Assembly: GCA_041558875.1 (NCBI GenBank)
Contig: JBFFEL010000004.1
Location: 6,980 to 70,979, forward strand
Length of the DNA: 64,000 bases
Source of the DNA: Anaerolineales bacterium
GTDB taxonomy: Bacteria > Chloroflexota > Anaerolineae > Anaerolineales > UBA4823
Direction: 5' to 3'
Shown here: piece by piece, positions 1 to 64,000 of the stretch
How the letters are laid out: every line of letters begins with the position of its first letter
Position numbering within the stretch: the first letter of the stretch is position 1
The notes under the pieces: generated by a model
Seen by the model: only the letters and a program-made list of their open reading frames with translations
Told to the model about the DNA's origin: nothing
Databases searched by the model: none
Translations under genes and position numbers: made by a program

Positions 1-744
1 ATGGTGGACCTGGTGACCCAATTCATGTGCCAGGACGGTCTCGATCTCGTCATCGGTGAATTCATCGATCAGGGTATCACCAAGGATAATCCGCCGGGTA
101 TTGCCCAGCCCGGTGATGGCCGCATTGGCCGCCTTGGTCCGGCGGCTCATATCAAACTTGTACACGCCTCGCACCCTGGTACCTGCCTGCTCCGCAAGGT
201 TGATCAACCTGGCTACCAGGTCATCATGCTCCTCCTCCAAAGGCACAAATTTATAAAATATCGGCAGCAAGAGCACCGGTGCCAGGTTCGCCAGGATGAC
301 ATTGAAAAACAACAATATAATTCCCGCCCACAACCACCACAGGTCTGGTGAAATTCGGAGCACAAAATAGATGATCTCAACCACGATCAATCCCAGCACC
401 CCACCCAACAGCACACCCTTGAACATGTCGAAAATCCAATCTTTGAAAGATTGGGTGGAGAGATCATAACGGTGGGGGAGAACAAATCCAGAATAATAGC
501 TTAGCGGCAGGTCGATCACGAAGTAGATACCACCAAATACAACCAAAAATCCAGCCACGATGAGCCACTCATTGGTTGTCAAACTGAGCAAAAAATTTCT
601 TAGATCGACCGACCAGCCGGTCACCAACCAGAGGATGACATAAACACCAGCCAGGGCAAGGTCCACCAGGAACAACCTGCGGCGGATATGTGCATATTCC
701 TTGGCCTGCTCTTGTTTCCCTGGATCCAGAATCGCTTCAGTCAT
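1..744 (-). CDS. M48 family zinc metallopeptidase (Ste24/HtpX-like), C-terminal part cut by window edge
   Basis: Not in ORF track because it has no stop inside the window. Manual minus-strand translation from ATG at 744 (AAGGA upstream) gives MTEAILDPGKQEQAKEYAHIRRRLFLVD..., then hydrophobic helices. It reaches position 1 as ...FTDDEIETVLAHELGHQVHH, an HExxH zinc motif in M48 context. Confidence 0.75.
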   Translation of the reverse strand, partial: MTEAILDPGKQEQAKEYAHIRRRLFLVDLALAGVYVILWLVTGWSVDLRNFLLSLTTNEWLIVAGFLVVFGGIYFVIDLPLSYYSGFVLPHRYDLSTQSFKDWIFDMFKGVLLGGVLGLIVVEIIYFVLRISPDLWWLWAGIILLFFNVILANLAPVLLLPIFYKFVPLEEEHDDLVARLINLAEQAGTRVRGVYKFDMSRRTKAANAAITGLGNTRRIILGDTLIDEFTDDEIETVLAHELGHQVHH

Positions 745-827
745 TATGGTCCTTTTTTCTGATTAGTTCGCAATTATACCCTTTCGAATTATTGGCAGGT
801 GAGCATTCACGAATTGCGGAAGGGTAT

Positions 828-1637
828 TCACATGGCATTAATTGACCTGCCTAACAGCACCACCACTTCTGCGGCTGCCTCTTCAATTGACTTAGTTGTT
901 ACGTCCACCAGCGGCCAGTCGCGCCGTCTTTCGAACAGTCGGAAGGCATAATCCATTTCCTGGTGGATATGATCCAAATCCGCATAATCTTGGCTGAAGG
1001 TACCCATCCGTTGAGCCCGCACCTTCCGCAGCTCGGATAACCGCTCTGGATTGATGATCAATCCGACGACACGACCTTTTGGCAGCTCAAATAGCTCTTT
1101 CGGCGGTTCAATATCCAGCACAATGGGCACATTGGCCACCTTCCAACCGCGATAGCCCAGATAGAAGCTCAATGGTGTTTTCGAAGTGCGGGAGACACCC
1201 ACCAGGACAATTTCGGACTGATCAAGATCTAGATAATTTTGCCCGTCATCATGCCTGACGGTGAAATCGATCGCATCAATGCGCTGCAGGTAGCTGGGAT
1301 CGAAAGGATCAAACAAACCCGGCTCGGAGCGTGGGGCAGTTGCCAGCAGCTCAGCCAACCGAGCCAGGAGCGGTCCCATTAAATCGATCGTCGTAACATT
1401 ATGTTCACGGCCTTCTTTTAGTATCTCCCGGCGCATCTCTTTACTGACGATCGTATGAACGATAAAACTTTCTTTTTTCGCAGCTTCGGCCACTACATGA
1501 GATACCTCTTCCAAAGTCCTCACCCCGCCGAAACGCGTCACGGTAATCTGTGACGCGTCGAATTGGGAAAGTGCAGCTCTTAAGACTCTCTCTGCGGTAG
1601 TGCCAGTTGCATCAGAGACCGCAAATATATGGTACAT
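828..1637 (-). CDS. Pyruvate,phosphate dikinase / PEP synthase regulatory protein (PpsR-like kinase/pyrophosphorylase, DUF299)
   Basis: 269 aa. N-terminus is MYHIFAVSDATGTTAE. P-loop-like VGVSRTSKTPLSFYL and overall length are typical of the PpsR/YdiA family. Confidence 0.85.
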   Translation of the reverse strand: MYHIFAVSDATGTTAERVLRAALSQFDASQITVTRFGGVRTLEEVSHVVAEAAKKESFIVHTIVSKEMRREILKEGREHNVTTIDLMGPLLARLAELLATAPRSEPGLFDPFDPSYLQRIDAIDFTVRHDDGQNYLDLDQSEIVLVGVSRTSKTPLSFYLGYRGWKVANVPIVLDIEPPKELFELPKGRVVGLIINPERLSELRKVRAQRMGTFSQDYADLDHIHQEMDYAFRLFERRRDWPLVDVTTKSIEEAAAEVVVLLGRSINAM

Positions 1638-1656
1638 AAACTTCTCCTCTCACCTG

Positions 1657-2610
1657 TCAGCCCATGCTTGTCTCAGCCTCAGCAACCTGTTTAGTTTCCC
1701 TTCGCCACACGAACACGATCAGGTACATCAGCGTACACATAATCAACAAAGCAATCAATGAAAAAACCGGTTCAAAGTGAGTTGTGGTCAGGATGGCTGG
1801 GGTTGGCAAGACCGATTCAGGAAATGTGACCAGCAGACCAGCTAACAAATTGTTTGCGGCATGAACGCCAATCGCCAGTTCGATCGTGCCATCTTTAAGC
1901 GAAATCCAGGCTAAAAATGCTCCTAACACGAAGAAGGACAGCATGACAACGACCACGTTTTCAGCTACTTCCGGATTGGTGAAATGAGGCAGGGCAAAAA
2001 GAATTCCCGACCAGATCGACAGAAATATCCAATTCCGGCTGATCAGACTGCCACCCTGCACCAGGTAGCCGCGAAAAAATAACTCTTCAGCTGTTGTCTG
2101 GATGGGAGTTAGCAGCAGGGCCAGGATGGCGAAAGGGAAGAATACGCTTGCATCGAAGGTGACAGTAAATGTCTCCGGCCAGAAGAGGTATTCGATAACA
2201 GTGCCCACCAGGATTAAACCAGCCCAAATGGCGAAACCCAAACCAATCCGGGGCCAGCTGATCGATTTCTTCCAAGTAATCAAGCTGCGGAACGTCCTAC
2301 CGTGGATCAACCTGACAGTGAGCCAGATACCAAAGAAAAAGAAGAGAAAACCGACATTGAGCACTAAAAAGTACGGAATGTATCCCAACTGGCTGGGATC
2401 AAAAATTAATTGGGTGATATCCGTCAGATTTAGACCCTGGAGAACGGCAAGTATGATCAACAAGAAGGCCGTAGCAAAGCCGCCAATGATCAACCAGATA
2501 AATAATATTGAAAAAGTACCAGCTATATAACGCCAAACGCTTGCCTTTCCTTCAATAGCGTAATCCAGATACGAGGTTTTTTCTTGAATGAAAATTTCTT
2601 GGTTTTCCAA
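1657..2610 (-). CDS. CPBP family intramembrane glutamic endopeptidase (CAAX protease/Abi family)
   Basis: 317 aa polytopic membrane protein with the family motifs EELFFRG, ...HFTNP... and HAANN. Confidence 0.8.
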   Translation of the reverse strand: MENQEIFIQEKTSYLDYAIEGKASVWRYIAGTFSILFIWLIIGGFATAFLLIILAVLQGLNLTDITQLIFDPSQLGYIPYFLVLNVGFLFFFFGIWLTVRLIHGRTFRSLITWKKSISWPRIGLGFAIWAGLILVGTVIEYLFWPETFTVTFDASVFFPFAILALLLTPIQTTAEELFFRGYLVQGGSLISRNWIFLSIWSGILFALPHFTNPEVAENVVVVMLSFFVLGAFLAWISLKDGTIELAIGVHAANNLLAGLLVTFPESVLPTPAILTTTHFEPVFSLIALLIMCTLMYLIVFVWRRETKQVAEAETSMG

Positions 2611-2723
2611 AATTCAACTCCTAATATTATAGCTATGATTATTCCCAGACCGTCAAAAATACAAGGATAACACCCTTTTAAGCGATCCCTAGAAAGAGTT
2701 GGTGATCCTAATCTTTTTGTCAG

Positions 2724-4184
2724 ATGTGGTTTCGCCAATCAAAAAGGATGCCCAATTTCTATCCCCAAATATATCAAACGCAAATGGTTTTTGAATTGAC
2801 GTATAATTTGGTGGTGATTTCAACTGCCCCCTCCCCTCGACTCTCATATCGGCGAATATTCACAACCTGGTGGCCATTGGCGGCAAGCTGGCTGTTGATG
2901 GGTGTCGAATTACCGGCGGTGAGCGCCTTCGTTGCTCGCATGCCCAACCCAGCCATCAACCTGGCTGCTTATGGGGGCATCGTTTTTCCCCTGGCGCTGA
3001 TCATCGAATCGCCGGTCATCATGTTGCTGGCAGCTTCGACCGCGCTCTCCAAAGACGAACCCTCTTACCAATTAATCCGACGCTTCATGCTCGTCACGGC
3101 CTCCGCCCTGACTGGCTTGCACATCTTGATCGCCTTTACCCCACTGTACTACTTCGTCGCTGAAGGCTTGCTAGGCGCTCCGGAGGTGATCGTTGAGCCA
3201 GGACGGATCGGCTTAATGATCATGACACCGTGGACATTCTCGATCGCCTATCGAAGGTTCAACCAGGGGGTCCTGATCCGCTTCAACCATTCCAAGAAAG
3301 TTGGCATCGGTACGATTGTACGATTGACCGCCGATCTGATTGTACTGGTCATAGGTTACTCAATCGGCTCGATTCAGGGCATTGTCGTTGCCACAGCTGC
3401 GGTATCCGCTGGGGTCATATCCGAAGCTGTATATTCTGGAATCGTAGTCCGCCCAGTGGTCAAAAATCAATTAATCCCCAGGCCACACGTGGACCCCCCA
3501 CTGACCCTGAGAAACTTTCTCCGTTTCTATATACCCCTGGTTTTGACGTCACTCTTAAATCTGATGGTGCTACCCCTGGGCAGCGCAGCTTTGAGCCGCA
3601 TGCCAAGCGCTCTTTCTTCCCTGGCCGTGTGGCCGGTAATTTCCGGATTGACCTTCATGTTCCGCAGCGTAGGTGTCGCTTACAACGAGGTGGTAGTCGC
3701 CCTCCTCGAGGAGCCACGGTCGACGCGCAACCTGCGCCAGTTTTCGGTCATCTTGACCGCTGCAACCACTTCCCTGATCCTCATCATGGCGCTGACCCCA
3801 CTATCAATGTTGTGGTTCAATGTCATCTCTGGGCTTGAGCCGCAACTGGCAGATATGGCATCCATCGGGTTAATGTTGGCCATCCCGACAGCCGGATTTG
3901 CAGTCCTGCAAAGCTGGTTTCAAGGGCTCATCCTCCATGGAGGCCACACGCGCAGCATCACAGAAGCAGTTGTGGTTTTTCTGGGCAGCATCGTGATTTT
4001 GCTTTGGATTGGAGTCACCTTGGGAGAAGTGACCGGCCTCTATTGGGGCCTGGGGTCGTTTACTATCGCGATGCTCTTGCAGACTGTGTGGCTCTGGTTC
4101 CGCAGCCGGAATGATGAACGCCAAGCCCAAGCGAGAGACGATCTGCTCGCAGTTCCCACTCCCTTCCCCAGCTCCACAGACTGA
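2724..4184 (+). CDS. Polytopic membrane protein, MATE/MOP-like transporter candidate
   Basis: 486 aa, about 12 hydrophobic segments, loose resemblance to MATE-like efflux proteins. Family and true start are uncertain. Confidence 0.45.
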   Translation: MWFRQSKRMPNFYPQIYQTQMVFELTYNLVVISTAPSPRLSYRRIFTTWWPLAASWLLMGVELPAVSAFVARMPNPAINLAAYGGIVFPLALIIESPVIMLLAASTALSKDEPSYQLIRRFMLVTASALTGLHILIAFTPLYYFVAEGLLGAPEVIVEPGRIGLMIMTPWTFSIAYRRFNQGVLIRFNHSKKVGIGTIVRLTADLIVLVIGYSIGSIQGIVVATAAVSAGVISEAVYSGIVVRPVVKNQLIPRPHVDPPLTLRNFLRFYIPLVLTSLLNLMVLPLGSAALSRMPSALSSLAVWPVISGLTFMFRSVGVAYNEVVVALLEEPRSTRNLRQFSVILTAATTSLILIMALTPLSMLWFNVISGLEPQLADMASIGLMLAIPTAGFAVLQSWFQGLILHGGHTRSITEAVVVFLGSIVILLWIGVTLGEVTGLYWGLGSFTIAMLLQTVWLWFRSRNDERQAQARDDLLAVPTPFPSSTD

Positions 4185-4219
4185 TCCATAAATCTCCATT
4201 ATTTCCACTGCAGACTACT

Positions 4220-4843
4220 ATGACCAATCCCTCATTCCTGACTTACCTGCTCCAGGGAGCTGCTCTGGGATTTGCTGCTGCGCTCACACCTGGCTCTTTT
4301 CAAACATACCTGATCTCAGAATCTTTGGCAGGTGGTTGGCGGCGAGGGGCACCAGTCGCTTTTGCTCCATTGATCAGTGATCTGCCGATCATCTTGCTCA
4401 GCTTGTTCGTGCTGAACCAGCTGCCGGAAAACTTCCTTAACGTGATCAGCCTGGCGGGGGGAGTATTCGCATTGTATTTGGCCTGGAGGCTTTGGGGAAA
4501 CTGGCGTAAAGGTGATGAGCTTGAGGATACTAGATCAGAAATTTCAAGAGGGAGTCTGCGACGAGGTGTGATCGCCAATTTCCTCACACCGGGACCGTAT
4601 CTATTCTGGGCTTTAGTATCCGGTCCAATTTTACTGACCGCGCTGCGCCAATCCATAGCCTTTGGAGCGGCATTCATCCTGGGCTTTTACGGCGTATTTA
4701 TTCTCAGTCTGCTCGGGATCGCCTTGATCTTCTCTCAGGCCCGCCGGTTAGGACCCAGGGTGGTCCACATCCTGCTCCTGGTCAGCATCATCATTCTGGT
4801 TATCTTTGCCGGGCTGCTCATCAGGCAGGGCATATTCGGGTAA
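4220..4843 (+). CDS. LysE/RhtB family amino-acid exporter
   Basis: 207 aa, 5-6 TM segments. The N-terminus LLQGAALGFAAALTPG is typical of LysE-type translocators. Confidence 0.8.
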   Translation: MTNPSFLTYLLQGAALGFAAALTPGSFQTYLISESLAGGWRRGAPVAFAPLISDLPIILLSLFVLNQLPENFLNVISLAGGVFALYLAWRLWGNWRKGDELEDTRSEISRGSLRRGVIANFLTPGPYLFWALVSGPILLTALRQSIAFGAAFILGFYGVFILSLLGIALIFSQARRLGPRVVHILLLVSIIILVIFAGLLIRQGIFG

Positions 4844-4909
4844 CAATTTCACATTGCGCCATCTTGTTAGACATCTCCTAGCACTTGTTAACGGCAAAGG
4901 GAGGCTTGA

Positions 4910-5207
4910 GCCCAGCCCACAGCTGAGGTGAGCTGCGCGCCATCATCCCCTGGACAGGGAACAAGTCCTGGATGATGTTCAAAAAGCTGGGAAAGTACTG
5001 ATCGTGCACGAAAATACGCTAACGGGTGGCTTCGGGGCTGAGATCAGTGCGGTGATCGCGGCCGAAGCTTTCACCGATCTAGATGCCCCAATTCAACTGC
5101 TGGCGACTTCGGATATCCCCATTCCCTATAATGTAGCTTTGATGGATTCAGTTATCCTCAGTACTGAGAAAATAAAATCAGCCATCAATGATTTGTTAAA
5201 CTTCTGA
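4910..5207 (+). pseudogene. 3' relic of a 2-oxoacid dehydrogenase E1 beta subunit (transketolase C-terminal domain only)
   Basis: The frame of ORF 5004..5207 extended upstream to the stop at 4907-4909 reads AEVSCARHHPLDREQVLDDVQKAGKVLIVHENTLTGGFGAEISAVI...PIPYNVALMDSVILSTEKIKSAINDLLNF. This matches only the last ~95 residues of PdhB/BkdB-type proteins. The N-terminal two thirds and the E1 alpha and E2 genes are absent. Confidence 0.7.
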
Positions 5208-5413
5208 CAACATCTCACAGTAAATATTGGCGAGATCAAGAATAAACGGCCCGACTAATGATTTCAAACCCACCAAAGTATAATCTTCCCTATACCACAA
5301 GAACGTTTGTGCTATAATTGAGGTGTTAAATTTTTTCTAGCAGTTAGGTGAACCATTTTCCCGTTTAAATAGTTGATTCAATATAGATCAAATAATTCAT
5401 AAGGAGAGATAAA

Positions 5414-6622
5414 ATGAGCTCAGACACCTTATCCTTCAGCCAGCTGATCAAGACGACACCAGAAAATGCATATCGCGCTTTCACGAATGCAACTGATCTG
5501 CGAGATTGGCTGTGTAATGTGGCGACTGTAGTCCCCCGGCCTGGGGGGCGATTCTACCTGTGGTGGGAATCCGGGTATTACACAGTCGGCGAGTTCACAA
5601 CCGCTGTTCCGGGGGAGAAAGTATCCTTTACCTGGTTCGGCCGCGGAGAACCCGCCCCCACCCAGGTCGAGGTGACTTTTACCTCTCAAGATGGAGGCAC
5701 ACTCGTTTCCCTCGATCACACGGGCGTCGGCAGCGGAGATCTTTGGTCACCCGTAATTGAAGAGATGGAGAGGGGCTGGAAGAACGCCTTTGAAAACCTG
5801 GCTTCAGTATGTGAGACCGGGGAAGATATTCGCTTTGTCTCCCGTCCCATGCTGGGCATTATGGTCGACGCATTCAATGAAGAGGTCGCAAAAAGACTTG
5901 GCGTCCCCGAAACACAAGGCATCCTGATCAGTGACACTATAGAAGGGATGGGAGCGGAGGCAGCAGGGCTGAGCAGCGACGATGTCCTGATCAGCATGGG
6001 TGGGATGCCAACCAACGATTCGGTCTCATTGAACAGCGCGCTCAATGTGAACAAGGCGGGGGATACCGTTGAAGTCGTTTACTACCGGGGGGCAGAAAAA
6101 CAAAGTGTGATGATGACCTTATCAGGTCGTCCAATTCCGGAAATACCCCCAACTGCACAAGAACTGGCAGATGCGATGGGACGAATATACAAACAGATTG
6201 AATCTAAGCTGGATGATTTCCTCCTCGGAGTCAACGAAGAAGAGGCTTCCTTCAATCCAGGTGATTCTGGCTGGGGTGTGAATAGAAACCTGGCTCACTT
6301 CGTTCAAAGTGAACGCTTCTACCAACAATATATTGGGGAATTGATCGGCGGATACGAGCGCTATGCGGATGATTGGGGGGGCAATATCACCGAGCTGATC
6401 GATGCCACGATTTCCGTATTCCCAACCGTACCAGAATTATTTGACGAATACAAACGTCACATGGCTGAAACGCTCCACATACTGGCCAATCTTCCGGATG
6501 AATTCGTCGCCCGCAAAGGCAGTTATTGGGGTCTGGCATACAATAGGCTCCAAGAATCCTTCCATTTTGACGGTCACCTGGAGATGATGCAGGCCGCCCT
6601 GGATGAAGTTCGTCAAAAATAA
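5414..6622 (+). CDS. Three-domain protein: SRPBCC (AHSA1-like) + PDZ + DinB-like
   Basis: 402 aa. The N-terminus FSQLIKTTPENAYRAFTNATDLRDWL...FTWFG is SRPBCC-like. The middle GILISDTIEGMGAEAAGLSSDDVLISMGG...VEVVYYRG is PDZ-like. The C-terminal helical part is DinB-like. GGAGAG SD lies before the ATG. Confidence 0.6.
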   Translation: MSSDTLSFSQLIKTTPENAYRAFTNATDLRDWLCNVATVVPRPGGRFYLWWESGYYTVGEFTTAVPGEKVSFTWFGRGEPAPTQVEVTFTSQDGGTLVSLDHTGVGSGDLWSPVIEEMERGWKNAFENLASVCETGEDIRFVSRPMLGIMVDAFNEEVAKRLGVPETQGILISDTIEGMGAEAAGLSSDDVLISMGGMPTNDSVSLNSALNVNKAGDTVEVVYYRGAEKQSVMMTLSGRPIPEIPPTAQELADAMGRIYKQIESKLDDFLLGVNEEEASFNPGDSGWGVNRNLAHFVQSERFYQQYIGELIGGYERYADDWGGNITELIDATISVFPTVPELFDEYKRHMAETLHILANLPDEFVARKGSYWGLAYNRLQESFHFDGHLEMMQAALDEVRQK

Positions 6623-6644
6623 TAAAAATTCTTCTGAATGTACA

Positions 6645-6680
6645 AAACGAGCGATGATCTGCGATCGTCGCTCGTTTCTG
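6645..6680 (+). terminator. Rho-independent terminator candidate after 5414..6622
   Basis: Perfect 10-bp stem AAACGAGCGA (6645-6654) / TCGCTCGTTT (6668-6677) with a 13-nt loop, followed by a T-containing tail, 23 nt after the stop. Confidence 0.55.
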
Positions 6681-6783
6681 CTCTCGGTGAATAGAGAAGA
6701 TTCAAGAGTATAATGGGACAAATCTCGTCCTAGATATTGGCATACCAAGCAAGGCAGAAACTTTACAATCTCCGGAGGCATGA

Positions 6784-7164
6784 TTGGCTGAAAAGCGCAT
6801 AATCGGTGAAATCATGGAAGTTATCCTCTATGTTGAGGATATGAACAGACAGGTTTCATTCTATAGGGACAAATTCGGCTTTGAGATTAGGAATCCGGCG
6901 GGATTGGACGATTACAGCAACGAATTTTGGGTTGAACTGGACACCGGTGGTTGTTCGCTGGCACTTCACGCCGGTGGTAAACGCCGTTTTGGAGTAGATG
7001 CGCCAAAATTTGTCTTTCGAGTTGACGACATTCTTGCCGCCAGGCAGCTGTTACTCGATCAAGAAGTCGAGATGGGTGAAATTCGCTCCGCGGCGCCCGG
7101 GATCTGGGTATGTGATGGCGTCGATCCTGAAGGGAATAAGTTTTCGATCGAGTCTCACGATTAA
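6784..7164 (+). CDS. VOC family protein (glyoxalase/bleomycin-resistance fold)
   Basis: 126 aa with the VOC-like pattern LYVEDMNRQVSFYRDKFGFE. TTG start at 6784 with GGAGG 5 nt upstream. An alternative ATG lies at 6814. Confidence 0.75.
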   Translation: MAEKRIIGEIMEVILYVEDMNRQVSFYRDKFGFEIRNPAGLDDYSNEFWVELDTGGCSLALHAGGKRRFGVDAPKFVFRVDDILAARQLLLDQEVEMGEIRSAAPGIWVCDGVDPEGNKFSIESHD

Positions 7165-7325
7165 GGCAGACCTGATTCTTGCTGCTTCAAACCAATCTAC
7201 CCGACAAAGGTTGAATTGAATCTATCTAATTTTCCATCGGAGGCAGATGAGGATCGAGTGGAAAATCATTTTAGGTTCATCTGCAGGTCAATCAACAAAT
7301 TCATTTAAGAACAGGAAATTACAAC

Positions 7326-8303
7326 ATGGAATATCGAAATCTTGGCCGCACTGGACTTAAAGTTTCCGAGCTATGCCTGGGGACGATGCAGTTTGGCTGG
7401 ACCGCGAACGAGGCAACATCATATAAAATTCTCTCAGCTGCAATTGATGGCGGCATAAACTTCATCGACACCGCTGACATATATTCTCGCTGGGCATCAG
7501 GGAATCCTGGCGGCGTCTCAGAGAAGATTATTGGCGATTGGATGAAAAAGAAGGAGATTCCTCGCCATCAGATCATTATTGCTACTAAGGTGCGGGGGAA
7601 AATGGGCGATGGCCCTAATGATGAAGGGCTTTCCCGGGGTCATATCATGTCTGCGGTCGAAGGATCACTCAAACGCCTGGGAACAGACTATATCGATCTT
7701 TACCAGACCCATTGGTTTGACGAGAACACCCCCATTGATGAAACATTATCCGCTTTAGATGATCTGGTTCGCCAGGGAAAAGTCCGTTATATTGGCTGTT
7801 CGAACTATCCGGCCTGGCGATTAATGGAGGCTTTATGGGTTTCAGACCGGGACAGTCTGGCTCGATTTGACTCGCTACAACCGCACTATAGCCTGGTTCA
7901 TAGGGAGGAGTTTGAAGGCCAGCTAGCTGCGGTGTGCCGGACATATGGTCTGGGCGTTATTCCATACAGTCCCCTGGCTGGTGGATTTCTAACCGGCAAA
8001 TACCGACCTGATTCTGACCAAGTTGACAGCCAGCGAGCGAAAGGCGCCCGGCGTCACTTCTCAGAACGAAATTGGGATCTTTTAGCTAAGATGGAAGAGA
8101 TGGGCGGCGATAAAGGAGACAAATCCATCTCCCAAATCGCCCTGGCCTGGATGCTTTCTGACCCTGTAATCACAAGTCCGATTATTGGCCCACGCACGAT
8201 GGACCAGCTGGCGGACAACCTTGGTTCCGCTGGCCTGAGACTCACCAAAAAAGAACTGCAAATCCTGGACGAGGCCACCAAGGCAAAAAGTGAATCTACC
8301 TAA
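7326..8303 (+). CDS. Aldo/keto reductase
   Basis: 325 aa. [24 protein letters not shown]..., IDTADIYS and LYQTHW are classic AKR motifs. Confidence 0.9.
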
Positions 8304-8345
8304 TCTCTTTGGATCACCGTCTGATTTTTCCGTGGAGATCTTACG

Positions 8346-9365
8346 ATGAAATATCTGACCTTTGCCTCCAAGCAGGAAATGCGGGACCCTTGCCTCGGAG
8401 TGCTAATAAACGAAATAATAGTAGACCTGGCTGAACTGCGCACCTGGGCTCAAGGGGCACGTTTCATCCCCAGTGAAGATTTACCCGAATCGATGATCGG
8501 CTTGATCTTCGCCGGATCGGAGGCATGGGATTATGTTAGTAAGCTCGTCAGAGCCCTGGAAGGTGAAGACCCACTGTCCTTAAAAGGCGCCCACCGCAAA
8601 CCGGTCGGATACCCAATGGAAGAGGTGATCCTTTACCCACCACTGCCGAACCCGGAAAGTTTGCGTGATTTCTTCGCCTTTGAAGGGCATGTTCGAAACG
8701 TTTATGCCATCCGGGGGAAAGAAATTCCAGCGGAGTGGTATGAGTTCCCCACATTTTATTATTCCAACCCACACGCGATGTATGGTTCCGGGTCTATCAT
8801 CCCTTATCCACAGAATTCCCAGGCAATGGATTTCGAACTCGAGGTGGCATGCGTGATTGGAAAAGCGGGTAGGGACATTTCCCCAGAACAGGCACTGGAA
8901 CACATTTTTGGCTTCACGATATTCAACGACTGGTCCGCCCGCGATCTCCAACGCAAGGAGATGCGCGTCGGTCTCGGACCCGCCAAGAGCAAAGATTTTG
9001 CTTCTTCGATCGGCCCATGGATTGCCACGCCTGATGAGCTGGAACAGAATTCCACCGATCGACCAGGAGTTTATGACCTGGAGATGCGCGCCCGGCTCAA
9101 CGGCGAGGAAAAAACGCGCGGCAACTGGCAAGAAATCCATTATTCGTTCGGCGATATAATCGCTCATGCCTCGCGAGATGTATTCCTGGTACCCGGCGAC
9201 ATAATTGGTTCCGGGACAGTCGGCAACGGGAGTTTGCTTGAGATAACCAACGGAGAGGGTCCCTGGTTGAAACCAGGAGATCGGGTTGAATTAGAAATCG
9301 ACGGTTTAGGAGTTTTATCGAACCAGGTCGGTGCTGGAACTGGTCACTTCAGGGATGATACCTGA
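8346..9365 (+). CDS. Fumarylacetoacetate hydrolase (FAH) family protein
   Basis: 339 aa. The C-terminal FAH-domain pattern is present (DFELEVACVIGK, FNDWSARDLQ, GDIIGSGT). Confidence 0.85.
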   Translation: MKYLTFASKQEMRDPCLGVLINEIIVDLAELRTWAQGARFIPSEDLPESMIGLIFAGSEAWDYVSKLVRALEGEDPLSLKGAHRKPVGYPMEEVILYPPLPNPESLRDFFAFEGHVRNVYAIRGKEIPAEWYEFPTFYYSNPHAMYGSGSIIPYPQNSQAMDFELEVACVIGKAGRDISPEQALEHIFGFTIFNDWSARDLQRKEMRVGLGPAKSKDFASSIGPWIATPDELEQNSTDRPGVYDLEMRARLNGEEKTRGNWQEIHYSFGDIIAHASRDVFLVPGDIIGSGTVGNGSLLEITNGEGPWLKPGDRVELEIDGLGVLSNQVGAGTGHFRDDT

Positions 9366-9401
9366 GCGTAATTTCTAAACTTCTAAACCACCCAAAAACA
9401 G

Positions 9402-11039
9402 ATGAAAACACGCCTTTTGACCGGATTGACTGTCGGTTTGTTCATCGGTTTGCCATGGCTGGCTTTGATGTATGCTGGCCAGCAGGTTATCGGTACTCCG
9501 CATATCCCTTTCGAATTATTTGAATATCTCACCCGGGTACTGCCCGGTGGGATGATTTCCCTGGGGATAGAGTGGCTGATCGAGTTTGTCACTTTTTTCG
9601 GTTTAGGACAGACTTCAGCATCCGGAAAAATAATCGAAATCGCTGCCGCTTACCTGCTGGCATTAGCGGTGTTGAGCATGCTGGGGGGATTATTCGCAGT
9701 CACCCTGCAGGGACTGAAATCACCCTGGGGAGTTAGAGGGATCTTTGCAGGTCTGATTTTGACCGCATTCACCTTGTTGTTGGCAAACTGGGGTGGTTGG
9801 GGAAGATCCCTATTGGGGGTCAGCCTCACCTGGCTGCTGATCACCGGCCTGGCCTGGGGGATAATACTTGCCTGGTGTGTTGATCGCTTGTTGCTGTCTG
9901 CTGCAGAACCAGCGAATAGCAGCCGGAAAAGAGTTCTTAGTGAGCTGGCAGTTGGTTCACTCGTCGTATCAGGATTGGCAGTCGGTTTAGCTCGCTGGCT
10001 AATTCCCCAACCTGGGAAGCAAGAGGTGGCTGGGACTTCATTTACCCCACAACCAACAGCAATTCCGCCAACAGGTCCCCCTCCCAAGCCGGGTTTTGAA
10101 CCTATACCCGGCACCAGACCTGAGATCACACCGATGGATGATTTTTACCGGGTCGATATCAACCTGCTGCCGCCCGGCGATGAGGAGTTTCTTGACAGCA
10201 GCGATCCGCTTGTGCAAACCCTGCTTCAACAGGGTGGAGAGACAGATCTGCCTGCTGAAACCTACATTTTGATTGTGGATGGATTGGTCAAGAACCCACT
10301 GGCATTGAGCCTCGACGATTTAAAATCCTACCCAGAGGTCGCGCAATTCGCGACGCTGGAATGCATATCCAACCGGGTAGGTGGAGACTTAATCGGCACA
10401 ACCCTGTTCCAGGGTGTACGTTTGAGAGACGTGCTTGAAACTGCAGACCCGGATCCTTCGGTATTAGATATTAAATTCACCTGTGTAGATGGTTACTCGG
10501 AATCACTACTGTTAGAAGCCGCCATGGATCCCGAGACGATCCTCTGCCATTCGATGGGCAACCAACCGCTCACAAAATCGCACGGTGCGCCTCTGCGGTT
10601 GTACACACCCAATCGTTTTGGGATCAAGAATCCCAAGTGGTTGATCAAAATTGAAGCCATCGACACGGATTATCTCGGATTTTGGCAGAAGCGGCGATGG
10701 AGTGAGAGCGGCTTTATTAAATCCACTTCTGTAATTGATACTGTTCAAATTGAACCTGGCGGACTGACACAGGTTGGCGGAATCGCATTCACGGGAGCGC
10801 GCGGCATCCAGGGGGTAGAATGGCGAGTAGATGAAGGTCCCTGGATGACGGCCGAGATCGACCGCGCCCTCTCAAATCTTACCTGGGTTCTGTGGAGGGG
10901 TTCTGCCGAGTTGCCCCCTGGTGATCACAAGATCACAGTACGAGCAATTGATGGCACCGGTCAAATCCAAACCGATAGAATATCCAGGGCGTATCCCAAT
11001 GGGGCAACCGGGCACCACTCAAAGAAAATCACCATCTAA
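9402..11039 (+). CDS. Membrane-anchored molybdopterin-dependent oxidoreductase (sulfite-oxidase family)
   Basis: 545 aa. It has an N-terminal multi-TM region and a Pro-rich linker. The SUOX-type Moco domain carries LECISNRVGG (Mo-ligand Cys context) and HGAPLRLYTPNRFGIKNPKWLIKIEAID. An Ig-like C-terminal domain follows. Confidence 0.8.
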   Translation: MKTRLLTGLTVGLFIGLPWLALMYAGQQVIGTPHIPFELFEYLTRVLPGGMISLGIEWLIEFVTFFGLGQTSASGKIIEIAAAYLLALAVLSMLGGLFAVTLQGLKSPWGVRGIFAGLILTAFTLLLANWGGWGRSLLGVSLTWLLITGLAWGIILAWCVDRLLLSAAEPANSSRKRVLSELAVGSLVVSGLAVGLARWLIPQPGKQEVAGTSFTPQPTAIPPTGPPPKPGFEPIPGTRPEITPMDDFYRVDINLLPPGDEEFLDSSDPLVQTLLQQGGETDLPAETYILIVDGLVKNPLALSLDDLKSYPEVAQFATLECISNRVGGDLIGTTLFQGVRLRDVLETADPDPSVLDIKFTCVDGYSESLLLEAAMDPETILCHSMGNQPLTKSHGAPLRLYTPNRFGIKNPKWLIKIEAIDTDYLGFWQKRRWSESGFIKSTSVIDTVQIEPGGLTQVGGIAFTGARGIQGVEWRVDEGPWMTAEIDRALSNLTWVLWRGSAELPPGDHKITVRAIDGTGQIQTDRISRAYPNGATGHHSKKITI

Positions 11040-11261
11040 ATCAACATTTATTTCTTATTAGAAAGGGTGGAGCAGTCAAGAGTATCGATTGACTTGTCTG
11101 GTTACAGCTTCAACTTCCGGCATTATTTGTCAAAGCAATGTAATGGTACTGAACTAATCATCACAAAATGGAAACGAGTCTGCTTTCACTATAAATGGGA
11201 GCAAATGCTCAAGTAGCCGCTTTTTCTGGCTGACAAGAATTTCCCCCGCAGAGCTTTTCTT

Positions 11262-12248
11262 TTACGGGAAAGCCAGGAGGATTTCTGTAATCTTCTCGGT
11301 TTCCCAGGCGTGCTTGAACGCATCGACCATCAAAGGATCGTATTGGGTGCCACTCCCTGAGACCACTTCATTAAAAGCTTGCTCAGGGGTGAGTTCTTTA
11401 CGGTACGGTCGCTCAGTCGTCATCGCATCGAACGAGTCAGCGATCGCCACAATGCGCGCCATGAGGGGGATATTCTCCCCCTGCAAGCCGTGGGGATAGC
11501 CGCTGCCATTCCACCGTTCATGGTGGGAGAGGATCACCGGCACCGCCGAATCAAGGTAATGGATTCCCTGTACGAGCTCAACTCCCATTTCCGGATGCAT
11601 TTTCATCTCGATCCACTCTTCGTCACTCAATGTTCCTTCTTTACGCAGGATAGTCTCAGAAATGTGGATCTTTCCAATGTCGTGTAATATGGAACCAAAG
11701 CGCAGGGTGTTAATTTCATTCACGGACCAGCCCAGATATTCTGCTATTGTTTGGGCATAGTTCATGACCCGTTCGACATGACCGCGGGTGTAAGGATCAC
11801 GCACCTCGATCGCATTGGCCAGCATGATCAAACTAGCTTCATACGATTCCTGCAATTGTGCCAATAACAGCTGCTGGCTGCGCCCCAAACGTGCGCGAAT
11901 TGCGGTGAGTAAATCTTCAGGCGCGATCGGTTTGAGCAAATAATCTTCCGCTCCCAACCGCTTTCCTGCAAGGATGTGCCTGCGCTCCCGCCGGGCGGTT
12001 AGAAAGATGAATGGAATTGAGATCCATTCTGATTTGCCCCGGACAGCCTCGAACAGTTCGTATCCATCCATTTCGGGCATCAAGATATCTGCCAGGATCA
12101 AATCCGGAGTGGTCTCCTCCATCTTTTCCAAGGCCTCAATCCCATTAGCCCCCGTAATTACCTCGTAATTTTCCTGTTCTAATAATGACTTCAATCCCTG
12201 ACGGAGGACATCACTATCCTCAACCAGTAAGATCACTTCCTCTGTCAT
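11262..12248 (-). CDS. Response regulator with HD-GYP output domain (c-di-GMP phosphodiesterase type)
   Basis: 328 aa. The receiver has ILLVEDSD...DLILADILMPEMDG. The HD-GYP domain has LHDIGKI and HHERWNGSGYP. Confidence 0.9.
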   Translation of the reverse strand: MTEEVILLVEDSDVLRQGLKSLLEQENYEVITGANGIEALEKMEETTPDLILADILMPEMDGYELFEAVRGKSEWISIPFIFLTARRERRHILAGKRLGAEDYLLKPIAPEDLLTAIRARLGRSQQLLLAQLQESYEASLIMLANAIEVRDPYTRGHVERVMNYAQTIAEYLGWSVNEINTLRFGSILHDIGKIHISETILRKEGTLSDEEWIEMKMHPEMGVELVQGIHYLDSAVPVILSHHERWNGSGYPHGLQGENIPLMARIVAIADSFDAMTTERPYRKELTPEQAFNEVVSGSGTQYDPLMVDAFKHAWETEKITEILLAFP

Positions 12249-12254
12249 GTCAGG

Positions 12255-15083
12255 TTACCTTACTATTGTTTTTTCCATTTCCGGGAACCACACCCGAAAT
12301 GTCGATCCTTCACCATCGACACTTTCCCAATCGATTTTTCCCTCGTGTAAATCGACAATCTCCTTAACGATCGCCAACCCTAAACCCGATCCCATGAACT
12401 TCGACTGGCTGACTTTCTGGCCGCGGTAAAACCGTTCAAATAAGTGAGGAAAATCAGCTTCATCAATGCCAATCCCCGTATCTTGCACTTCCACCCAGGC
12501 ACCGTTGCCATCTCCATAGGTCTTGACTTTGACGAATCCCTCATTTGTGTAGCGGAGCGCATTGGTCAAGAGGTTGGTAAGCACTCTGGCGATCTGGTTT
12601 TGTTCACCAAAAATTCGGGGTAAGTTTTCACTGGGTTTAAAAGCCAAGGTTAAGCCGCTCTCCTCCGCCAGCGGGGAGTGAGCCGCGACTACCTGTTCAG
12701 TAATCAGATTCAAGTCTAAATCACTGAATTCAGTTCGTTTAAATTTACCTACCTCCAACCTGGAGAGATCCAGAATGTCCTCGATCATCCTCATCAGCTG
12801 GCTGATCTCTGTCTTCAGGACCCGCATGTATTCTTCTTTCTTTTCTGGTCTTCCACGTTCCAAGAGCTCAGCGAATAAACCCATATTCGTCACAGGTGTG
12901 CGTAATTCATGGGAAACTTCCAGGATGAACTGGTCTTTCAAACGTTCGAGTTCTTTATACTGGGTTATGTCACGCTGGCTGCTGACGTAGCCCATGATCT
13001 CTCCCTGCTGATTGCGCAGGGGAGTGATCGTCAAGAGCACATCGTAATGACGACCACCTTTTTTGGTAGTGTTGAGTTCCCCGCTCCAGTGGAAGTCACG
13101 CTGAAGAGATTCTTGAATCTCGACCGATTTCTCCTGGTTTTCATGCCCATTGAGCAACGAATACAGTGAATGCCCAATCGCTTCATCCGCTTGATATCCA
13201 GACTGCTCTTCAAAGGCCTGGTTTACAGTAAGTATGTTCCCTTCTAAATCTGTGACCACCACGCCGTCAGCAACACTGGATAGCACAGCTTCAACCCTCT
13301 CTTTTGCATCGAACAGCTCAGCTGTCCGTTCCTCGACACGCTTCTCCAGTTCGGCTGCATATTGTCTCAGGCGAGTGACCAGATGAATATTCTCGATCAG
13401 CGGTCCCATCTGCCTGGAAACGATCCGCAAAATATCCATATCCTCCCCGCTAAACATATCACCTCCGGTTTTCGGACCCAGGGCTAACAATCCCAATACC
13501 TGACCATGTCCAATCACTGGAACCCAGAGATAAATCTGTTCGCTTGCCAACAATTCGTGCTCTTCTGGGGAGAGCTCCACCTCAGCGAGGGTTTCACGCA
13601 AGGAATCAATGCCAACGGCGCCGATGTTCAAAAGGTAAGTCAAGCTGTTTTGTGGAAGGGTCTGGAAGGTCAGCAAATCATGATCACCAGGTTTTGGATG
13701 CGGGGCTACTTCGATGACTGAAAAACTACCATCCAAATCACGCAAGAAGACACAGGCATCCTCCAACTGCAAGACGCTCACCAGGCGATCGCCAATCGTC
13801 CTGGCTAACAGCGTCATTTCAGTGATCTGTTCCAAAGAGCGGGTGATCTTCGTTACCGCTGATCGGTAGTCATACCAGCTGCCGTAAAACGCAGTGTCAA
13901 CCAGGCGCTGGACTCGGCGATAAAAAAACGGGAAAATACTAGCCATCACCAGCACCAAAATTGTGTTAAGCAAGGCATCTGGCAGGAAATCGAGACTGAT
14001 CAGGTTGATGATGGCATATAACACGACATAAATGCCGCCCAAGATCGAGAAGACCAGGATGAACGTCGCACCCCGGTTGACATGCCGGTCGATCTCGATC
14101 AACCGGTGGCGGACGATCGCATACCCATAAGTCAGGGGGAACAAGCCCAGGAACAAAAAGGCAGAATTATAAGACAGAATCGGCTGGGCAAAAAGCACAT
14201 CCGGCAGAAGGGTTAATGTTATTATCGGCGCCAGGCTAAGCACCCCACCCAAGACGACGATCCTGATCTGGCTGCGAACACCGGGTGAGGTTGCATTTTG
14301 GTAGCCATGAACCAGTATCGCAATCACCAACGCCAGGTTTATCGTGAGGAAAACGAGTCCCTCGGCATAGTATTGTGCATACCATTCAAAGGATCGAACT
14401 GTGCGCGCTCCCAAAATCAAATAGGGCAAGCCCCCGATGAGAGCGATCGTATATAATGCAATCAATAATGCCCGTCTGTGGCGAAATTGAAATCTTTGGG
14501 GAAAGTAATAGTGCAAGCTCACAGTCACCGGACCAACCACCCACAACAAAAAATTAAACAGATTGGAAGTCCAACCTGGGCCGGCGAAAGAAATCATGCC
14601 GGAGGTCAATAATAGGGCACTGACCTGAGTGAACAAGAAAAACAGGTTCGAGGTGATATCACCAGGTTTGAATGCGAGCACACCAACGCCCATGCCCCAG
14701 AAAACTAGCGCAAGAATCAAGACTACCGCTACGGATAAGATTAACTCAATCCCCGGCTCAGTCAGCTGGATGGACAAAGTAATTAATTCATTATTACGAC
14801 TGACAACAAATTCCGCAGTATCACCTGGATGCTTGTTTTCATAATATAGGGTGGCATCACGATAAGGAACGCCATCAATAGCAACGATAATATCCCCCAC
14901 CTCCAGCTGGTTGATTTCCCTGCCAAAAGTATCTAATTCCCGGATAACACCAGTTGTACTTAAACTAAGGGTGCCATCATGCGGATAAGTAATCACCGCA
15001 TAGGCGCTCCACCCGATGAAGATCAACGAGATCAGCGCCAGTATGAATGGAAAACCTCTCCACCAACGCTGTGAAGTTAACAA
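12255..15083 (-). CDS. Multi-domain sensor histidine kinase (PDZ-like N-domain, multi-TM, GAF, PAS, HisKA, HATPase_c)
   Basis: 942 aa. H-box is SHELRTPVT, N-box LLTNALRY, and G-boxes DTGIGI / GSGLGLAIV. TTG start with GGAGG upstream. Only 6 nt separate it from the downstream response regulator. Confidence 0.9.
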   Translation of the reverse strand: MLTSQRWWRGFPFILALISLIFIGWSAYAVITYPHDGTLSLSTTGVIRELDTFGREINQLEVGDIIVAIDGVPYRDATLYYENKHPGDTAEFVVSRNNELITLSIQLTEPGIELILSVAVVLILALVFWGMGVGVLAFKPGDITSNLFFLFTQVSALLLTSGMISFAGPGWTSNLFNFLLWVVGPVTVSLHYYFPQRFQFRHRRALLIALYTIALIGGLPYLILGARTVRSFEWYAQYYAEGLVFLTINLALVIAILVHGYQNATSPGVRSQIRIVVLGGVLSLAPIITLTLLPDVLFAQPILSYNSAFLFLGLFPLTYGYAIVRHRLIEIDRHVNRGATFILVFSILGGIYVVLYAIINLISLDFLPDALLNTILVLVMASIFPFFYRRVQRLVDTAFYGSWYDYRSAVTKITRSLEQITEMTLLARTIGDRLVSVLQLEDACVFLRDLDGSFSVIEVAPHPKPGDHDLLTFQTLPQNSLTYLLNIGAVGIDSLRETLAEVELSPEEHELLASEQIYLWVPVIGHGQVLGLLALGPKTGGDMFSGEDMDILRIVSRQMGPLIENIHLVTRLRQYAAELEKRVEERTAELFDAKERVEAVLSSVADGVVVTDLEGNILTVNQAFEEQSGYQADEAIGHSLYSLLNGHENQEKSVEIQESLQRDFHWSGELNTTKKGGRHYDVLLTITPLRNQQGEIMGYVSSQRDITQYKELERLKDQFILEVSHELRTPVTNMGLFAELLERGRPEKKEEYMRVLKTEISQLMRMIEDILDLSRLEVGKFKRTEFSDLDLNLITEQVVAAHSPLAEESGLTLAFKPSENLPRIFGEQNQIARVLTNLLTNALRYTNEGFVKVKTYGDGNGAWVEVQDTGIGIDEADFPHLFERFYRGQKVSQSKFMGSGLGLAIVKEIVDLHEGKIDWESVDGEGSTFRVWFPEMEKTIVR

Positions 15084-15212
15084 GATTTAAACACCCTCCA
15101 CCACTCAATCCCGATTTCATTTTAGCATATCTGGCCGATTCAGTATCCACCAAATATTGAATCTATACAATTCTGTTATTTATTTAACGAGGACTAACCG
15201 CGAATAATACAC

Positions 15213-15250
15213 TTAATTCCCAGAATTAGAACTGCAAACCTGGGAATTAA
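15213..15250. promoter_or_regulatory. Perfect 11-bp inverted repeat (terminator or operator candidate)
   Basis: TTAATTCCCAG (15213-15223) and CTGGGAATTAA (15240-15250) are separated by 16 nt. It lies between the stop of 15312..16274 and the start of the kinase gene. Confidence 0.4.
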
Positions 15251-15311
15251 TCATTGAGAGGCTGTATAGAATTTCACAAAAAAATTGGATACGTTGTCTC
15301 CTTGATATTAC

Positions 15312-16274
15312 CTATCCAACCTTTAACCCCCCAATCAACTCCATTAGCTGATCAGCTGCTGGCGCCAGTGGGTCAGCGTCCTGCAAAAATCCCACGCCCG
15401 AATTGTAATGACGCTCCATCTCCGCCAGCAGGTAGAGCCCTGCCCCACTCCTGTCAAGAATTTCTATTATCTCGTTGACCAACTCTGGGTCATCTGAATT
15501 CAACGCAATCAATTCATTCAGCCGGGTTATTTCTGTCTCCGGGAGCACATCAAGTGCATAGGTAAAGGCGAGTGACTGTTGAATGTTTTTGGGCACCTTT
15601 GTGATCCCCTCAGTCAATAAAGATTGCAATTCTTGTATATCATCATGAATTTGCAGCATCAAGCCCAGATGAACGCCATAATTACTAAAAGCAGCGATCT
15701 TCTCTGAGTCGCCAGTACCAAGACGAGCGCCCGACCGACAGGCCAGCGAAAAAAAAGAACCCGTCTTCGCCCCTGCAACCTGCCACCATTGTTTGAGAGA
15801 AAGCTGTGGAACATTTATATCCTGGTGTTGACCGCTGGTCATGACCAGGATCGTGTTGTAGAAATCTGCATTAATTTCACGGGCTTGCATTTTGGAGTGC
15901 GCTTTCTCAAACAAAGCGTTCAGCACCAAAGCGGCGCTTAAAAAATAACCATTGGCAAGATTGATCGCTGATCCCGGTCCGCCTAAGGCGTTAATTTCGT
16001 CCACATTGTCAACATCTTCAACACTATCGACAAGATGGCCGGCCAGATGCAATATGAGCCAGGCTGCAGATACTTCTTTCGCCAGCTGGAATTCTCCGCC
16101 AGCCGCCTGGCAGCAAAGCCCTGGCAGCAGTGCCCAACGAAGGTTCCGATCTGGTTCAATTCCCTCTTCTGGCAGGAGAAAGCGCATGGCCTCGAGAAAG
16201 TCAGGCCACGCGCTTGAAGACTCCCAGTTCTCATTTATGAACTGGATCAATGAGAGAAATTGTTTATCTGTCAA
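15312..16274 (-). CDS. Divergent polyprenyl-synthetase / isoprenoid-synthase-fold protein
   Basis: 320 aa. It aligns by eye to trans-prenyl synthases. AAWLILHLAGHLVDSVEDVD sits where the first DDxxD is expected (here DSVED). GQHQDI and KTGSFFSLACRSGARLG follow, then LMLQIHDDIQEL at the second motif (DDIQE). Confidence 0.5.
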   Translation of the reverse strand: MTDKQFLSLIQFINENWESSSAWPDFLEAMRFLLPEEGIEPDRNLRWALLPGLCCQAAGGEFQLAKEVSAAWLILHLAGHLVDSVEDVDNVDEINALGGPGSAINLANGYFLSAALVLNALFEKAHSKMQAREINADFYNTILVMTSGQHQDINVPQLSLKQWWQVAGAKTGSFFSLACRSGARLGTGDSEKIAAFSNYGVHLGLMLQIHDDIQELQSLLTEGITKVPKNIQQSLAFTYALDVLPETEITRLNELIALNSDDPELVNEIIEILDRSGAGLYLLAEMERHYNSGVGFLQDADPLAPAADQLMELIGGLKVG

Positions 16275-16287
16275 TTGTTATTTGGAT

Positions 16288-16494
16288 CTATCGCCAGCCG
16301 TACCAAAGGAATGGCTTAACGATCCGGCGGATTTCTGTCCGCTCACTGCCCTTTAGGGTTGAAAGAAGAAAGGCAATTTCCTCTTTACTCAGGGACCACC
16401 CGCGTGCGCTCAGAGCTCCCTGGGGATTGGTTTTTAACTGTGATGCGAAATCCTTATCTGTGGAAATTTGGTATACGACCTGTGCGAGTGCCAT
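16288..16494 (-). CDS. Small protein with Nif11/NHLP-like leader-type N-terminus and aromatic C-terminus (RiPP-precursor candidate)
   Basis: 68 aa with GAGGAG SD. The QISTDKDFASQLKTNPQGALSARGWSLSKEEIAFL pattern resembles Nif11/NHLP-clan leader domains. The C-terminal ...RRIVKPFLWYGWR is aromatic. The gene ends 13 nt upstream of 15312..16274. Confidence 0.4.
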   Translation of the reverse strand: MALAQVVYQISTDKDFASQLKTNPQGALSARGWSLSKEEIAFLLSTLKGSERTEIRRIVKPFLWYGWR

Positions 16495-16747
16495 ACTAAT
16501 CTCCTCAATGTGGGTGGGTTATTATATTCTTCCCTGAACGCTCTTCAGCCGCCCTCCTTCAAAACAGCTAAAAACCATCCAGGAAGATGATTTCGTACGA
16601 TGTATCTAGTGGGTTATCTTATGCCTTCACCTCCCTGAGTTTTGATGGACGATTCTGCGCGAATCCTTTCATTTTTGATAACTCGTTAACATTATATTAA
16701 TATTCAAATATTGTCAAGTGATTATTTTAACGTGTTATTTAAAGTTT

Positions 16748-16813
16748 AAAAGTGGACAGTTTAAACCTGAAAAGTGGACTGTTTACGCTTGAAAAGCGGA
16801 CACCTAGAAATAT
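16748..16813. repeat. Three tandem 22-bp direct repeats (AAAAGYGGAC core) in a divergent promoter region
   Basis: AAAAGTGGACAGTTTAAACCTG / AAAAGTGGACTGTTTACGCTTG / AAAAGCGGACACCTAGAAATAT. The period is 22 bp, about two helical turns. They lie about 110-175 nt upstream of the MBL hydrolase start. Confidence 0.6.
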
Positions 16814-16924
16814 AAGAAAAAACAAAAGTGACGGCAGGCTAGACATGAACCCTTTTTTCCAAAATTCTTGCTATAAATTCGATGTATACTTATTCCCGTT
16901 ATCTGGCTCAATAAAGGAAGTTGA

Positions 16925-17848
16925 ATGCAAAACCAGCTCCAGGTGAATGACCACACGATACACACCCTAGATTTAAACTTCATGGGTATTAAGGGAGCGA
17001 TCTCCTGCTTTATGATCCCCCACCAGGACGGCGTGGTGCTTGTAGAATGCGGTCCTGGTTCAACAATACCTGTCCTTCAAGCTCAACTCAATTCATTTGG
17101 ATACAATGCCAAGGATGTCACCGATGTCCTTGTGACCCATATTCACCTGGATCATGCGGGAGCTTCGGGATGGTTCGCTGAACGAGGAGCTCAAATTCAC
17201 GTCCACCCGGTTGGCGCGCCCCATCTGATCGACCCTCAGAAACTGCTGGCCAGCGCGGGTCGCATCTATGGCGATAGAATGGATCTACTTTGGGGGGAAT
17301 TCCTGCCGGTCCCCGAATCCCAGCTCAACATCCACCATGATCGAGAGATCATTGAGATCAATAACCTCGTCTTCCTACCTTTAGATACGCCCGGGCACGC
17401 TTCGCATCACTTTGCCTACCTACTTGCGGGCGCCTGTTTCAGTGGTGATATCGGGGGTGTGCGCATGACAGGTGCCCGGCATATCCGCCTGCCCATGCCA
17501 CCCCCAGAATTCCACCTGGAACACTGGCGATCAAGCCTGGATATCCTCCGATCTCAGGAAATCTTTCACATCCTACCCACCCACTTTGGAATATTTTCAG
17601 ACCCAGATTGGCATCTCGCCGCGGTGGAAGGCGCCCTGGATGATGTTGAAGCCTGGATGGTCCAGTATATGCCCGAAAATCTACCAGCTGATGAATTCGA
17701 AAATGAATTTTTAAAGTGGGAGCGGCAGCGCGCACGCGCCGATCTGATCGATAATCACGACATGAATGTTTACCGGACTGCGAACCCGCCTGAAATTTCC
17801 ATGCTGGGCATCCAGCGCTACTGGCATAAATACCGCCAGCAATCTTAG
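16925..17848 (+). CDS. MBL-fold metallo-hydrolase
   Basis: 307 aa. THIHLDHAG is the HxHxDH motif. AAGGAAG SD precedes the start. Confidence 0.85.
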   Translation: MQNQLQVNDHTIHTLDLNFMGIKGAISCFMIPHQDGVVLVECGPGSTIPVLQAQLNSFGYNAKDVTDVLVTHIHLDHAGASGWFAERGAQIHVHPVGAPHLIDPQKLLASAGRIYGDRMDLLWGEFLPVPESQLNIHHDREIIEINNLVFLPLDTPGHASHHFAYLLAGACFSGDIGGVRMTGARHIRLPMPPPEFHLEHWRSSLDILRSQEIFHILPTHFGIFSDPDWHLAAVEGALDDVEAWMVQYMPENLPADEFENEFLKWERQRARADLIDNHDMNVYRTANPPEISMLGIQRYWHKYRQQS

Positions 17849-17864
17849 ATCATCTTTGGCTGGT

Positions 17865-18614
17865 ATGACAACCCAGGATCAGGAATTTCCCAATAAGATT
17901 ATTGACATCCTCCAATCCAGTCAGCGAGTAGTGGTATTAACCGGCGCGGGGGTTTCAGCCGAGAGCGGCGTGCCTACTTTCCGGCAGGCACAAACCGGAC
18001 TATGGGCTCAATATGATCCCACAGAATTGGCCACACCTGCTGCATTCGAGCGCGATCCTGGTTTAGTTTGGGAATGGTATACCTGGCGCAGGGAGCTAAT
18101 CTCAAACACTGCACCAAATCCAGGGCATTATGCACTGGCTGAGATGGAGAGGTTCTACCCCGATTTCACTTTAATCACGCAAAATGTAGATGGTTTCCAC
18201 CAACTGGCTGGCAGCCAGAAAGTAGTTGAGCTGCATGGGAATATATTTCGCACCAAGTGCACTGGCGAAGGTCAGCTCATCCAGGAATTGCCCCAAACGG
18301 ATGAATTACCTCTCCGCTGCCCAAACTGTGGGGGTCTCTTGAGGCCAGATGTGGTCTGGTTCGGGGAGAGCCTGCCGTCAAATGCCCTCGATTCAGCATT
18401 CAAAGCGGTGAAATTCTGCCAGCTATTCCTCTCAATTGGCACCTCTGCGATCATCGAACCAGCCGCCTCGCTGCCTTTTATTGCACTCAACAATGGCGCC
18501 ACAGTGATCGAGATCAACCCACAGGAAACTCCGCTGACTCCGTTAGCAAGTTATGCTGTGCCTCAACCGGCTGGTGATGTTCTTCCCAAATTGGTCAAGG
18601 CAATCAATAGTTAA
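17865..18614 (+). CDS. cobB: NAD-dependent protein deacylase (Sir2 family, CobB-type)
   Basis: Motifs are VVVLTGAGVSAESGVPTFR, ITQNVDGFH and CPNCGGLLRPDVVWFGE. Start set at ATG 17865 (MTTQDQ...). The ORF-track start at 17766 overlaps the MBL gene and adds non-homologous residues. Confidence 0.9.
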   Translation: MTTQDQEFPNKIIDILQSSQRVVVLTGAGVSAESGVPTFRQAQTGLWAQYDPTELATPAAFERDPGLVWEWYTWRRELISNTAPNPGHYALAEMERFYPDFTLITQNVDGFHQLAGSQKVVELHGNIFRTKCTGEGQLIQELPQTDELPLRCPNCGGLLRPDVVWFGESLPSNALDSAFKAVKFCQLFLSIGTSAIIEPAASLPFIALNNGATVIEINPQETPLTPLASYAVPQPAGDVLPKLVKAINS

Positions 18615-18663
18615 ACAATATCGGTTCGCAGAGTTCCGTCCAAAATCGCAGGCGATTCGAAGA

Positions 18664-18698
18664 CAACCTCCCAGCAGGATGGATTTGCTGGGAGGTTG
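18664..18698. terminator. Bidirectional hairpin between convergent cobB and korB
   Basis: 12-bp perfect stem CAACCTCCCAGC / GCTGGGAGGTTG with an 11-nt loop. The U-tracts are weak on both strands. Confidence 0.5.
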
Positions 18699-18736
18699 CT
18701 ATTAAATTTCTTCAACTGACCTGATGGTTTGAAATC

Positions 18737-19780
18737 CTAGAACATCAGCGCGTTAACTTGATCGATGGACTCAGGCGGCGGCCTCATCTGATGCTCCTTG
18801 AGCCGGTTGAGGGGCACATCAGTCAGATTGTAGATATCAAACAGAGAAGGCTGCTCGGTATCGATGTAGATCAAACCGGTGATCAACCAGTTCTTGCGAT
18901 TAGCTTCTTCCAACAGGGCGATCGCACCGCTACGGTTGGTGGGATCATAATCATGTTCCAATTTCTTAAGCACCACCGTGGAACCATCATGCATGGTGAC
19001 ATCGATCATTTCTCCTTCAGCATAATCCACGATAATATCTTCCATTGGTGGTACGTAGGATAATTCGTGGAGAGCAACCTCGTGATTCCGGCCCCAAGCA
19101 TAGGAATGCATCGACTCATCTGTGTTGTTAAAGGTCACACAAGGGCTGATGATGTCCAGGATGGCAATCCCCTGATGACTCAGAGCAGCTTTCAGAAGCT
19201 CTTTGACCTGTTTTGGGTCGCCTGCAAAGGATCGGGCTACGAAGGTCGCGTTGCCAACCACGGCCTCCAAGGCGATGTCCACCGGCATGTACATATTTGT
19301 TCCATGCCCCTTTAATGTCAAGCCGGATTCCGCAGTTGCGGAGAATTGACCTTTGGTCAATCCATAAACACCATTATTTTCAACAACGTATACAAAGGGT
19401 AAATTGCGTCTAATGATGTGCTTAAATTGACCCATACCGATGCTGGCAGTGTCTCCATCACCACTGACTCCGATCGCCTCCAGGTGATGGTTTCCGAACA
19501 TGGCTCCAGTTGCCAGGGAGGGCATGCGGCCGTGCAGGCCATTGAATCCGAAGGATCTGCCCAGGAAATATGCCGGGCTCTTGCTGGAACAGCCAATTCC
19601 GCTGAATTTAACAACCGACTCAGGCTTGAGATCGAGTTCATAGCTGGCGGCGATGATCTGGCTGGAGATCGAATTATGCCCACAACCCTGGCACAAAGTG
19701 GTTGGTTTACCGCGATAATCACCCTTGGTAAGACCAACGAGATTTACTTTTCCACGTTTTTTTGTATTTTGATCGGCCAT
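18737..19780 (-). CDS. korB: 2-oxoacid:ferredoxin oxidoreductase, beta subunit (TPP-binding)
   Basis: 347 aa with CQGCGH, GIGCSS and GDGD...IG TPP-motif context. The start overlaps the korA stop (TAATG). Confidence 0.9.
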   Translation of the reverse strand: MADQNTKKRGKVNLVGLTKGDYRGKPTTLCQGCGHNSISSQIIAASYELDLKPESVVKFSGIGCSSKSPAYFLGRSFGFNGLHGRMPSLATGAMFGNHHLEAIGVSGDGDTASIGMGQFKHIIRRNLPFVYVVENNGVYGLTKGQFSATAESGLTLKGHGTNMYMPVDIALEAVVGNATFVARSFAGDPKQVKELLKAALSHQGIAILDIISPCVTFNNTDESMHSYAWGRNHEVALHELSYVPPMEDIIVDYAEGEMIDVTMHDGSTVVLKKLEHDYDPTNRSGAIALLEEANRKNWLITGLIYIDTEQPSLFDIYNLTDVPLNRLKEHQMRPPPESIDQVNALMF

Positions 19781-21618
19781 TACTTCTTATCCTCTTCCTG
19801 CATAATCCGGTTCTCAATCCAGCTGGCTGTCAAGGGCAAACCATCCAGATGGGCGATGGAGGTGATTTTTGCACAGACCGCAGCATATTCTAAAGACAAC
19901 AATTGGTGCAACTGGCCATCGCGATTCATCTCAACCACGTAGGATTTTTCATGAGCATAGATGAACTCGGTGACTTCATCGGTAAACGGTATCGCCCTCA
20001 GGCGGAGAAAATCCGTCTTCAATCCAGCTTTCGCCAGGTGATGGCGCGCCTCCTGGACTGCAGGCTCGGTTGAGCCAAAAGCGATAATCCCGACATCAGC
20101 ATCTTCCATGTTATCGATGACTGGTTTTGGCACCAGATTCCGCGCGGTATCGAATTTTCGACTCAAGCGGGCCATGTTGCGCTCGTATTCACCAGCATCC
20201 TCAGTGTAAACTGCATTTTCGTTATGGCCTGTACCCCTGCCGAACCAGGCGCTGGCCGGATGCTGGTTGCCAGGAACAGTCCGGTATGGTATTCCATCAC
20301 CATCGACATCCTTATAACGCGCCCATTTCCCGGATAATTCTTCTAAATCTGCCTCCCAAAGCACCTTGCCGCGGTCCATGGGCTGATCAGGATATTCAAA
20401 AGGTTTTGCCATCCATTGGTTCATGCCGATATCCAAATCGCTGAGAACGTAGATGGGCCACTGCAGCTTCTCCGCCAGATCGAATGACTGCCAACCAAAC
20501 TCAAAGCACTCGTTCACCGAGCCAGGCAGTAGAATCACGTTTTGGGTATCGCCATGACCAAGGAAATAGACCATTGAGATATCGCCTTGAGAAGTGCGGG
20601 TTGGCAAACCTGTACTGGGACCTACTCGTTGGATGTCCCACACAACCACCGGTACTTCGGAATAATAAGCCAGTCCAGCGTATTCCGTCATCAAGCTGAG
20701 GCCGGGACCGGAGGTGGAGGTCATGGCTCGCAAGCCAGACCACCCGGCACCAATGGCCATTCCGATAGCGGCCAGTTCATCCTCAGCTTGCATAATGGCG
20801 TAAGTGTTCTTACCTGTTTCCGGATCTTTTCGCAGCATCGCCACGTATTCCTCAAGCGCTTCAACCAGGCTGGTGGCGGGAGTAATTGGGTACCAGGCTG
20901 CGAAATTTACGCCACCATAGATGGAGCCCAATGCCGCAGCAGTATTGCCATCCGACATGATCAACTCACTGGTCTTATCCATTGCTTCTACACGGTAAGG
21001 ATCCTGCTTTTCCAGATTGTTTCCTGCCCAGTCAGCTGCAGCTTGAATGACACCGAAATTCAAATCGATAGGTTTTTGCTTGCCTTTGAAATGAAAATCA
21101 AGTGCCTGGTAAATTTTGTCATAATCAATCCCCAGCAGCTGGGCCAGGATGCCCACATATACCATATTGGCAATATAGTTCTTCAAGCTGGATGGGGCAT
21201 CCGCACCTTTAACCAGCTGATTGACCGGCATGGGATAGACAACAATGTCGTCCCTGTTGATGGGGAGCTTGATGTCATCAGCATACAAAAACACCCCACC
21301 AGGCAAAACATCGGCTAAATCCTGGGAAAATGAATCCGCATTCATGGCAACAACAATTTCCTGTTCTTCTCTACGGGCCAGGAAACCATCCTTGCTGACG
21401 CGAATGGTGTACCAGGTCGGCAATCCCTGGATATTTGATGGGAAAAGGTTCTTCCCCGAGACCGGGATGCCCATTTTAAAGAGGGCGCGCAGGAGGGTTA
21501 TGTTAGATGTCTGGCTGCCAGAACCGTTCGCTGTGCCAACAGTGATCGAAAAATCGTTGACTATTGAACCTAATTCAACTGCAGACTCTAATGAATTTTT
21601 TACATGTACTGCAGACAT
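19780..21618 (-). CDS. korA: 2-oxoacid:ferredoxin oxidoreductase, alpha subunit
   Basis: 612 aa. The N-terminal gamma-like domain (GTANGSGSQTSN) is fused to the alpha domain (AWYPITPATS). Confidence 0.9.
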   Translation of the reverse strand: MSAVHVKNSLESAVELGSIVNDFSITVGTANGSGSQTSNITLLRALFKMGIPVSGKNLFPSNIQGLPTWYTIRVSKDGFLARREEQEIVVAMNADSFSQDLADVLPGGVFLYADDIKLPINRDDIVVYPMPVNQLVKGADAPSSLKNYIANMVYVGILAQLLGIDYDKIYQALDFHFKGKQKPIDLNFGVIQAAADWAGNNLEKQDPYRVEAMDKTSELIMSDGNTAAALGSIYGGVNFAAWYPITPATSLVEALEEYVAMLRKDPETGKNTYAIMQAEDELAAIGMAIGAGWSGLRAMTSTSGPGLSLMTEYAGLAYYSEVPVVVWDIQRVGPSTGLPTRTSQGDISMVYFLGHGDTQNVILLPGSVNECFEFGWQSFDLAEKLQWPIYVLSDLDIGMNQWMAKPFEYPDQPMDRGKVLWEADLEELSGKWARYKDVDGDGIPYRTVPGNQHPASAWFGRGTGHNENAVYTEDAGEYERNMARLSRKFDTARNLVPKPVIDNMEDADVGIIAFGSTEPAVQEARHHLAKAGLKTDFLRLRAIPFTDEVTEFIYAHEKSYVVEMNRDGQLHQLLSLEYAAVCAKITSIAHLDGLPLTASWIENRIMQEEDKK

Positions 21619-21647
21619 TTATTTCTCGACTCCTTTGAACAATTAAC

Positions 21648-22376
21648 TTAGAAATTGGTCAGCTCTCCAGATGATTGAGCGACCATGATATTTCCATCTT
21701 CTGCCTCAATTACTCTGTGCCGGATCAAATCAGTGTGATCGATAAGTGCCTGATAACCTGCATCCAGGTCTCCACTGCAAATGCTATCTACCATTTGTTG
21801 GTGATAAGTCCATACTTCTTCAAGATACTGGTACCCAGCATAGAGGTTCAATCCTACAGCTTCATAGGCTTCCCAATAGGCCTCGAGGATGCCAGAAACG
21901 AAGGGGTTATCCAATCTCTTGTAAATGGTAAGATGCAGCTGGCGATGTTCATGCTGTGGGATTTGAATCGGAGTACCGCGTAGTTTTTCCCAGGCTTGAT
22001 CTACCAAACTTTTCAAGACCAACTTGTCTTCATCGGTGAGTAGATTGACCGCCTGGTGCCAGTATGCCGCTTCCAGGTTGCGACGCAAATCTGCGAACTT
22101 CAGGAAATACTCGTAGTCAATGGTGATGGCGTAAGACAGGCTCTGCTCCACTGCCGGTGTGAACGAGTATGGCAACCGACGCAACCCGGTGCGGGGTTTC
22201 GCTTCAACCAGGCCCAGGGCACGACCGACTTCCATTTGTTCTCGCAACGACGAGACGCTTACTCCTAAGGTTTTGCTTAGATCTGTCAAGGAAGGCAGGC
22301 GTTCACAATCCTCATCAACCTGATATGTTTCAGCTAAGTAATTCAAGAAATCTGAAGAGAGGTTTTTTGGCATCAT
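21648..22376 (-). CDS. GntR/FadR-family transcriptional regulator (HTH + FCD domain)
   Basis: 242 aa. LPSLTDLSKTLGVSVSSLREQMEVGRALGLVEAKPRTG is a GntR HTH. The C-terminal domain is helical and FCD-like. The gene ends 29 nt upstream of korA. Confidence 0.85.
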   Translation of the reverse strand: MMPKNLSSDFLNYLAETYQVDEDCERLPSLTDLSKTLGVSVSSLREQMEVGRALGLVEAKPRTGLRRLPYSFTPAVEQSLSYAITIDYEYFLKFADLRRNLEAAYWHQAVNLLTDEDKLVLKSLVDQAWEKLRGTPIQIPQHEHRQLHLTIYKRLDNPFVSGILEAYWEAYEAVGLNLYAGYQYLEEVWTYHQQMVDSICSGDLDAGYQALIDHTDLIRHRVIEAEDGNIMVAQSSGELTNF

Positions 22377-22399
22377 GTGGCAAATCCGAGATTATTATT

Positions 22400-22409
22400 T
22401 GATTAATCA
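22400..22409. promoter_or_regulatory. 10-bp perfect palindrome TGATTAATCA just upstream of the GntR-family gene
   Basis: It lies 24 nt upstream of the start codon at 22376, in an AT-rich leader with flanking ATTATT repeats. Operator candidate only. Confidence 0.3.
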
Positions 22410-22625
22410 GATTATTCAGATGATTTGAATTATATCACGCATGAAATTAGCTGTCAAGCAAGTGGTTTTCTTGGAATTACCAGAACAAAGATTGTCTCGT
22501 TTCCCCCTCTCCAAGGATCCAAAAAACAACAATAGACATCAAAAATTAATGAGTTACTTCAATAACAACAATCCCTACAAATTATGTACAGGGACTTATT
22601 AGTGATAATGATCTCTGTTGATAAA

Positions 22626-23804
22626 TTAATTCTTATCAAGAAATTCAACCACTGAAGCTGCCATCAGGGCTGCTGCGCGAGGCAAGGCACTTTCATCGAA
22701 ATCAAACTTTGGATGGTGGTGGGCAGCGTCTAATCCCTGGTCATGGTTTGCAGATCCTACAAAAAAGTAACAACCGGGGATATCATCCATCAAATAAGCC
22801 ATATCTTCAGAGCCCATCGTGCGTTCATCAGTATCCAATTCAGCCTGTGGAAGAATCCTCGAAGCCACTCCACGAACACGCTCTGCCATCTCGAGATCGT
22901 TTACAGTAGCTGGTGTGATTTTGCGCAGGGCAACCTCCGCCTGGCAGCCCATCGCTTCAGATACTCCGACCACAATCTCCTGGAAACGCTCCAAGACAAG
23001 ATCGCGCACCTCGGGTTTGAAAGAACGGATGGTACCGCGCAGCTCGACCGTCTCAGGAATGACATTGAACGCCTCACCACCAGTCATACTGGTTACAGTC
23101 ACCACTGCTGACTCAAGCGGCGGTACATTGCGTGATACGATATTCTGCAAAGCCGATATCACCTGCGCACCAGCAACCACCGGATCGACTCCCAGCTGCG
23201 GTGCAGCCCCGTGACCTCCCCGACCGATTATTTTTACAGTAAATCGGTCTGAAGCAGACATCGCTGGTCCCGGGGTGACACCGATCCAACCAACAGGTTT
23301 CTCATTCCACATATGCATGGAAAGACTCCTATCCGGCCGGGGATTCTCCAGGACTCCATCCGCCACCATTGCTTCTGCTCCTCCCAGACCTTCTTCTGCA
23401 GGTTGGAAGACGAGTTTCACCGTACCATTCAACTCGGCCTTGTGAGCTTCCAAAATCCGGGCTACTGCTAACCCGGCAGCAGTATGTCCATCATGTCCGC
23501 AGGCATGCATCACGCCTGGAGTTTGGGAGGCGTATTCAGCACCGGTCTCCTCCTGGATCGGCAGCGCATCCATGTCAAACCGCGCCAGTATCACCGGACC
23601 GGGGTTGCCACCCTCAAGTGTCGCGACAACGCCGGTTTTCCCCACCCCGGTGCTCACTTCCAAACCAAGCTGGTTCAGTTCCCTGGCTACAATCCCGGCC
23701 GTGCGCACCTCTTGAAAACCCAGTTCAGGGTGCTGGTGAAAATCCCGACGCAGATCACGGGTATATTCAAATAATCCCTGAGCTTCTCGTAAAAAATCTA
23801 TCAT
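22626..23804 (-). CDS. M20 family amidohydrolase (M20D, N-acyl-amino-acid/hippurate hydrolase type)
   Basis: 392 aa with the typical M20D signatures HQHPELGFQE, MHACGHDGH and FQPAEEG. Confidence 0.9.
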   Translation of the reverse strand: MIDFLREAQGLFEYTRDLRRDFHQHPELGFQEVRTAGIVARELNQLGLEVSTGVGKTGVVATLEGGNPGPVILARFDMDALPIQEETGAEYASQTPGVMHACGHDGHTAAGLAVARILEAHKAELNGTVKLVFQPAEEGLGGAEAMVADGVLENPRPDRSLSMHMWNEKPVGWIGVTPGPAMSASDRFTVKIIGRGGHGAAPQLGVDPVVAGAQVISALQNIVSRNVPPLESAVVTVTSMTGGEAFNVIPETVELRGTIRSFKPEVRDLVLERFQEIVVGVSEAMGCQAEVALRKITPATVNDLEMAERVRGVASRILPQAELDTDERTMGSEDMAYLMDDIPGCYFFVGSANHDQGLDAAHHHPKFDFDESALPRAAALMAASVVEFLDKN

Positions 23805-23823
23805 GCAGCCTCCAGGTTTTATA

Positions 23824-24195
23824 TTATGGATATTCTTTCAGTCCAAAATGGGCTGCCCCACAATTGGGTGTATTAACCACAACGGGAGTGGTCGGCCAAT
23901 AACCATCCGGGACATTCAAAATCAGGGCATACTGTCCGCAGGTATCACCAGCTTTGAATGGAAAGGTATTCCCCTCAGCATCGGTCACGGGTCGCATCCA
24001 CAGGTGACCATTTGCCAGGTCAACGATCTGGACAACAATCCCTTCCAGAGGCTGTTCTTCCTCTCCCTGTCTGCCATCCCCATCAACATCTTCCCAAACA
24101 TGAGCTGAATAGGATGGTTCACTCGCTCTGCAAGCCGTAGCGAGACACAACAACAAGATACCCGCAATCAATAATACTTTTCGATCCATAGGCAT
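23824..24195 (-). CDS. Small secreted/lipoprotein with SdrD B-like (Cna-B-type) domain
   Basis: 123 aa with signal peptide and Cys (LLCLATAC). VWEDVDGDGRQGEEEQPLEGIVVQIVD...TDAEGNTFPF matches the SD-repeat B-domain pattern. Confidence 0.55.
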   Translation of the reverse strand: MPMDRKVLLIAGILLLCLATACRASEPSYSAHVWEDVDGDGRQGEEEQPLEGIVVQIVDLANGHLWMRPVTDAEGNTFPFKAGDTCGQYALILNVPDGYWPTTPVVVNTPNCGAAHFGLKEYP

Positions 24196-24621
24196 CCTCC
24201 CTTCTAGCGAGATTCACTTGTTGAAAAAATTTTTCAAACCTTATTGACATTATGATGGATTATACTTTCGATTACCGAATTAAGTTCTATTAGATACATT
24301 ATGCAACACTGCTAAATTCCCCAAAATAGGTGAATTCGTTCCGTAGGAAAGCATGAATTAGCATATCTGGATAAGAGCAAGAAAAAAGTCATAACTCCAA
24401 AATACCAATAATGTTTCGAGTGATAATCTGAGATTCTGACATTGACACTCTTTAATCAATAACTATAAAAATTGATCTCAATCTTATCGATAATAGTAGA
24501 TGTCAAGAGGCTATTAATGGTAAGAAGTTTCAAGATTTCTCAATCCTGTTACTTCCTTTTATTAATTTCGAATTGATTGAAAATTCTCGCCATAACTTGA
24601 GTGCTTGTCAGCTTTAAAGGA

Positions 24622-25530
24622 TTAATTTGACATGCTGTATTCGATTTCATCCAAATACCCACGCCAGTAGGGTAGGTCACCACTAGGGAGGTTCCACTCT
24701 GCCTCGCCCTCAAGGGGGACAAGTATCCCATTTCTAAGTTGGTAGTTTTTAAAATAGCCTGTCCATGGGGTTGGTACGTAATTGCCATCTACTTCTCGAG
24801 GTCTTTCATCAGCAAATATTCGCTCTACATCGTCGTGATTATTGAAGTAGAAAACTAACGATACTTTGTTCCATTTGTCTTCTAAACTAGCCATTGCGGA
24901 GTTGTCATCAATTGGGACCCATTCAATCCCTTGAGCGGGTAAAAATGCTGGTGGATACCAAACAGCTTCCGTTAAATACCTCATTAGCTCCCCGGAATTT
25001 AATTCTGGACTGCTTTTCGAATTGACTATGGACAGAGTGGAGGCGACTTTTGCACATAGAGTACTTTCACCGGCCTTATACAAGTCAACAACTCTCACCG
25101 GGATGAATGGAATAAATTCAATACTGCCATCCCATATGAACCCAGGAGGTTCAACTGTGAAATGCTGGGTCGCTTGGAATGATTTCCAACCAGGAATCTC
25201 ATCACCTAAGCAGAAATCACCTCTCTGGCGAATGTAAACTGTATTAATATACGGTTGTCTTTCAGGGATTACCTTTTTTAGATATCATTGAACGGGTTCA
25301 GGAAGACCTTTAAGATCATTGTAGCTAAAAGCTCTTGATGAAGGTTGAGGATTCTTTGAGAGAAGCTCCTCAAGCAGATCTGCATTTTCCATCTCAAACC
25401 GAAGATAATTCATTGCAACAATCCCCAATAAATAGATAACAGCAAGGCTAAGAATTGTTAGGGGAATCTTTATCCACATCTGGTCAAAATCCTCCGATTT
25501 GATCATTGGGTTTTTAATAAGAATCGTCAA
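24622..25530 (-). pseudogene. DUF6544-like gene interrupted by a single in-frame TGA
   Basis: ORFs 25285..25530 and 24622..25098 plus the sequence between them are one continuous frame. It reads ...GLPEPVQ*YLKKVIPERQPYINTVYIRQRGDF...PPGFIWDGS...VRVVDLYKAGES...RYLTEAVWYPPAF.... The TGA at 25285-25287 sits where the family motif (as I recall it, PEPVQRYL) has Arg. Confidence 0.6.
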
Positions 25531-25857
25531 CTTTTATTATCCAAGAACGTGACATAGCGATTATTGAACGAATCATGACAATATAAACCAGCCGATCAAT
25601 TTTAAGAATCCATCATTACAAAGTATAAGATTTGATTGTCAAAATTCTATTGAATCATTTTAAAAAACAGGTACAAAAATATTGTTAAATGTAGGATTTT
25701 TCATACGGGTTTTTGTTTACCCAGAGGATAAAAATTGTAACTCCCTGCATACCATTATTAAGAAGATACGGAGGAAACTCAACTCAATCTTATATCAAGA
25801 CCTAAGAAAAAGGAAATCCAAGTCATAAAACAGCAACTAATCAAGTGCTTTATACTT

Positions 25858-26871
25858 ATGAATATGACAGACCCAATAATAAAAATTTATAAAGGCTTAG
25901 AAGGCTATAAACAGCTGCTGATAATTCCACATAATGATCCTGATCCTGATGCCATCGCTACAGCGATAGGTTTGCGTTATTTAGTTACTGAAAAGCTTGG
26001 TAATACTGCTCAGATAGGTTATCGCGGCAACATTGGGCGTTCTAAGAACAAGGCACTTGTCCGATATTTAGACCACCCCCTTCACAAACTTGATCAGCAA
26101 GAGATGCGTCAAAATATACCCATAGCTTTGGTTGATACACAACCAGGTGCGGGGAATAATCCATTACCAGAAAACATCCCTGCCACAATTGTTATCGATC
26201 ATCATGAATGGCGAGAAATTTCATCCAAGGCACGGTTTTTTGACATTAGACCTGAAATTGGAGCATCAGCGACAATTTTGACAGAATACCTTCAGATGGC
26301 AGAATTGGATTTTTCTCCTGAACTTGCTACTGCTTTGTTCTATGGGATAAAAACCGACACGATGGGTCTGGGCCGTGGCGCATCCTCCGCTGATGCCGCC
26401 GCTTATTTCTTTTTACAGCCCAAAGTCGATGTTGAAACTTTAGTGCAAATAGAGCGTGCACAGGTTCCGATAACCTATTTCATGAGCCTCGACACGGCAA
26501 TACATGCAGCACGACTGTATGACAATGATCTGGTTATTTCAAATGTAAGAATTCTGAAATGCCCGGATTTAGGTGCAGAGATTGCCGATATACTGTTGCG
26601 TTTGCAGGGTGTAAAATGGTTCATATGTGTGGGGGTATATAAGGATGACTTGATTTTATCTCTCCGGTCCCGCAGCCGGAAAATTGGTGCTGGCAATCTA
26701 GCTAAACAAGTCATCGGGAATCAAGGTGTAGCAGGTGGACACGGGACGATAGCTGGTGGTCAAATCCGAATAAATAATCAAAACCCATACCAATTGTCAA
26801 ACCAAATAACCAAGATAGCCCTTCAGCATTTAAAGGGAGATTCATCTGTGGTTGGAATCCCATTGATTTAG
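25858..26871 (+). CDS. DHH/DHHA1 family phosphoesterase (NrnA-like), paralog 1
   Basis: 337 aa with IIPHNDPDPDAIATA, VIDHHEW and a GGHGTIAGG DHHA1 motif. It is a paralog of 45355..46368, which has the same length. Confidence 0.85.
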   Translation: MNMTDPIIKIYKGLEGYKQLLIIPHNDPDPDAIATAIGLRYLVTEKLGNTAQIGYRGNIGRSKNKALVRYLDHPLHKLDQQEMRQNIPIALVDTQPGAGNNPLPENIPATIVIDHHEWREISSKARFFDIRPEIGASATILTEYLQMAELDFSPELATALFYGIKTDTMGLGRGASSADAAAYFFLQPKVDVETLVQIERAQVPITYFMSLDTAIHAARLYDNDLVISNVRILKCPDLGAEIADILLRLQGVKWFICVGVYKDDLILSLRSRSRKIGAGNLAKQVIGNQGVAGGHGTIAGGQIRINNQNPYQLSNQITKIALQHLKGDSSVVGIPLI

Positions 26872-26881
26872 GAGGTGAAGT

Positions 26882-27562
26882 GTGCAAGCAGTATTAATTT
26901 CGCCTTTCGCAGACGAAGCCAACATCCTGCAAGTAATTTTGCAGCAAGCCGGATTCATGGTTCGAGCCACGCACAATTTTGATCAAGCCATTGAATCCTG
27001 GCCAAACAAACCTGCAGATCTTATTCTGATCGTATTGACTGGGGAACATTCTAAATCGTTAACTCAAGTAAAATTGTTACGGGCACATACCGTGGTGCCG
27101 ATTCTACTCATATCCGATTTGCTTCCTGATGACGAACATGTCAATTATCTCGAAGCCGGAGCTGACCTAGTTTTATTCCGGCCATACAGCGTTCGAGCCC
27201 TTTTAGCCCAAATACGCGCCATATTGCGCCGTAGTGCTGGTGTGCCTTTTTTTAGCCTACCTACTCTGACACAGAAAGATGTCATGCTGGATCCTACCGA
27301 CCGAACCGTTCGGGTTGGGGAGCAAGATCCCAAACGTTTGACCCAATTGGAGTTTCGTCTGCTCTACACATTGATGACCCATGTTGGTCAGATTATCCCG
27401 ACTGATAAGATAGTTGAACATGTTTGGGGATATTCAGGCGAAGGCAATCGGGAATTGGTGCGCGGTCTGGTGCAGAGGGTGCGTTCAAAAATCGAAGCTG
27501 AACCCCACAAACCTGAATACATTCTCACAGAAGTCGGTATCGGTTATTATTTCAGCCGCTAG
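26882..27562 (+). CDS. OmpR-family winged-helix regulator with degenerate (pseudo-)receiver domain, paralog 1
   Basis: 226 aa, GTG start with GGAGG. The C-terminal trans_reg_C pattern is LTQLEFRLLYTLM...VWGY...VRGLVQRVRSKIE...GIGYYF. In the receiver, SPFADE replaces the DD pocket, ADLILIVLTG has Val at the phospho-Asp position, and RPYS has Arg at the conserved Lys. Confidence 0.8.
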   Translation: MQAVLISPFADEANILQVILQQAGFMVRATHNFDQAIESWPNKPADLILIVLTGEHSKSLTQVKLLRAHTVVPILLISDLLPDDEHVNYLEAGADLVLFRPYSVRALLAQIRAILRRSAGVPFFSLPTLTQKDVMLDPTDRTVRVGEQDPKRLTQLEFRLLYTLMTHVGQIIPTDKIVEHVWGYSGEGNRELVRGLVQRVRSKIEAEPHKPEYILTEVGIGYYFSR

Positions 27563-27742
27563 GTAATCCCAATGTAGTTATTACTACGTAACAAATCTCG
27601 GGAGCTAGATTGTTTTCTACGAGGGGGAAAACAAGTATATAAAAATTCACACTGGGGGTCAATTTTTAATACAAATCCTCAATACTCATTAGACCAATTT
27701 TGAATACCAACTTAGTAAACTGCGGCCAGAAAGAATACGATC

Positions 27743-27931
27743 ATGATTACAGCAACCTGTCCGGAGTGTAAGCATTTGATTAATCTGATTTCATTGCCAG
27801 AAATCGGCAAACTATTTATGTGCGAGAGCTGCGACACAAAGCTCGAAGTAACCTGGCTGTTCCCAGTAATCTTGGACTATCAAGAGTATGAAAAACAGCT
27901 GGCCAGCGATGAGGACAAGAACCTGAAGTAA
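27743..27931 (+). CDS. LysW-like C4 zinc-ribbon small protein
   Basis: 62 aa with CPEC-x17-CESC, then KLEVTWLFPVILDY and the acidic tail QEYEKQLASDEDKNLK. Confidence 0.55.
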   Translation: MITATCPECKHLINLISLPEIGKLFMCESCDTKLEVTWLFPVILDYQEYEKQLASDEDKNLK

Positions 27932-27969
27932 TTGGCTCCATATCTTACACGGCTCACTTTATAGAAGGA

Positions 27970-29319
27970 TTGAAAGTGTTCAACAACAAAATATTCTGGA
28001 TTCTCGGTTATTCACTCGCAATCGTCCTGATTTTTGTGAGTATGGTTTTTGCCTCCTTCTCCCTGCTAAACCTATACCTTAGTTATGATGGACCTTCTGT
28101 ACAAACTCCGAATTCGAATTCGATAACAATCTTTGTCGCCCAAACCGTCGAAGCGGAATTGACCAAACAGGCAGCAGGGTCCACTCCGACTTATACAAAC
28201 ATCCCGGGATCGATTGTAACTGCAACCCCAACTGCTTCGGTTACACCAGAAATCATTACAACAACGAACACGGCTGTTCCTCCCAAGATGATAGTCCCCA
28301 CATTCACCCCGAATTCTGCTGCTTGCAATCAGGCTCAATTTATACGAGATTTATCTGTACAGGATAATTCACTCGTTCCACCAGGTGCTCCGTTCGTCAA
28401 AACCTGGCGCCTTAAAAATATTGGATACTGCACGTGGACAACCGGTTACATGCTGGTTTTTCATAGCGGAAATGCCATGGAGGCAAATCGGAGCATACCG
28501 TTACCGAGAAGCGTGGAGCCTAACCAGACTATCGATATATCAGTACCCATGAAATCGCCCCAAAAGGCGGGAACCTATCGAGGGGATTGGATGTTTAGCG
28601 ATGCTTCTGGTACCAGATTTGGCCTCGGTTCAAATGGAGATCAAACTTTCTGGGTGCAGATCCGAGTCAAGAATTTGGTTAATACGAACTTGGTCTACGA
28701 TTTTGCGGAAAACTCTTGTCATGCAGAGTGGAAAAGCAGTAATGGGATGTTGTCTTGCTTGGGGACTTCAAGCAGCAGTGATGGGTTCGTGATTTTATTG
28801 GATTCTCCACAATTAGAAAACCGCCAGGAAGATGAAATAACTCTCTGGACTCATCCCAATAACAGCAACCGTGGCTGGATAAGCGGGATGTATCCAGAAT
28901 TTATCATCCAACCCAACCAACACTTTAGTGCCTGGGTTGGCTGCCTGGTCGAAAGCAAGGGTTGTAACGTCATTTTCAGGCTGGACTATAAAAATCTCAC
29001 CAATGACAATATCCGCAATCTTGGTGCCTGGAACGAAATTTATGATGGAGAAGTGACCAAAATCGCTCTGGACCTCTCTCAACACGCTGGCAAACATGTT
29101 CGTTTCATACTCACAGTGGAGGTCAACGGTGGTGATCCAACCCGGGCAAACGCTTTTTGGTTTGTGCCAGGGATTGTTGCGGTCTTTTCCCCTACTGCTA
29201 CCCAAATTTTCCCTACAGCGACAATAAATCCAACTTCTGCACCTGCAGCCACTGAAACACCGACCGAAACACCCATACTTACAGAGATACCCCTTGGATC
29301 GGCTATTGGTGGAAATTAA
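27970..29319 (+). CDS. Membrane-anchored protein with NBR1-type Ig-like domain
   Basis: 449 aa with an N-terminal TM and a Thr/Pro-rich linker. FIRDLSVQDNSLVPPGAPFVKTWRLKNIGYCTWTTGYMLVF...GTYRGDWMF matches the NBR1-Ig-like pattern. The C-terminus is Thr/Pro-rich. Confidence 0.6.
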   Translation: MKVFNNKIFWILGYSLAIVLIFVSMVFASFSLLNLYLSYDGPSVQTPNSNSITIFVAQTVEAELTKQAAGSTPTYTNIPGSIVTATPTASVTPEIITTTNTAVPPKMIVPTFTPNSAACNQAQFIRDLSVQDNSLVPPGAPFVKTWRLKNIGYCTWTTGYMLVFHSGNAMEANRSIPLPRSVEPNQTIDISVPMKSPQKAGTYRGDWMFSDASGTRFGLGSNGDQTFWVQIRVKNLVNTNLVYDFAENSCHAEWKSSNGMLSCLGTSSSSDGFVILLDSPQLENRQEDEITLWTHPNNSNRGWISGMYPEFIIQPNQHFSAWVGCLVESKGCNVIFRLDYKNLTNDNIRNLGAWNEIYDGEVTKIALDLSQHAGKHVRFILTVEVNGGDPTRANAFWFVPGIVAVFSPTATQIFPTATINPTSAPAATETPTETPILTEIPLGSAIGGN

Positions 29320-29341
29320 TTTTAGATTGGAGGTGATTTTG

Positions 29342-29689
29342 ATGAAAACAAGATACAGATTTACCCTGATATTTATTGCATTTTTGCTTGCACTAGTAAT
29401 GTTCTTCGGAAACAGAAACGTTTCTGAGGCGCAGTCGGCCATATTTTATTTTCATTGGTCAGCTAATTGTGCAAAAGGTGAACCAGTGACGCTCAAACCA
29501 AAATACGACAAGGCATTTGATTGGACAGATCCATACACAGGAGCTGTAGAAAAAATTGTCCCTTATACGATTAGCTGTAAAACAGGTACTACTAGTGTTA
29601 GCAAATTGTGCAAAGGCTTTGTCTACACCAGGGCTTCAAGGACGGATCCCATGAATAATACACTCGTGTCTTGCTATGGAGTTCCGTAA
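29342..29689 (+). CDS. Small secreted Cys-containing protein, unknown function
   Basis: ATG at 29342 with GGAGGTG SD. The signal peptide is MKTRYRFTLIFIAFLLALVMFFG...SEAQS. The mature part has several Cys. Confidence 0.5.
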   Translation: MKTRYRFTLIFIAFLLALVMFFGNRNVSEAQSAIFYFHWSANCAKGEPVTLKPKYDKAFDWTDPYTGAVEKIVPYTISCKTGTTSVSKLCKGFVYTRASRTDPMNNTLVSCYGVP

Positions 29690-29787
29690 CCGATTTAATT
29701 CATAGGAGAAGAAAGAAATGAAAAAGAAACTGAAACAAGATATTTATTTTTCATTCTAGACCAAAAACACTATTACGGAGGTGAGAA

Positions 29788-30747
29788 ATGAAACATATTA
29801 AGAAAGCAACCCTAATTCTTGTGGCTCTAGCCATCTCCATAGGTTTGGTGTTAACCAATTCTCGACCAGTCTCTGCTGCTGTGGAAGAACCTCAAAAATG
29901 CACCCGGTGGCACACAGTTAATAAAGGCGAGTATCTGTCTATGATCGCTGAACAATACGAAACAAATTGGTATTCCCTGGTTGAGATCAATCAATTGACG
30001 AATCCAAGCCTCATTTACGTAGGCAACCGGTTGTGTATTTTCCACAGCGATTTCTCAACCAAGCCACTGGTAAATAATCCAATAAGTAGCAACAGTGCCA
30101 GAGTATTTGCTACCAGTGTTAAAGAAGATCAGACAGTGACCCTCCAGGGAAAATATTTAGTTGCGAATTCTCGTTACGACATTTATCTGGGTAAATATAA
30201 GACCGATCCAGCGATCAGAATTCCTGTTGGCTCAATCTCTACGGATAAAAATGGAGCCTTCCAAACGACAGTCACTATCCCTAAGAAGCTGTACGATGTA
30301 TTGAAGATTCGCGTCAGCCTAACCAATCAGCGCGGTGATACGAAATCAAACTGGTTCATCAATACTACCAGTTCAGGAAATGTCGGAGGTATTGGTTCTC
30401 CAGAGTTGAGCATAGCTGTCAAGTCTGTCAAGAAAGGCCAATGGGTAAAGATTGAAACGAATAACCTGCCAGCAAAAGTTTCCTTCAAGGTTTATATGAA
30501 GAGATCCGGAGCAAATGACAGAAAATGGGTTTTAGTTGGAACACTCCGTGATTCCAAGGGTGGCGAGGTTGTGGAATCCTTTGAAATTCCAGAATCAATA
30601 AAAGATCGATCAAAATTGGAGATTATGGCAGTAAACGATGCTCTAGATATGGATGCGGGAGCAAGGTTCGATAACATAACTACTAAGGCGCAAATAATCT
30701 CATCGATTAGACTCGATCAGGATACTGCAGTGATAGGTTTAAGGTGA
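29788..30747 (+). CDS. Secreted LysM-domain protein
   Basis: 319 aa with signal peptide and GGAGGTG SD. HTVNKGEYLSMIAEQYETNWYSLVEINQLTNPSLIYVGNRLCI is a LysM motif. The C-terminal region is beta-rich. Confidence 0.75.
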   Translation: MKHIKKATLILVALAISIGLVLTNSRPVSAAVEEPQKCTRWHTVNKGEYLSMIAEQYETNWYSLVEINQLTNPSLIYVGNRLCIFHSDFSTKPLVNNPISSNSARVFATSVKEDQTVTLQGKYLVANSRYDIYLGKYKTDPAIRIPVGSISTDKNGAFQTTVTIPKKLYDVLKIRVSLTNQRGDTKSNWFINTTSSGNVGGIGSPELSIAVKSVKKGQWVKIETNNLPAKVSFKVYMKRSGANDRKWVLVGTLRDSKGGEVVESFEIPESIKDRSKLEIMAVNDALDMDAGARFDNITTKAQIISSIRLDQDTAVIGLR

Positions 30748-30896
30748 GGCATCCCTCAGATGCTGACAGTTGATTTGCTTGAGCAAAAACACGTACTGGA
30801 AAAGAAATGTTGCCAGGAAAGTGATTGCTCAAGCACTATCTTTCAGCAATGCTTTAAAGATTTCACCACAAAACCCATTTTCCTAGGATATTCATC

Positions 30897-33287
30897 GTGC
30901 GCATCGTACTTGAACACATTTGGTCGGATTGGCGATTAAGTCTTGCTGTCACAATATTAATGGTAGCGGTTTTTGGTTTGTTGTGCGCTTGGTTCATGCC
31001 TCGAGGTCCAGTAACAACTTCACAAGCACTGGTTTCAATAGTGTCATCCTTATTCATTGGCATATTGGCTGGTTTTGTTATGGGAACCCGGTGGAGCATG
31101 TTGATCACGCCAGTGGCGTTTATATTTGTATTTGAACTCGCTCGAAATGGAATTAAAGGTCCCACGGTGGACAACATCATCCTCAGCTCCATGTATGGCG
31201 TCCTTGCATTTTCCACGGGTCGCTTATTTCATGGTGTGCTTGTCTTAGCACCGATGATATTAGGTGCCGTTTATGGGGCATGGATCGCATCCAGCGTTGG
31301 AAAAGGTCATATCGTGTCTGTGGGCACCTTCGGTTGGTCAATCACTGGTCTTAGCTCCTTGGCAATCATACTTGTTGTTTTTTTGGTTGCACAACCTGCG
31401 ACTACAAATCCAATAATCAATTCCGGTGGGGAGCCAATCTCTGGCAGTATTGCAGAATTGATCAGTGTCCCAATCGGTGGTCATGAACAGGTACTGATGA
31501 TTAGGGGAAGGAGTGTTGATAATCCGGTTCTTTTATATCTGGCTGGAGGACCTGGTGGTACAGACCTTGGTGCCATGCGTGCAGACGTCACTCTGGAACA
31601 GTATTTCATTGTTGTGACATGGGATCAACGCGGCACCGGTAAGTCTTATGCTGCTCTTGACCCGGTTGAAACGCTGACTTACGAACAAATGGTGTCCGAC
31701 ACGATCGAGGTGACAAATTACCTCCGTGACCGCTTCAATGTAAACAAGATTTACCTTGTAGGTAATTCTTGGGGCTCTATCCTCGGTATACTTGCCGTTC
31801 AACGTCAGCCTGAACTCTTCCACGCTTATGTTGGTACAGGTCAAATGGTCAGCCCAAGGGAAACCGATATCATGTTCTATGAAGATAACCTGAAGTGGGC
31901 TGAACAAACGCACAACGGAAACCTAGTTGATGAGCTGCAACAAATTGGTCTTCCTCCATACGAGAACCTCAAAAATTATGAAACAGCACTTTCCCACGAA
32001 CTCGCCTGGAACCCCTATTCCGGACTCGATACAAGCAAGGAAATGCTATTCAACTTGTTTGTACCCGAAAACTCACTCATGGATCGGATCAACGGGATGC
32101 GAGGTTTGCTCGATACTTTCTCCATCCTTTATCCACAACTACAGGAAATTGACTTTCGGAAGGATGTCCAAAGCATGGACATCCCCATTTATATTGTGAT
32201 TGGCAAGCACGAGGCTCGCGGCCGGGCTGTCTTAGCCAAAGAATGGTTCGAAATGCTTTCAGCTCCGTCAAAAGAGATGATCATTTTCGAACATTCAGGT
32301 CATCGTCCAATATTTGAGGAACCAGCGGAGTTCGCTGCTGTGATGACTCGTATCTTGGAGGACAATAATATCCAATTCTCGAATAATCCAACCCATCCGG
32401 TGTGTTTCGATACTTTTCTTGCTCCTATTGCATTTATGCCAGACAGTGAACGAATTTTGGTTCGCGCTGAATCAGGTGTTCAGATCTTTAATCTAGCAAC
32501 GATGGAGGAAGAATTGTTCCTTGAATCGCCAACAAAACTGAAAAGACCAACTGCGGTTCTGTCATTGAAAGGTGATATGTTAGCCTGGGTACTTGAAGAT
32601 AATTCCATCCAAGTAATCCGGTTATCAGATCAGAGCGTAATTTACACCACACACATCCATTCTGATCCAATCACAAAACTAAGATTTTCTCCGGATGGGT
32701 TGAAACTATACTCAGCCTCACATGATGGTTGGGTGAAGGAATTGAACATTGATGGACAAATAGTAAGCGAATTTCAGCCTTATGGTGGAGAGGTACTCGG
32801 ACTAGGTATTTCCGCAGATGGAGAAACCATTGCTACAATACCTTTCGATGGACCTGTAAAGTTGTGGGATACAGCAAACTATCAAATGCTGACAGATTTG
32901 GGGGGATCGGGTGGATATGATACCTCAGATGTGGCTTTTTCCAGCAACGGTCAATTTATCGCCGCAGATCTAGCAACCGGCCTGTCTGCCTGGGATATCA
33001 GTGATCATTCATTACTTTGGAATGGCATCAACAGCAAGGCATTCGCATTTTCGCCACAAGAAAACCTCTTGGCTTATTCAGATATTAGTAAGAATCATGA
33101 CATTATTCTTAGGTCTCTAGAAGACAAACAAATACTAAATACATTGATCGGCCATCAAGGTCCAGTTTGGGAGCTGATATTCTCACCTGATAGTCAATTG
33201 CTGGCATCCACGGATGGAAATGAATTGCGCATCTGGCGCGTGGATGGTGGCGAGCTCTTGTACATTGGAAAAAGCAGCTGTCCGTAA
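30897..33287 (+). CDS. Membrane-anchored alpha/beta hydrolase (proline iminopeptidase-like) fused to WD40 repeats
   Basis: 796 aa with about 5 N-terminal TM helices. The hydrolase core has LYLAGGPGG, nucleophile elbow GNSWGS and a late FEHSGH. The C-terminus has WD40-like repeats (e.g. GHQGPVWELIFSPDSQLLASTDGNELRIWRV). Confidence 0.75.
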   Translation: MRIVLEHIWSDWRLSLAVTILMVAVFGLLCAWFMPRGPVTTSQALVSIVSSLFIGILAGFVMGTRWSMLITPVAFIFVFELARNGIKGPTVDNIILSSMYGVLAFSTGRLFHGVLVLAPMILGAVYGAWIASSVGKGHIVSVGTFGWSITGLSSLAIILVVFLVAQPATTNPIINSGGEPISGSIAELISVPIGGHEQVLMIRGRSVDNPVLLYLAGGPGGTDLGAMRADVTLEQYFIVVTWDQRGTGKSYAALDPVETLTYEQMVSDTIEVTNYLRDRFNVNKIYLVGNSWGSILGILAVQRQPELFHAYVGTGQMVSPRETDIMFYEDNLKWAEQTHNGNLVDELQQIGLPPYENLKNYETALSHELAWNPYSGLDTSKEMLFNLFVPENSLMDRINGMRGLLDTFSILYPQLQEIDFRKDVQSMDIPIYIVIGKHEARGRAVLAKEWFEMLSAPSKEMIIFEHSGHRPIFEEPAEFAAVMTRILEDNNIQFSNNPTHPVCFDTFLAPIAFMPDSERILVRAESGVQIFNLATMEEELFLESPTKLKRPTAVLSLKGDMLAWVLEDNSIQVIRLSDQSVIYTTHIHSDPITKLRFSPDGLKLYSASHDGWVKELNIDGQIVSEFQPYGGEVLGLGISADGETIATIPFDGPVKLWDTANYQMLTDLGGSGGYDTSDVAFSSNGQFIAADLATGLSAWDISDHSLLWNGINSKAFAFSPQENLLAYSDISKNHDIILRSLEDKQILNTLIGHQGPVWELIFSPDSQLLASTDGNELRIWRVDGGELLYIGKSSCP

Positions 33288-33346
33288 ACAAACCCACGGG
33301 GAGATATTAATTGATTTGAGGAAACATTTTTAAAAGGAAACCTTTT

Positions 33347-34063
33347 ATGAAGAAAAAAATATTTCTAATTGGGTTGGTATCTACCCTCCTTTTAGCAGGC
33401 TGCAATACCAGGGAAGCATCAACCGACCAATCAGGTCAATCATCCATAAGTGTCAGCGGAACTGGCACAGCCAGCGCTGCCCCCGATGTGGTTGACATCC
33501 AAATGGGTGTCGATACTGCGGACACCGATCCAGTCGCGGCTGGCAACCAGAATTCTGAGAAGATGAATGCGATTATCACCGTACTCGGAGAAATGGGAAT
33601 TGCTGATATGGATATCCAGACCATCAATTACAGCATGTGGGTCGAAGATGTCTATGATCAGGATAATCAACCCACTGGTGCAAAACGTTACCGTGTTACC
33701 AACCAGTTGAATATCCGTCTTCGTGATTTATCCCAAATTGGTACATTGATCGAAGAAGCCACTAATGCCGGTGCAACTTATGTATCTGGGATAACCTTCG
33801 GTGTCGCGGATACAACTGAACTGGAACAGGCTGCTCTGGATGAGGCCATTGCTAATGCAAGTCAAAAAGCTGAATGGGTTGCCAACGAGATGGGTGTCAA
33901 TATTGGCTCACTAATAACCTTGATCGAAGGTGGGTTTAACACTCCCCCCATGCCTCTTTTCGCGGAAGAAAGAGGAGTAGGCGGTGGGGGTGAGGTGCCG
34001 ATCTCGCAAGGTCAGTTTAGCGTGTCAGCCCAGGTACAGGTGGTCTACAAATTGATCCCTTGA
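33347..34063 (+). CDS. SIMPL-domain (DUF541) lipoprotein
   Basis: 238 aa with lipobox LLAGC. ISVSGTGTASAAPDVVDIQMGV... and ...GQFSVSAQVQVVYKL are typical SIMPL ends. Confidence 0.8.
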   Translation: MKKKIFLIGLVSTLLLAGCNTREASTDQSGQSSISVSGTGTASAAPDVVDIQMGVDTADTDPVAAGNQNSEKMNAIITVLGEMGIADMDIQTINYSMWVEDVYDQDNQPTGAKRYRVTNQLNIRLRDLSQIGTLIEEATNAGATYVSGITFGVADTTELEQAALDEAIANASQKAEWVANEMGVNIGSLITLIEGGFNTPPMPLFAEERGVGGGGEVPISQGQFSVSAQVQVVYKLIP

Positions 34064-34180
34064 CCTAGTTGGCTAGGAGTCTCTCCAGAACTGACTAACA
34101 ACTTAAAAAAATCTCTCTCGAAATGTATTGCACTAAAAGCAGCTGATCAATTCAAGCTCACGATCGATGAGGTGATCACC

Positions 34181-34651
34181 ATGATTAAGAATTATTTTAT
34201 GATTATATTGGCTTTTGTGCTACTCAGTGCCTGTTACCCAGGTAGGAATGACTCCGAAAAAGCAAATCAGGCAATTACTGACTTCTTCAGCGAATTGTCA
34301 AACGGTAATTATGGAAAAGCGGTGACTCTATATGGCGGAAGTTATGGGATCTTGACAAATTTTAATCCGGATTTGGACGCAAATGATCACGTAGCATTGT
34401 TGAAGAATGGCTGCCAAATCAACGGTTTGCAATGTTTGACTATCCGCACGATAACATTCAACGAGCTTTCAGTATCTGGGGAATATATTTTCACTGTGGA
34501 ATTCAACGATCCTGCTGGAAATCTATTCGTTCTCGAGGCCTGCTGCGGCGAAAATCCAACTACGGTGCCTCAATTCCAGTTTGAGTACCGGGTTGTACAA
34601 GGCAGGGATGGGAAAATGCGGGTTTTGGATTTACCAGTTTACACGCCGTGA
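34181..34651 (+). CDS. Lipoprotein, unknown function
   Basis: ATG at 34181 after GAGGTGA. The signal and lipobox are FVLLSAC. No recognisable family. Confidence 0.45.
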   Translation: MIKNYFMIILAFVLLSACYPGRNDSEKANQAITDFFSELSNGNYGKAVTLYGGSYGILTNFNPDLDANDHVALLKNGCQINGLQCLTIRTITFNELSVSGEYIFTVEFNDPAGNLFVLEACCGENPTTVPQFQFEYRVVQGRDGKMRVLDLPVYTP

Positions 34652-34867
34652 ACTTGTCCATTGAAAAATTAGCGATTGCTTGATGATTTTGCATGATGAT
34701 GGAATAACATGGTTCCCATGGAGAGGGATTTATTGTATAAAAATTCATATGCAAGGAAATAACTTAATACTAGTTTGATATTTTAGAAAGACAGTAATTC
34801 CACATATAAGTATTAAACTTGTACAAATCCAATCTGAAATTCGATAAATATTTGGGTCAATAAAATT

Positions 34868-35392
34868 TTGGAATCAAAGGTACCTTATTTCGAAAAAATG
34901 TTAAAACAAAAATCGATCGCTCGTAAGCAATTTTCCCCTCAAAAGTTAACCTATATCACCGCCAAAGGTCTCGGAAAACTTGTAGATGAATTGGATTACT
35001 TGCGCACCTCAAAACGAATGGAAATGTCCCAGCATTTGCATGACACAATGGGCGAAGCTGAAGATAGCGAATATTTGATTGCCCTCCAGGAACAAGCCTT
35101 TATCGAGGGGCGCATCCATGAATTAGAAGGGCTTTTGGCAAATTATCGGATCATCGAGCCAGGCCATAATAGTGGCAATGTTCAACTAGGCAGTACTGTT
35201 GTGATCAGAGAAAATGGCAAGGACACGGAAACCTATACAATTGTAGGTACTGCAGAAGCAAATCCCAGGGAAGGCTTAATTTCGGATGAGTCACCCCTTG
35301 GAACGGCCCTGCTTGACAGCAAAGTTGGCGATGATATAGAAATCAATGTGCCAGGGGGGGTATTAAAATTCCGGATTGTGGCGGTTCAATAA
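34868..35392 (+). CDS. GreA-like transcript-cleavage-factor homolog, paralog 1 (N-terminal extension, start uncertain)
   Basis: 174 aa. It aligns with GreA throughout: LTYITAKGLGKLVDELDYLRT..., ...SEYLIALQEQAFIEGRIHELEGLL, and C-terminal LISDESPLGTALLDSKVGDDIEINVPGG. Confidence 0.8.
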   Translation: MESKVPYFEKMLKQKSIARKQFSPQKLTYITAKGLGKLVDELDYLRTSKRMEMSQHLHDTMGEAEDSEYLIALQEQAFIEGRIHELEGLLANYRIIEPGHNSGNVQLGSTVVIRENGKDTETYTIVGTAEANPREGLISDESPLGTALLDSKVGDDIEINVPGGVLKFRIVAVQ

Positions 35393-35455
35393 GTTTTTGA
35401 AACTGTATCTAAAACGCCTTAAGGCATATTCAGCAGATAGTAATCCGCGGAAAAA

Positions 35456-35647
35456 ATGAAATTTGCACACTGCCCTGCATGCAATATGATCATTCAACTC
35501 CCGCAAAAAATAAAAGTGCGTGAACTGATCAACTGCCCTCATTGTAATTCCATGCTTGAGTTGGCAAGCCAATATCCCCCTACTTTAGATTGGGCTGAGG
35601 ATCCTCTTGTGCATCCTTCACGCAGGGGCATGAAACGATTATTTTGA
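35456..35647 (+). CDS. LysW-like C4 zinc-ribbon small protein (basic tail)
   Basis: 63 aa with CPAC-x17-CPHC, then MLELASQYPPTLDWAEDP. The C-terminus ...SRRGMKRLF is basic. Confidence 0.5.
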   Translation: MKFAHCPACNMIIQLPQKIKVRELINCPHCNSMLELASQYPPTLDWAEDPLVHPSRRGMKRLF

Positions 35648-35673
35648 AACCATAAAAATAAAGGTAATCTCTA

Positions 35674-36918
35674 ATGGAAATTTACCAATCAACCAAAGCC
35701 AGAATTCTTCCACCCCCTCTGGAGAGAAAACAAGATTCCTGGAGAATCGCAATAATTGCCAATCTGATTGATGGATTTGAACGCAATGCCGACGATCCTC
35801 TAGATGCTGGTGCAGAATTCGATCGCTTGCAAACAATTGAAGCTATCGCAGATGCTCTAGAAAGAGACGGGCACAATGTGTTTTTTTTGGAGGCAAACAG
35901 CACTCTTCCTGAAGCCTTGATGGACGTACGTCCAGATATTTGCTTCAACATCGCTGAAGGGATTCGCGGTGATGGTCGCGAAGCCCAGGTACCAGCTTTA
36001 TGCGAATTGTTGGGTATCCCGTATACCGCCTCCCAGGTGGTTGCTAACGCAATTTCCTTGAACAAGACAATGACCAAGCGCATCTGGCAGCAACAGGGAC
36101 TACCAACGGCACCATATTACGAATTCAACTCGCTGGAAGAAGTTGCTCACGCTGATTTTCGCTTTCCTTTGTTTGCTAAACCATCCCGCGAGGGCACCGG
36201 TATGGGTATCAACACCAGTTCAATAATAAGTAATTATGATCAGCTAATTGAACGCGTTGATTGGCTGCTGAGCAATTACCGGCAGCCAGTGTTGGTGGAG
36301 GAATTCCTACCCGGGCGCGAGTTCACCGTTGGTTTTATCGGAAATCGCGGTCATCCGACCTTCAGGAGGCGTCCAGAATTGTATGATAACGATGGTTATC
36401 ACTGGTTTCCCGTCTTAGAGATCGATACTCTGTCCAGCGTGAGTCCTACCATATACGGACACGATGCCAAGGAGTTAGATATCGGTTCGGAAGGCGCTCC
36501 TAGTTATCTCTGCCCAGCAGATATACCTGAATCCTTACGCGCCAGGCTCATTGACCTGACTCGTCGGGCTGCTGAAGCTTTAGAAGTTCGGGATGTATCC
36601 CGGGTCGATTTCCGGGTGGGGGCTGATGGTGAACCCTATCTGCTGGAAATTAACACTCTCCCGGGACTGAACCCGATCTTGAGTGATTTATGCATCATGG
36701 CTGCCGCTGAAGGGATGTCACATCAAACACTGATTACAGAAATCCTATACCTGGCTGCAGAACGATATCACCTTGGAAATATTCCGGTACGTAGCAACTT
36801 TCAACCAGTAAATTCTCGAAATCATTTTGAAGTGGTTCAACAAAGGATCTCAATAAATAATTCAGACTTACCTTTACATCATGAAAGCGCCAGTAAATAC
36901 GAGCTACCAGATTTTTAA
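35674..36918 (+). CDS. ATP-grasp ligase, D-Ala-D-Ala-ligase-like family
   Basis: 414 aa with GREAQVPALCELLGIPYTAS, LNKTMTKRIW, FPLFAKPSREGTGMGI, VLVEEFLPGREFTVG and RVDFRV...PYLLEINTLPGL. Confidence 0.8.
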   Translation: MEIYQSTKARILPPPLERKQDSWRIAIIANLIDGFERNADDPLDAGAEFDRLQTIEAIADALERDGHNVFFLEANSTLPEALMDVRPDICFNIAEGIRGDGREAQVPALCELLGIPYTASQVVANAISLNKTMTKRIWQQQGLPTAPYYEFNSLEEVAHADFRFPLFAKPSREGTGMGINTSSIISNYDQLIERVDWLLSNYRQPVLVEEFLPGREFTVGFIGNRGHPTFRRRPELYDNDGYHWFPVLEIDTLSSVSPTIYGHDAKELDIGSEGAPSYLCPADIPESLRARLIDLTRRAAEALEVRDVSRVDFRVGADGEPYLLEINTLPGLNPILSDLCIMAAAEGMSHQTLITEILYLAAERYHLGNIPVRSNFQPVNSRNHFEVVQQRISINNSDLPLHHESASKYELPDF

Positions 36919-36950
36919 CCTATACAATTCGAGAATAGGAGAACATATAG

Positions 36951-37184
36951 ATGAAATCCCAGATAAAAACAACCCATAAGGATTCGATTGTTAAGTGCCT
37001 GTTATGTAACAGTATGATAAATCTTGGTTTTAATTACAAAGTCGGTAAATTTATCACCTGCAAGAACTGTGAGATGGTATATGAAATCATTAATATCGAT
37101 CCGGTAATGATTGACTGGCCATATCACGATGATGATTACATCGATAATGATGATCTTTACGATTACGATTACGATTATGATTGA
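36951..37184 (+). CDS. LysW-like C4 zinc-ribbon small protein with Asp/Tyr-rich tail
   Basis: 77 aa with AGGAGA SD. It has CLLC-x17-CKNC, then YEIINIDPVMIDW, then the tail PYHDDDYIDNDDLYDYDYDYD. Confidence 0.6.
   Translation: MKSQIKTTHKDSIVKCLLCNSMINLGFNYKVGKFITCKNCEMVYEIINIDPVMIDWPYHDDDYIDNDDLYDYDYDYD
37161..37181 (+). repeat. Hexanucleotide microsatellite (GATTAC/GATTAT x3.5) encoding the DYDYDYD C-terminus
   Basis: The sequence is gattac gattac gattat gat, immediately before the TGA at 37182-37184. Confidence 0.8.
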
Positions 37185-37397
37185 AAGACATCAAAACAAA
37201 CAATCTAATAAGGTTAAATCGATTCTTTTGCCACAAGTTTATTCCGAAATGAGAGAAGTAAATCTGGAATACGGAGGTAAAGCTCATTCAATCCATCCAG
37301 ACAAGCTGCTGATCGAGTGACGCCTTACGGTTACCCTCATTATTGAGAGAAACATCGAATATCTTCATTGCAGATTTCCCTTCTCTAGTGGAATGAT

Positions 37398-38203
37398 ATG
37401 TTAGATGAATATTTTCATGCAATTCCCTGGCTAAATCAGATCCTTCGAATTTCCCCCTATGTCACCCTCGCCTGGGTAAGATCCGCTCCCTCTAATCGGA
37501 TTATTAATCGATTCAATAGTCATTCGGAATTAACCATTGGTGGAGAACAGCTCCTTTCGGAACGCATACGGACAATCAGGGTTTTGATTGCTGGTTCTAA
37601 AAGCCCGATTGCGTTTGTAACGGCAGCTATATTAATCCTGAGCATGTTTTTGGATTCAGTTACATTGATCTGGATGGTTGGATCGTTCAGCGCAGTCTTT
37701 GGTTTAGGAGCCCGCCCATTAATCAGAGATTACCTCCATGGCATTGGTTATATCTTTGAGAACGAATTCACAGCAGGAGAAAAGATTCAGCTTCCAGGCC
37801 TGTATCCCGTCGAAGGAATGGTAGAAGCCAATTGTCTTTGAGCGACAACGTTCAGGGCACCTTCAGAGAGATGTATACTGTGCCAAAAGGGGAAATTCGT
37901 ACAGTCCGAAACTTCAGTCGGGGTAATTACTCGTTAGCGAATATAACACTAAAATTCTCGGCTAACGATTTGAGCCGGGCCTTGCCTCTCTTGGAAGATT
38001 TCGTACGCGAGGCTGTGAATTTGTTGCCTAATCTCCTTAAACCTTGGCAGGTTATCAGCGAATCTGGGATCATTGGGCAGGAAACAGAGCTAACCTTGGA
38101 TGCAAAAGCGAAATTTGGCAAGGCTTGTGAAATGCGTCCAAATTTGATGGCATTGATCCAAGAACAATTATTGGAGAGGAACATTTCATTAGCCAATTTA
38201 TAG
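37398..38203 (+). pseudogene. Small MscS-like mechanosensitive channel gene split by a frameshift near 37832-37841
   Basis: ORF 37398..37841 ends ...FTAGEKIQLPGLYPVEGMVEANCL*, which is pore helix plus the start of the beta domain. The overlapping ORF 37832..38203, in another frame, continues LSLSDNVQGTFREMYTVPKGEIRTVRNFSRG... with the MscS beta/C-terminal domain. A sequencing error has not been excluded. Confidence 0.5.
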
Positions 38204-39183
38204 TGAGTTGTATGATCCGTTCAATTGTGTTTACCGAAGCGGGTGAGACGCAACCCATAATTGTGGAAAAAATCCCGGAGATATTGAAAAATAAGATAGA
38301 TTTCTTCTGGGTAGACGTTGTTGCTGAACCAGATGAAAACTGTAAAAACCTGTTTCAAGGTGTTTTTAATTTCCACTCACTAGCAATTGATGATGCTCTC
38401 CAAGAAACGCATGTTCCAAAAGTTGATGGTTGGAGCACATACCTCTATATGGTATTGCTCACTGCAAGAAAAGCATCTCAAGATTCCTTTGAGATTCTCA
38501 CACCAGAGTTGGATGTATTCTTAGGCTCAAATTATTTAGTGACATACCACAAAGAGGCAATTGCCAGTGTAGATGCGATTTGGGCTCTTTGCCTGCGAGA
38601 TCAAAGATACATGTCAAAAGGACCAGGATTTATTCTCTATCAAATTTCAGATGAGATTGTTAGCAACACAATGTCAGTAATTGAGGATGCAGAAAATCTA
38701 TTAGATCAGATCGAAGATGTGATCTTTACCAATCCACAACCAGCGATCTTAGAACAAATCTTTTCAGTCAAACGTACATTGCTAGGATTACGAAGTTTCC
38801 TGCTTCTCCAAAGGGAGATTTTTAATAAGCTGGCACGTGGTGATTTTGAACTAATCCCAGACCATGACAGAGTTTACTTCCGAGATGCATACGACCATAT
38901 GGTCCGGGTGCAAGAAATCAATGAAAGTTTACGTGATCTTATCAATAGTGTATTAGAAATTTATCTTTCTGTGGTAAACAATCGGATGAATGAGATCATG
39001 AAGTTGCTAACCATTATTGCTACGATTTTTATCCCACTTTCTTTCTTCACGGGAATTTATGGAATGAATTTTACCTTTATGCCGGAGCTGCAATGGCGAT
39101 GGGGTTATTTCTTTTTTCTAGGTTTTATTGGGCTGATTCTCATTGGTATGTTGATCTTTTTTAGGCGAAAACAATGGATATGA
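38203..39183 (+). CDS. corA: CorA-family magnesium/cobalt transporter
   Basis: 326 aa with two C-terminal TM helices and a YGMNF (GMN) motif. An alternative ATG lies at 38212. Confidence 0.85.
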   Translation: MSCMIRSIVFTEAGETQPIIVEKIPEILKNKIDFFWVDVVAEPDENCKNLFQGVFNFHSLAIDDALQETHVPKVDGWSTYLYMVLLTARKASQDSFEILTPELDVFLGSNYLVTYHKEAIASVDAIWALCLRDQRYMSKGPGFILYQISDEIVSNTMSVIEDAENLLDQIEDVIFTNPQPAILEQIFSVKRTLLGLRSFLLLQREIFNKLARGDFELIPDHDRVYFRDAYDHMVRVQEINESLRDLINSVLEIYLSVVNNRMNEIMKLLTIIATIFIPLSFFTGIYGMNFTFMPELQWRWGYFFFLGFIGLILIGMLIFFRRKQWI

Positions 39184-39256
39184 TGTTTGATGATATCTGT
39201 CCACCCATATAAAAAAAACGAGGCAATAATCATCAATCCCTAATTTAGGCGCATAG

Positions 39257-40429
39257 ATGGTAGAAATTTTTGAAAAGAATACAAATATAAGTTAGCCAGA
39301 GATCTTTTGTTTTACATTGTCGTACTTTTAATAGTTTCTGGATTGACATGTACCTACTACCTCCTAATGCGGTCCTTGGTAATTGCAGCGCTTTTGGCAT
39401 ACCTACTTTATCCAGGAGTAACTTGGATATCTGATCATACACATCTAAACAAAGATATGTAGTTCCTGTGGTCTATATCGTATTCGTGGTTGTTTTGGTT
39501 GTTATCATTATCTAACTTTCACCAATAATTTTTCAGCAGGCAAAGATACTCAGCTTTAGGCTGCAAACTATTCCTAATCAAATAGGCAAATTCGAGACAA
39601 ATGTTGAGATTCTGTTTGGTTTTGAGTTACCCATATTAGCTTTTTGGGATGACATTCAATTTGGCGCATACCAACTGCTAAAACCCGAGAGGGTCTTTCA
39701 AATAATTAGGATTACAACCACGAACATAGTTTGGTTGGTCGTTATATTCGCCACAAGCTTCTATTTACTTAGAGATTGGGAACATTTGTGTGTGGGATTG
39801 GTTTATAAGATTAGCTCCGGCGGAATATGAACCTGATATCCTTCACCTTTACCAGGAGATTAAATCTGTATGGCAGATATTTCTTCGAGGGCAACTCCTG
39901 ATTATGTTCCTGGTAGGTTTACTTTCAGGGTTGGTTGCAGCTGTGATTGGACTTCCAGGCGCTTCCATATTAGGGATTCTTGCGGGAACCCTGGCACTAA
40001 TCCCAACACATGGGCCGGCGATAGCAACTATGATTAACGCTATCGTTGCCTGAACACAGGTATCTACCCACCTATCTTGATTTTTCCAATGGAGTGATAG
40101 TTTTTTTGTCAATCTCTATTTTTCAGTTGGTTCAGATAGTTGAAGGAGTTTGGCTTTCAACACAAATCATGGAGAGAAAGCTGCAATTACATCCAGGTCT
40201 TGTACTGGTTGCTATTATTAATACTTTGATAAGTGTAAGTGCGATGATTGCTTTAATGATCACACCACTGATTGGTTCCTTAGAGATAGTTCTTCGATAT
40301 GTTATTAGAAGAAAACGGGCTGGATTAGCACCTTGGTCAAAGGAAGAATCACTTCAATGGGTTGATGATGATACCTTACCTGATATTCCAGTTATTACCG
40401 AAATGTTTTTTTACACGAAAACGACTTAG
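39257..40429 (+). pseudogene. Decayed AI-2E (PerM/YhhT) family transporter gene with several frameshifts and stops
   Basis: The pieces are in different frames. They read MVEIFEKNTNIS*, LARDLLFYIVVLL...AALLAYLLYPGVTW...*, VPVVYIVFVVVLVVIII*, LSPIIFQQAK...FYLLRDWEHL, WDWFIRLAPAEYEP...LIPTHGPAIATMINAIVA*, and ...IFQLVQIVEGVWLSTQIMERKLQLHPGLVLVAI.... Together they trace one AI-2E-like protein. Confidence 0.55.
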
Positions 40430-40686
40430 TATGCGAGAAGAGTACAGAAACTGACCCTAACTAGGTATATCAACGAATGCAGTATTATTTGAATCTACGG
40501 AATTCGTAAGATAGGAGAAACTTAATATCGATAGTAAAAACTTGAATAAACTCGTGCTCGCAAACACAGGCTGCAGTTACAATCCTATCATTCAATGTAA
40601 AATCATCAAACCACTTCACAAAGATCAAAAATTCTAAATATCAATAATATAACTATTTTTTTATCCCAGGAAATTTTTTAGTTGGG

Positions 40687-40998
40687 TTATCTTTCATCAT
40701 GATCAATAAAATGATTTTTCTTGTCACGACCTAATAATTTTGTTCCATCCCAAAAAAATGCAAAAGCGATAAAAATCAAAATAACAAATGTTCGCATTGT
40801 TTGTGATATTTGGTAATATGGTCTAATAAGATTTTGTTCAGCATACAATAAGGTGAAACCAAGTAAGAATATTCCAAAAAAATATATCAATATACTTTGC
40901 CATTTGCCTTGTTTTAAATTTCCCATTCCAGCAAATAGAATGAAAAATAGATTTGTAAGAAAAGAATCTTTTTTCAACTGAATCCCTCTTAGTTTCAA
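40687..40998 (-). CDS. Small membrane protein (about 3 TM), unknown function
   Basis: 103 aa. Its start overlaps the stop of the RimK-like gene by 4 nt, which suggests co-translation. Confidence 0.45.
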   Translation of the reverse strand: MKLRGIQLKKDSFLTNLFFILFAGMGNLKQGKWQSILIYFFGIFLLGFTLLYAEQNLIRPYYQISQTMRTFVILIFIAFAFFWDGTKLLGRDKKNHFIDHDER

Positions 40999-41924
40999 AA
41001 GGAGTGCAAATACATTTTTTCTTTTGAAGGAATCCCTTCTAACCGAACTTGTACATACTGATAAATTTCCATCGGCACGTTAATTCCGGTTGCAAATTCA
41101 AACCCCTCAAATCCTGGGGCGCAATTGATTTCACAAACTTTATAATTATCGCCATCAAACAGCAGGTCCACACCGGCAATATCCAATCCTAACGCCCTGG
41201 CCGATTCGACAGCCAACCACTCAACAGCTGGAACTAACTCGAAATTCGATACCTTCCCCCCTCTTGAGTAATTTGCTTTGTACATACCTTCTCTTGCGAC
41301 TCTCAACATGCCGCCAATCGCCCTCCCTCCCACAACAATCACGCGAATGTCTTTACCTCGACTTGATGAAATGAATTCTTGAATAATCACATTTGCAGTT
41401 GATCCTTTGGATATCTCAATCAGCTCACCCAAATCCTCCATTTGTCCTCGATTCTCGCATAGGAAAATCCCTCTTCCACGAGAACCGGACACAAGTTTCA
41501 CAATCACGGGATAAGTAAATTCCGCATCCACTTTCTCTACATTAAAAGGAAATTTTGCCAGCATTGTTTTTGGAATAGGAATATTATTCCCAGCCAGACA
41601 TTGAATAGTTGCCAGTTTATCTCTGCCAACTTCAATACTCCGGCTGGGATTCAAGGTGAATATTCCCCCTTGCTCAAGATACCGTAATGCAGATAATGAG
41701 AAGTAGGTTGCGCCTGATCCTAGTCTAGGAATCAGGCAGTCAACATTATTACTGGTCTGTCCTTCATACGGCCTGTCATGGCTTGTATCGCTTGGTACGA
41801 TTAAATCAAAATCCTCTATTGCAAGAAAACTGAAATCAATCCCTGCATCAACTGCTTCTTCTCGAAATCGACGATTTTCGTAACTTTCAATATTTTTGTC
41901 TTTATCTAAGAGCCAAATTTTCAT
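40995..41924 (-). CDS. RimK-family ATP-grasp alpha-L-glutamate ligase-like protein
   Basis: 309 aa, collinear by eye with E. coli RimK. Shared segments are MKIWLL, IPRLGSGATYFSLSALRYLE, RDKLATIQCL, PVIVKLVSGSRGRGIF, IIQEFI...GKDIRVIVVG, ANYSRGG and AGVDLL...VCEINCAPGFEG. Confidence 0.85.
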   Translation of the reverse strand: MKIWLLDKDKNIESYENRRFREEAVDAGIDFSFLAIEDFDLIVPSDTSHDRPYEGQTSNNVDCLIPRLGSGATYFSLSALRYLEQGGIFTLNPSRSIEVGRDKLATIQCLAGNNIPIPKTMLAKFPFNVEKVDAEFTYPVIVKLVSGSRGRGIFLCENRGQMEDLGELIEISKGSTANVIIQEFISSSRGKDIRVIVVGGRAIGGMLRVAREGMYKANYSRGGKVSNFELVPAVEWLAVESARALGLDIAGVDLLFDGDNYKVCEINCAPGFEGFEFATGINVPMEIYQYVQVRLEGIPSKEKMYLHSF

Positions 41925-41932
41925 TTCCGGGT

Positions 41933-42400
41933 CTAAGAAACATTCAGAATGTGTACTGGATAAACTCCCCCTGGTGCCCTGATCAGCACATCATCACCAA
42001 CTTTGTGACCGATCAGGGCACTCCCTAAAGGAGATGCAAAAGAAATCAAACCCCGAACAGGCGCGGCTTCTACCGGCCCAACAATTGTATAGCTCACCGG
42101 TTCCTCACCATTTTCAGAAATCATAACCTTTGAACCGATTTCGATCACTCCACCATTTTCTTGATTCTCAATGATGATCGGGTTTGAAAGTAAGATCTCC
42201 AAATCTTGAATGCGGCCCTCAATGAATGCCTGTTGTTCTTTTGCCATGGCAAATTCGGGATCCGTATCACCATCGTTCTCATTACCACCATTTGATTCCC
42301 TCAGCAGCGCGGCAATTTCCTGGCGTTTCACATTCCGTAAGTATTCAAGCTCACCAAGTAATTTTTCATAACCGGATGAAGTTAAATATGTTGGTGGCAT
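41933..42400 (-). CDS. GreA-like transcript-cleavage-factor homolog, paralog 2
   Basis: 155 aa with LTSSGYEKLLGELEYLRNVKRQEIAALL, ...PEFAMAKEQQAFIEGRIQDLEILLSN and C-terminal LISFASPLGSALIGHKVGDDVLIRAPGG. The gene ends 8 nt upstream of the RimK-like gene. Confidence 0.8.
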   Translation of the reverse strand: MPPTYLTSSGYEKLLGELEYLRNVKRQEIAALLRESNGGNENDGDTDPEFAMAKEQQAFIEGRIQDLEILLSNPIIIENQENGGVIEIGSKVMISENGEEPVSYTIVGPVEAAPVRGLISFASPLGSALIGHKVGDDVLIRAPGGVYPVHILNVS

Positions 42401-42484
42401 TTCATCAACTCCTTAACGCTAAATTTCCTGATATTTGTTAAAAACAAGGGAGATACTGACCATTAAATCTTGTTTTACGAAAGG

Positions 42485-42892
42485 TTAGTTTAAGTATTCA
42501 TCCAGATGATCTTCAAAGGTATCTTCGTCACCAAAATAGTAATCAAAGCCCCCATCGTATGGCCAGTCTAGCTCGAGAGGGATCAAGGAGACAATTTCCA
42601 ATTCCGCATCACAACCAGAACACAACACTTTACTACCAACCTTCATTTGCGATGATCCAATCTGAACCATATCCTTACATAACGGGCACCTACCATTACT
42701 CGCTTTTTTTACTCGTTCTCTGCCATTTGAATCAAAATGTTCATCGTAATATATCCAATCCAATTCAATCGGATTGGTGTTGACAACTTCTAGAAGTGCT
42801 TCACAAGATGGACAGATAGCTCGTTCAAGAAACTTAACTTTTTTTCCTAGTTCTATACTCTCTTCGCATATCGGACATTGCGCTCTTATCAT
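42485..42892 (-). CDS. Tandem double LysW-like zinc-ribbon protein
   Basis: 135 aa. Module 1 is CPIC-x17-CPSC EALLEVVNTNPIELDWIYYDEH. Module 2 is CPLC-x18-CSGC DAELEIVSLIPLELDWPYDGGFDYYFGDEDTFEDHLDEYLN. Confidence 0.6.
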   Translation of the reverse strand: MIRAQCPICEESIELGKKVKFLERAICPSCEALLEVVNTNPIELDWIYYDEHFDSNGRERVKKASNGRCPLCKDMVQIGSSQMKVGSKVLCSGCDAELEIVSLIPLELDWPYDGGFDYYFGDEDTFEDHLDEYLN

Positions 42893-42950
42893 CGCTCATC
42901 CTTTCATGGATATCTTTCTCCGAAGGAAACAAACAATCGAAGTATGGGCT

Positions 42951-43178
42951 TTATATGCCTTTCCAGTCTTTATCCCAGAATTCGAATTCATCGAACGCAT
43001 ATCCACTTTCGTCTGGGACATATATTAGATCCAACACAATAGGGTCAAGGTTGATAATCTCTACCTGTTCATCACAGATTGAACAAAGTATATATTGGCC
43101 AATCTTTGGGTTTTCCCCAATAGATATTTTCTCTCCACAGGAAGGACATCGCGACATTCGTTTCTTAATAGATTTCAT
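42951..43178 (-). CDS. LysW-like C4 zinc-ribbon small protein
   Basis: 75 aa with CPSC-x17-CSIC DEQVEIINLDPIVLDLIYVPDESGYAFDEFEFWDKDWKGI. Confidence 0.6.
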   Translation of the reverse strand: MKSIKKRMSRCPSCGEKISIGENPKIGQYILCSICDEQVEIINLDPIVLDLIYVPDESGYAFDEFEFWDKDWKGI

Positions 43179-43210
43179 AGTTAATACTCCTACGAGTAAT
43201 ACGACTGGGG

Positions 43211-43402
43211 CTACTCGATTAAAAGCTTAATGGATTGATCAGGATTAACCGAATTATCCTCAACCAAATCTAGAGTGAGTGGATATAACCAAGTTATTTC
43301 GAAATTGTTGTGGCAATGGGGGCAGGAGATTCGACTATTAATGTATGGTGCTTCGTCTGTGATTTCAAACTCTTTCAGGCAAGAGGGGCAGTTTGTTACC
43401 AT
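43211..43402 (-). CDS. LysW-like C4 zinc-ribbon small protein ending in Glu
   Basis: 63 aa with CPSC-x17-CPHC HNNFEITWLYPLTLDLVEDNSVNPDQSIKLLIE. It is the only member with a C-terminal Glu, as in LysW and ribosomal protein S6. Confidence 0.6.
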   Translation of the reverse strand: MVTNCPSCLKEFEITDEAPYINSRISCPHCHNNFEITWLYPLTLDLVEDNSVNPDQSIKLLIE

Positions 43403-43551
43403 AAAACTCGCGCATTCAACACATTTAGTTTCATAGAATATAGCAACAACCTGTTTTATTTTCGTTGAAAAAATATCCCATTAATGTATAAAATCTCGTT
43501 TCCACATATTAATATTTATACCGATTACACAAACCAATTCAACCCAAATAC

Positions 43552-43582
43552 AAAATAAAAAAAGCCTCTCCGTCAGGAGAGG
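43552..43582 (-). terminator. Rho-independent terminator after the regulator gene 43606..44301
   Basis: The minus-strand RNA is CCUCUCC-UGAC-GGAGAGG followed by CUUUUUUUAUUUUG, 23 nt after the stop. Confidence 0.7.
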
Positions 43583-43605
43583 GTGGGGAAGATAAATTTA
43601 TTAGA

Positions 43606-44301
43606 TTATTCGCTACGATTGAAATAATACCCAATTCCTGATTCCGTGAGAATGTATCTTGGGTTTCTTGGTTCAGGTTCAACTTTCGATCGCAATCGCT
43701 GAACAAGTCCACGAACCAGATCCCGATTACCTTCACCAGAATAACCCCATACATGCTCTACGATCTGCTCCGTAGGCAAGATCTGTCCAACATTGGTCAT
43801 CAATGTGTATAGCAAGCGAAATTCTAGTTGAGTCAAATGTTTTTCCGGATGATTCCCCACTTTCACCGTACGCATTGATGGATCTAACACAACATCATGT
43901 TGGGATAACGTGGGCAAACTGAAAAATGGAATACCAGCGCTTCTTCTTAATAAAGATTTTATTTGTGCATGAAGGAAGCGAATTCCATATGGCCGTTGGA
44001 TTACCAGGTCCGCTCCAGCCTCCAACAATTCAACCTGTATTCCTTCATTTATAGGATCACTAATTATGCAGATTGGAATGACTGTGTGCAATCGAAAGTC
44101 TTCAATATACTTTATTGCTTTGGATATATCTTCTGGAAGTGTGATAAGTACAAAATCGGCTGGTTTTTCAGGCCAAGCATCAATTGCTTGCTCGAGGTTG
44201 TGAACAGTCCTTACATAAAATCCTGCTCTTTGCAGGAGAAGACTCAGGACAGAGGCTTCTTCGATATGAGGGGAGAATAACAATGCTTGCATATTGATCA
44301 T
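43606..44301 (-). CDS. OmpR-family winged-helix regulator with degenerate (pseudo-)receiver domain, paralog 2
   Basis: 231 aa, collinear with 26882..27562. Shared segments are SAG[VI]PFFSLPTL[TS]Q, LTQLEFRLLYTLMT, VEHVWGYSGEGNR.LVRGLVQR.RSK and GIGYYF. The receiver is degenerate: FSPHIEE, ADFVLITLP (Thr at the phospho-Asp position) and QRPYG. Confidence 0.8.
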   Translation of the reverse strand: MINMQALLFSPHIEEASVLSLLLQRAGFYVRTVHNLEQAIDAWPEKPADFVLITLPEDISKAIKYIEDFRLHTVIPICIISDPINEGIQVELLEAGADLVIQRPYGIRFLHAQIKSLLRRSAGIPFFSLPTLSQHDVVLDPSMRTVKVGNHPEKHLTQLEFRLLYTLMTNVGQILPTEQIVEHVWGYSGEGNRDLVRGLVQRLRSKVEPEPRNPRYILTESGIGYYFNRSE

Positions 44302-44394
44302 CCTTTAGAATTTTAGCTACGAAATGGCTCAACATTCTTTCAGCAACATTGTCTGCGATGAAACTAGATTATTTCATTTCACCTTATCATCATG

Positions 44395-44867
44395 TCATGG
44401 AAAGGACAGAGAAATTGCACCTTGAAGATATGCCTGCAGGACTCGTTTTTGGATATCTAGGGTGATTTTAAATCTTTGCTCAGGTAGCAATTTCACCATC
44501 ACTCTCCTCTTGATTGCCCAACGATTGATAATGCCTGATTCAATCACTTCAGGATTCCCAAGTAGATGGGGATTTAATCCAGGATACTCTGCAAATTTCT
44601 CAGCTATCTGAACCAAAACTTTATCATGACAATCCAGATCTTTACCAAAATGAATATTTACTTAAGCTTCGGCTCGAGTCCAATCCTTAATCTGATTTGC
44701 ATTGACTATAACATCACCATTTGGTATTGTAATGAAACTCTCATATATCGCACAAATAGGTTGCTCCATATGTTATCCTCTCTACCTCCCCAGTTAGATT
44801 ATTGAATTGAATGCTATCTCCAATTACAAATCGGTTCTTTAAAAATAGAAAGAAACCACTGATGAAA
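44395..44867 (-). pseudogene. Relic of an MscS-like channel gene (5'-truncated, frameshifted, in-frame stop)
   Basis: There are three pieces. The first is FISGFFLFLKNRFVIGDSIQFNNLTGEVERITYG.... The second, in another frame, is ...SFITIPNGDVIVNANQIKDWTRAEA*VNIHFGKDLDCHDKVLVQIAEKF.... The third is ORF 44395..44616, ending ...LQAYLQGAISLSFP. There are no N-terminal TM helices. The frame is closed by a stop next to the palindromic element at 44871. Confidence 0.55.
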
Positions 44868-44870
44868 TTA

Positions 44871-45037
44871 TTAATTACCCCAAGTTACCACCTACCCTGC
44901 GGATGTCTTTCTGAGGAGCGAAGCAACGAAGACTCTCAGTCCTGAGTGAAGAATCAGCTGAACTAAGGAGAGATTCTTCGCTCGTACCACGATCAGAATG
45001 ACGTGATGTCCGGTTGGTAGCAACTTAAGTTAATTAA
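44871..45037. repeat. Imperfect long palindrome (about 165 nt) with AT-rich termini, MITE/REP-like element
   Basis: The ends TTAATTACCCCAAGTTACCACCTACCCTGCGGATGTC and GACGTGATGTCCGGTTGGTAGCAACTTAAGTTAATTAA are imperfect inverted repeats. The interior arms GTCTTTCTGAGGAGCGAAGCAACGAAGACTCTC and GAGATTCTTCGCTCGTACCACGATCAGAATGAC are also mutually complementary in part. Only one copy is seen in this window. Confidence 0.5.
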
Positions 45038-45354
45038 TGTCTGAGCAACCAAGCGAGAGGCATGACCTGTTATTCATACACAAGCCAATAACGGTATCAA
45101 GTTCACACAAAACGAACTAAGAATCATTTGTAATACAACTCAAACTTGTGATAAGTATATACTCCAGGCTAAGATTTGAAGGAAGGTAACTGTCTGTGGG
45201 ATTTTTTCCTGGTGAGTCTTTACTTTCGAGTCAATGAACTGATAAATCCTTTGGAGTGCAAATTGAACTGGTATCGAAGAAGTGTCGCCAAGGTCACAAT
45301 TAACAAACCGATTACAAGATTAGGAGTCTAATCAGAAATTGTCAAACTCCATAA

Positions 45355-46368
45355 TCAAATCATTTGCTTAAAATGGACTTCAGATTTTCCTTTCAAATGG
45401 ATCAAAGCCGTTTTCTCCAATTCTACTGCCAGTTGTTCTGGATCATCCTCCTTTCCTAATCTAACATGCCCGGCCGCCATATTTCCATGACCACCGGCTG
45501 TACCTTTATGACCAATGATTTTGGAAATCAACATGCCAGCACCGATTTTTTTGTTCCGAGATCGCATGGAAAGGATCAATTCATCGACAAAAACCCCCAT
45601 ACAGAGTACCCACTGGATACCCCTCAACCTCATGAAGAAATCAGCTATCTCGGCGCAAAGGTCTGGATAAGGAAGATTGCCTAAATAAGCAATAACGACA
45701 TCATCATCGAAAATCCGACCAGCATGAATCGCATTGTCGATACTCTGGAAATAAGTTATAGGCACTTGAGCCTGCTCGATTTGTACTAAAGCATGGACAT
45801 CTATTAATGGTTGCAGGTAGAAGTATGCCTCCACATCAGCTGGACTGGCATGACGGCTGAGACCCATAGTATCCGTTTTGATGCCGAAGAAAAGGGCTGT
45901 AGCTAGCTGAGGAGTTGGATTGATCCCGGCTTCTAGCAAATACTCAGTCAGGATAGTGGAAGTGGCTCCTAATTCAGGACGAATATCCACAAAATCACCT
46001 GATTTAGCAGCACTTTGCGAGATGTGATGATCTATTACGATATCAGCCATCCGGTCAGCAGGTAGAGAGTTGTTTCCAGTGCTAGGCTGAGTATCGACTA
46101 AGGCGATCTTAGATTCTGTATGCCAGTCGGAGGGTTGAATAAGACGGAGCGGTTTATCCAAATACTGCACCAGCGCCTTGTTCTCAGCACGCCCGATATG
46201 GCCTTTGTAAATAATTTTTGCATCTACATGAAAGACTATATTGAGGAGATTTTTCAATCCAACCGCCGAGCCAATTGCATCTGGATCAGGATCGTTGTGG
46301 GGAATGATCAGGATGTTAGTTTGGTCAGCCAATACCTTGGCAAGTGCATCAAGATGCTTATCAGACAT
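45355..46368 (-). CDS. DHH/DHHA1 family phosphoesterase (NrnA-like), paralog 2
   Basis: 337 aa with IIPHNDPDPDAIGSA, VIDHHIS and GGHGNMAAG. It is collinear with 25858..26871. Confidence 0.85.
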   Translation of the reverse strand: MSDKHLDALAKVLADQTNILIIPHNDPDPDAIGSAVGLKNLLNIVFHVDAKIIYKGHIGRAENKALVQYLDKPLRLIQPSDWHTESKIALVDTQPSTGNNSLPADRMADIVIDHHISQSAAKSGDFVDIRPELGATSTILTEYLLEAGINPTPQLATALFFGIKTDTMGLSRHASPADVEAYFYLQPLIDVHALVQIEQAQVPITYFQSIDNAIHAGRIFDDDVVIAYLGNLPYPDLCAEIADFFMRLRGIQWVLCMGVFVDELILSMRSRNKKIGAGMLISKIIGHKGTAGGHGNMAAGHVRLGKEDDPEQLAVELEKTALIHLKGKSEVHFKQMI

Positions 46369-46603
46369 TAATCACCTGGTGGATCTGACAGAATTGTAAT
46401 CAAGGATTATCTGATAGAAAAATGTATTGATCAAATTATACAATCGTGATCCAATTTATCAATCAAGAAACCATTCTAAAAAGGAAGAAGAATGATCTTG
46501 TTTGACTGGATGATTTGAATTGAAATTTCAGCAAATTCAATTACATCTGATAGTACTCATTTAGTAAAAACCTAAAAAAATCACCCCCAACTTCGCACCA
46601 AAT

Positions 46604-47353
46604 TCATCCAAGTACTAACCTGCGGAAATGTTCCTCATAGCGTGGAGCTTCCAGACTGCTGTCAGGAGTATGGCGTACACGCAGGCGTTCTTCCAATTGT
46701 GCAGGATCACCTATCTGGCTAGAATGCTTATTCAACGCGCGCAACTTTAAATCAAAGTAATCGGTAATATCAATTGAAATGTTGGCTTCTAACGGTAAGG
46801 AGATCCATACCTCGCGCACGGTGTGAGGTTCCAGATTTTCATCACGCCACAGCTCAATAAAGTTTAAATGATCCCTGGCTGCTGGGAAGACTGCATCAAG
46901 AGTCGCCTGTCCTGCAGCCCTGTGGTCCGGATGATTAATATAGCTGTTTCTTATGTACAGGTTGGTGGGATCGCAGGTGACAATCACATCTGGTTGTTCC
47001 TGCCGAATCACCCTGGTTATTTCCTTGCGTAGTTCTAAATCCGGAACCAGGTAGCCATCCGGGTGATCTAAGAAAATCACATGCTGCACTCCCAAGACCT
47101 CAGCCGCAGCGCGCTGTTCATTCTGGCGGAGATCACACAGAGCATCAGGGGTCAGGTCGCGATTATCGGTGCCCTTATCCCCGCATGTCAGGAGACAGTA
47201 TGAAACATGATGGCCTGCCTTAATCCACCGGGCAACTGCACCCCCACAGAAGAACTCCGGATCATCCGGGTGGGCTAAAACTACCAGAATGCGTTGCGGG
47301 TCTTCCCAATTATCAGGCGTCTCGACCTCGTTCAAATCTATCCCCTGCCGCAA
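46604..47353 (-). CDS. PIG-L/LmbE family N-acetylglucosaminyl deacetylase
   Basis: 249 aa with the VLAHPDDPEFFCGG and HPDH motifs. Confidence 0.85.
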   Translation of the reverse strand: MRQGIDLNEVETPDNWEDPQRILVVLAHPDDPEFFCGGAVARWIKAGHHVSYCLLTCGDKGTDNRDLTPDALCDLRQNEQRAAAEVLGVQHVIFLDHPDGYLVPDLELRKEITRVIRQEQPDVIVTCDPTNLYIRNSYINHPDHRAAGQATLDAVFPAARDHLNFIELWRDENLEPHTVREVWISLPLEANISIDITDYFDLKLRALNKHSSQIGDPAQLEERLRVRHTPDSSLEAPRYEEHFRRLVLG

Positions 47354-48249
47354 TCACATTCACCGTTTTCGTGTTTGTCACACGGCTCTGCAGATTTTCT
47401 GCGTAATTCTTCAAATTCATCCCATGGTTGAATATCCAGCCGGCCATATTCCTCCCGACCCACACCTTCCACTTCCACCATTACCGAATCCCTCAAGGGA
47501 TATACATCAACCACCTTACCCTCACCTTGAGGGGTGATCACACGTTTATTACGTTTTGGGAGAGTCTTACGCGCTTCGACATATTGCTGGTACTCGTAAA
47601 TCAAACAGCACCGCAACCTGCCGCACATGCCGGTGATCTCGGATGGAGTCAGGGAGATGCCCTGCTCTTTGGCCATCTTGATGGAGATTGGGCTGAACTC
47701 GGTCAGGAATATGGAGCAGCAGCGTGATTCCATTCCACAAGCACCCATCCCACCTATGATCTTTGCCACATCGCGAGGGCCAATCTGGCGCATTTCAACT
47801 CTTGATCTTGGATAGGTGCGCTGGACGGCTTTCTTCAAAGATTTAAGGTCGACCCGCTCTTCAGTTTCGGTGCTGTACAAGAACGACAACCGTTTACCAT
47901 CGATGGTGTATTCTGCCGATACGATCTTGACCCCTTCGATCTTCATTTCAGCTGCTTTTGCCCGGCAGTTGATCATCGCTTCAAGCCCTTTACGCTGCCA
48001 GAGCTGACGTAATAAAAGATCTCGCGGGGTCGCTTTACGTTTTATCGGCTTCCATGAACCATGCGGAGGCATCGGCGGATCATCCAGGATTTGGACTATC
48101 TCGCCGAGCTGCTTCCCTCGGCTGGTCTCAACGACCGCAAAATCTCCTTCACGCAGGTCGGTGAATTTTCGGGCGTCAAAGTGGTAGACTTTTCCGACCT
48201 TTTGGAAGCGTACACTGACAACATATGGTTTTGAACTGCTCATGATCAT
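47338..48249 (-). CDS. ricT: PSP1-domain protein (RicT/YaaT-like) with Cys-rich C-terminal tail
   Basis: 303 aa with [16 protein letters not shown]..., [12 protein letters not shown]..., CGRLRCCL and the tail ...[14 protein letters not shown]. It overlaps both neighbouring genes. Confidence 0.8.
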
Positions 48250-49331
48250 CCAACCATGGTAATCGGCACAAAATCGTTACTCTGCATGGCCGCCACGCTG
48301 ACTTTCGCGGCGACATCCAAGGCGATTGAAGTCAAGGCCCTGGAAACTAGCGAGTCGGGATCGCTGACCGTTACTGGCACTCCATTGTCGCCACCTTCTC
48401 GAACAGATGGATCCATTGGAATGGCGCCAATAAACGGCACCCCGCTCTCCTGGGCTAATTTTTCGCCACCACCGGAGCCAAATACATCCATTCGGGTTCC
48501 ATCCGGCAGCTCGAGGTAGCTCATGTTCTCCACCACGCCGAAGATCGGCACATTCATCTGGCGGAACATCTCGAGACCTCGCCGGGCATCATCCAAGGAT
48601 ACCTGTTGGGGTAGCGTGACGATCAACCCACCACTGAGCGGCATAGATTGAGCCAGACTCAATCCGGCATCTCCAGTCCCAGGTGGTAGATCAACGACCA
48701 GGTAATCCAGCTCACCCCACTCAACATCACTTAGGAACTGGCGAATCGCGGAATGAAGCATCGGCCCCCGCCAAATTAACGGCTGATCTGCCTTGACCAT
48801 GAAGCCGATCGACATTAATTTCACACCGTGTGCTTCTGCGGGGAAAAGTTTGTCTTCCCCTGCGGGGGGCAGATGCTCAACTCCCATCATGGTGGGAATA
48901 TTTGGACCATAGATATCCGCATCCAACAAGCCCACCCGGGCACCAGATTTAGCCAGCACAACCGCCAGGTTCACCGCCAGAGTGCTCTTGCCCACGCCTC
49001 CTTTCCCAGAGGCGATAGCGATCGCGTTGCGGATGGGTAGTTTCAAAAGACCGCGCTGCCTACCATCCGTTGGTACATTGGCGTCCAACTTGATGACTAC
49101 CGATTCAACACCAGGTATAGCCTCTACCGCTTCGCGTACCTCACGTTCAATTTGGTCGCGCAACGGGCAGGCTGGGGTTGTCAGCATGACTGTAAAACCA
49201 ACCTCACCCCCGATAATATTCAAATCCCGAATCATGTTCAGGCTGACCAGGTCCTGGTGTAGTTCTGGTTCCTGGACCTGGCTCAAAGCTCCCATGACTG
49301 CTTCTTTGCTTACTGTGTTTACATTTACCAT
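48246..49331 (-). CDS. apbC: Mrp/NBP35 (ApbC) family Fe-S cluster carrier ATPase with N-terminal DUF59/MIP18 domain
   Basis: 361 aa. The deviant Walker A is [16 protein letters not shown]-containing N-domain and a typical Mrp core are present. Confidence 0.9.
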
Positions 49332-49399
49332 ATAAATTTCCTTATCAAAAATACCATCGAAAAATTCTCGAATCCTCTGGATCCAATAGTAGTCACGAT

Positions 49400-50047
49400 C
49401 TATTCCTCTGTCTTCTTCCGGGCAGCTTTTCTGGCAGCTTTTTTCGCTTCAGCTTCGGCCCGGGCAGCCTCCTCCCGGTTGTAATTTGTAGGACGAATTG
49501 AGGCATAATATTCAACCGGGCGTGAGAGGCGCTCCTTGTTATAGATGTTCTTCTCCAACCGATCGTAAACCGAAATCTCGTAATCGTGATCCATCTTGAT
49601 CGCATCGAATGGGCAGAATTCTGCGCACAACCCGCAGTTCATACAGATGTCAACATCGATATAGAATTCCTTCGGTTCTGGAACGGGTCTACCGGTGTCG
49701 GGATCGTTGGTACGCTCTATCCAGATACACTGAGGTGGACAGACTTTGGCACAAATACCGCAGGATGTACAGCGATCTTGCTTCTCCCCATCCCCGTTAA
49801 CTTCATAGATCAGGAACGGGATAAAACGAAATTCCTCTGGTACGGGCAATTTCTCATCCGGGTATTGCACGGTAAAGATACCCTTGGCATCAATGCTCTT
49901 GCGATTTTCAATTCCTTCTTCAGTGTAATATCGGCGTTTTCCGCGTGATAACCAGCGAATGTCTTCCAGATAGGTGTTCATGAAGTGTTTGAACGTGATG
50001 CCTAAACCCTTCAGAAGACCTTTGCCATAAAAATCAGTCATATTCAA
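49400..50047 (-). CDS. nuoI: NADH-quinone oxidoreductase subunit I (2x[4Fe-4S])
   Basis: 215 aa with [12 protein letters not shown] and [12 protein letters not shown]. It has a Lys/Ala/Glu-rich C-terminal tail. Confidence 0.9.
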
Positions 50048-50086
50048 ACTCCGCAGCTAATTCCTCATTGACTTGCAATGTGTGGA

Positions 50087-51832
50087 TCAGCGATCCGTTT
50101 CTCCCAGCACGATATCGATAGAGCCTAAAATCGAGACGACATCGGCAATCTTGTAATTCTTACCCATTACGCCTAGGGCGGTCAAGTTGATGAAAGATGG
50201 CGCCCTGACATGGTACCGCCAGGGATTCGGCTTGCCATTTGAGACAACATAAAAGCCCAATTCACCTTTCGGTCCCTCGACTCGCCCATATGCTTCGCCA
50301 GCCGGCACCCTTACCTGATATTGGGGTTTACCTTCCTGGATCGGACCTTCAGGAATATCGCGGATCACCTGCTCCAATATGCGAATACTCTGGCGAATTT
50401 CATCCAGGCGGATCAGGTAGCGATCGTAAATGTCGCCATGATAACGCACCGCAACGTCAAATTCGAAGCGATCATAGATGCCATAAGGGTCTGCGCGGCG
50501 TACATCATACGGCACCCCCGAGGCCCTCAGCACTGGTCCAACAGCAGAATGAGCAATGGCATCTTCTGCAGTCAGCACACCCACTCCGATCGACCGGGCG
50601 CGAATGATTTCGTTGTTGGTCAGGAAGGTATCCAGATCATCGATCTTGGCCGGCAACCTGTCCAGGACAAGTCCTTTTACCTGTTCAAACACACCTTCAG
50701 GCAAGTCCCTTGCCATGCCAGCGAAGCGATAATAATTGCACATCATGCGTGAACCGCTGACTGCCTCAAATATATCCAGGATCAGCTCTCGTTCTTCAAA
50801 TGCATACAACAAAGGGGTAAAAAACGCGCCCAGATCGTTCAACAAGAACCCGATGGCAGCCAGATGGTTGACAATACGGGTTAATTCAGCCATCATCACG
50901 CGCAGATATTCCGCCCGTTCAGGTGGTTTAGTCCCCATCAGTTTCTCGACCGCCAGGACATAACCAAAGTTGTTGCTCATCGAGTTGAAATAATCCAGGC
51001 GATCTGTGAAGGGTATGTTCATCAAGAAAGTATTGCGCTCGCCGATTTTTTCATGGTTACGATGCAGATAGCCCATGACCGGTTCGAGATCGACAACCGT
51101 CTCACCTTCAAGGCGAACGACCATGCGGAACACGCCGTGCGTTGAGGGATGCTGTGGACCCAAATTAACCACGATCTGGTCGGTGATCAAGGCAGTCTCA
51201 CTGACTGCGTGATCGAGTCTACCCACTCCAGCGTATACCGCAGACTCACCCACCGGTTCCCACAGTGCCGGATCAAAGCCTTCCGGATAATCCACGTTCT
51301 TATTGAAGGGATTGTTGTCTTCGCTGCGGATTACGTCGCCCCCAGGCCATCGGCTTTTAAAAGGCTTGCCATCTTCTTCATAAAATGGTTCTTGCCAATC
51401 TTTTTGCAGCGGGTGACCTTCGAATCCTTCCCAGGTCAAAACTCGTTTAAGATTGGGATGGCCATCAAATCTAATCCCTACCAAATCCCAGGCTTCCCGC
51501 TCCTGGAGATTCGCGCCAGGAAAGACCGGAGTAAGGGAAGGTACCACCGGATTATCGCGCGGCACCTGCACCTTATAGACTAATTCCGACCCACCGGTGG
51601 TCTTATAGGCATGGTAGACCACTTCCAGCTTGTCTTCCGGCAGGTAATCCACACCGGTGACCGAGGATAAGAAATCGTAACCAAATTCATCTCGCAAACC
51701 GGTGGCAAATTCGACCAGTTTTCCTGCTGGCACGATGAAACCTGCATACCCCTTACGCTCATCACGGCTGATCTCCGGGAATCGCTCTTCTAATTCGGTT
51801 TTTTGTTCAACAAGAACTTCTTCACTCATCAA
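50087..51832 (-). CDS. nuoCD: NADH-quinone oxidoreductase fused subunit C/D
   Basis: 581 aa. The N-terminal NuoC-like part is followed by the NuoD signature NLGPQHPSTHGVFR, and the protein ends ...SILGSIDIVLGETDR. No NiFe-hydrogenase Cys motifs are present. Confidence 0.9.
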   Translation of the reverse strand: MMSEEVLVEQKTELEERFPEISRDERKGYAGFIVPAGKLVEFATGLRDEFGYDFLSSVTGVDYLPEDKLEVVYHAYKTTGGSELVYKVQVPRDNPVVPSLTPVFPGANLQEREAWDLVGIRFDGHPNLKRVLTWEGFEGHPLQKDWQEPFYEEDGKPFKSRWPGGDVIRSEDNNPFNKNVDYPEGFDPALWEPVGESAVYAGVGRLDHAVSETALITDQIVVNLGPQHPSTHGVFRMVVRLEGETVVDLEPVMGYLHRNHEKIGERNTFLMNIPFTDRLDYFNSMSNNFGYVLAVEKLMGTKPPERAEYLRVMMAELTRIVNHLAAIGFLLNDLGAFFTPLLYAFEERELILDIFEAVSGSRMMCNYYRFAGMARDLPEGVFEQVKGLVLDRLPAKIDDLDTFLTNNEIIRARSIGVGVLTAEDAIAHSAVGPVLRASGVPYDVRRADPYGIYDRFEFDVAVRYHGDIYDRYLIRLDEIRQSIRILEQVIRDIPEGPIQEGKPQYQVRVPAGEAYGRVEGPKGELGFYVVSNGKPNPWRYHVRAPSFINLTALGVMGKNYKIADVVSILGSIDIVLGETDR

Positions 51833-51843
51833 TTGACTCCAAT

Positions 51844-52497
51844 TCAGGCTTCCTCCACCACAGGGACTTCTTCCTCTTCAACCTGTTTTTCAGCGGTATA
51901 GTCTTTTATCAATTCATATTCACGGGGATCCATCAGGTCTGGACCGAGTACAGGGATCGGGATCGCCTCAACCGGATCCTTGCTGTACCAGCGCACATTC
52001 TTGATCGATTGAATATCGATCTTCTTCTGCAGTGTGATCAATCCATGAAGCAAGGCTTGCGGCGTTGGTGGGCACCCGGGAACATAGACATCCACCGGGA
52101 TGAATTTATCGACACCATCCACCACGCTGTAACCCTCCTTAAACGGTCCTCCTCCAGATGCGCAGGCGCCCATCGCCAGGACGTATTTCGGTTCTGGCAT
52201 CTGGTTGTAGAGGCGCACGATCTGGGGGATCATCTTCTTGGTCACAGTGCCTGATACGATCATCAAGTCGCTCTGACGGGGACTCGGACGCATCACTTCC
52301 ATTCCAAACCGGGAGAAGTCAAAGCGACTGGTCGCGGCGCAGATCATCTCAATTCCGCAGCATGCTAAACCGAACATCATCGGCCAGATCGAATTTCGCC
52401 GACTCCAGTTGTAGACTTTATCCAGCGTGGTAATCGCCACCTGACCTTCCATCTCGGGAGGGATATCGTATCCAGGTGAATTGAAGTCTTCTGTCAT
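51844..52497 (-). CDS. nuoB: NADH-quinone oxidoreductase subunit B
   Basis: 217 aa with [19 protein letters not shown] and VPGCPPTP, the N2 cluster ligands. Confidence 0.9.
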
Positions 52498-52715
52498 TTT
52501 TGAGCTACCTCCTCAAACCATTCTTGGAATATTGCTTCCAGGATGGCATCATTTGCCAGCTCTGGATCATCAGAAAAACCCGGTAAATCCACTGTCCAGT
52601 TGTAAATCATCATCAGAGAGACCTCTTCAAGATTTACCTCCGGTTTTGATTTCGACAATTCCCGTGCGATGGCATAAGAATCGTCCCAGGTCAATGTAAT
52701 CTCTCCGGTTGTCAC
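52494..52715 (-). CDS. iscX: IscX (YfhJ)-like Fe-S assembly protein
   Basis: 73 aa. [62 protein letters not shown] aligns by eye with E. coli IscX ([62 protein letters not shown]). It overlaps the nuoB start by 4 nt. Confidence 0.75.
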
Positions 52716-52809
52716 AATGGCTAATTATACCGGATAAATAATACCTGTCAAAGCAGATTAACGCAAAATATAATTTGCGTTAATACAATTGATGGGTATA
52801 ATTGGGTAG

Positions 52810-53406
52810 ATGAAATCCACTCGCCAACGTTTACTTGAACTAATCGAACATCGACCTGGAATTACTGCAGCTGAACTCAGCCGGGCTCTTCAGCTCACCC
52901 AAGCAGACATCCGCCACCACCTGGCGAACATGATCAAGGAAGGGTTGATCGTGAACTCTGGTCAGCAGCACAGTGGTCGCCGAGGGCGTCCGGCGAGGCG
53001 GTTCAGCCTGGCATCCAGCATTTATAAAGATAATTTTGATCTATTGAGCAGCGCCCTATTGAGCGCCTCCCTTGATCAGCTTTCACCCGAACAAGAGTCA
53101 ACGTTCCTCGAGCGGGTTGCAGGACACCTCCTCCCAGATAAAAATGAAAAGGGTCCCTTATCTCAACGCCTGGTGCAGGTGGTTAACCAGTTAAACGAGC
53201 TGGGATACCAGTCTCGGTGGGAGGCGCACGCGGAAGCACCACGGGTCATTTTCGAACGCTGCCCTTTTGCGGCGTTGCGTGCCCAGCACCCCGAGTTGTG
53301 CCGCATTGACGCCAGGCAAATCGAAATTCTATGCGCGGAAGAAGTTACCCTGGTTGAATCCAGGGCCCATCTGGAGGATGGCTTCTGTATGTTCCTGGTG
53401 GGTTAA
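52810..53406 (+). CDS. Winged-helix (ArsR/DeoR-type HTH) regulator with C-terminal 4-Cys motif
   Basis: 198 aa. The N-terminus RQRLLELIEHRPGITAAELSRALQLTQADIRHHLANMIKEGLI is an HTH. The C-terminus has C-x12-C-x10-C-x17-C. It is divergent from the iscX-nuo string. Confidence 0.6.
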   Translation: MKSTRQRLLELIEHRPGITAAELSRALQLTQADIRHHLANMIKEGLIVNSGQQHSGRRGRPARRFSLASSIYKDNFDLLSSALLSASLDQLSPEQESTFLERVAGHLLPDKNEKGPLSQRLVQVVNQLNELGYQSRWEAHAEAPRVIFERCPFAALRAQHPELCRIDARQIEILCAEEVTLVESRAHLEDGFCMFLVG

Positions 53407-53486
53407 TTCTGAGCCCGGACGATAATTATTGTGGTTAATGAAAGATCCGCTTGCGCCCCCTACAAGCTGCTGCAGATCCTTGGTGA

Positions 53487-53693
53487 TTATTTCTCCCGGG
53501 CAGCTTTTTCCAAATAATCAAAACCCTGCTCTATCAACGCTGTTCCCTGGTCTGAATCTAAATCTCCCGCTTCAATCAGTTTCAGCAACGATCCACGCAC
53601 CCCGCTCGCCTGACGCGCCCAATAGGAATCAGCCGACAATCGCTCCAAGCGAGCGATCAACATTCTCGCCAAACCATCCCTTTGATAGTTCAA
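53487..53693 (-). CDS. Small helical hypothetical protein
   Basis: 68 aa with TTG start. Its composition is protein-like, unlike the Pro/Ser-rich overlapping plus-strand ORF. No family recognised. Confidence 0.3.
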   Translation of the reverse strand: MNYQRDGLARMLIARLERLSADSYWARQASGVRGSLLKLIEAGDLDSDQGTALIEQGFDYLEKAAREK

Positions 53694-53869
53694 TTTTCAT
53701 CCATATTTATAGCTGGTGGGAGTTTATTCTACCAATCCACCAGAAAGATTAAGATTTATCCTGTCTCTCTTCTTCTGGGAGCCTAAAATTTCTGGTTGGA
53801 TTTTCCAGATTTACCTCTCCTGCAACAAATATAACAATTCTTGCACCGCATTTAATTTTATCTCAATAA

Positions 53870-53911
53870 GAAATAAAAAAGCCTTGTGATTATCCGTCCA
53901 CATCACAAAGC
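53870..53911 (-). terminator. Rho-independent terminator after 53949..54974
   Basis: The minus-strand RNA is CUUUGUGAU-GUGGACGGAUA-AUCACAAGG followed by CUUUUUUAUUUCUUAUU. Confidence 0.7.
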
Positions 53912-53948
53912 TCAGGTCAGGGAAATTGAGATTTAAAACAGAGAGGTT

Positions 53949-54974
53949 TTAACGATTTTTACTCTCTACAGGTACGGTCTGCTGCTGTTGGTACACACTG
54001 CGCAGCGAGACATCTGTACCAAATGCACCCCAGATTCCAAGGAAAAACAACGGAATGACCTGCAGAACATGGATCATAATTGCGTACGCAGTCATCAATG
54101 CAGGGTTGAAGCCAGCCACTAACGACAAGGCACCGACGATGGTTGCCTGGTACAAACCAGGCGTACCGGGTGCAGAGGGAGGCGCAACTGCCAGGGTGAG
54201 CAACGCGATGGCGGCCATCTGTTCAATGGGGAGATATATATGAAGACCCAGCAAAACCAGATAAGCGAAGGCAAAAAATGCACCCCAGATGGCAAAAGAC
54301 ATCAACCAGCCGTAAGTCAGCTGTTTAGGACCGCCCGCCATCCTCAAGCCAGTGACCAGATCCGTGAGGGCTTTCTCGACCTGTTTTTGATCCAATCTAG
54401 GAAAACGACGCAGAAGAACCTGGACCTTTCCCACAATACTTTCCGCATTGCGGATCAACCAGACCATCAAACCCAGAAAAGCCAGGATAAGACCTGCGTT
54501 GACCAGCATGGATTCAGTTTTGAAGGAGATCACGTATCCCGTGAGCAGGGCCAGCAGAAATGCCAGCACCCGCATCACCTGTTCCAGGGAGCGCTCGACG
54601 AGCATGCCGGAGGTCGCCCCTGAAATGGACATATCTGCGCCGCGTCCGGTAATCAACACCCTCACGGCTATCTCGGGGATGGGCGTCAAACTGTTTACCA
54701 GGTTGGAAATATTAATCGCATGAAACGATGGCAAGAAACCAGTCCTATTGGCCAATAAATACCGCCAGCGGACGGCCATCAGCATGTAAGCAACCAACAA
54801 TGCCCCTATCCCAGCTGCCAACAGTCGCCAATCAGCTTGACGCAGCAATGTGATAACCTGGTTCAGATCGACCAGCCAGAAAAATGCTGCCCCGATGACC
54901 AGCGTCACCACAAGGGCTAAAAACAATCGTTTCTTCAAAGACTTCTCCCTGCAATCCCCTGCTGGGGAACGCAA
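53949..54974 (-). CDS. Flippase-like / lysylphosphatidylglycerol-synthase TM-region family membrane protein (UPF0104)
   Basis: 341 aa polytopic protein with the family pattern ...LLRQADWRLLAAGIGALLVAYMLMAVRWRYLL. A likelier start is TTG at 54938 (MKKRLF...) with AGGGAG upstream. Confidence 0.7.
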   Translation of the reverse strand: MRSPAGDCREKSLKKRLFLALVVTLVIGAAFFWLVDLNQVITLLRQADWRLLAAGIGALLVAYMLMAVRWRYLLANRTGFLPSFHAINISNLVNSLTPIPEIAVRVLITGRGADMSISGATSGMLVERSLEQVMRVLAFLLALLTGYVISFKTESMLVNAGLILAFLGLMVWLIRNAESIVGKVQVLLRRFPRLDQKQVEKALTDLVTGLRMAGGPKQLTYGWLMSFAIWGAFFAFAYLVLLGLHIYLPIEQMAAIALLTLAVAPPSAPGTPGLYQATIVGALSLVAGFNPALMTAYAIMIHVLQVIPLFFLGIWGAFGTDVSLRSVYQQQQTVPVESKNR

Positions 54975-55063
54975 TTAATCAGCAAATGATTATAAGCTCA
55001 TTTGGGAAAAATTTGCAAATAATATTTATTTCTAACAGGGTTTTCATTTTTGTTGAAACGGGA

Positions 55064-55087
55064 GGGAAGCTCTTCAATAAGCTTCCC
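55064..55087 (-). terminator. Hairpin after glmS (weak terminator candidate)
   Basis: 8-bp stem GGGAAGCT / AGCTTCCC with an 8-nt loop. The downstream U-tract is poor. Confidence 0.35.
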
Positions 55088-55113
55088 CGCCGATAGCAGC
55101 ATGAAAATGCACC

Positions 55114-56955
55114 TTATTCAACGGTGACGGATTTTGCCAAGTTGCGCGGTTGATCCACATCCAATCCGCGCAGTGCGGCGATATGGTAGGCCAAAATTTG
55201 CAGGGGGATCACCGTGGTAACCGGGCTCAACATCCAGGGAGTTGGAGGTACCCATAGGACATGGTCAGCGATGGTTGGGATTACTTCATCCCCCTCCGTC
55301 GCCACAGCCACGACGATACCACCACGAGCCTTGGTCTGTTCGATCTGGCTGAACATCTTCTCATACCAGGGATCGCGCGGAGCGATGACTACAATCGGCA
55401 TCTCTTCATCAATCAACGCGATCGGGCCATGTTTCATCTCGCCTGCGGGGTATCCCTCAGCATGGATGTATGAGATCTCCTTCAGTTTCAGCGCACCTTC
55501 ATAAGCAGTAGGCATGTTAATCCCTCGTCCTAAATAGAGACAGTGCGAGAAATCTTTCAACGCCCAAGCCACTTCTTCGACCTCAGCCTCACGGTCCAGA
55601 CAGCGGGAAGCCAGGTCAGGTACCAGCCTCAGATCTGAGACCAGCTCGCATCTTTTCTTCTCATTCAGGTCACCGCGCAGGTCCGCTAGAAGGACTGCGA
55701 GCATGTAAACATCCACCAGAGGCGCGGTGTAAGCCTTCGTGGAGGCCACGCCGATCTCTGGCCCAGTCTGCATGGAGATATAGCCATCTGATATGCGCAT
55801 GGCTTGGGATCCAATCACGTTGACGATCGACCACAGGATCGCATTTTTCCGCCGAGCTTCCTCCATTGCGGCTAATGTGTCCGCAGTCTCACCAGACTGG
55901 CTGATGGCCAGCACAGCTGTGTTTTCATCCAGAATCGGATCCCGGTAGCGGAATTCGGAGGCGATATCCACCTCCACCGGTATGCGCGCGATGCGCTCGA
56001 TGAGGGCTTTGCCGACCATACCAGCATGGGAGGCTGTACCACAAGCCGTGATAAACACCTTATCAATCCGTTGGGCAAGTTCGGGGGTCAAATTCAGCCG
56101 CTCCAGGTGGACGCGACCAGAATCAAAATCAACCCTGCCCCCAATGGTATCGGTTAACGATCGCACCTGTTCATGGATTTCTTTGTGCATGAAGTGGCGA
56201 TATTCCCCCTTCTCAGCGGCCACCGGATCCCAGGCGACAGTGTGCTCCTCGATCTCGGCTGGTTCTCCATCCAGATTGCTCACTTCGACCCCATCGCGCT
56301 TGACCACCGCCATCTGTCCTGATTCCAGGAAAACCATCTGACGGGTGTGTTCCAATATAGCGGGCATATCCGAGGCTACGAACATTTCTCCCTCACCTCT
56401 ACCAACAACAACGCCGCCGGCGTTGCCGATCCTGGCTGCCACGATTTTGTCAGTCTCTTTGGTAGATAACATGACGATGCCATGAGCCCCTCGCAGGTGA
56501 GAAATCGCCCTTTGGGCTGCCTCCTCAAAGCTCATCTCCAACGAGAGATAGCGATCGACGAGCTGCACAATCACTTCAGTATCCGTGTCGGATTTGAATT
56601 CCACACCTTCAGCGCTGAGTTCCTCGCGCAGGTCGAGATAGTTTTCAACAATGCCGTTGTGAGCCAGGACTACTTTACCGCTGGTGCCTAAATGCGGGTG
56701 GGCATTCCTGGCACTCGGTTCTCCGTGAGTCGCCCAGCGAGTATGCCCGATCCCGATCTGGCCATGCAAAGGGACTTCTTTTACCAGTTCGGCCAGGCGA
56801 TCCAGCTTGCCCGCATCACGGCGTACTTCAATATTGTCATCCTCAATCACCGCGATGCCAGCAGAGTCATAACCCCGGTATTCCAAACGTCGCAACCCGT
56901 TAAGGATGATCGGGGTGGCATCCTGGGGTCCAATGTATCCAACGATTCCACACAT
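55114..56955 (-). CDS. glmS: Glutamine--fructose-6-phosphate aminotransferase (isomerizing)
   Basis: Start set at ATG 56955 (MCGIVGYIG) with GGAGGG SD, because the Ntn-amidotransferase needs Cys2. Two SIS domains follow. The C-terminus ...LAKSVTVE is canonical. Confidence 0.95.
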   Translation of the reverse strand: MCGIVGYIGPQDATPIILNGLRRLEYRGYDSAGIAVIEDDNIEVRRDAGKLDRLAELVKEVPLHGQIGIGHTRWATHGEPSARNAHPHLGTSGKVVLAHNGIVENYLDLREELSAEGVEFKSDTDTEVIVQLVDRYLSLEMSFEEAAQRAISHLRGAHGIVMLSTKETDKIVAARIGNAGGVVVGRGEGEMFVASDMPAILEHTRQMVFLESGQMAVVKRDGVEVSNLDGEPAEIEEHTVAWDPVAAEKGEYRHFMHKEIHEQVRSLTDTIGGRVDFDSGRVHLERLNLTPELAQRIDKVFITACGTASHAGMVGKALIERIARIPVEVDIASEFRYRDPILDENTAVLAISQSGETADTLAAMEEARRKNAILWSIVNVIGSQAMRISDGYISMQTGPEIGVASTKAYTAPLVDVYMLAVLLADLRGDLNEKKRCELVSDLRLVPDLASRCLDREAEVEEVAWALKDFSHCLYLGRGINMPTAYEGALKLKEISYIHAEGYPAGEMKHGPIALIDEEMPIVVIAPRDPWYEKMFSQIEQTKARGGIVVAVATEGDEVIPTIADHVLWVPPTPWMLSPVTTVIPLQILAYHIAALRGLDVDQPRNLAKSVTVE

Positions 56956-57587
56956 GGGATACCCTCCAAAAACGTTCTGATCGCGTCCTGGGGCAACCCC
57001 AGGACACACGAGTTAATAAGTATTCCGTCACTCCCAGTGGTTTTGTCCGGCTGATCACCCAGCCGGCATTGTCTCTGGGTTCTTGTGGAGGGAATGGAGT
57101 TGGGCAGTGACTTGCCCAGAGGGCTTCCGCTGATCTCTCGATTTTCTCCCGGAATCTTCAACCATCTCCCGAGATTAACCCGACCTCGCGGCCAGGAACC
57201 CTCTTCCTCGTCAACTCAATCCACGGCATTTACTGAATGATAATCCATGCAAGTAATGTTCCAACCTAGGGGATGAATTTAATCACGATGCATGCCGGTT
57301 GAGCCCGTGCGCTGGTCTTCCCTCGGTTATAAATCAGTTATAATTTTCGCTAATAAATCCACCTCCATATGCATTTTTAATAATTGGAGGCCAATTATAC
57401 TTTGATTCTAAGCCGAAAAAAGGGTTAAAATCATCACTTAGATTAGAAAATTCCCGAAATTGCCTGGGCCAAAGGTACTACCTGTAAGATGGTATAATCG
57501 CGCTGAATTTGCAGGTGTGTGAGGAGCTCATCGAATTTCGCGGGATTTTATAGACACCTTCAAATCCGTTCGCAAAGGAGCCCCAAT

Positions 57588-58655
57588 TTGGCTTTCAATC
57601 CACTCAACTGGCTACTGGGGTTTTTTTCACTAGACATTGGCATAGATTTAGGCACTGCCAACACCCTAGTCAGCGTACGCGGCAAGGGCATTGTTATACG
57701 CGAGCCTTCCTGGGTCGCCATAGACAAACGCTCCAGGGAGCCCAAAGCCATTGGTGCAGAAGCCAAGGAGATGGTCGGGCGCACCCCGGCAAACATCATT
57801 GCAGTGAGACCCCTGCGGGATGGCGTGATCTCTGAATTCGAGATCACCGAAGCCATGCTGGAATACTTCATTGGCAAAGCCCACCAGCAGAGCATCGTGC
57901 CGGTACCCCGACCACGGGTTGTCATTGGCATCCCGTCTGGGGTAACGGAAGTTGAAAAAAGAGCGGTTTATGATGCAGCCATGTCAGCTGGAGCTCGAGA
58001 AGTTGGTCTAATTGAAGAACCTGTAGCGGCCGCATTGGGAGCCGGTTTACCAGTAGCGGAAATACGCGGCAGCATGATTGTCGATATTGGTGGTGGAACC
58101 ACTGAAGTAGCCACCTTGTCGATGGGTGGGGTGGTCATCTCCCGTTCCTTGCGGGTAGCTGGCGACGAGATGGACGAAGACATTATCCAGTATATGCGTA
58201 ATAAGTACAACTTGTTGATCGGCGAGCGCATGGCGGAACAATCAAAGATCAACATCGGCTCTGCTTACCATTTGCCTGAGGAGATGACTCTCACTTTGCG
58301 CGGCCGCAATCTCGTCACTGGATTACCGGAGGCAATCGAAGTATCCTCCGTTGAAATTCGGGAAGCGATTTCCGGCTCAGTCTTGACCATCGTTGATACG
58401 ATCAAAGATGCTCTGGACGAATGTCCCCCTGAGATCGTCTCCGACTTGATGGAATCTGGGGTCACCCTGGCAGGAGGCGGCTCACTCTTACGGGGCCTCG
58501 ATCGTCGTCTCACCGATGAACTTCACGTCCGGGTCTGGGTTGCTGAAGATCCCATGACTTGCGTGGTGCGGGGGGCGAGCATGATTTTGGAAGATTACGA
58601 TCAACTGGCCCAGTTCTTGGTAGGGTTAGAGCGAGGCAGTACCCGCCACGTCTAA
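57588..58655 (+). CDS. mreB: Rod-shape-determining protein MreB
   Basis: Motifs are IGIDLGTANTLV and DIGGGTTE. The preferred start is TTG at 57588, 7 nt after AAAGGAG. The ORF-track GTG at 57519 adds a non-homologous basic extension. Confidence 0.93.
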   Translation: MAFNPLNWLLGFFSLDIGIDLGTANTLVSVRGKGIVIREPSWVAIDKRSREPKAIGAEAKEMVGRTPANIIAVRPLRDGVISEFEITEAMLEYFIGKAHQQSIVPVPRPRVVIGIPSGVTEVEKRAVYDAAMSAGAREVGLIEEPVAAALGAGLPVAEIRGSMIVDIGGGTTEVATLSMGGVVISRSLRVAGDEMDEDIIQYMRNKYNLLIGERMAEQSKINIGSAYHLPEEMTLTLRGRNLVTGLPEAIEVSSVEIREAISGSVLTIVDTIKDALDECPPEIVSDLMESGVTLAGGGSLLRGLDRRLTDELHVRVWVAEDPMTCVVRGASMILEDYDQLAQFLVGLERGSTRHV

Positions 58656-58667
58656 CCTGAATGGTGC

Positions 58668-59510
58668 ATGAATATCCCCCGCTCGATTCAAACAATCGCC
58701 CTGGCGATCCTCGTGATCGGTATCCTGCTGCTGGCATTAGGAGGGTACCTGACTCCGATTTCGCGGGTTGCTTTTTCCCCCTTTATCTCTACCCAAACCT
58801 GGTTGGCAAGCCGCTACCTGGCTGTCCGTGATTTCATGACGGCTCCCAGGGATGTGGCCCGGTTATCCCAGCTGAATGACCAATTAGAAGCTGAAATTGC
58901 CCGTTTACAGTCACAAATCATCGAGCTCCAACAGGAGAACGCCGAGCTGGAAGTACTGTCCGCGCTGCTTGATTTTGCCCGGACGCACGCCGAAAATGAA
59001 TATATCACCGCGGCAGTCATTGGGCGGGATATCAGCCCATTTTTGCATTACATCATCATCAACCGGGGTTCTGATGATGGATTACGGCGTGGGATGCCAG
59101 TTGTCTCCTCTCAAGGTCTGGTTGGCAGAGTTGCTGCAGTTACAGCGGATGGTGCCCGGGTCCAGTTGATCAACGATCCAGGTACTGCCATAAACGTGCG
59201 CATCCAGCCCTCTGGCGCAGAGGGTTCTCTTGCAGGTTCGATCACCGGCGACATCACGGTTGAAAACATTCCCCAGGATGCGAATATTCAAACCGGCGAT
59301 CTCGTCTTGACTTCAGGATTGGGTGGCAACTTTCCCCCAGACATATTGATCGGACAGGTCAGCGGTGTGCGCCAGCGGCCGGTGGAACTGTTCCAAACCG
59401 CGATCATCGAACCAGTAGTAGATTTTTCCCGGCTTGAGATCGTGCTCGTGATCGTGAACTTCCGTCCGGTGAACATCGGTCCACTCATCCCAACAACTGA
59501 ACCCCCCTGA
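58668..59510 (+). CDS. mreC: Rod-shape-determining protein MreC
   Basis: 280 aa with an N-terminal TM, a coiled coil (LNDQLEAEIARLQSQIIELQQENAELE) and GMPVVSSQGLVGRV. Confidence 0.85.
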   Translation: MNIPRSIQTIALAILVIGILLLALGGYLTPISRVAFSPFISTQTWLASRYLAVRDFMTAPRDVARLSQLNDQLEAEIARLQSQIIELQQENAELEVLSALLDFARTHAENEYITAAVIGRDISPFLHYIIINRGSDDGLRRGMPVVSSQGLVGRVAAVTADGARVQLINDPGTAINVRIQPSGAEGSLAGSITGDITVENIPQDANIQTGDLVLTSGLGGNFPPDILIGQVSGVRQRPVELFQTAIIEPVVDFSRLEIVLVIVNFRPVNIGPLIPTTEPP

Positions 59511-59575
59511 TCACGAGAAATGAGATCATTAATATCCGGTGAACGCCTCATTTGGTAATTTCCTGATGGTGTAGA

Positions 59576-60076
59576 ATGGCAATCCTCCTGGCAATCCCAA
59601 TCCTTGGCCTGATGGTGATCGTCCAATCCGCGATTTTCAGCCAGGTCCACCTGCTTCACGGGACAATCGACCTGGTATTGCTGATTGTGGTCGCCTGGGC
59701 GGTCCAGGAAAGAGTGACCACTGCATGGCATTGGGGAGTTATCGCTGGCGTGTTAGTCAGCCTGGCAACAGCAGTCCCAGCCTATGCCGTCATCCCGGCC
59801 TACGTGGTGGCCACAGGAGTGGCGATCTATATGCGGCGAATCTTCTGGCAGCGCCCCTTATTAGCGATGATTGCAGCAACATTACTTGCGACATTGATTG
59901 TTCAGGCAATATCAGTTGTTGCGCTCCTGGTCAGCGGCACCCCAATTCCATTGATCGAGGCGTTTTATCTGATCACCATACCCAGCGCCTTGCTAAATTT
60001 GCTGCTGGCTGTGCCGGTGTACGCCTTGATCGGCGATCTGGCCAACTGGCTGTATCCAGAAACAATCGAAATTTAA
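59576..60076 (+). CDS. mreD: Rod-shape-determining protein MreD
   Basis: 166 aa with 5 TM helices, positioned between mreC and the PBP2 gene. Confidence 0.7.
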   Translation: MAILLAIPILGLMVIVQSAIFSQVHLLHGTIDLVLLIVVAWAVQERVTTAWHWGVIAGVLVSLATAVPAYAVIPAYVVATGVAIYMRRIFWQRPLLAMIAATLLATLIVQAISVVALLVSGTPIPLIEAFYLITIPSALLNLLLAVPVYALIGDLANWLYPETIEI

Positions 60077-60129
60077 CAATAAATTCGCCATGATGACTTT
60101 TTTAGCTGAAAAAATACTGGTAAACTAGT

Positions 60130-62235
60130 TTGAGTGATAGTAAGTACTCAATGAACGGCAACGCGAAATTAACTAACCAGCTCCAAGGCTGGCGAATCCT
60201 TGTCTTTGGAATCGCCATCATTGCTGTGTTCCTGATTTACACAGGGCGGTTATTCTCATTACAGATACTTGAAAGACCTAATTGGCTCCTGCAAGCGGAA
60301 GAAAACCGGATCAGCGAGATCAACACCCCTACCCAACGGGGCATTATTTTCGATCGCAATGATTACATCCTGGCTCGCAACATACCGTCCTATAACGTGG
60401 TCATCACACCAGCGGATCTCCCAGATGATTTGGGCGCCATCCAGGAGATATACCGCCAGCTAAGCCAGATGATCGATGTCCCCATTAACTTGAATGAGGT
60501 GACCCCGGAAAATCCATACGTCCCTTGTCTATCTGAGCATGGCATCACACAAATTGTTGAATATGGGGAGACCACCGCTCCCTTTTCACCGGTCAGAATT
60601 AAATGCAATATTGACCGGACCGCTGCCATGATAATAAACGAGGAGGCGGTCGATCTCCCCGGCGTGGGTATTGAGATTGAATCGGTCAGGGATTACCCAA
60701 CCGGCTCACTGACGGCCGGTATCATCGGTTTTCTAGGTCCTATCTCTGCGGCAGAAGAAGAATACTATCGGGAGCGTAACTTTATCCCCAACCGCGATAA
60801 AGTCGGCTACGCAGGTGTGGAGCGTTATTTCCAAAGCATATTGAGCGGTCGCAACGGGCGTAGATTGGTTGAAGTTGACGTCGGCGGTCAGATCAAACGC
60901 GATGTCGTCCCGCCAATCGATCCATCGCCGGGACTGAACCTCCGCCTGACGATTGATTCGCGCTTTCAAAACGCGGCTGAATCGATCCTGGTGCGCGAGA
61001 TTGATGAATGGAACGCGTATTACGGCGAGATGCGGATGAACAGCGGGGTGGTGATCGCACTGAACCCCAAGACCGGTGAAATTCTGGCGATGGTTTCTTA
61101 CCCCAGCTATGAGAATAACCGCATGGCGAGGGTTATTCCACAGTATTATTTCGAGCAGCTCTCAGAGGATGAGCGCAATCCTATGCTGAATCATGCTGTC
61201 GGCGATGAGCTCCCAGCGGGATCGGTCTTCAAGCTGGTCACCGCAGTCGGCGCCCTCAACGAAGGGGTCGTCACCCCGGAACAAATCGTCGAAGCACCAC
61301 CAAAGATAGTCATCGATGAGAAGTTTTCCGCCAATGTGCTCAATCCTCGCCCACGAGAATTCATCGACTGGAACGAGGCCGGGTTTGGTGAAATCGCCTT
61401 TGTTGAAGGATTAGCCAACTCAAGCAACGTCTACTTCTATAAGCTCGGTGGCGGCTACGAGGATGAGGTTCCCGATGGACTCGGTATCTGCCGTTTAGGC
61501 ACCTATGCCCGAGCTCTTGGCTATGGAATTGCCCCAGGCATAGAACTACCGCTGGTCGAAGATGGACTTATTCCCGATCCCACCTGGAAGCGGATAAACC
61601 AGGGCGAAAACTGGTCAAGCGGTGACACTTACATTGCCAGCGTCGGTCAGGGTTTTATGATCGCTACCCCGATCCAGGTTCTCCTATCGGCAGCAACTAT
61701 TGCGAATGATGGCGTATTGATGCGCCCGACCATCCTGAGCGAAATTCAGGACAGTGATGGGAACATCATTAAATCCTTCCTGCCAGATCCTGTCTGGGAT
61801 GTCACCAGCGACCCTGTGTTGGATATTTTTGATGAGCCCGCCAGCCCAGGAGGTTGTGAAGGTAAGCTGACCGGCGAGAAGAAATCTGTCGAACCGTGGG
61901 TGATCGAAAAGGTACAAGAGGGGATGCGACAGGCAGTGCTGGATGGCACACTCACCGACCAGTTCGAAAATGTCAATATTTCCGTAGCAGGGAAGACAGG
62001 TACTGCCGAGTATTGCGACAAATATGCCAATGAAAAGAACCTGTGCATCCCCGGAAATTGGCCCACCCACTCCTGGACAACGGCCTATGCTCCTTATGAA
62101 GATCCAGAAATTGCGGTTGTCGCCTTTGTTTACAATGGTGGTGAGGGTGCATCGGTTGCGGGACCGATCGTGCGGCAAGTTTTAGAAGCTTATTTCGATA
62201 TAAAAGCGGGAGACACCGCCGCTCAAAATCCCTAG
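60130..62235 (+). CDS. mrdA: Penicillin-binding protein 2 (class B transpeptidase)
   Basis: 701 aa with an N-terminal TM. Motifs are SVFK (SxxK), SSN (SxN) and KTGT. The start is uncertain (TTG at 60130 or ATG at 60151). Confidence 0.9.
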   Translation: MSDSKYSMNGNAKLTNQLQGWRILVFGIAIIAVFLIYTGRLFSLQILERPNWLLQAEENRISEINTPTQRGIIFDRNDYILARNIPSYNVVITPADLPDDLGAIQEIYRQLSQMIDVPINLNEVTPENPYVPCLSEHGITQIVEYGETTAPFSPVRIKCNIDRTAAMIINEEAVDLPGVGIEIESVRDYPTGSLTAGIIGFLGPISAAEEEYYRERNFIPNRDKVGYAGVERYFQSILSGRNGRRLVEVDVGGQIKRDVVPPIDPSPGLNLRLTIDSRFQNAAESILVREIDEWNAYYGEMRMNSGVVIALNPKTGEILAMVSYPSYENNRMARVIPQYYFEQLSEDERNPMLNHAVGDELPAGSVFKLVTAVGALNEGVVTPEQIVEAPPKIVIDEKFSANVLNPRPREFIDWNEAGFGEIAFVEGLANSSNVYFYKLGGGYEDEVPDGLGICRLGTYARALGYGIAPGIELPLVEDGLIPDPTWKRINQGENWSSGDTYIASVGQGFMIATPIQVLLSAATIANDGVLMRPTILSEIQDSDGNIIKSFLPDPVWDVTSDPVLDIFDEPASPGGCEGKLTGEKKSVEPWVIEKVQEGMRQAVLDGTLTDQFENVNISVAGKTGTAEYCDKYANEKNLCIPGNWPTHSWTTAYAPYEDPEIAVVAFVYNGGEGASVAGPIVRQVLEAYFDIKAGDTAAQNP

Positions 62236-62315
62236 CGTTCGTGCTATAATCAATCATTATTTGGGTTCGGATTATCATTGAATTGGCCTGATCTGACCTC
62301 AGCCTGATAAAAAAT

Positions 62316-62999
62316 ATGGATGATCGCGTCAAGGTACAAATCAAGGGTATCCGCGAAGGGTTGCTGATTACCGTTCGGGATGATGATTGGCCCAAAGCCA
62401 AAGCCGCATTGCAGGATCAAATCAAGGAGCAATCTGAATTTCTGCAGGGTGGGAAGTTGATCTTGGATGTCGGGAATCATGTCATCCGCGCCGCAGAGTT
62501 GGGGCAGCTGCGAGATATGATCACCGAAGACGGGCTCGCGCTTTGGGCAGTGATCAGCAACTCACAGGTAACTCAGCAAAACGCCCAACTGCTCGGACTG
62601 GCGACCCGGATAAACAAACCCAGTCCTGAGAGAACCACCCACACGATTGAAACAGCCTTGACCGGCGAGGAAGCGGTGCTTGTGCGCCGCACCCTGCGGT
62701 CAGGATTCAGTCTCCAATATTTTGGGCATGTGGTGGTGATTGGTGACGCAAATCCCGGCAGTGAAATTGTCGCTGGAGGCGATGTCGTCGTATGGGGTCG
62801 CCTCCGGGGGATGGTTCATGCCGGAGCTGAAGGCAATATGGATGCAATTGTTTGCGCGATGGATCTCGCCCCAACCCAGCTGCGCATTGCAGACAAGATC
62901 GCGACGACGCCCAAGCGTAAAGGAAGTCCGCAACCCGAGGTAGCACGCATCATTGATGGGCAGGTAGTGGCTGTCCCCTGGCAGCCAAAGATGAAGTGA
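62316..62999 (+). CDS. minC: Septum site-determining protein MinC
   Basis: 227 aa. The C-terminal beta-helix pattern is GHVVVIGDANPGSEIVAGGDVVVWGRLRGMVHAG. It lies upstream of minD. Confidence 0.85.
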   Translation: MDDRVKVQIKGIREGLLITVRDDDWPKAKAALQDQIKEQSEFLQGGKLILDVGNHVIRAAELGQLRDMITEDGLALWAVISNSQVTQQNAQLLGLATRINKPSPERTTHTIETALTGEEAVLVRRTLRSGFSLQYFGHVVVIGDANPGSEIVAGGDVVVWGRLRGMVHAGAEGNMDAIVCAMDLAPTQLRIADKIATTPKRKGSPQPEVARIIDGQVVAVPWQPKMK

Positions 63000-63039
63000 G
63001 GAGTAGTGTGTTGGATTTAGTGGATTTCGGGGTTTCTAA

Positions 63040-63843
63040 ATGACCAAAAAAGTGATAACGATTACCTCAGGGAAAGGTGGTGTAGGAAACACGACCGCCA
63101 CCGCAAACATTGCGACTGCCTTAGCAGTGGATGGCGCCCGGGTGGTCTGCATCGACGCAGATATTGGATTACGCAACCTTGACGTTGTTTTAGGGCTTGA
63201 AAACCGCATCGTATACGACCTGGTTGACGTGGTTGAAGGACGCTGCCGGTTGCGCCAGGCGATGATCAGGGATAAAAGACTGCCCAATCTCTTCCTGATC
63301 CCCGCGGCTCAAACCCGGGATAAGACCGCCGTTTCCCCAAGTGACATGGTCAGGTTGATCGATGAGCTGCGCTCAGAAAGTGATTGGGTACTGATCGATT
63401 CTCCAGCTGGCATAGAGCGTGGATTTCGCAACGCAATTGCACCCGCTGATGTGGTCGTCGTGATCACCAATCCGGAAATCTCCGCCGTGCGCGATGCTGA
63501 CCGGATCATCGGTTTGATCGAAGCGGAAGAAAAAGGACCGGCTCGCCTGGTATTAAACCGGCTGAAACCAGATATGGTCAAGCGGGAGGATATGCTTTCT
63601 CCCGACGACGTGATAGAACTACTGGCTGTCGAGTTGATCGGCATCGTGCCAGAAGATGAGAAAGTCATTTTAAGCACCAATAGGGGCACACCCATCGTCC
63701 TGGATGGCAAAAGCCAGGCTGGTCTTGCCTTCAAAAATATCGCGGCCCGGCTTGAAGGCCAAACCGTTCCATTCTTAGATCTCGAGAGCAGCGACGGCTT
63801 CTTTGGTCGTATCTCTCGCATCATGCGTTCAGGAGGTGATTGA
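63040..63843 (+). CDS. minD: Septum site-determining ATPase MinD (Walker A reads GKGGVGNTT)
   Basis: 267 aa and MinD-like throughout. It has a C-terminal amphipathic helix (FFGRISRIM). Confidence 0.9.
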   Translation: MTKKVITITSGKGGVGNTTATANIATALAVDGARVVCIDADIGLRNLDVVLGLENRIVYDLVDVVEGRCRLRQAMIRDKRLPNLFLIPAAQTRDKTAVSPSDMVRLIDELRSESDWVLIDSPAGIERGFRNAIAPADVVVVITNPEISAVRDADRIIGLIEAEEKGPARLVLNRLKPDMVKREDMLSPDDVIELLAVELIGIVPEDEKVILSTNRGTPIVLDGKSQAGLAFKNIAARLEGQTVPFLDLESSDGFFGRISRIMRSGGD

Positions 63844-63844
63844 A

Positions 63845-64000
63845 ATGAGCACATTTTTCGATCGGATCCTGGGCAGAGATAAGAGCAGCGCCAAACAGGC
63901 GAAGGATCGCCTGCAGCTGGTGTTGATCCACGACCGGATAGACATGAATCCTGGCACGATGGATACGCTGAAAGATGAATTGATTGGCGTCATTTCCAGA
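63845..64000 (+). CDS. minE: Cell-division topological specificity factor MinE (N-terminal 52 codons, cut by window end)
   Basis: Not in ORF track because it has no stop. ATG at 63845 gives MSTFFDRILGRDKSSAKQAKDRLQLVLIHDRIDMNPGTMDTLKDELIGVISR, the canonical MinE N-terminus. Confidence 0.85.
   Translation, partial: MSTFFDRILGRDKSSAKQAKDRLQLVLIHDRIDMNPGTMDTLKDELIGVISR

Follow-up and report, generated by a model that had tools for sequence, protein, structure and literature searches.

OmpR-family proteins normally bind direct repeats, and a dyad is unusual for them. The candidate regulatory site of the locus described here is a dyad and so differs from that usual arrangement. The tail ligation that we propose for the same locus would resemble the action of RimK on S6 and of LysX on LysW. 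The LysW-like tails found here lack the canonical EDWGE end. In RimK, LysX/ArgX and TTL, the residue equivalent to R189 makes contact with the last residue of acidic polypeptides (PMC10375531). The window analysed is a 64,000-nt stretch of DNA from an Anaerolineales bacterium, and all coordinates are positions in it. Two paralogous copies of one gene module, ancient and diverged, occupy its central region; the core of this module is an orphan OmpR/PhoB-type pseudo-receiver regulator followed by at least one separately transcribed LysW-fold zinc-ribbon mini-protein. A GreA-like factor and an ATP-grasp ligase often join this core, which in this lineage is further linked to paralogous DHH/DHHA1 phosphodiesterases and to MscS/CorA/AI-2E transport genes. 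As a whole, the region is best explained by two old Chloroflexota modules in which a phosphorylation-independent regulator has LysW-like proteins as partners or as ligase substrates, a reading that we hold with slightly better than even confidence. No earlier description of the module was found in a literature search of incomplete coverage, so that novelty is partly checked.

A sequence-only reading had described the region as an inverted bracket, and all the open reading frames it named are present where it placed them. The left arm begins with DHH_L (25858..26871, + strand), a stand-alone DHH/DHHA1 phosphoesterase of 337 residues (Pfam DHH and DHHA1) whose stop lies 10 nt before the start of REG_L (26882..27562, +), which makes co-transcription probable. 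REG_L is an OmpR/PhoB-type winged-helix protein with a pseudo-receiver (Pfam Trans_reg_C and Response_reg). On the opposite strand, the right arm carries DHH_R (45355..46368, −; 337 residues; Pfam DHH and DHHA1; right-type subfamily), whose best PDB match was the GdpP catalytic domain (E=1e-8), and the OmpR-type pseudo-receiver regulator REG_R (43606..44301, −; 231 residues; Pfam Response_reg and Trans_reg_C). The GreA-like pair consists of Gre_L (34868..35392, +; Pfam GreA_GreB_N/C), which has a five-residue deletion at the coiled-coil tip and scored under the NCBIfam GreA cutoff, and Gre_R (41933..42400, −; Pfam GreA_GreB), with a two-residue insertion at the tip. Pairwise protein alignment of these oppositely oriented genes yielded identities of 55% over 321 residues for DHH (E=1e-127), 64% for the regulators (E=7e-110) and 50% for the GreA-like proteins (E=3e-44). 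The equal length of the two DHH proteins, to which attention had been drawn, is real, yet it is a family trait, as most homologues span 333–339 residues. The two ATP-grasp genes were also considered as a paralogous pair and rejected (blastp E=0.44), one being Ddl-type and the other RimK-type; of the further genes ascribed to each arm, the Gre pair and the MscS remnants stand, and the ATP-grasp pairing does not.

At the DNA level, the arms matched only in the conserved coding cores of the regulators (27332-27554 against 43620-43842, 76%) and of the DHH genes (26315-26744 against 45485-45914, 65%), and comparison of both arms found no intergenic match, a pattern of old paralogues. DHH_L has over 100 database proteins nearer to it than DHH_R; its orthologues in other assemblies reach 98%, 91% and 77% identity, and a separate clade of orthologues (59–97%) belongs to DHH_R. 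Sequence comparison thus places each copy closer to orthologues in other Chloroflexota than to its partner in the window, which points to an old duplication. In a neighbour-joining tree, REG_L and REG_R fell into separate clades, each holding orthologues from bin156, bin26 and JBJYXV01, and the DHH tree had the same shape. Both trees, built by neighbour-joining and with modest bootstrap values (R clade 25/50, L clade 17/50), show the right-type clade branching off before the left-type clade parts from other lineages. Their agreement is consistent with several genes having been duplicated together, as one block, long ago.

The earlier reading went further and invoked an ancient inverted duplication of a whole multi-gene system. 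The old paralogy is borne out, and there is no sign of inversion in the duplication itself. One inverted duplication, in situ, of a complete system (DHH, regulator, zinc ribbon, Gre, ATP-grasp and MscS), with arms then passively interrupted by unrelated insertions, would account for the same kinds of genes lying on both arms in roughly mirrored order, for the agreement of the two trees, which co-duplication predicts, and for a palindromic element that is a true recent insertion. We nevertheless regard it as quite improbable, given the different ATP-grasp families and the arrangements found in related genomes. In bin26 (L012), the right-type module and the left-type one form a co-oriented tandem, and in JBJYXV01 the two modules are on different contigs. 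The bin156 genome, ~95% identical at the DNA level, carries a ~34-kb inversion whose breakpoint, at window position 45380, separates DHH_R from the remainder of the right arm; it also lacks the segment corresponding to 37655-41559. Locus L090 has the gene order of the window and confirms it independently. Locus L001 has the 3.1-kb DHH_L-REG_L-LysW_L cassette and no more, set in a different context. The RimK-type ligase gene was seen in this lineage only, being whole in the window, represented by its start in L090 and, owing to the deletion there, by an N-terminal remnant in bin156; it was found in 0/80 other loci. The bracket is therefore not conserved among the genomes compared: it is a by-product of lineage-specific rearrangements, and a functional palindrome is rejected.

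The supposed interruptions of the arms stood in part. In the right arm, a decayed MscS gene (44398..45268, −; detected by tblastn), frameshifted and interrupted, follows DHH_R, and DHH_R then MscS is the conserved order in L008 and L009; MscS did not split this arm. Within it lies a MITE-like palindromic insert with inverted repeats (~44870-45038; hairpin of −53 kcal/mol), which is missing from bin156 and L090 and hence a real, recent insertion. In the left arm, the block at 27970..34651 that had been read as later envelope genes comprises an N_BRCA1_IG membrane protein (27970-29319; Pfam), a conserved 131-residue ORF (29294-29689), LysM (29788-30747; Pfam), a TM-alpha/beta-hydrolase-WD40 protein (30897-33287; Pfam), SIMPL (33347-34063; Pfam) and a lipoprotein-like ORF (34172-34651), all on the + strand. 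This six-gene block is syntenic in L003, L004, L010 and L013. Because regulator, LysW, Gre and ligase genes are contiguous in other clades, some insertion did occur, but it is old, and the block is a later insertion only in part: the N_BRCA1_IG gene is a recurrent neighbour of LysW_L, 21–39 nt after it in most left-clade loci and 27–183 nt in L014 and L011, and lies near the regulator in 13/80 loci of several clades. In bin26/L012, LysM occupies the position where others have N_BRCA1_IG.

Related modules might instead have been united by horizontal transfer in an AT-rich, rearrangement-prone island, with no duplication in this lineage. The GC content of 0.38–0.45 across 24–46.4 kb, against ~0.50 in the flanks, would suit such a history. 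So would the 3.1-kb DHH_L-REG_L-LysW_L cassette, which is 93% identical in CP070720.1 and has unrelated surroundings there. In L008, regulators of two distant clades are paired in a similar convergent cluster, an IS (rve) adjoins DHH_R in L009, and the window has its MITE. Against this stands the lower GC of the module span than of its flanks in 13/14 loci, so that low GC characterises the module and does not signal recent transfer. Left-type and right-type clades also occur together in at least four related genomes with agreeing trees; one old duplication with vertical descent thereafter accounts for this just as well. We consider assembly by transfer unlikely.

A search found 475 regulator relatives, and the 80 loci kept were all labelled Chloroflexota (80/80), the only phylum from which the module is known here. 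A LysW-like ORF lies within 600 nt of the regulator in 66/80 loci, Gre is nearby in 17/80 and a Ddl-type ligase in 19/80; a DHH gene falls within 3 kb in 5/80. The conserved unit is hence the pseudo-receiver regulator with its adjoining LysW-like gene, and what was duplicated is this pair, with or without Gre, and not the whole multi-gene system previously envisaged; DHH and MscS/CorA are less frequent than Gre or Ddl-type ligase. Taking the ligase as starting query recovered the same neighbourhood in L094, L095 and L096. That the co-location has no functional meaning, with DHH proteins as housekeeping nanoRNases, Gre as ordinary GreA and adjacency to regulators due to chance, is very improbable. 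The rarity of DHH near regulators would agree with it, as would Herpetosiphonaceae, where the DHH homologue comes after genes for arginine biosynthesis and no regulator is close. The regulator–LysW adjacency, the recurrence of Gre and ligase and the shared upstream motif are, however, far beyond chance, and DHH–regulator adjacency occurs in three separate regulator clades, with a spacing of 10–57 nt in the L clade and L016. For the DHH family taken singly, a simple housekeeping nanoRNase role may still apply, since its linkage to the regulator is patchy.

The mechanism that we infer is control of transcription without phosphorylation, in which acidic-tailed LysW-like proteins serve as partners or are substrates of the ligases; regulator–operator binding, regulator–LysW partnership and tail ligation are proposed from adjacency and analogy. 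In REG_L, Val stands at the acceptor position, and alignment of REG_R with KdpE showed D52 replaced by Thr and the conserved Lys by Arg. Among 88 family members, none has Asp at the acceptor position (0/88) and 77 have Arg for the conserved Lys (77/88), so that the receiver domain of these regulators cannot be phosphorylated. Lacking a phospho-acceptor, the diverged pseudo-receiver domains probably take their input by binding a protein or a ligand, and the adjoining LysW-like proteins are the best partner candidates. The N-terminal parts of REG_L and REG_R are 55% identical and the DNA-binding domains 82%. Both regulators probably bind a shared dyad (TGTATAAA-N5-6-TATACA-like) preceding the LysW_L, Gre_L and LysW_R1 transcription units, and the near-identical DNA-binding domains together with this dyad suggest that both arms form one regulon. 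An operator- or promoter-like copy with two mismatches to GTATAAAWWTTNNTAY lies at 27637..27652 (+), 91 nt upstream of LysW_L, and exact copies lie at 34735..34750 (+), 118 nt upstream of Gre_L, and at 43506..43521 (−), ~105 nt upstream of LysW_R1; REG_R is followed by a terminator-like hairpin (43565-43582). The window holds 12 matches against 3.0 expected from window shuffles, which are blind to the AT-richness of the region. Of 47 matches across loci, 26 fall in the 300 nt upstream of a LysW, Gre or regulator gene; as the motif was derived from regulator-to-LysW spacers, its enrichment in front of LysW genes is in part circular, and the independent matches are those at Gre and regulator genes. 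Alternatively, the dyad could serve a sigma factor as promoter element, or another regulator could bind there.

Six LysW-like ORFs with seven domains (Pfam PF21344) were located, and the LysW-like profile matched LysW 3wwl (E=1.2e-11) and also 5k2m in the PDB. The zinc-ribbon genes noted earlier are among them and have the LysW fold, but that list had missed two, at 35456-35647 and 36951-37184. LysW_L (27743..27931, +; 62 residues; Pfam Zn_ribbon_LysW, 27 bits) has orthologues at the same position in L001, L003 and L010-L014. The ORF at 35456..35647 (+; 63 residues, basic tail; HMM match) lies between Gre_L and the ligase and is identical or orthologous to ORFs in L010, L026 and L012; that at 36951..37184 (+; 77 residues; Pfam Zn_ribbon_LysW), with an acidic/aromatic tail ending in DYDYDYD, has orthologues in L010, L012 and L026, where they come after the ligase. 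In the right arm are LysW_R1 (43211-43402, −; 63 residues), a 75-residue ORF (42951-43178, −) and a 135-residue ORF with two LysW domains (42485-42892, −), all Pfam Zn_ribbon_LysW, with orthologues in L026, L012, L028 and L090. Two ligases accompany them. The Ddl-type ATP-grasp ligase (35674..36918, +; 414 residues; Pfam Dala_Dala_lig_C) scored 172 bits against NCBIfam Ddl (cutoff 243) and has homologues of 64–82% identity in many Chloroflexota assemblies. The RimK-type alpha-L-glutamate ligase (40995..41924, −; 309 residues) scored 226.8 bits against NCBIfam rimK_fam (cutoff 143.4) and matched the genuine S6-glutamate ligase RimK 5zct (E=6e-47), with the R189 equivalent conserved. These neighbouring ligases probably act on the LysW-like proteins by adding amino acids to the C-terminal end of their acidic tails. 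Many loci, such as a clade adjoining dnaG/rpoD, lack an ATP-grasp gene within 10 kb, so that ligation cannot be essential to the core pair.

It is also conceivable, if unlikely, that the LysW-like proteins are true amino-group carriers, loaded by the ligases for carrier-bound biosynthesis (e.g., of a compatible solute or a beta-amino acid), with the regulator merely controlling the pathway. Their homology to the LysW fold spans the whole globular domain, and ATP-grasp ligases flank the ORFs. In L095, a lysine-2,3-aminomutase-like radical-SAM gene, a second ATP-grasp gene and a deacetylase-family gene adjoin the regulator–LysW–ligase set, and osmotic and ion transport genes recur close by. Yet neither the window nor the loci examined yielded LysZ, LysY, LysJ or LysK-type genes, and an M20 enzyme close by is aminoacylase/CpsA-type, LysK not being among its matches. 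Besides lacking EDWGE, the tails showed no conserved terminal acceptor residue or terminal Glu on comparison across loci, most of the 80 loci have the regulator–LysW pair without any ligase, and the recurrent ligase is Ddl-type rather than LysX-type. Under the favoured reading of partners or ligase substrates, the Gre paralogues would work in the RNA-polymerase secondary channel, and the task of the co-operonic DHH enzymes would be the turnover of a nucleotide signal or of nanoRNA.

Channel and transporter genes recur as neighbours, and ion or osmotic homeostasis is accordingly proposed as the physiological theme: in L008, L012, L044, L096 and the window, the module has MscS, CorA, AI-2E, CBS or TrkA_C genes at its side. 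In the window, these include an MscS-like pseudogene (37398..38203, +), split into two ORFs by a frameshift and with a remnant at 37560-37996 identified by tblastn with MscS of L009 and L008, and an intact CorA Mg/Co transporter (38203..39183, +; Pfam CorA; NCBIfam TIGR00383, 265 bits against a cutoff of 200.75). The two fragments at 39790..40429 (+) are not MscS, since Pfam AI-2E_transport matched both ORFs; they form an AI-2E family transporter pseudogene, an intact homologue of which occupies the same neighbourhood in L096. A 103-residue membrane ORF (40687..40998, −) has phmmer matches in L012 and L028, where it directly follows Gre_R.

The region spanning 25858–46368 comprises two ancient paralogous modules on opposite strands. 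All open reading frames (ORFs) underlying the inverted bracket proposed by the sequence-only reading were found at their coordinates, and BLASTP comparisons bore out three of its protein pairs, namely the DHH proteins DHH_L (25858–26871, plus strand) and DHH_R (45355–46368, minus strand; 55% identity over 321 residues, E=1e-127), the regulators REG_L (26882–27562, plus) and REG_R (43606–44301, minus; 64% identity, E=7e-110), and the GreA-like proteins Gre_L (34868–35392, plus) and Gre_R (41933–42400, minus; 50% identity, E=3e-44). These pairs carry the Pfam domains DHH/DHHA1, Response_reg plus Trans_reg_C, and GreA_GreB_N/C, respectively. Both DHH proteins are indeed 337 residues long, but this is a family trait. 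Each arm also contains one MscS remnant, as had been claimed, at ~37560–37996 (plus; MscS_L, two ORFs by frameshift) and 44398–45268 (minus; between DHH_R and REG_R). The ATP-grasp genes of the two arms, proposed as a further pair, are not counterparts: they are of Ddl type (35674–36918) and RimK type (40995–41924), and with a best local E-value of 0.44 in BLASTP their paralogy was ruled out. In DNA comparisons, alignment between the arms is confined to the best-conserved coding segments (27332–27554 with 43620–43842, 76%; 26315–26744 with 45485–45914, 65%) and no intergenic match was found, which points to old paralogues kept by protein-level selection rather than to a recent repeat.

A recent duplication within this genome was ruled out, since many nearer orthologues of either copy exist elsewhere. 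DHH_L is matched by more than 100 database proteins that resemble it more closely than DHH_R does, starting at 98% and 91% (CP070720.1) and continuing with 77%, 75% and lower values, while DHH_R belongs to a clade of its own at 59–97% identity, below which its matches drop to ~55%, the left-type level. A regulator-alignment scan over 185,579 species genomes yielded 475 relatives, and 80 loci were kept, all of them labelled Chloroflexota and mainly Anaerolineae or Anaerolineales. In a neighbour-joining tree of 88 regulator sequences, REG_L and REG_R fall into separate clades, and orthologues in both clades are present in bin156 (CP070785.1; L010 and L026), bin26 (CP070764.1; both in L012) and JBJYXV01 (L013 and L028). 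The topology of the DHH tree is the same, with the right-type clade splitting off before the left type parts from L016-type and other sequences; right- and left-type DHH proteins were exclusive sisters in 0/50 bootstraps, and support for the exact clade sets was modest (25/50 and 17/50). As both clades are common to the same genomes and the DHH tree matches, the paralogy is older than the split of several Anaerolineales lineages, and the tree agreement fits a co-duplication of the DHH–regulator block.

The relative arrangement of the two modules is unstable. The bin156 genome shares ~95% DNA identity with the window and is collinear with it over 16862–37654 and 41560–45380. It lacks the intervening segment 37655–41559, which runs from the middle of MscS_L to the middle of RimK and encompasses the rest of MscS_L, CorA, remnants of an AI-2E transporter, a 103-residue ORF and most of RimK. 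At their junction, the alignment blocks on either side of this gap share 14 nt, and bin156, in which the N-terminal parts of MscS_L and RimK are retained, has most likely undergone a deletion here. At window position 45380, just beyond the stop codon of DHH_R, bin156 runs on into 11044→5727 in inverted orientation, which implies an inversion of ~34 kb that parted DHH_R from the remaining right arm; a search of the breakpoints, which lie at 11044/11045 and 45380/45381, revealed no inverted repeats. An independent assembly, L090, has the same order as the window, with Mrp, PSP1, PIG-L and DHH_R followed by a 0.9-kb gap without insert, and then by REG_R, LysW-like ORFs, Gre_R and the start of RimK, so that an assembly artefact was ruled out as the source of the window's gene order. 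Together with L008 and L009, in which DHH_R is likewise followed by MscS, this locus indicates that the window order is probably ancestral and that of bin156 derived. In bin26, both modules are in tandem on one strand, with REG_R, two LysW genes, Gre_R and the 103-residue ORF preceding a left-type module of DHH_L, REG_L, LysW, LysM, Gre_L, LysW, ligase and LysW, with MscS and CorA further on, and in JBJYXV01 the two modules are on separate contigs.

These observations weaken the model of an ancient inverted duplication of the complete system in situ. Its old paralogy stands, but the inverted layout is not conserved, given the tandem in bin26 and the inversion in bin156; moreover, the ligases are non-paralogous, and the conserved DHH_R–MscS order argues against MscS as a later splitter of the right arm. 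Between the window and its close relatives, a natural series of rearrangements can be followed, comprising inversion, deletion, insertion of a miniature inverted-repeat transposable element (MITE)-like sequence and cassette relocation, which helps to define the genes that belong together. The MITE-like insert (44870–45038, ~152–169 nt) is located inside the right MscS remnant, has 27-nt terminal inverted repeats with TTAATTAA-like ends and folds as a single long hairpin (−53 kcal/mol). It is absent from bin156 (over 44878–45029) and from L090, and no further copies were found in the window or the collected loci.

With CP070720.1 (L001), the window shares only a 3.1-kb DUF6544′–DHH_L–REG_L–LysW_L cassette (window 24938–28073, L001 9080–12185; 93% identity), which in L001 is placed beside the ribosomal protein genes L3–L4–L23–L2–S19 with otherwise unrelated flanks, suggesting relocation or recombination. 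This relocated cassette and the low GC content of window 24000–46500 (0.38–0.45, compared with ~0.50 in the flanks) would be in keeping with horizontal transfer of two modules into an AT-rich island. However, the module span has a lower GC content than its flanks in 13/14 other loci, which makes low GC a property of the module that travels with its genes, and we consider such an assembly by transfer improbable. A truncated DUF6544/DUF6920 gene (24622–25098, minus) is found just upstream of DHH_L, and members of the same family precede DHH in L001, L002 and L010. A second "supercluster" is present in L008 (4757–17748), where LysW-like ORFs, two Gre genes, a ligase, CBS, DUF389, MscS, a CorA fragment and a right-type DHH gene are flanked by two convergent regulators from distant clades; convergent pairing of modules thus recurs, with different members.

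Whereas inverted duplication is ordinary genome evolution, the more useful result is a conserved pairing of regulator and LysW-like genes, which a Gre paralogue and an ATP-grasp ligase often accompany. Across the 80 regulator-anchored loci, a LysW-like ORF lies within 600 nt of the regulator in 66 and within 1.5 kb in 69, compared with 19 for a Ddl-type ligase and 17 for a Gre paralogue (both within 4 kb), 13 for an N_BRCA1_IG protein (within 5 kb) and five for DHH (within 3 kb). The core of the module is therefore the pseudo-receiver regulator plus LysW-like proteins, and chance co-location is excluded for this core and possible only for DHH. The families that recurred in the unbiased neighbour census were the regulator, LysW, ligase, Gre and N_BRCA1_IG, and common layouts were LysW(←)|REG–Gre–ligase and REG–LysW–LysW–ligase–LysW–Gre–LysW. 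When ligase homologues on long contigs were taken as the starting point, the same neighbourhood was reached. In L094, a ligase and a small ORF converge on Gre, a double LysW, LysW and REG; L096 contains REG, LysW, LysW, ligase, AI-2E, CBS, MscS and CorA; and in L095, LysW and REG are adjoined by a ligase, a lysine-2,3-aminomutase-like radical-SAM enzyme, a second ATP-grasp gene and a deacetylase-family gene, extra genes that may represent a metabolic extension of the module. In the latter locus (6231–10212), on a contig labelled Zixibacteria, the radical-SAM enzyme has a LAM_C domain and the deacetylase belongs to the histone-deacetylase family.

The envelope genes at 27970–34651 had been viewed as a late split of the left arm. 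Regulator, LysW, Gre and ligase genes are indeed contiguous in other clades, but an N_BRCA1_IG gene follows LysW_L by 21–39 nt in most left-clade loci (27–183 nt in L014 and L011; LysM occupies this position in bin26/L012). As a regular neighbour of LysW_L, it implies that the envelope genes are not simply a late intrusion. PADLOC defence-system models gave no match to 10 module proteins, and a known anti-phage defence system was accordingly ruled out.

Both regulators possess a Trans_reg_C winged-helix output domain (Pfam E=1.5e-19 and 4.2e-21), and their nearest solved relative is KdpE, which aligns over the full length (E=8e-30). The KdpE acceptor D52 (Asp52) is replaced by Thr in REG_R and Val in REG_L, and the conserved Lys by Arg. 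Among 88 family members, the acceptor position is occupied by Val (28), Ala (28), Thr (23), Ser (7), Asn (1) or Cys (1), never by Asp (0/88), and the receiver Lys site is Arg in 77/88, so that the family departs from two-component receivers in both the phospho-acceptor Asp and the conserved Lys. No histidine kinase gene was found in the window's module. REG_L and REG_R share 82% identity in the DNA-binding part and 55% in the pseudo-receiver plus linker. Atypical orphan OmpR/PhoB regulators with degenerate receivers include HP1043, ChxR, NblR and GlnR, with which the present family has in common a receiver-like domain and a winged helix without the acceptor Asp. It differs as a distinct family that was encountered only in Chloroflexota here (475 loci), with an invariant RPY motif in place of KPF, the LysW-like neighbour (66/80 loci within 600 nt) and NCBIfam equivalog scores that are all far under their cutoffs.

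The zinc ribbons described for the two arms are present, but that list was incomplete, as it omitted two ORFs flanking the Ddl-type ligase, and all are LysW-fold domains. The window set consists of six ORFs with seven domains, at 27743–27931 (LysW_L), 35456–35647, 36951–37184, 42485–42892 (two domains), 42951–43178 and 43211–43402 (LysW_R1). Pfam PF21344 matched all five ORFs compared with it, of which three reached the gathering score, and the sixth (35456–35647) was found with a hidden Markov model made from the other window copies. A profile of 16 domains matched LysW structures in the PDB over the entire globular domain (3wwl, E=1.2e-11; 5k2m, E=3.8e-11), and the four Cys residues are invariant. 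In Thermus and Sulfolobus, LysW ends in an acidic EDWGE motif, whose last Glu carries the substrate. Here, the tails of 137 LysW-like ORFs are very variable, being acidic/aromatic (...DYDYDYD, ...DDDDF), ending in ...DEE, basic or neutral, and neither an EDWGE-like end nor a conserved terminal residue was found among them; the score against NCBIfam TIGR01206 is 40 bits, with a cutoff of 53. A subtype of ~103 residues, in which a long basic tail leads to a conserved extreme C-terminus (...DW), occurs in L023, L029, L031, L032, L034, L036 and L038, upstream of REG on the opposite strand, in loci with REG–Gre–ligase operons.

The ligase at 35674–36918 has the Pfam domain Dala_Dala_lig_C, reaches 171.9 bits against a cutoff of 243 for the best NCBIfam Ddl subfamily, matches DdlB from the PDB in two separate stretches and is conserved at 64–82% identity across many assemblies. 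It is a member of the Ddl-like ATP-grasp branch without being a recognised D-alanine--D-alanine ligase. By contrast, the gene at 40995–41924 passes the NCBIfam model rimK_fam TIGR00768 (226.8 vs 143.4 bits), has the Pfam domains RimK and Rimk_N (full-length ATP-grasp and pre-ATP-grasp) and matches E. coli RimK with E=6e-47, compared with only 1e-16 to 1e-25 for LysX. In E. coli RimK, R189 contacts the acidic C-terminus (PMC10375531), and its equivalent is kept in the window protein ("DIRVIVVG"). A further resemblance to the RimK system, which glutamylates the C-terminus of S6, is that small proteins with acidic tails are encoded directly upstream; the differences are that this rimK is part of a regulator–LysW–Gre operon rather than near rpsF, and that it scores 169 bits with the S6-glutamate ligase equivalog NF007764, below the cutoff of 331. 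RimK is limited to the lineage of the window (0/80 other loci), and a metagenome scan for RimK relatives, intended to examine linkage with LysW-like genes, gave no match.

No role of LysW is known so far beyond that of a carrier in the biosynthesis of amino acids and secondary metabolites, and the LysW-like proteins might serve a true amino-group carrier pathway. In its favour are the LysW fold, homologous over the full globular zinc ribbon with an acidic tail thereafter, the ATP-grasp ligase genes alongside, and the aminomutase, ligase and deacetylase genes of L095. However, LysZ, LysY, LysJ and LysK genes were not seen; of the pathway's gene types, ATP-grasp ligases alone are present, and the neighbour census gave no kinase, reductase or aminotransferase set. 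Most loci are without any ligase. The nearby M20 gene (22626–23804) is of the TIGR01891 aminoacylase type, with LysK absent from its matches, which led us to reject the canonical pathway. The module further differs from the LysW/LysX system of lysine and arginine biosynthesis in its tails, which have no EDWGE or conserved terminal Glu, in its recurrent ligase, which is Ddl-type, in having several paralogous mini-proteins per locus with very unlike tails, and in its constant partner, which is a transcription regulator and not a set of biosynthetic enzymes. We thus regard a carrier pathway as decidedly unlikely.

The Gre proteins match GreA (1grj, E=5e-22) and Gfh1 (E=2e-18) and have the complete GreA N- and C-terminal domain architecture, but they reach only 130 and 119 bits with the NCBIfam GreA equivalog (cutoff 145). 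Relative to E. coli GreA, with D41/E44 as acidic tip residues, their tip is acidic and the loop is changed, being five residues shorter in Gre_L and two longer in Gre_R; most other module-linked Gre proteins retain a D..E tip. Unlike stand-alone housekeeping GreA/Gfh1 genes, they are tied to the regulator module.

DHH_L and DHH_R match Pfam DHH above and DHHA1 just under the cutoff, their DHH-domain motifs align with GdpP, and the DHHA1-type motifs LSLRSR and GGH/AGGHG are visible by eye in the translation. With c-di-AMP or pApA phosphodiesterases as best PDB matches (E ~1e-8), they are predicted DHH/DHHA1 phosphodiesterases of the NrnA/GdpP class, though not NrnA equivalogs (NF053633, 24–27 bits, cutoff 350). 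They thus share the DHH plus DHHA1 layout, at ~337 residues, with the GdpP catalytic domain, TmPDE, NrnA and CnpB, from which they differ in the distance of the relationship and in context, DHH_L being co-operonic with the regulator and DHH_R with the MscS channel. In L005 and L006 (Herpetosiphonaceae), a DHH homologue with 57% identity to DHH_L directly follows the arginine-biosynthesis genes argG–argJ–argH–argC–argB, with no regulator nearby. Among the transport genes, CorA is intact (38203–39183), and the central fragments at 39790–40429, which were ruled out as MscS, are two frameshifted pieces of an AI-2E (PerM-type) transporter pseudogene. An intact AI-2E homologue is found in the same module neighbourhood of L096 (6489–7616).

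The modules carry a common upstream motif. A dyad with the consensus GTATAAAWWTTNNTAY, palindromic in L042, recurs in the spacers between regulator and LysW genes, in both clades as well as in more distant loci, and is followed ~30 nt downstream by a TTAATAC/TTTATAC element. In the window, 12 matches were observed vs 3.0 expected; exact copies precede Gre_L by 118 nt and LysW_R1 by ~105 nt, and a two-mismatch copy is found upstream of LysW_L. Over 1.5 Mb of loci, 26/47 matches fall in the 300 nt that precede a LysW (20), Gre (4) or regulator (2) gene; as the motif was derived from regulator-to-LysW spacers, its enrichment ahead of LysW genes is in part circular, whereas the matches upstream of Gre and regulator genes are independent of the derivation. 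A terminator-like hairpin is found 3′ of REG_R, and no Rfam RNA elements reached gathering thresholds in the long regulator-to-LysW spacers.

We tentatively propose, while holding it unlikely as a whole, that the LysW-fold mini-proteins with acidic tails are signalling proteins rather than metabolic carriers. Their C-termini would be extended or remodelled by dedicated ATP-grasp ligases (Ddl-type, here also RimK-type), and the modified proteins would bind the pseudo-receiver or, jointly with the Gre paralogue, RNA polymerase, as a tail-ligation switch in place of phosphorylation, widespread in Anaerolineae and tied to nucleotide signals and ion homeostasis via DHH, MscS and CorA. In a less far-reaching explanation, which we favour with moderate confidence, both regulators would bind the common dyad, and their diverged pseudo-receivers would take protein or ligand input, with LysW-like proteins as the likeliest partners; the ATP-grasp ligases would act on the acidic C-termini, the Gre paralogues would act on RNA polymerase, and the DHH enzymes would turn over a nucleotide signal or nanoRNA. 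The physiological theme may be ion or osmotic homeostasis, because genes for MscS, CorA, AI-2E, CBS and TrkA_C are repeatedly found next to the module. The main weaknesses of this explanation are that in many loci the core pair is not accompanied by a nearby ligase, that the tails have no conserved acceptor residue, that DHH linkage is patchy and that a dyad is unusual for OmpR-type proteins. If true, a regulatory role for the LysW fold, or the tailing of a regulator's partner by ATP-grasp enzymes, would broaden the fields of LysW and of atypical response regulators and offer a testable entry into gene regulation in the Anaerolineae, an abundant and poorly studied group.

Both kinds of component, atypical response regulators and pairings of LysW-fold proteins with ATP-grasp ligases, are known. 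Database names of the module proteins are limited to "hypothetical", "Ddl family", "DHH family" or "nanoRNase/pAp phosphatase", and no curated NCBIfam equivalog fits them, the rimK subfamily being the sole model passed. The pairing of a regulator that is not phosphorylatable with LysW-fold proteins in hundreds of Chloroflexota genomes is conserved and apparently unannotated, a novelty judged from database names and general knowledge, so that an earlier description may exist. In one large clade (L074–L088; e.g., L080 11235–12839 and L085 5804–7834), the REG–LysW pair is embedded in conserved housekeeping synteny with DnaG primase, the primary sigma-70 factor, RecN, NAD kinase and a large CHASE4–GAF–PAS histidine kinase.

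Follow-up and report, generated by a model that had tools for sequence, protein, structure and literature searches.

LysW-fold zinc-ribbon proteins encoded beside Asp-less OmpR-type regulators, GreA paralogues and a Ddl-like ATP-grasp ligase in Anaerolineales

Six small genes (A–F) in the window (the whole 64-kb stretch of Anaerolineales DNA that was analysed) really encode LysW-fold zinc ribbons, seven in all. They are paralogues of a large Chloroflexota family in which a LysW-fold head is followed by a disordered, strongly charged tail, and they are not lysine or arginine amino-group carriers. Three lie on the plus strand: A (27743–27931; 62 aa), directly 3′ of the regulator gene RR_L; B (35456–35647; 63 aa), which ends 27 bp 5′ of a gene for a Ddl-like ligase; and C (36951–37184; 77 aa), which starts 33 bp 3′ of that gene. 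The minus strand carries D (42485–42892; 135 aa), with two modules, E (42951–43178; 75 aa) and F (43211–43402; 63 aa), the first gene after the regulator gene RR_R.

Fold, subtypes and relation to LysW carriers

A preliminary description of this DNA had reported six small ORFs with seven modules, and all were found at the coordinates claimed. Reading the ORFs confirmed the CxxC-x17/18-CxxC spacing and the [LFYV]E[VIL]-x4-P-x2-[LI]-D-[WLY] motif, the tails it quoted match, and F alone among A–F has Glu as its C-terminal residue. A strict regular expression for this layout retrieved exactly A–F among the 524 ORFs of ≥35 aa in the window, and none in 30 shuffles of the window. Pfam PF21344 (Zn_ribbon_LysW; gathering score, 27) was the best match for A, B, C, D and E, with A (27.0) equal to the gathering score, B (34.9), D (52.8, over two stretches) and E (30.2) above it, and C (20.4) and F (17.9) below. 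Profiles recovered C and F despite these scores—hhalign to the acidic single-module family gave probabilities of 98.9% and 99.1%, the latter for C. The A/F-type profile matched Thermus LysW (3wwl) at E 6e-9; the best PDB match of the C-type profile was also LysW, but with a non-significant E of 0.016. An AlphaFold2 model of D contains two beta zinc-ribbon modules (pLDDT 75–86) with a disordered linker and tail, and its top six matches in a Foldseek search of the PDB were all LysW chains (TM-score on target, 0.74–0.90; probability, 1.0). Pfam, profile searches and Foldseek all agree on the LysW fold.

The modules diversified long ago into subtypes that have remained conserved (A/F, B, C, D and E). 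A and F share an E[VI]TWL[FY]P motif and a near-neutral tail; B-type proteins have a conserved, non-acidic tail (LDWAEDPxVxSSRRxFxKLY in the B-type alignment); C has an Asp/Tyr-rich tail; and D, with a basic linker between its modules, and E have acidic/aromatic tails. Orthologues of E were found in loci L007, L015 and L017 of related genomes, in which those of C also adjoin the Ddl-like gene, and orthologues of F in L007, L015, L016, L017 and L100. The D type comprises more than 45 clusters at 90% identity, and D is present in L100 as two separate single-module genes. The whole LysW-like family amounts to about 2,000 clusters at 50% identity, with tails elsewhere that are hyper-acidic or very basic; those in the window are short and at most moderately acidic, A, B and F being nearly neutral or basic.

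A–F share with the LysW/ArgW carriers of Thermus thermophilus (3wwl), Thermococcus kodakarensis (5k2m) and Sulfolobus tokodaii (3vpb) the zinc-ribbon fold, the CxxC…CxxC-LEV-x4-P-x2-L motif, a length of about 55–75 aa per module, a head followed by a flexible tail and an ATP-grasp ligase gene as neighbour. In contrast to these carriers, every module falls short of the LysW equivalog cutoffs (≤40.3 bits versus 53.2), and no subtype has the EDWGE motif, a conserved C-terminal Glu or indeed any conserved C-terminal residue by which a defined ligation site could be recognised; a LysW-type ending occurs in 1 of the 150 best family representatives. Seven modules of five subtypes, one gene with tandem modules, a Ddl-type rather than LysX/RimK-type partner ligase, and a setting among regulators and GreA paralogues are further differences. 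The window encodes no LysZ, LysY, LysJ or LysK, and no amino-acid kinase, semialdehyde dehydrogenase, class-III aminotransferase or homocitrate synthase; its single M20 peptidase (22626–23804) was considered as LysK/ArgE and rejected, being a TIGR01891 amidohydrolase. The detachment from a lysine/arginine carrier pathway proposed earlier thus holds across the 64 kb, which lack a LysX/Y/Z/J/K set, and so does the view that these are not single metabolic carriers, given the failure of both the equivalog score and the conserved C-terminal Glu. In Streptomyces, LysW-type carrier proteins have been recruited to secondary metabolism, likewise outside lysine and arginine biosynthesis; those clusters retain LysX/Z/Y/J-like enzymes and the terminal Glu, whereas neither was found here.

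Operon-like units, regulators and GreA paralogues

Three operon-like units hold these genes: DHH–RR–A, RR–F–E–D–GreA–(RimK)–p103, and GreA–B–Ddl-like–C. The units are conserved across Anaerolineales despite rearrangements, and CP070764.1 (L017) has the three in collinear order inside 10 kb. The DHH–RR–A order is kept in L009 and L017, and a DHH–RR–LysW-like order recurs in L009, L017, L056 and L100. The DHH/DHHA1 phosphoesterase gene DHH_L (25858–26871, plus strand) lies 5′ of RR_L, and its paralogue DHH_R (45355–46368, minus strand; 55% identical) 5′ of RR_R. The right-arm operon ends with p103 (40687–40998, minus strand), a small predicted membrane protein with no match in Pfam or NCBIfam, which is kept 3′ of GreA_R in L007, L016 and L017. 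Some of this synteny may stem simply from the shared ancestry of the related Anaerolineales. CorA and MscS-like genes also recur near the cluster, and the transporter genes near it in the window are partly decayed.

The preliminary description had related the small genes to the ATP-grasp ligases; the commonest neighbours, however, are not ligases but an Asp-less OmpR-type regulator, directly upstream in 25 of 48 loci, and GreA paralogues. RR_L (26882–27562, plus strand) and RR_R (43606–44301, minus strand; 64% identical to RR_L) are OmpR-family regulators with Val and Thr, respectively, at the phospho-acceptor position of the receiver. RR_R matches Trans_reg_C at 4e-21, its receiver, at 26.2, misses the gathering score of 30.2, and its Thr aligns opposite D52 of KdpE, the closest solved relative of the regulator. 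Column analysis showed that the phospho-acceptor Asp is missing from all 26 regulator copies examined, and the regulators are therefore considered phosphorylation-independent. Atypical OmpR/PhoB-family regulators that act independently of phosphorylation include HP1043/HsrA, ChxR and NblR, with which those described here share a receiver and winged-helix architecture and the replacement of the Asp and the acidic pocket. Unlike them, the present regulators form a Chloroflexota clade of their own, which is well conserved, invariably has Arg in place of the conserved receiver Lys, and is systematically paired with LysW-fold small genes. A terminator-like hairpin lies between RR_R and F.

GreA_L (34868–35392, plus strand), a GreA/GreB-family paralogue whose gene opens the GreA_L–B–Ddl–C operon, matches Pfam GreA_GreB_N and GreA_GreB but falls slightly below the GreA cutoffs; in the PDB it comes closest to E. 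coli GreA, and its synteny extends to L012, L015 and L017. GreA_R (41933–42400, minus strand; 50% identical to GreA_L), in the F–E–D–GreA_R operon, is kept 3′ of D in L007, L015, L016, L017 and L100. GreA paralogues share operons with LysW-like genes in at least ten lineages.

The two ATP-grasp ligases

Two adjacent ATP-grasp genes had been noted previously, and both are present; the proposed link to the small genes stood for the Ddl-like ligase and fell for the RimK-family one. The Ddl-like ligase (35674–36918, plus strand; 414 aa; PF07478 at 6.7e-29) is, judging from gene context, the conserved enzymatic partner of the LysW-like family in this clade. Its identity as a true D-Ala-D-Ala ligase was rejected, given scores below all NCBIfam Ddl cutoffs (171.9 versus 243). 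Aligned with DdlB, the enzyme matches at the Mg/ATP residues but not in the N-terminal D-Ala1 region, and it carries about 25 inserted residues at the omega-loop. The protein is 64–83% identical across Anaerolineales. A B–Ddl–C or equivalent arrangement is kept in L007, L015, L017, L098, L099 and L100, with a LysW-like gene directly 5′ of the Ddl-like gene in L015, L017, L098, L099 and L100, and each of three look-ups from the ligase side found three to five LysW-like genes next to it, including one immediately 5′ of the ligase gene. More distant relatives have LysW-like–AblA–Ddl-like operons, sometimes followed by a second Ddl-like gene, in which AblA passes its equivalog cutoff (549.8 versus 525.4). 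These sister loci, but not the window, resemble the AblA/AblB N-epsilon-acetyl-beta-lysine pathway in having a lysine 2,3-aminomutase and sometimes a nearby GNAT gene, and differ from it in that AblA is flanked by a hyper-acidic LysW-fold gene on one side and by one or two Ddl-like ligases on the other. Literature searches returned no description of this arrangement.

The RimK-family alpha-L-glutamate ligase (40995–41924, minus strand; 309 aa) exceeds the TIGR00768 cutoff (226.8 versus 143) and falls below the equivalog cutoffs for RimK (169 versus 331) and LysX (153 versus 275.6). It is a lineage-restricted accessory and not a conserved partner. Full-length copies are confined to contigs identical to the window and to a few close relatives (proteins 82–85% identical), one of which again has the gene directly 3′ of a GreA gene; a 117–120 aa remnant is left in L007, L008 and L015, the gene is absent from L016 and L017, and it was found in none of 71 metagenome loci. 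The clade of this ligase is widespread, and LysW-like genes are missing from the other contexts in which its members occur. The position of the ligase beside small proteins with acidic C-terminal regions recalls the polyglutamylation of ribosomal protein S6 by RimK; in contrast to that system, the ligase misses the RimK cutoff, the tails lack a Glu-Glu end, and the small genes persist where the ligase is truncated or absent. As most relatives have lost it, RimK seems dispensable.

Possible functions of the small proteins

Our leading, still tentative reading is that A–F are regulator-controlled small proteins whose disordered tails serve as substrates, carriers or adaptors of the Ddl-like ligase. 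The adjacent Asp-less regulator would control expression of the small genes, and at least the B and C types would work with the ligase as LysW does with LysX: the zinc-ribbon head would dock on the enzyme and the flexible tail reach the active site, where it would either take an amide-linked amine on a carboxylate or present the tail of a partner. In sister lineages, the amine donor would probably be beta-lysine, from the AblA encoded between small gene and ligase, and RimK would be optional, with the potential to polyglutamylate a tail. We favour a role with the ligase because of the tight B–Ddl and Ddl–C gaps, the synteny within the clade together with the ligase-side look-ups, the AblA-containing operons of distant loci, and the retention by the ligase of catalytic Mg/ATP residues but not the D-Ala1 site; the LysW homology, the conserved subtypes, the collinearity of the three units in L017 and the recurrent upstream Asp-less regulator favour the explanation as a whole. 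The earlier suggestion of a family of ligase substrates or adaptors survives in part: its gene link stands for the Ddl-like ligase and not for RimK, and the tails lack a conserved terminus. This lack counts against the ligase reading, as do the basic tail of B, the most tightly ligase-linked member, the persistence of B and C in L012 without the Ddl-like ligase, the many family loci with only the regulator or nothing nearby, and the very basic tails of some relatives, which cannot be carboxylate substrates.

Less probably, the small proteins are accessory to transcription, and their charged tails bind the Asp-less regulator, the GreA paralogue or RNA polymerase; the tails would mimic nucleic acid or a phospho-protein and replace phosphorylation as the regulator input, and the ATP-grasp enzymes would be incidental or only tune the tails. 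The most frequent neighbour being a regulator that always lacks its Asp, the GreA paralogues in the same operons, the DHH phosphoesterase recurring upstream and family tails as hyper-acidic or basic as electrostatic binders would have all speak for this. However, a transcription factor next door usually indicates regulation of its neighbour and not mutual binding, the terminator-like hairpin stands between RR_R and F, similarity to known RNA polymerase-binding zinc ribbons did not exceed chance (Foldseek ranks 9–23; probability ≤0.13), and the conserved link to Ddl-like and AblA genes is left unexplained.

It is improbable that A–F are cation-buffering or osmoadaptation proteins, whose polyacidic tails would store K+, Mg2+ or polyamines or serve them as counter-ions. 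Such a role would account for the recurrent CorA and MscS-like genes, the kinship of the regulator to KdpE and the AblA (beta-lysine osmolyte) and GNAT genes that adjoin hyper-acidic members in other lineages; but the window tails are short and at most moderately acidic, simple ion buffering needs no conserved zinc-ribbon head, and nearby transporter genes are partly decayed. Ribosomally made, modified peptide precursors, in which the head is a leader or recognition element and the variable tail a core for the ATP-grasp enzymes, are quite unlikely: several precursor-like paralogues per locus with conserved heads and hypervariable tails lie near ATP-grasp enzymes and, in other lineages, a radical-SAM enzyme, but a protease and an exporter are missing, the ATP-grasp enzymes are of Ddl and RimK rather than graspetide type, the radical-SAM enzyme is a PLP-dependent aminomutase (the AblA that passes its cutoff), subtype tails such as that of B are conserved, and the context is housekeeping-like and regulator-linked. 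That A–F are canonical LysW/ArgW carriers for a lysXYZJK pathway elsewhere in the 3.27-Mb genome is very improbable: LysW tops every family and structure search and a RimK/LysX-family ligase is adjacent, but scores and endings are those of no carrier, that ligase misses the LysX cutoff and is mostly lost, and the seven modules lie in conserved non-metabolic operons.

Literature searches found no work on the LysW-like family. The family is probably uncharacterised and its function probably new, because it adjoins phosphorylation-blind OmpR-type regulators, GreA paralogues and a Ddl-like ATP-grasp ligase, and not a carrier pathway.

Small genes with a LysW-type zinc ribbon

Six small ORFs with a LysW-type motif were located at 27743–27931 (A), 35456–35647 (B) and 36951–37184 (C) on the plus strand and at 42485–42892 (D, with two modules), 42951–43178 (E) and 43211–43402 (F) on the minus strand. 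Reading of the sequences showed that the ORFs, coordinates, seven modules and C-terminal tails reported in the preliminary description were all correct, as was its statement that only one protein (F) ends in Glu. All modules share the layout CxxC-x17/18-CxxC followed by [LFYV]E[VIL]-x4-P-x2-[LI]-D-[WLY], and when the seven are aligned, the four Cys, the Glu, the Pro and the Asp prove invariant. A strict regular expression for this layout retrieved only A–F among the 524 window ORFs of at least 35 aa, and no ORF in 30 shuffles of the window.

Profile and structure comparisons bore out the LysW-family identity that had been proposed for these genes. PF21344 (Zn_ribbon_LysW) was the top Pfam family for A, B, C, D and E, and its gathering score of 27 was reached by A (27.0), B (34.9), D (52.8, in two stretches) and E (30.2). 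C (20.4) and F (17.9) remained below this threshold, yet profiles built from orthologues closed the gap: the A/F-type profile matched Thermus LysW (3wwl; E 6e-9), LysW was the best PDB match of the C-type profile (E 0.016, non-significant), and hhalign against the acidic single-module family gave 98.9% and 99.1% for the A/F- and C-type profiles. A phmmer search with D matched LysW chains 5k2m_E and 3wwl_A. The AlphaFold2 model of D contains two beta-ribbon modules (pLDDT 75–86) joined by a linker (residues 49–62) and followed by a tail (113–134), both at pLDDT <50; in a Foldseek comparison, which covered D alone among the six proteins, the six best PDB matches were all LysW (TM-score on target, 0.74–0.90). 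In one related locus (L100, 2194–2676), the D-type protein is present as two neighbouring single-module genes, which indicates gene fusion or fission within the family.

A–F share the zinc-ribbon globular domain with LysW/ArgW carriers (PF21344 in A, B, both modules of D, and E; by profile in C and F), but have no conserved equivalent of the EDWGE-like acidic C terminus, ending in Glu, that serves these carriers as substrate attachment site. The LysW equivalog cutoffs (TIGR01206, 53.2 bits; NF041070, 75 bits) were reached by no module—the best score was 40.3 bits (D, two modules) and single modules scored at most 30.3. Subtype alignments revealed a variable C-terminal residue inside every subtype: N, Y, D, F, G and H all occur at the last position in the D type (where one orthologue has no tail at all), and the terminal residues of A/F-, B- and C-type proteins vary likewise. 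Among the best 150 family representatives, a single one ends in [DE]W[GAS]E. Consistent with the earlier claim that the genes are detached from a lysine or arginine pathway, members of the LysX, LysZ, LysY, LysJ and LysK families were found neither in the 64-kb window nor in related loci. A Pfam survey of the other window ORFs of at least 150 aa detected no amino-acid kinase, semialdehyde dehydrogenase, class-III aminotransferase or homocitrate synthase, and the sole M20 peptidase in the window (22626–23804) is a TIGR01891 amidohydrolase. Given the sub-equivalog scores, the variable C-terminal residue and the absence of the pathway genes from the window and the related loci, we rejected the assignment of A–F to the canonical LysW carriers, which we consider unlikely. 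To our knowledge, the only characterized use of the LysW fold is LysW itself, a protein-sized protecting group loaded by an ATP-grasp ligase.

Gene neighbourhood, ligases and regulators

A JGI metagenome contig matches the window exactly, and the proteins of the window are 96–99% identical to those of CP070785.1 (locus L015), a 3.27-Mb Chloroflexota MAG chromosome; all relatives bearing names are Anaerolineales or Chloroflexota. The cluster consists of two inverted arms of paralogues that are old, with identities of 55% (DHH proteins), 64% (regulators) and 50% (GreA paralogues). Three units can be distinguished (L and R denoting the left and right arms): DHH_L–RR_L–A; RR_R–F–E–D–GreA_R–RimK–p103, the last a small predicted membrane protein; and GreA_L–B–Ddl-like–C, with gaps of 64, 27 and 33 bp. 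The three units are collinear within 10 kb in CP070764.1 (L017). GC content is 0.38–0.45 across 24000–46000, which spans the whole LysW-like/regulator/GreA region, versus ~0.50 in both flanks. Scans of the window for tRNAs and Rfam families found nothing, and promoter and terminator scans found fewer sites than in shuffles; the only site worth noting was a terminator-like hairpin (43582–43565) after RR_R.

The Ddl-like ATP-grasp protein (414 aa; 35674–36918, plus strand) has a Dala_Dala_lig_C domain, keeps the Mg/ATP catalytic residues of ATP-grasp enzymes and carries an insert of ~25 aa at the omega-loop. It differs from D-alanine–D-alanine ligases in scoring below the Ddl subfamily and equivalog cutoffs (171.9 versus 243 and 146.7 versus 245.65) and in an N-terminal D-Ala1 site region that fails to align. 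Homologues with 64–83% identity occur across many Anaerolineales, and the order B–Ddl–C or Ddl–C is retained in L015, L017 and L007. In the reciprocal direction, each of three loci traced from divergent ligase homologues (65–69% identity) holds 3–5 LysW-like genes, one of them directly upstream of the ligase. Locus L012 retains GreA–B–C without the ligase.

The second ATP-grasp protein, RimK (309 aa; 40995–41924, minus strand), passes the rimK_fam cutoff and scores below the RimK and LysX equivalog cutoffs. Full-length copies are confined to contigs identical to the window and to a few close relatives (proteins P0241–P0243, 82–85% identical), in one of which (L103) the gene again directly follows a GreA gene. 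Elsewhere RimK is a remnant of 117–120 aa (L007, L008 and L015), absent (L016 and L017) or, among 71 non-redundant metagenome loci, never found. The RimK clade is widespread (63% identity to a Ferroglobus protein), and no LysW-like ORF lies near a 64%-identical relative (L101). An S6-like substrate of RimK polyglutamylation would be expected to combine a conserved RimK pairing with a Glu-rich end; A–F have neither, and no tail ends in Glu-Glu. The S6-type substrate was thus rejected on the truncation or loss of RimK in other relatives and on the tail ends. Of the earlier suggestion that the small proteins are ligase substrates or adaptors, the part that involves the Ddl-like enzyme gains support from synteny, whereas the pairing with RimK is not conserved.

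The regulators RR_L (26882–27562, plus strand) and RR_R (43606–44301, minus strand) have an intact winged-helix domain. RR_R aligns to KdpE (8e-30) with a Thr opposite the phospho-acceptor Asp, and its receiver domain falls below the Pfam gathering score. In a MAFFT alignment of both proteins with 24 homologues adjoining LysW-like genes (L018–L097), none of the 26 sequences has the phospho-acceptor Asp, which is replaced by Ala (19), Ser (4) or Val (1) in the homologues and by Thr and Val in the window pair; the conserved receiver Lys is Arg in all 26. Residue numbering was anchored on what we take to be the PhoB sequence, and the KdpE alignment independently gives the same result. RR_L and RR_R lack the features that mark OmpR/PhoB response regulators (phospho-acceptor Asp, acidic pocket and conserved Lys), and the regulators beside LysW-like genes are a distinct clade of OmpR-type regulators. 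GreA_L and GreA_R are closest to Escherichia coli GreA, approximately keep the acidic coiled-coil tip and score slightly below GreA cutoffs. A GreA gene follows LysW-like genes in ten related loci (L007, L012, L013, L015, L016, L017, L053, L061, L087 and L100).

Several other genes in and around the cluster were recorded. An MscS-like channel gene (37398–38203) is frameshifted into ORFs of 147 and 123 aa; it is intact (270 aa) in L012, and the split is probably real, given that the same one occurs in independent assemblies (L001 and L002). An AI-2E/PerM-type transporter gene (39300–40430) is broken into several short ORFs and is intact (375 aa) in L099. Relative to the window, L015 has at 10968–11568 a RimK reduced to ~120 aa and a deletion that removed p103, the AI-2E fragments, CorA, the 123-aa MscS-like ORF and part of the 147-aa ORF. 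Genes for a secreted N_BRCA1_IG-domain protein (27970–29319) and a LysM protein (29788–30747) again lie near the cluster in L017 and L100. Membrane segments, an alpha/beta-hydrolase domain and WD40 beta-propeller repeats are fused in a single 796-aa ORF (30897–33287). An HD-GYP-type response regulator adjoining a 942-aa PAS histidine kinase (11262–15083) lies on the upstream side of the low-GC region and has no relation to it.

The wider family in metagenomes

As scanning genomes with the D-type alignment yielded no more than three species representatives, the genome-wide distribution was taken from metagenomes. These were scanned with an alignment (A4) restricted to acidic-tail single-module relatives, the broader A3 of 16 sequences being too diverse; 80 of 227 confirmed places were kept, and they are accordingly biased towards acidic single-module members. 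In 77 of the 80, motif-seeded ORF calling and tblastn identified LysW-fold ORFs, with one to four copies per locus; their tails are rich in D/E/W/Y and in some cases extremely long. A full HMM search yielded 2,061 clusters at 50% identity (E ≤1e-3; 462 at ≤1e-10), including two- and three-module proteins, with tails either very acidic or very basic; the best 150 representatives contained no informative domain fusions. P0443 (1330 aa, 12 matching stretches) was rejected as a family member, as this unrelated repeat protein, in which ~12 zinc-ribbon repeats (CxxC...CxxC) in tandem follow other N-terminal regions, matched the profile through its repeats only.

Of the 71 non-redundant loci, 48 include at least 600 bp of upstream sequence, and in 25 of these a homologue of RR_L/RR_R (E 1e-50 to 1e-79) immediately precedes the LysW-like genes or sits between copies. 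Downstream sequence of at least 600 bp is available for 42, of which 12 have a KamA-like gene immediately downstream; over all 71, a KamA-like gene is present in 16, a Ddl-like gene in 10 and GreA in 3. The KamA-like protein passes the equivalog cutoff for the lysine 2,3-aminomutase AblA (549.8 versus 525.4). The order LysW-like–AblA–Ddl-like recurs, at times with a second Ddl-like gene and sometimes with a GNAT gene upstream. With a hyper-acidic LysW-fold gene at its head and one or two Ddl-like genes at its end, it forms a conserved operon in L044, L038, L041, L032, L098 and L104. The GNAT gene is found upstream in both L104 and L047, and the latter locus has saccharopine-dehydrogenase-like and class-III aminotransferase genes upstream as well.

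Possible functions of the tails

The cluster represents a LysW fold with a candidate ATP-grasp partner, unlike described forms; we found no description of the family or its gene neighbourhood in the literature. The best-supported mechanism that we infer is a functional link between A–F and the Ddl-like ATP-grasp enzyme, to which homology and synteny conserved in both directions point. By analogy with LysW and LysX, the zinc-ribbon head would dock on the Ddl-like enzyme, with the tail extending to the active site; the amine donor in AblA-bearing lineages would probably be beta-lysine. The Asp-less regulator most likely controls expression. The lack of a conserved ligation residue, the basic tail of B, the absence of a visible ligase from half of the family loci and the ligase-free locus L012 all weaken this mechanism. 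The main rival, which has the regulator, GreA or RNA polymerase as partners of A–F, is not mutually exclusive with this mechanism.

We give little credence to a fuller scheme, in which the charged tails would be templates for multi-site ATP-grasp side-chain amidation (with beta-lysine where AblA is present, and otherwise another amine), yielding a cyanophycin-like or charge-switching polymer on a ribosomally made template, which would be equivalent to an amino-group carrier with multiple sites; a phosphorylation-independent OmpR-type regulator would set expression, and the modified tail would act back on transcription by way of the GreA paralogues or RNA polymerase. It is unlikely that A–F are RiPP precursors, and graspetide precursors were rejected, given that the ATP-grasp enzymes here are of Ddl and RimK types rather than a graspetide-type maturase and the cluster has no protease or ABC exporter; an ion-buffering role is likewise unlikely.

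Across ~2,000 clusters at 50% identity, the family has kept the LysW head, lost every feature of lysine and arginine synthesis, varied its tails and multiplied inside genomes, and its genes have come to adjoin those of Asp-less regulators, of GreA paralogues and of a non-canonical Ddl-type ligase and, in other lineages, of AblA. If the tails are ligase substrates, a major and little-studied phylum would have a type of protein modification or carrier chemistry that is new; if A–F bind the regulator, this would account for the signal input to widespread phosphorylation-blind response regulators.

Follow-up and report, generated by a model that had tools for sequence, protein, structure and literature searches.

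What does an ATP-grasp ligase do between two small zinc-ribbon proteins? This question is raised by four consecutive plus-strand genes in a 64,000-nucleotide stretch of an Anaerolineales bacterium genome (the window). The first-pass annotation of the locus had argued that a Gre-like factor, a ligase and two ribbons are functionally coupled rather than adjacent by chance, and had pointed to a second copy of the same theme with a different ATP-grasp enzyme. The four open reading frames, their order and the gaps of 63, 26 and 32 nt between them were re-derived exactly:

34868-35392, plus strand: Gre-like factor 1, a GreA/GreB paralogue, 174 amino acids as called
35456-35647, plus strand: LysW-like zinc ribbon A, 63 amino acids, motif LDWAEDP, basic tail ...SRRGMKRLF
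35674-36918, plus strand: Ddl-fold ATP-grasp ligase, 414 amino acids, Pfam Dala_Dala_lig_C
36951-37184, plus strand: LysW-like zinc ribbon B, 77 amino acids, motif IDWPY, Asp/Tyr tail ...HDDDYIDNDDLYDYDYDYD

The likelier start of Gre-like factor 1 is the ATG at 34898, giving 164 amino acids, as annotated in CP070785.1, a genome that is 96% identical. A strong ribosome binding site (TAGGAGAA) lies 5' of ribbon B, and the opposite character of the two ribbon tails, basic in A and Asp/Tyr in B, was seen as described. The small open reading frames are real genes, because their orthologues in other genomes show a dN of 0.23-0.47 with saturated dS.

Zinc ribbons of the LysW family

Sequence profile and predicted fold both mark the small zinc ribbons as homologues or descendants of the carrier protein LysW; the earlier view of them as a single family held, and that family is LysW. 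Ribbon A matches the Pfam family Zn_ribbon_LysW (PF21344) at 34.9 bits, with a cutoff of 27, and ribbon B matches it weakly, at 20.4 bits. A profile of 41 ribbons from the family of ribbon B matches LysW chains in the PDB (5k2m_E, 6e-13; 3wwl_A, 1e-12). The AF2 model of ribbon A has a pLDDT above 90 over residues 1-45 and a disordered tail, and the best six matches of this model in a Foldseek search of the PDB were all LysW (TM 0.75-0.92, rmsd 0.8-1.7 Å). The lysW model TIGR01206, with a cutoff of 53.2 bits, gave 16.9 and 16.0 bits for ribbons A and B.

To our knowledge, LysW is known only as a carrier in lysine and arginine biosynthesis and for a few Streptomyces metabolites. We know of it only in pairs with LysX-type ligases and with a fixed EDWGE end, and the sole role known to us for the family is that of partner (substrate) of an ATP-grasp ligase. 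The LysW/LysX (ArgW/ArgX) systems of Thermus, Sulfolobus and Thermococcus, and AmCP of Streptomyces, resemble the present module in that a small four-Cys zinc ribbon of LysW fold, with an acidic C-terminal extension, stands beside an ATP-grasp ligase. However, the EDWGE attachment motif is absent from the window tails, which end in ...KRLF and ...DYDYDYD, and subtype A shows a loose D-W-A-E resemblance after the ribbon and nothing closer. The globular ribbon has been kept and the EDWGE end swapped for long tails of 15-40 residues, which are variable, predicted to be disordered and full of Asp, Glu, Tyr and Trp; the tail of the ribbon 5' of the ligase is instead basic. Among 222 tails, Asp accounted for 19% and Glu for 12%, the median net charge was -5, the C-termini varied (among them Y, D, L and R) and no conserved attachment site was found. 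Further differences from LysW/LysX are that there are six ribbon genes (seven domains) in the window instead of one, that the partner is Ddl-fold, and that regulators and ion transport make up the context instead of amino-acid biosynthesis; lysZ, lysY, lysJ and lysK were not found among the window open reading frames scanned at about 25.8-46.4 kb, nor in the Pfam annotation of neighbouring genes from seven related islands.

The ribbon profile matched 2,700 clusters (50% identity) at E<=0.001, of which the weaker may include canonical LysW and the strongest alone were inspected, and 624 at E<=1e-10. Many ribbons are tandem doubles or triples, and the best 150 representatives contained tandem ribbons alone, with no fusions to ATP-grasp, Gre or regulator domains. 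Acid-tailed ribbons were also seen beside a histidine kinase that has no ATP-grasp gene in its vicinity, and a ribbon lies 5' of a HAMP-GAF-PAS kinase.

A ligase family outside curated Ddl

The 414-residue enzyme is Ddl-like in fold and Pfam domain (Dala_Dala_lig_C, 101 bits), as had been proposed, yet it scores below every curated Ddl cutoff (NF002378, a Ddl subfamily model, 171.9 bits against 243; TIGR01205, 146.7 against 245.65), and far below those of all equivalog models. Its best PDB match is DdlB (8evy, 1.8e-30), and a Foldseek comparison of its AF2 model with DdlB/DdlA gave TM 0.81-0.85 at 25-29% identity. Residues K266, R310, D312, E325 and N327 align to K215, R255, D257, E270 and N272 of DdlB and are invariant in the family, and from its sequence the ligase looks catalytically competent. 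It shares the ATP/Mg and catalytic residues with DdlB/DdlA and VanA, and differs from them in its N-terminal motif DAGAEFD and in a family-specific insertion of ~22 residues ahead of the omega loop; the N-terminal Ddl domain was undetected by Pfam and left unaligned by HMMER. Of the D-Ala site residues of DdlB (Glu15, Ser150, Tyr216), Ser150 is replaced by Thr, and the position of Tyr216 holds Glu in the window ligase and E, S, A, G or T across the family. An acidic replacement of Tyr216 had been considered as a sign of a cationic substrate, an idea that was dropped because this column is variable. The net charge of the ligase is -24, and a column-wise charge comparison gave no clear gain of a ribbon-specific basic surface in the ribbon-associated clade.

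At least 7,973 homologues were found at E<=1e-10, and the named matches among the best 120 were all Chloroflexota/Anaerolineales MAGs, the single exception being a MAG of candidate division Zixibacteria. In Anaerolinea and Longilinea, stand-alone relatives likewise fall under the curated Ddl cutoffs. The ligase belongs to a large Anaerolineae family outside curated Ddl. That it is nevertheless the organism's cell-wall D-Ala-D-Ala ligase, surrounded by irrelevant neighbours, agrees with its fold and catalytic residues and with the name 'D-alanine-D-alanine ligase' given to homologues by JGI pipelines. This is extremely improbable, given the scores, the undetected N-terminal domain, the insertion and the variable Tyr216 position; NCBI names the homologues only 'family protein' or 'hypothetical', no mur/dcw genes occur near the ligase in the loci examined, and the genes that share its operons encode AblA and LysW-like ribbons.

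In the clade of the window ligase, 17 of 24 loci have a LysW-like ribbon within 350 nt, compared to 0/58 in the stand-alone clade (Fisher p = 2e-12, phylogeny not corrected for), so the adjacency is not due to chance. The pair is co-directional with a gap of 18-30 nt in genomes with 57-82% identity between their ligases and only ~50% between their ribbons. Orthologues of ribbon B lie 3' of the ligase in the related loci L002, L082, L083 and L093, and after rearrangements ribbons A and B remain beside the ligase, not beside the regulator described below. The proposed coupling stands on this conserved adjacency, but it does not extend to the whole ligase family, which is stand-alone in most Anaerolineae: at 58 other loci the ligase is 50-57% identical with the same motifs (DAGAEFD, FNIAEG and the insertion), and none has a ribbon within 8 kb. 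Also, the small proteins at the ligase belong to one family as claimed, but the adjoining ribbon subtype differs between genomes.

An AblA-type lysine 2,3-aminomutase lies directly 3' of the ligase in 10 of the 24 clade loci, in some overlapping the ligase stop codon, and the AblA equivalog model gave 540.6 bits (cutoff 525.4) in related loci. No aminomutase was found in the window, nor near the ligase in its closest relatives. The locus L092 has a compact operon with the order DHH-regulator-ribbon-ligase-AblA, and compact regulator-ribbon-ligase-AblA operons are without a Gre-like gene. In L034 and L048, AblA is followed by the ligase and a second, tandem Ddl-like ligase, and a ribbon is absent, which further limits the coupling claim. 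In methanogens, AblB is the acetyltransferase in the pathway to the compatible solute Nε-acetyl-β-lysine. The related loci resemble that AblA/AblB pathway in having an AblA equivalog in the operon and salt/ion surroundings; they differ in that the partner is an ATP-grasp ligase, with or without a LysW-like ribbon, and not the GNAT AblB, none of which was seen in these loci, and the window itself lacks ablA. A search of titles, abstracts and term counts found no paper tying an ATP-grasp ligase to ablA or to a β-lysine solute.

The second module and the surrounding island

The module lies inside a low-GC island at about 25.8-46.4 kb, built of units of a DHH phosphoesterase, a pseudo-receiver OmpR regulator and a ribbon, together with MscS, CorA and K+-type transporters. 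The second copy with a RimK-like ligase, a Gre-like factor and ribbons is indeed present, on the minus strand at 40995-43402. The features around the first module are:

25858-27931, plus strand: left-arm unit of DHH/DHHA1, regulator and E-type ribbon (Pfam and pattern scan)
25858-26871, plus strand: left-arm DHH/DHHA1 (Pfam DHH, DHHA1)
26882-27562, plus strand: left-arm pseudo-receiver regulator (Pfam Trans_reg_C, Response_reg)
27743-27931, plus strand: left-arm E-type ribbon (pattern scan; TIGR01206, 25.6 bits)
37398-40998: central cargo between the arms, with an MscS-like pair, CorA, a fragmented AI-2E transporter and TM103
38203-39183: CorA (Pfam CorA, 226 bits)
40687-40998, minus strand: small membrane protein TM103, part of the central cargo
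40995-41924, minus strand: RimK-family ATP-grasp ligase, 309 amino acids (TIGR00768 rimK_fam, 226.8 bits, cutoff 143.4)
41933-42400, minus strand: Gre-like factor 2, 155 amino acids (Pfam GreA_GreB_N and GreA_GreB)
42485-42892, minus strand: double LysW-like ribbon C, 135 amino acids (TIGR01206, 40.3 bits, two stretches)
42951-43178, minus strand: LysW-like ribbon D, 75 amino acids, tail motif DEFEFWDKDW (TIGR01206, 30.3 bits)
43211-43402, minus strand: LysW-like ribbon E, 63 amino acids, TWLYPLTLDLVED (family alignment)
43606-44301, minus strand: OmpR-family regulator with a pseudo-receiver domain (best PDB match KdpE 4kny, 8e-30)
45355-46368, minus strand: DHH/DHHA1 phosphoesterase, outermost gene of the right arm (weak NCBIfam DHH-family matches)

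The RimK protein is a family member and not the S6 enzyme, because it scores 169 bits on the S6-Glu ligase equivalog (cutoff 331); on LysX_arch it scores 153 bits (cutoff 275.6). Only three close homologues (82-85%) were found for it, one of which (L086) has a Gre-like gene directly upstream; the next (<=67%) are archaeal or from other lineages, and the context of the one examined was unrelated. A metagenome scan with the RimK protein found no relative. In the sister islands L001/L081, L090, L091, L082 and L083 the gene is truncated or absent. The RimK module is therefore lineage-restricted and decays in sister genomes, so that, for the claimed double recruitment of ATP-grasp enzymes, the existence of the second module stands, but recruitment of RimK proves narrow. 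Double ribbon C invariably sits immediately upstream of Gre-like factor 2, an order kept in L001, L082, L083, L090 and L091, also in islands where RimK has been lost. The aromatic tail motif of ribbon D recurs, with many homologues sharing DEYEYWDRYW.

That a Gre-like factor recurs was borne out, with such genes in the window and in L001, L006, L010, L011, L082, L083, L090 and L093. In both window proteins the N-terminal coiled-coil and C-terminal Pfam domains are present (for Gre-like factor 1, GreA_GreB_N 51.8 bits and GreA_GreB 83.6 bits), and the best PDB matches of Gre-like factor 1 are E. coli GreA (1grj, 1.6e-20) and Thermus Gfh1. Neither the canonical acidic tip (D41, E44) nor the equivalog score was found: Gre-like factor 1 reaches 130.3 bits on NCBIfam GreA (cutoff 145), the other equivalog score is 122.9 (cutoff 139), the tip loop of factor 1 is one residue shorter (GE-AEDSEY versus GDLKENAEY), and the tip of factor 2, GGNENDGDTDPEF, keeps D41 and has T for E44 and a 2-residue insertion compared to E. 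coli GreA. Gfh1/Rnk-type paralogues share this two-domain architecture with a non-canonical coiled-coil tip; we know of no characterised Gre paralogue that is linked to LysW-like ribbons and ATP-grasp genes.

In the alignment of the regulator with KdpE (4kny), ...IILDLGLPD reads ...FVLITLPED, with Thr for Asp, and KP reads RP. The KdpE Asp aligned to this Thr is, we assume, the phospho-acceptor. The Pfam Response_reg match is faint in regulator orthologues, and judging by these residues the island's OmpR-type regulators cannot be phosphorylated. The DHH-regulator pair recurs in L082, L090, L092 and L093. An E-type ribbon always follows a regulator, twice each in the window and L082, and in L010, L011, L083, L084, L085, L090, L092 and L093.

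Of the central cargo, AI-2E is in pieces (Pfam AI-2E fragments). Related islands again have MscS, CorA and AI-2E, and also contain a K_trans-like (K+-type) permease, CitMHS/TrkA-C and Usp. Within 8 kb of the ligase, 6 of 24 clade loci have CorA and 6 of 24 have MscS, versus 0 of 60 stand-alone loci for each. Rfam detected no riboswitch or other RNA family in the entire window, a promoter/terminator scan showed no enrichment compared to shuffles, and the PADLOC anti-phage defence models matched none of the eight proteins of the two modules.

Candidate roles of the ligases and ribbon tails

Homology, fold, conservation of gene order and the content of the island show the module to be a diverged LysW/ATP-grasp pair. 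The combination may be a sign that protein-tail ligation has been put to a new use in salt/ion stress, of which we infer the covalent step. LysX, acting on LysW, and RimK, acting on ribosomal protein S6, form an acyl-phosphate at a carboxylate, to which an amine is then joined. By analogy, our tentative reading, short of an even chance, is that the ligases here amidate ribbon-tail carboxylates. Both enzymes, Ddl-fold and RimK/LysX-type, a type of ligase that the second module has in common with LysW/LysX systems, would activate a tail carboxylate with ATP as an acyl-phosphate, and an amine would then be joined to it at a presumptive site. This amine would most likely be lysine or β-lysine, because an AblA-type aminomutase directly follows the same ligase in related operons. 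The pair would work within an ion/osmotic homeostasis island (MscS, CorA, K+-type permease, CitMHS/TrkA-C, AI-2E), and the charge state of the tails would be a plausible input to the island regulators, since every OmpR-type regulator has a ribbon of its own behind it and Gre-like factors lie alongside. The ribbon family is common to three ATP-grasp settings, namely the Ddl-fold ligase, the RimK type (window and L086) and the L092 operon. Counted against tail modification were the 58 stand-alone loci, the ribbon-free L034 and L048, the varying C-termini and ribbon subtypes, the ligase charge of -24, the missing window aminomutase and the ribbons found by a histidine kinase without ATP-grasp.

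A near-equal rival, in itself rather unlikely, is that the enzyme ligates a small molecule, making a free β-lysine or lysine conjugate (e.g. Nε-aminoacyl-β-lysine) as a zwitterionic compatible solute and replacing AblB, while unmodified ribbons act non-covalently, as adaptors or regulators, on the enzyme or on the pseudo-receiver regulators. The AblA equivalog in the ligase operon, the ribbon-free AblA and tandem ligases of L034 and L048, the stand-alone state of the family in most Anaerolineae, the activation of a small amino acid by Ddl, to which the enzyme is homologous, and the MscS, CorA, K_trans-like permease, CitMHS/TrkA-C and Usp genes are consistent with such a solute. However, it leaves the tight flanking by LysW homologues, also of a RimK/LysX-type enzyme, unexplained, the window and its closest relatives lack an aminomutase near the ligase, and the literature search gave no corresponding link.

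It is a good deal less probable that the genes form a transcription module, with ribbons and Gre-like factors binding RNA polymerase or regulators and tuning island transcription. The tails would then be motifs for interaction or mimics of nucleic acid, the Gre-like proteins, with their altered tips, would work in the secondary channel, and ATP-grasp adjacency would reflect co-regulation only. The constant regulator-E-type ribbon and ribbon C-Gre-like factor 2 orders, the latter outlasting RimK, the ribbon upstream of the HAMP-GAF-PAS kinase, the conserved aromatic motif of D-type tails and the Gfh1-like tips would fit; on the other hand, the compact AblA operons lack a Gre-like gene, ribbons A and B keep with the ligase and not the regulator after rearrangement, and no computed result links ribbons or Gre-like factors to RNA polymerase. 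Small open reading frames with hypervariable C-terminal regions beside ATP-grasp ligases also recall RiPP-type systems, in which the ribbons would be precursor peptides with tails cross-linked or tailored as in graspetides or pheganomycin. This is very improbable, as the fold and sequence neighbours of the ligase are all Ddl and none is a graspetide maturase, the tails show no paired Thr/Ser/Lys-Asp/Glu core, neither a protease nor an exporter is present, conservation falls on the folded LysW ribbon and not on a leader-like region, and the context is one of ion homeostasis and regulators.

A speculative extension of ribbon-tail amidation, which we consider slightly more doubtful than the transcription module, is a signalling device with ATP-grasp ligases in place of kinases. 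Amino-acid marks, for instance lysine or β-lysine, would be written on the acidic ribbon tails according to ionic and amino-acid state, and the charge-switched ribbons would control the Asp-less OmpR-type regulators, and Gre-like factors on RNA polymerase, and thereby expression of channels, transporters and osmolyte synthesis.

In the literature searched on LysW with GreA and ATP-grasp, on LysW-like carriers and on aminomutases with ATP-grasp, this arrangement was not found described. The LysW homology, the AblA link, the pairs of pseudo-receiver regulator and ribbon and the ion/osmotic gene content were absent from the first-pass annotation. What emerges is a large, diversified branch of the LysW fold beside a Ddl-fold ligase, an aminomutase, apparently unphosphorylatable regulators and Gre-like factors in Anaerolineae ion-homeostasis islands. 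If the ligases do act on the tails, the Chloroflexi, a major phylum but a little-studied one, would have a new chemistry of protein modification or of carriers; otherwise, the ligase-AblA pair points to a β-lysine-derived solute that has so far gone unrecognised. Among ATP-grasp enzymes, two are known to lengthen acidic C-terminal protein tails by amino acids: RimK, in the polyglutamylation of S6, and tubulin tyrosine ligase. They differ in their substrate family, extension of the ribbon tails is hypothetical, and the RimK here is lineage-restricted and decaying. Many ribbon tails, like that of α-tubulin, end in acidic residues and Tyr.

Ribbon and ATP-grasp modules in a low-GC island

The first-pass annotation had described a plus-strand module of four open reading frames separated by gaps of 63, 26 and 32 nt, and another copy of the same theme. 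The four genes of the former (module 1) were confirmed, all on the plus strand, and Pfam and NCBIfam assignments established the presence of the RimK/Gre/ribbon genes of the latter on the minus strand. The features concerned are as follows.

25858-27931 (+) and 46368-43211 (-), the two arm-opening units
27970-34651 (+), left-arm envelope-type proteins: NBR1-Ig protein, LysM protein, 796-aa α/β-hydrolase-WD40 protein, SIMPL protein and putative lipoprotein
34868-35392 (+), Gre-like factor 1, with Pfam domains GreA_GreB_N and GreA_GreB
35456-35647 (+), ribbon A, 63 aa, Zn_ribbon_LysW at 34.9 bits (cutoff 27)
35674-36918 (+), 414-aa ligase, Pfam Dala_Dala_lig_C at 101 bits
36951-37184 (+), ribbon B, 77 aa, Zn_ribbon_LysW at 20.4 bits
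40995-41924 (-), RimK (RimK309), second module
41933-42400 (-), Gre-like factor 2, second module
42485-42892 (-), ribbon C, double, second module
42951-43178 (-), ribbon D, single, second module
43211-43402 (-), ribbon E, single, second module

Gre-like factor 1 scores under the GreA equivalog cutoffs of NCBIfam, and its more likely start is the ATG at 34898; the resulting 164-aa protein matches the annotation in CP070785.1, a genome with 96% identity. A strong Shine-Dalgarno sequence precedes ribbon B. A pattern scan revealed an additional LysW-like ribbon of 62 aa at 27743-27931 (+), which brings the window total to six ribbon genes (seven domains), found between 27.7 and 43.4 kb. It immediately follows the regulator at 26882-27562 and precedes the NBR1-Ig-domain protein (449 aa). 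The envelope-type proteins of the left arm lie between this regulator unit and Gre-like factor 1. No Rfam family was matched in the window, and none of the eight proteins of the two modules matched a PADLOC model.

An island of about 25.8-46.4 kb (25858-46368), with a GC content of 0.38-0.44 compared to about 0.50 outside, is built of two inverted arms, and each module is the inner end of one of them. Both arms open with a DHH/DHHA1 phosphoesterase, followed by an OmpR-type regulator and an E-type ribbon. The closest solved relative of the regulator is KdpE (8e-30). In the copy at 43606-44301 (-), a Thr is found opposite the presumed phospho-acceptor of KdpE, the Asp of its IILDL stretch, and an Arg takes the place of the conserved Lys, indicating that this regulator is a pseudo-receiver. 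The left-arm copy at 26882-27562 (+) exceeds the Pfam Response_reg cutoff; it is presumed to be a pseudo-receiver as well, from its similarity to the 43606-44301 copy, the one of the two with a KdpE alignment. A ribbon gene follows each of these regulators, and a terminator-like hairpin with a T-run (43565-43582, -) is situated between the stop codon of the right-arm regulator and the E-type ribbon gene.

Between the arms, an AI-2E transporter gene in fragments accompanies CorA and MscS-like genes. The transporter is spread over at least three ORFs (39307-40429, +) and the MscS-like region over two (37398-38203, +), and these breaks are either pseudogenes or frameshift errors. Related islands encode MscS, CorA, AI-2E, CitMHS with TrkA-C domains, CBS proteins and Usp, as well as a 650-aa permease of the AA_permease_2/K_trans type. 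The modules share this ion and osmotic island with Gre paralogues and unphosphorylatable regulators.

The Ddl-fold ligase and its neighbours

The closest solved relatives of the 414-aa ligase are D-Ala-D-Ala ligases (Ddl), both by sequence (best 8evy, E = 1.8e-30) and by fold, where the top 50 matches are all Ddl and the top TM scores are 0.81-0.85 at 25-29% identity. The ATP/Mg and catalytic positions align with those of Ddl and are invariant. The Ddl-like identity originally assigned to the enzyme holds for its fold and catalytic positions, with scores below the curated Ddl thresholds: all NCBIfam Ddl models stayed under cutoff (best 171.9 bits versus 243). In addition, the Ddl N-terminal domain was not detected by Pfam, a ~22-residue insertion precedes the omega loop, the position equivalent to Tyr216 varies across the family, and NCBI labels the homologues just 'Ddl family protein' or 'hypothetical'. 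Together, this indicates that the ligase is not a curated Ddl. Its family comprises at least 7,973 matches at E<=1e-10 and more than 550 genome loci. As sampled, it is almost wholly confined to Anaerolineae/Chloroflexota, the sole exception among the named hits of the best 120 being a candidate division Zixibacteria MAG, and cultured Anaerolinea, Longilinea, Levilinea and Thermanaerothrix carry members.

Gene neighbourhoods were compared in 80 genome loci and 13 further contigs (L numbers). In 58 loci the ligase is stand-alone, 50-57% identical to the window enzyme, with the same family motifs and variable surroundings, and none of these 58 has a LysW-like ribbon within 8 kb. In contrast, 17 of the 24 loci of the window-ligase clade have a ribbon no more than 350 nt away (versus 0/58; p = 2e-12, uncorrected for phylogeny); in 16 of the 17 it shares the strand of the ligase, with a typical spacing of 18-30 nt. 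Within 8 kb of the ligase, CorA turned up in 6/24 clade loci and so did MscS, against 0/60 stand-alone loci for each (p = 3e-4). Gre-like genes adjoin ribbons or ligase in the window and also in L001, L006, L010, L011, L082, L083, L090 and L093. LysW-fold genes recurrently and tightly adjoin ATP-grasp ligase genes of two clades.

Linkage of the ligase to lysine 2,3-aminomutase (AblA) in operons is also recurrent. In 10/24 clade loci this radical-SAM enzyme comes next after the ligase, in some overlapping the ligase stop codon, and it passes the AblA equivalog threshold (540.6 bits versus 525.4). An AblA-type gene directly 3' of the ligase was seen in L003, L004/L084, L005, L007-L009, L012, L013 and L092. 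The tightest orders are regulator-ribbon-ligase-AblA in L007-L009 and L012 and DHH-regulator-ribbon-ligase-AblA in L092. L034 and L048 read AblA-ligase-second Ddl-like ligase, without a ribbon.

LysW-like ribbons and their tails

An alignment of 41 ribbon domains gave the consensus CPxC...PKxGxxxxCxxC...LEVxxLxPxxLDW, in which four Cys and one Pro are invariant and one Asp nearly so. The profile matches LysW crystal chains from Thermococcus (5k2m_E, E = 6e-13) and Thermus (3wwl_A, 1e-12), followed by generic zinc fingers. In an AlphaFold2 model of ribbon A, residues 1-45 have a pLDDT above 90 and the tail is disordered. Its six top PDB matches are all LysW (TM 0.75-0.92 on target, rmsd 0.8-1.7 Å), separated by a clear gap from the next one. 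By sequence profile and predicted fold, the window ribbons are LysW homologues. The C-terminal EDWGE of LysW is absent from them, and TIGR01206 scores are well under cutoff. Orthologous ribbons elsewhere show a dN of 0.23-0.47 with saturated dS, indicating that the ribbon ORFs are protein-coding genes under purifying selection.

An exhaustive profile search yielded 2,700 clusters at 50% identity (E<=0.001), 624 of them at E<=1e-10. Tandem doubles or triples are frequent among the top matches, and no fusion to another domain was found among the best 150. We found no description of this ribbon/ATP-grasp arrangement in the literature searched; it represents a sizeable, unrecognised LysW-fold branch in an understudied phylum. 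The 222 tails analysed are long and variable, rich in D (19%), E (12%), Y (8.5%) and W (3.7%), with a median net charge of -5 and Y or D as the commonest final residue. Subtypes were distinguished by the residues following the ribbon and by gene position.

Ribbon subtypes
A: LDWAEDP and a basic tail with a final F or Y; 5' of the ligase
B: IDWP[YF] and an Asp/Tyr tail; 3' of the ligase
C: double ribbon; 5' of Gre-like factor 2
D: aromatic motif DEYEYWDRYW conserved in the tail
E: TWL[YF]P..LD[LYF]; always directly after a regulator

D-type ribbons (42951-43178 (-) and homologues P0249-P0282) share the tail motif [DE][YF][ED][YF]W[DE][RK]YW, which is more suggestive of specific binding than of low complexity. 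On contig L089, which carries no ATP-grasp gene, a 79-aa LysW-like ribbon with an acidic tail (3701-3940) immediately precedes the gene for a HAMP-GAF-PAS histidine kinase of 1102 aa.

Possible functions and the RimK gene

The system that appears most alike in working is LysW/LysX. Besides the EDWGE end, however, module 1 lacks a LysX-type partner, and no lysZYJK genes were seen among the window proteins scanned at about 25.8-46.4 kb or the Pfam-annotated neighbours in seven related islands. Our best model, put forward tentatively, is that the ATP-grasp ligases would join an amine, probably lysine or β-lysine, to carboxylates of the ribbon tails by amide bonds, after LysX/LysW or RimK/S6 logic, and that the regulators would in turn respond to how the tails are modified. 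Against this speak the stand-alone position of most of the ligase family, the AblA-ligase operons without a ribbon, the fact that the tails share no conserved attachment site, and the acidity of the ligase surface itself.

A near-equal alternative, likewise doubtful, is that the ligase takes the place of the β-lysine acetyltransferase AblB and makes a free β-lysine-derived solute, with the ribbons as non-covalent adaptors or regulators. A purely transcriptional ribbon/Gre module is improbable, and a RiPP system highly so. Least credible is a true cell-wall Ddl: the ligase shares the Ddl fold, but family thresholds were not reached and no mur or dcw genes were found in the loci examined.

RimK309 (309 aa) reaches 226.8 bits with TIGR00768, above 143.4, and judged by this score is a bona fide RimK-family member. 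The recruitment of a second ATP-grasp enzyme to the ribbon/Gre theme is thus real, but it is lineage-restricted and apparently dispensable, since close homologues are few and the gene is truncated or lost in sister islands. Only three close homologues were found (82-85% identity), and in one of them, L086, RimK again follows a Gre-like gene, with a gap of 8 nt. Named proteins from archaea, actinobacteria and spirochaetes are among the next homologues, at 67% identity or less, and the single context examined for these (L087/L088) is unrelated. The conserved arm order is regulator-ribbon E-ribbon D-ribbon C-Gre-like 2-(RimK)-TM103. RimK remnants of 97, 125 and 73 aa were found in CP070785.1 (L001/L081, about 9954-10061), L091 (11257-11634) and L090 (9407-9628), respectively, and RimK is absent from the sister islands L082 and L083. 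CP070785.1 is also without the entire MscS-CorA-AI-2E stretch between the two modules. TM103, a predicted small membrane protein of 103 aa (40687-40998, -), overlaps the RimK stop codon and is kept after Gre-like factor 2 in L082 and L090 despite the loss of RimK.
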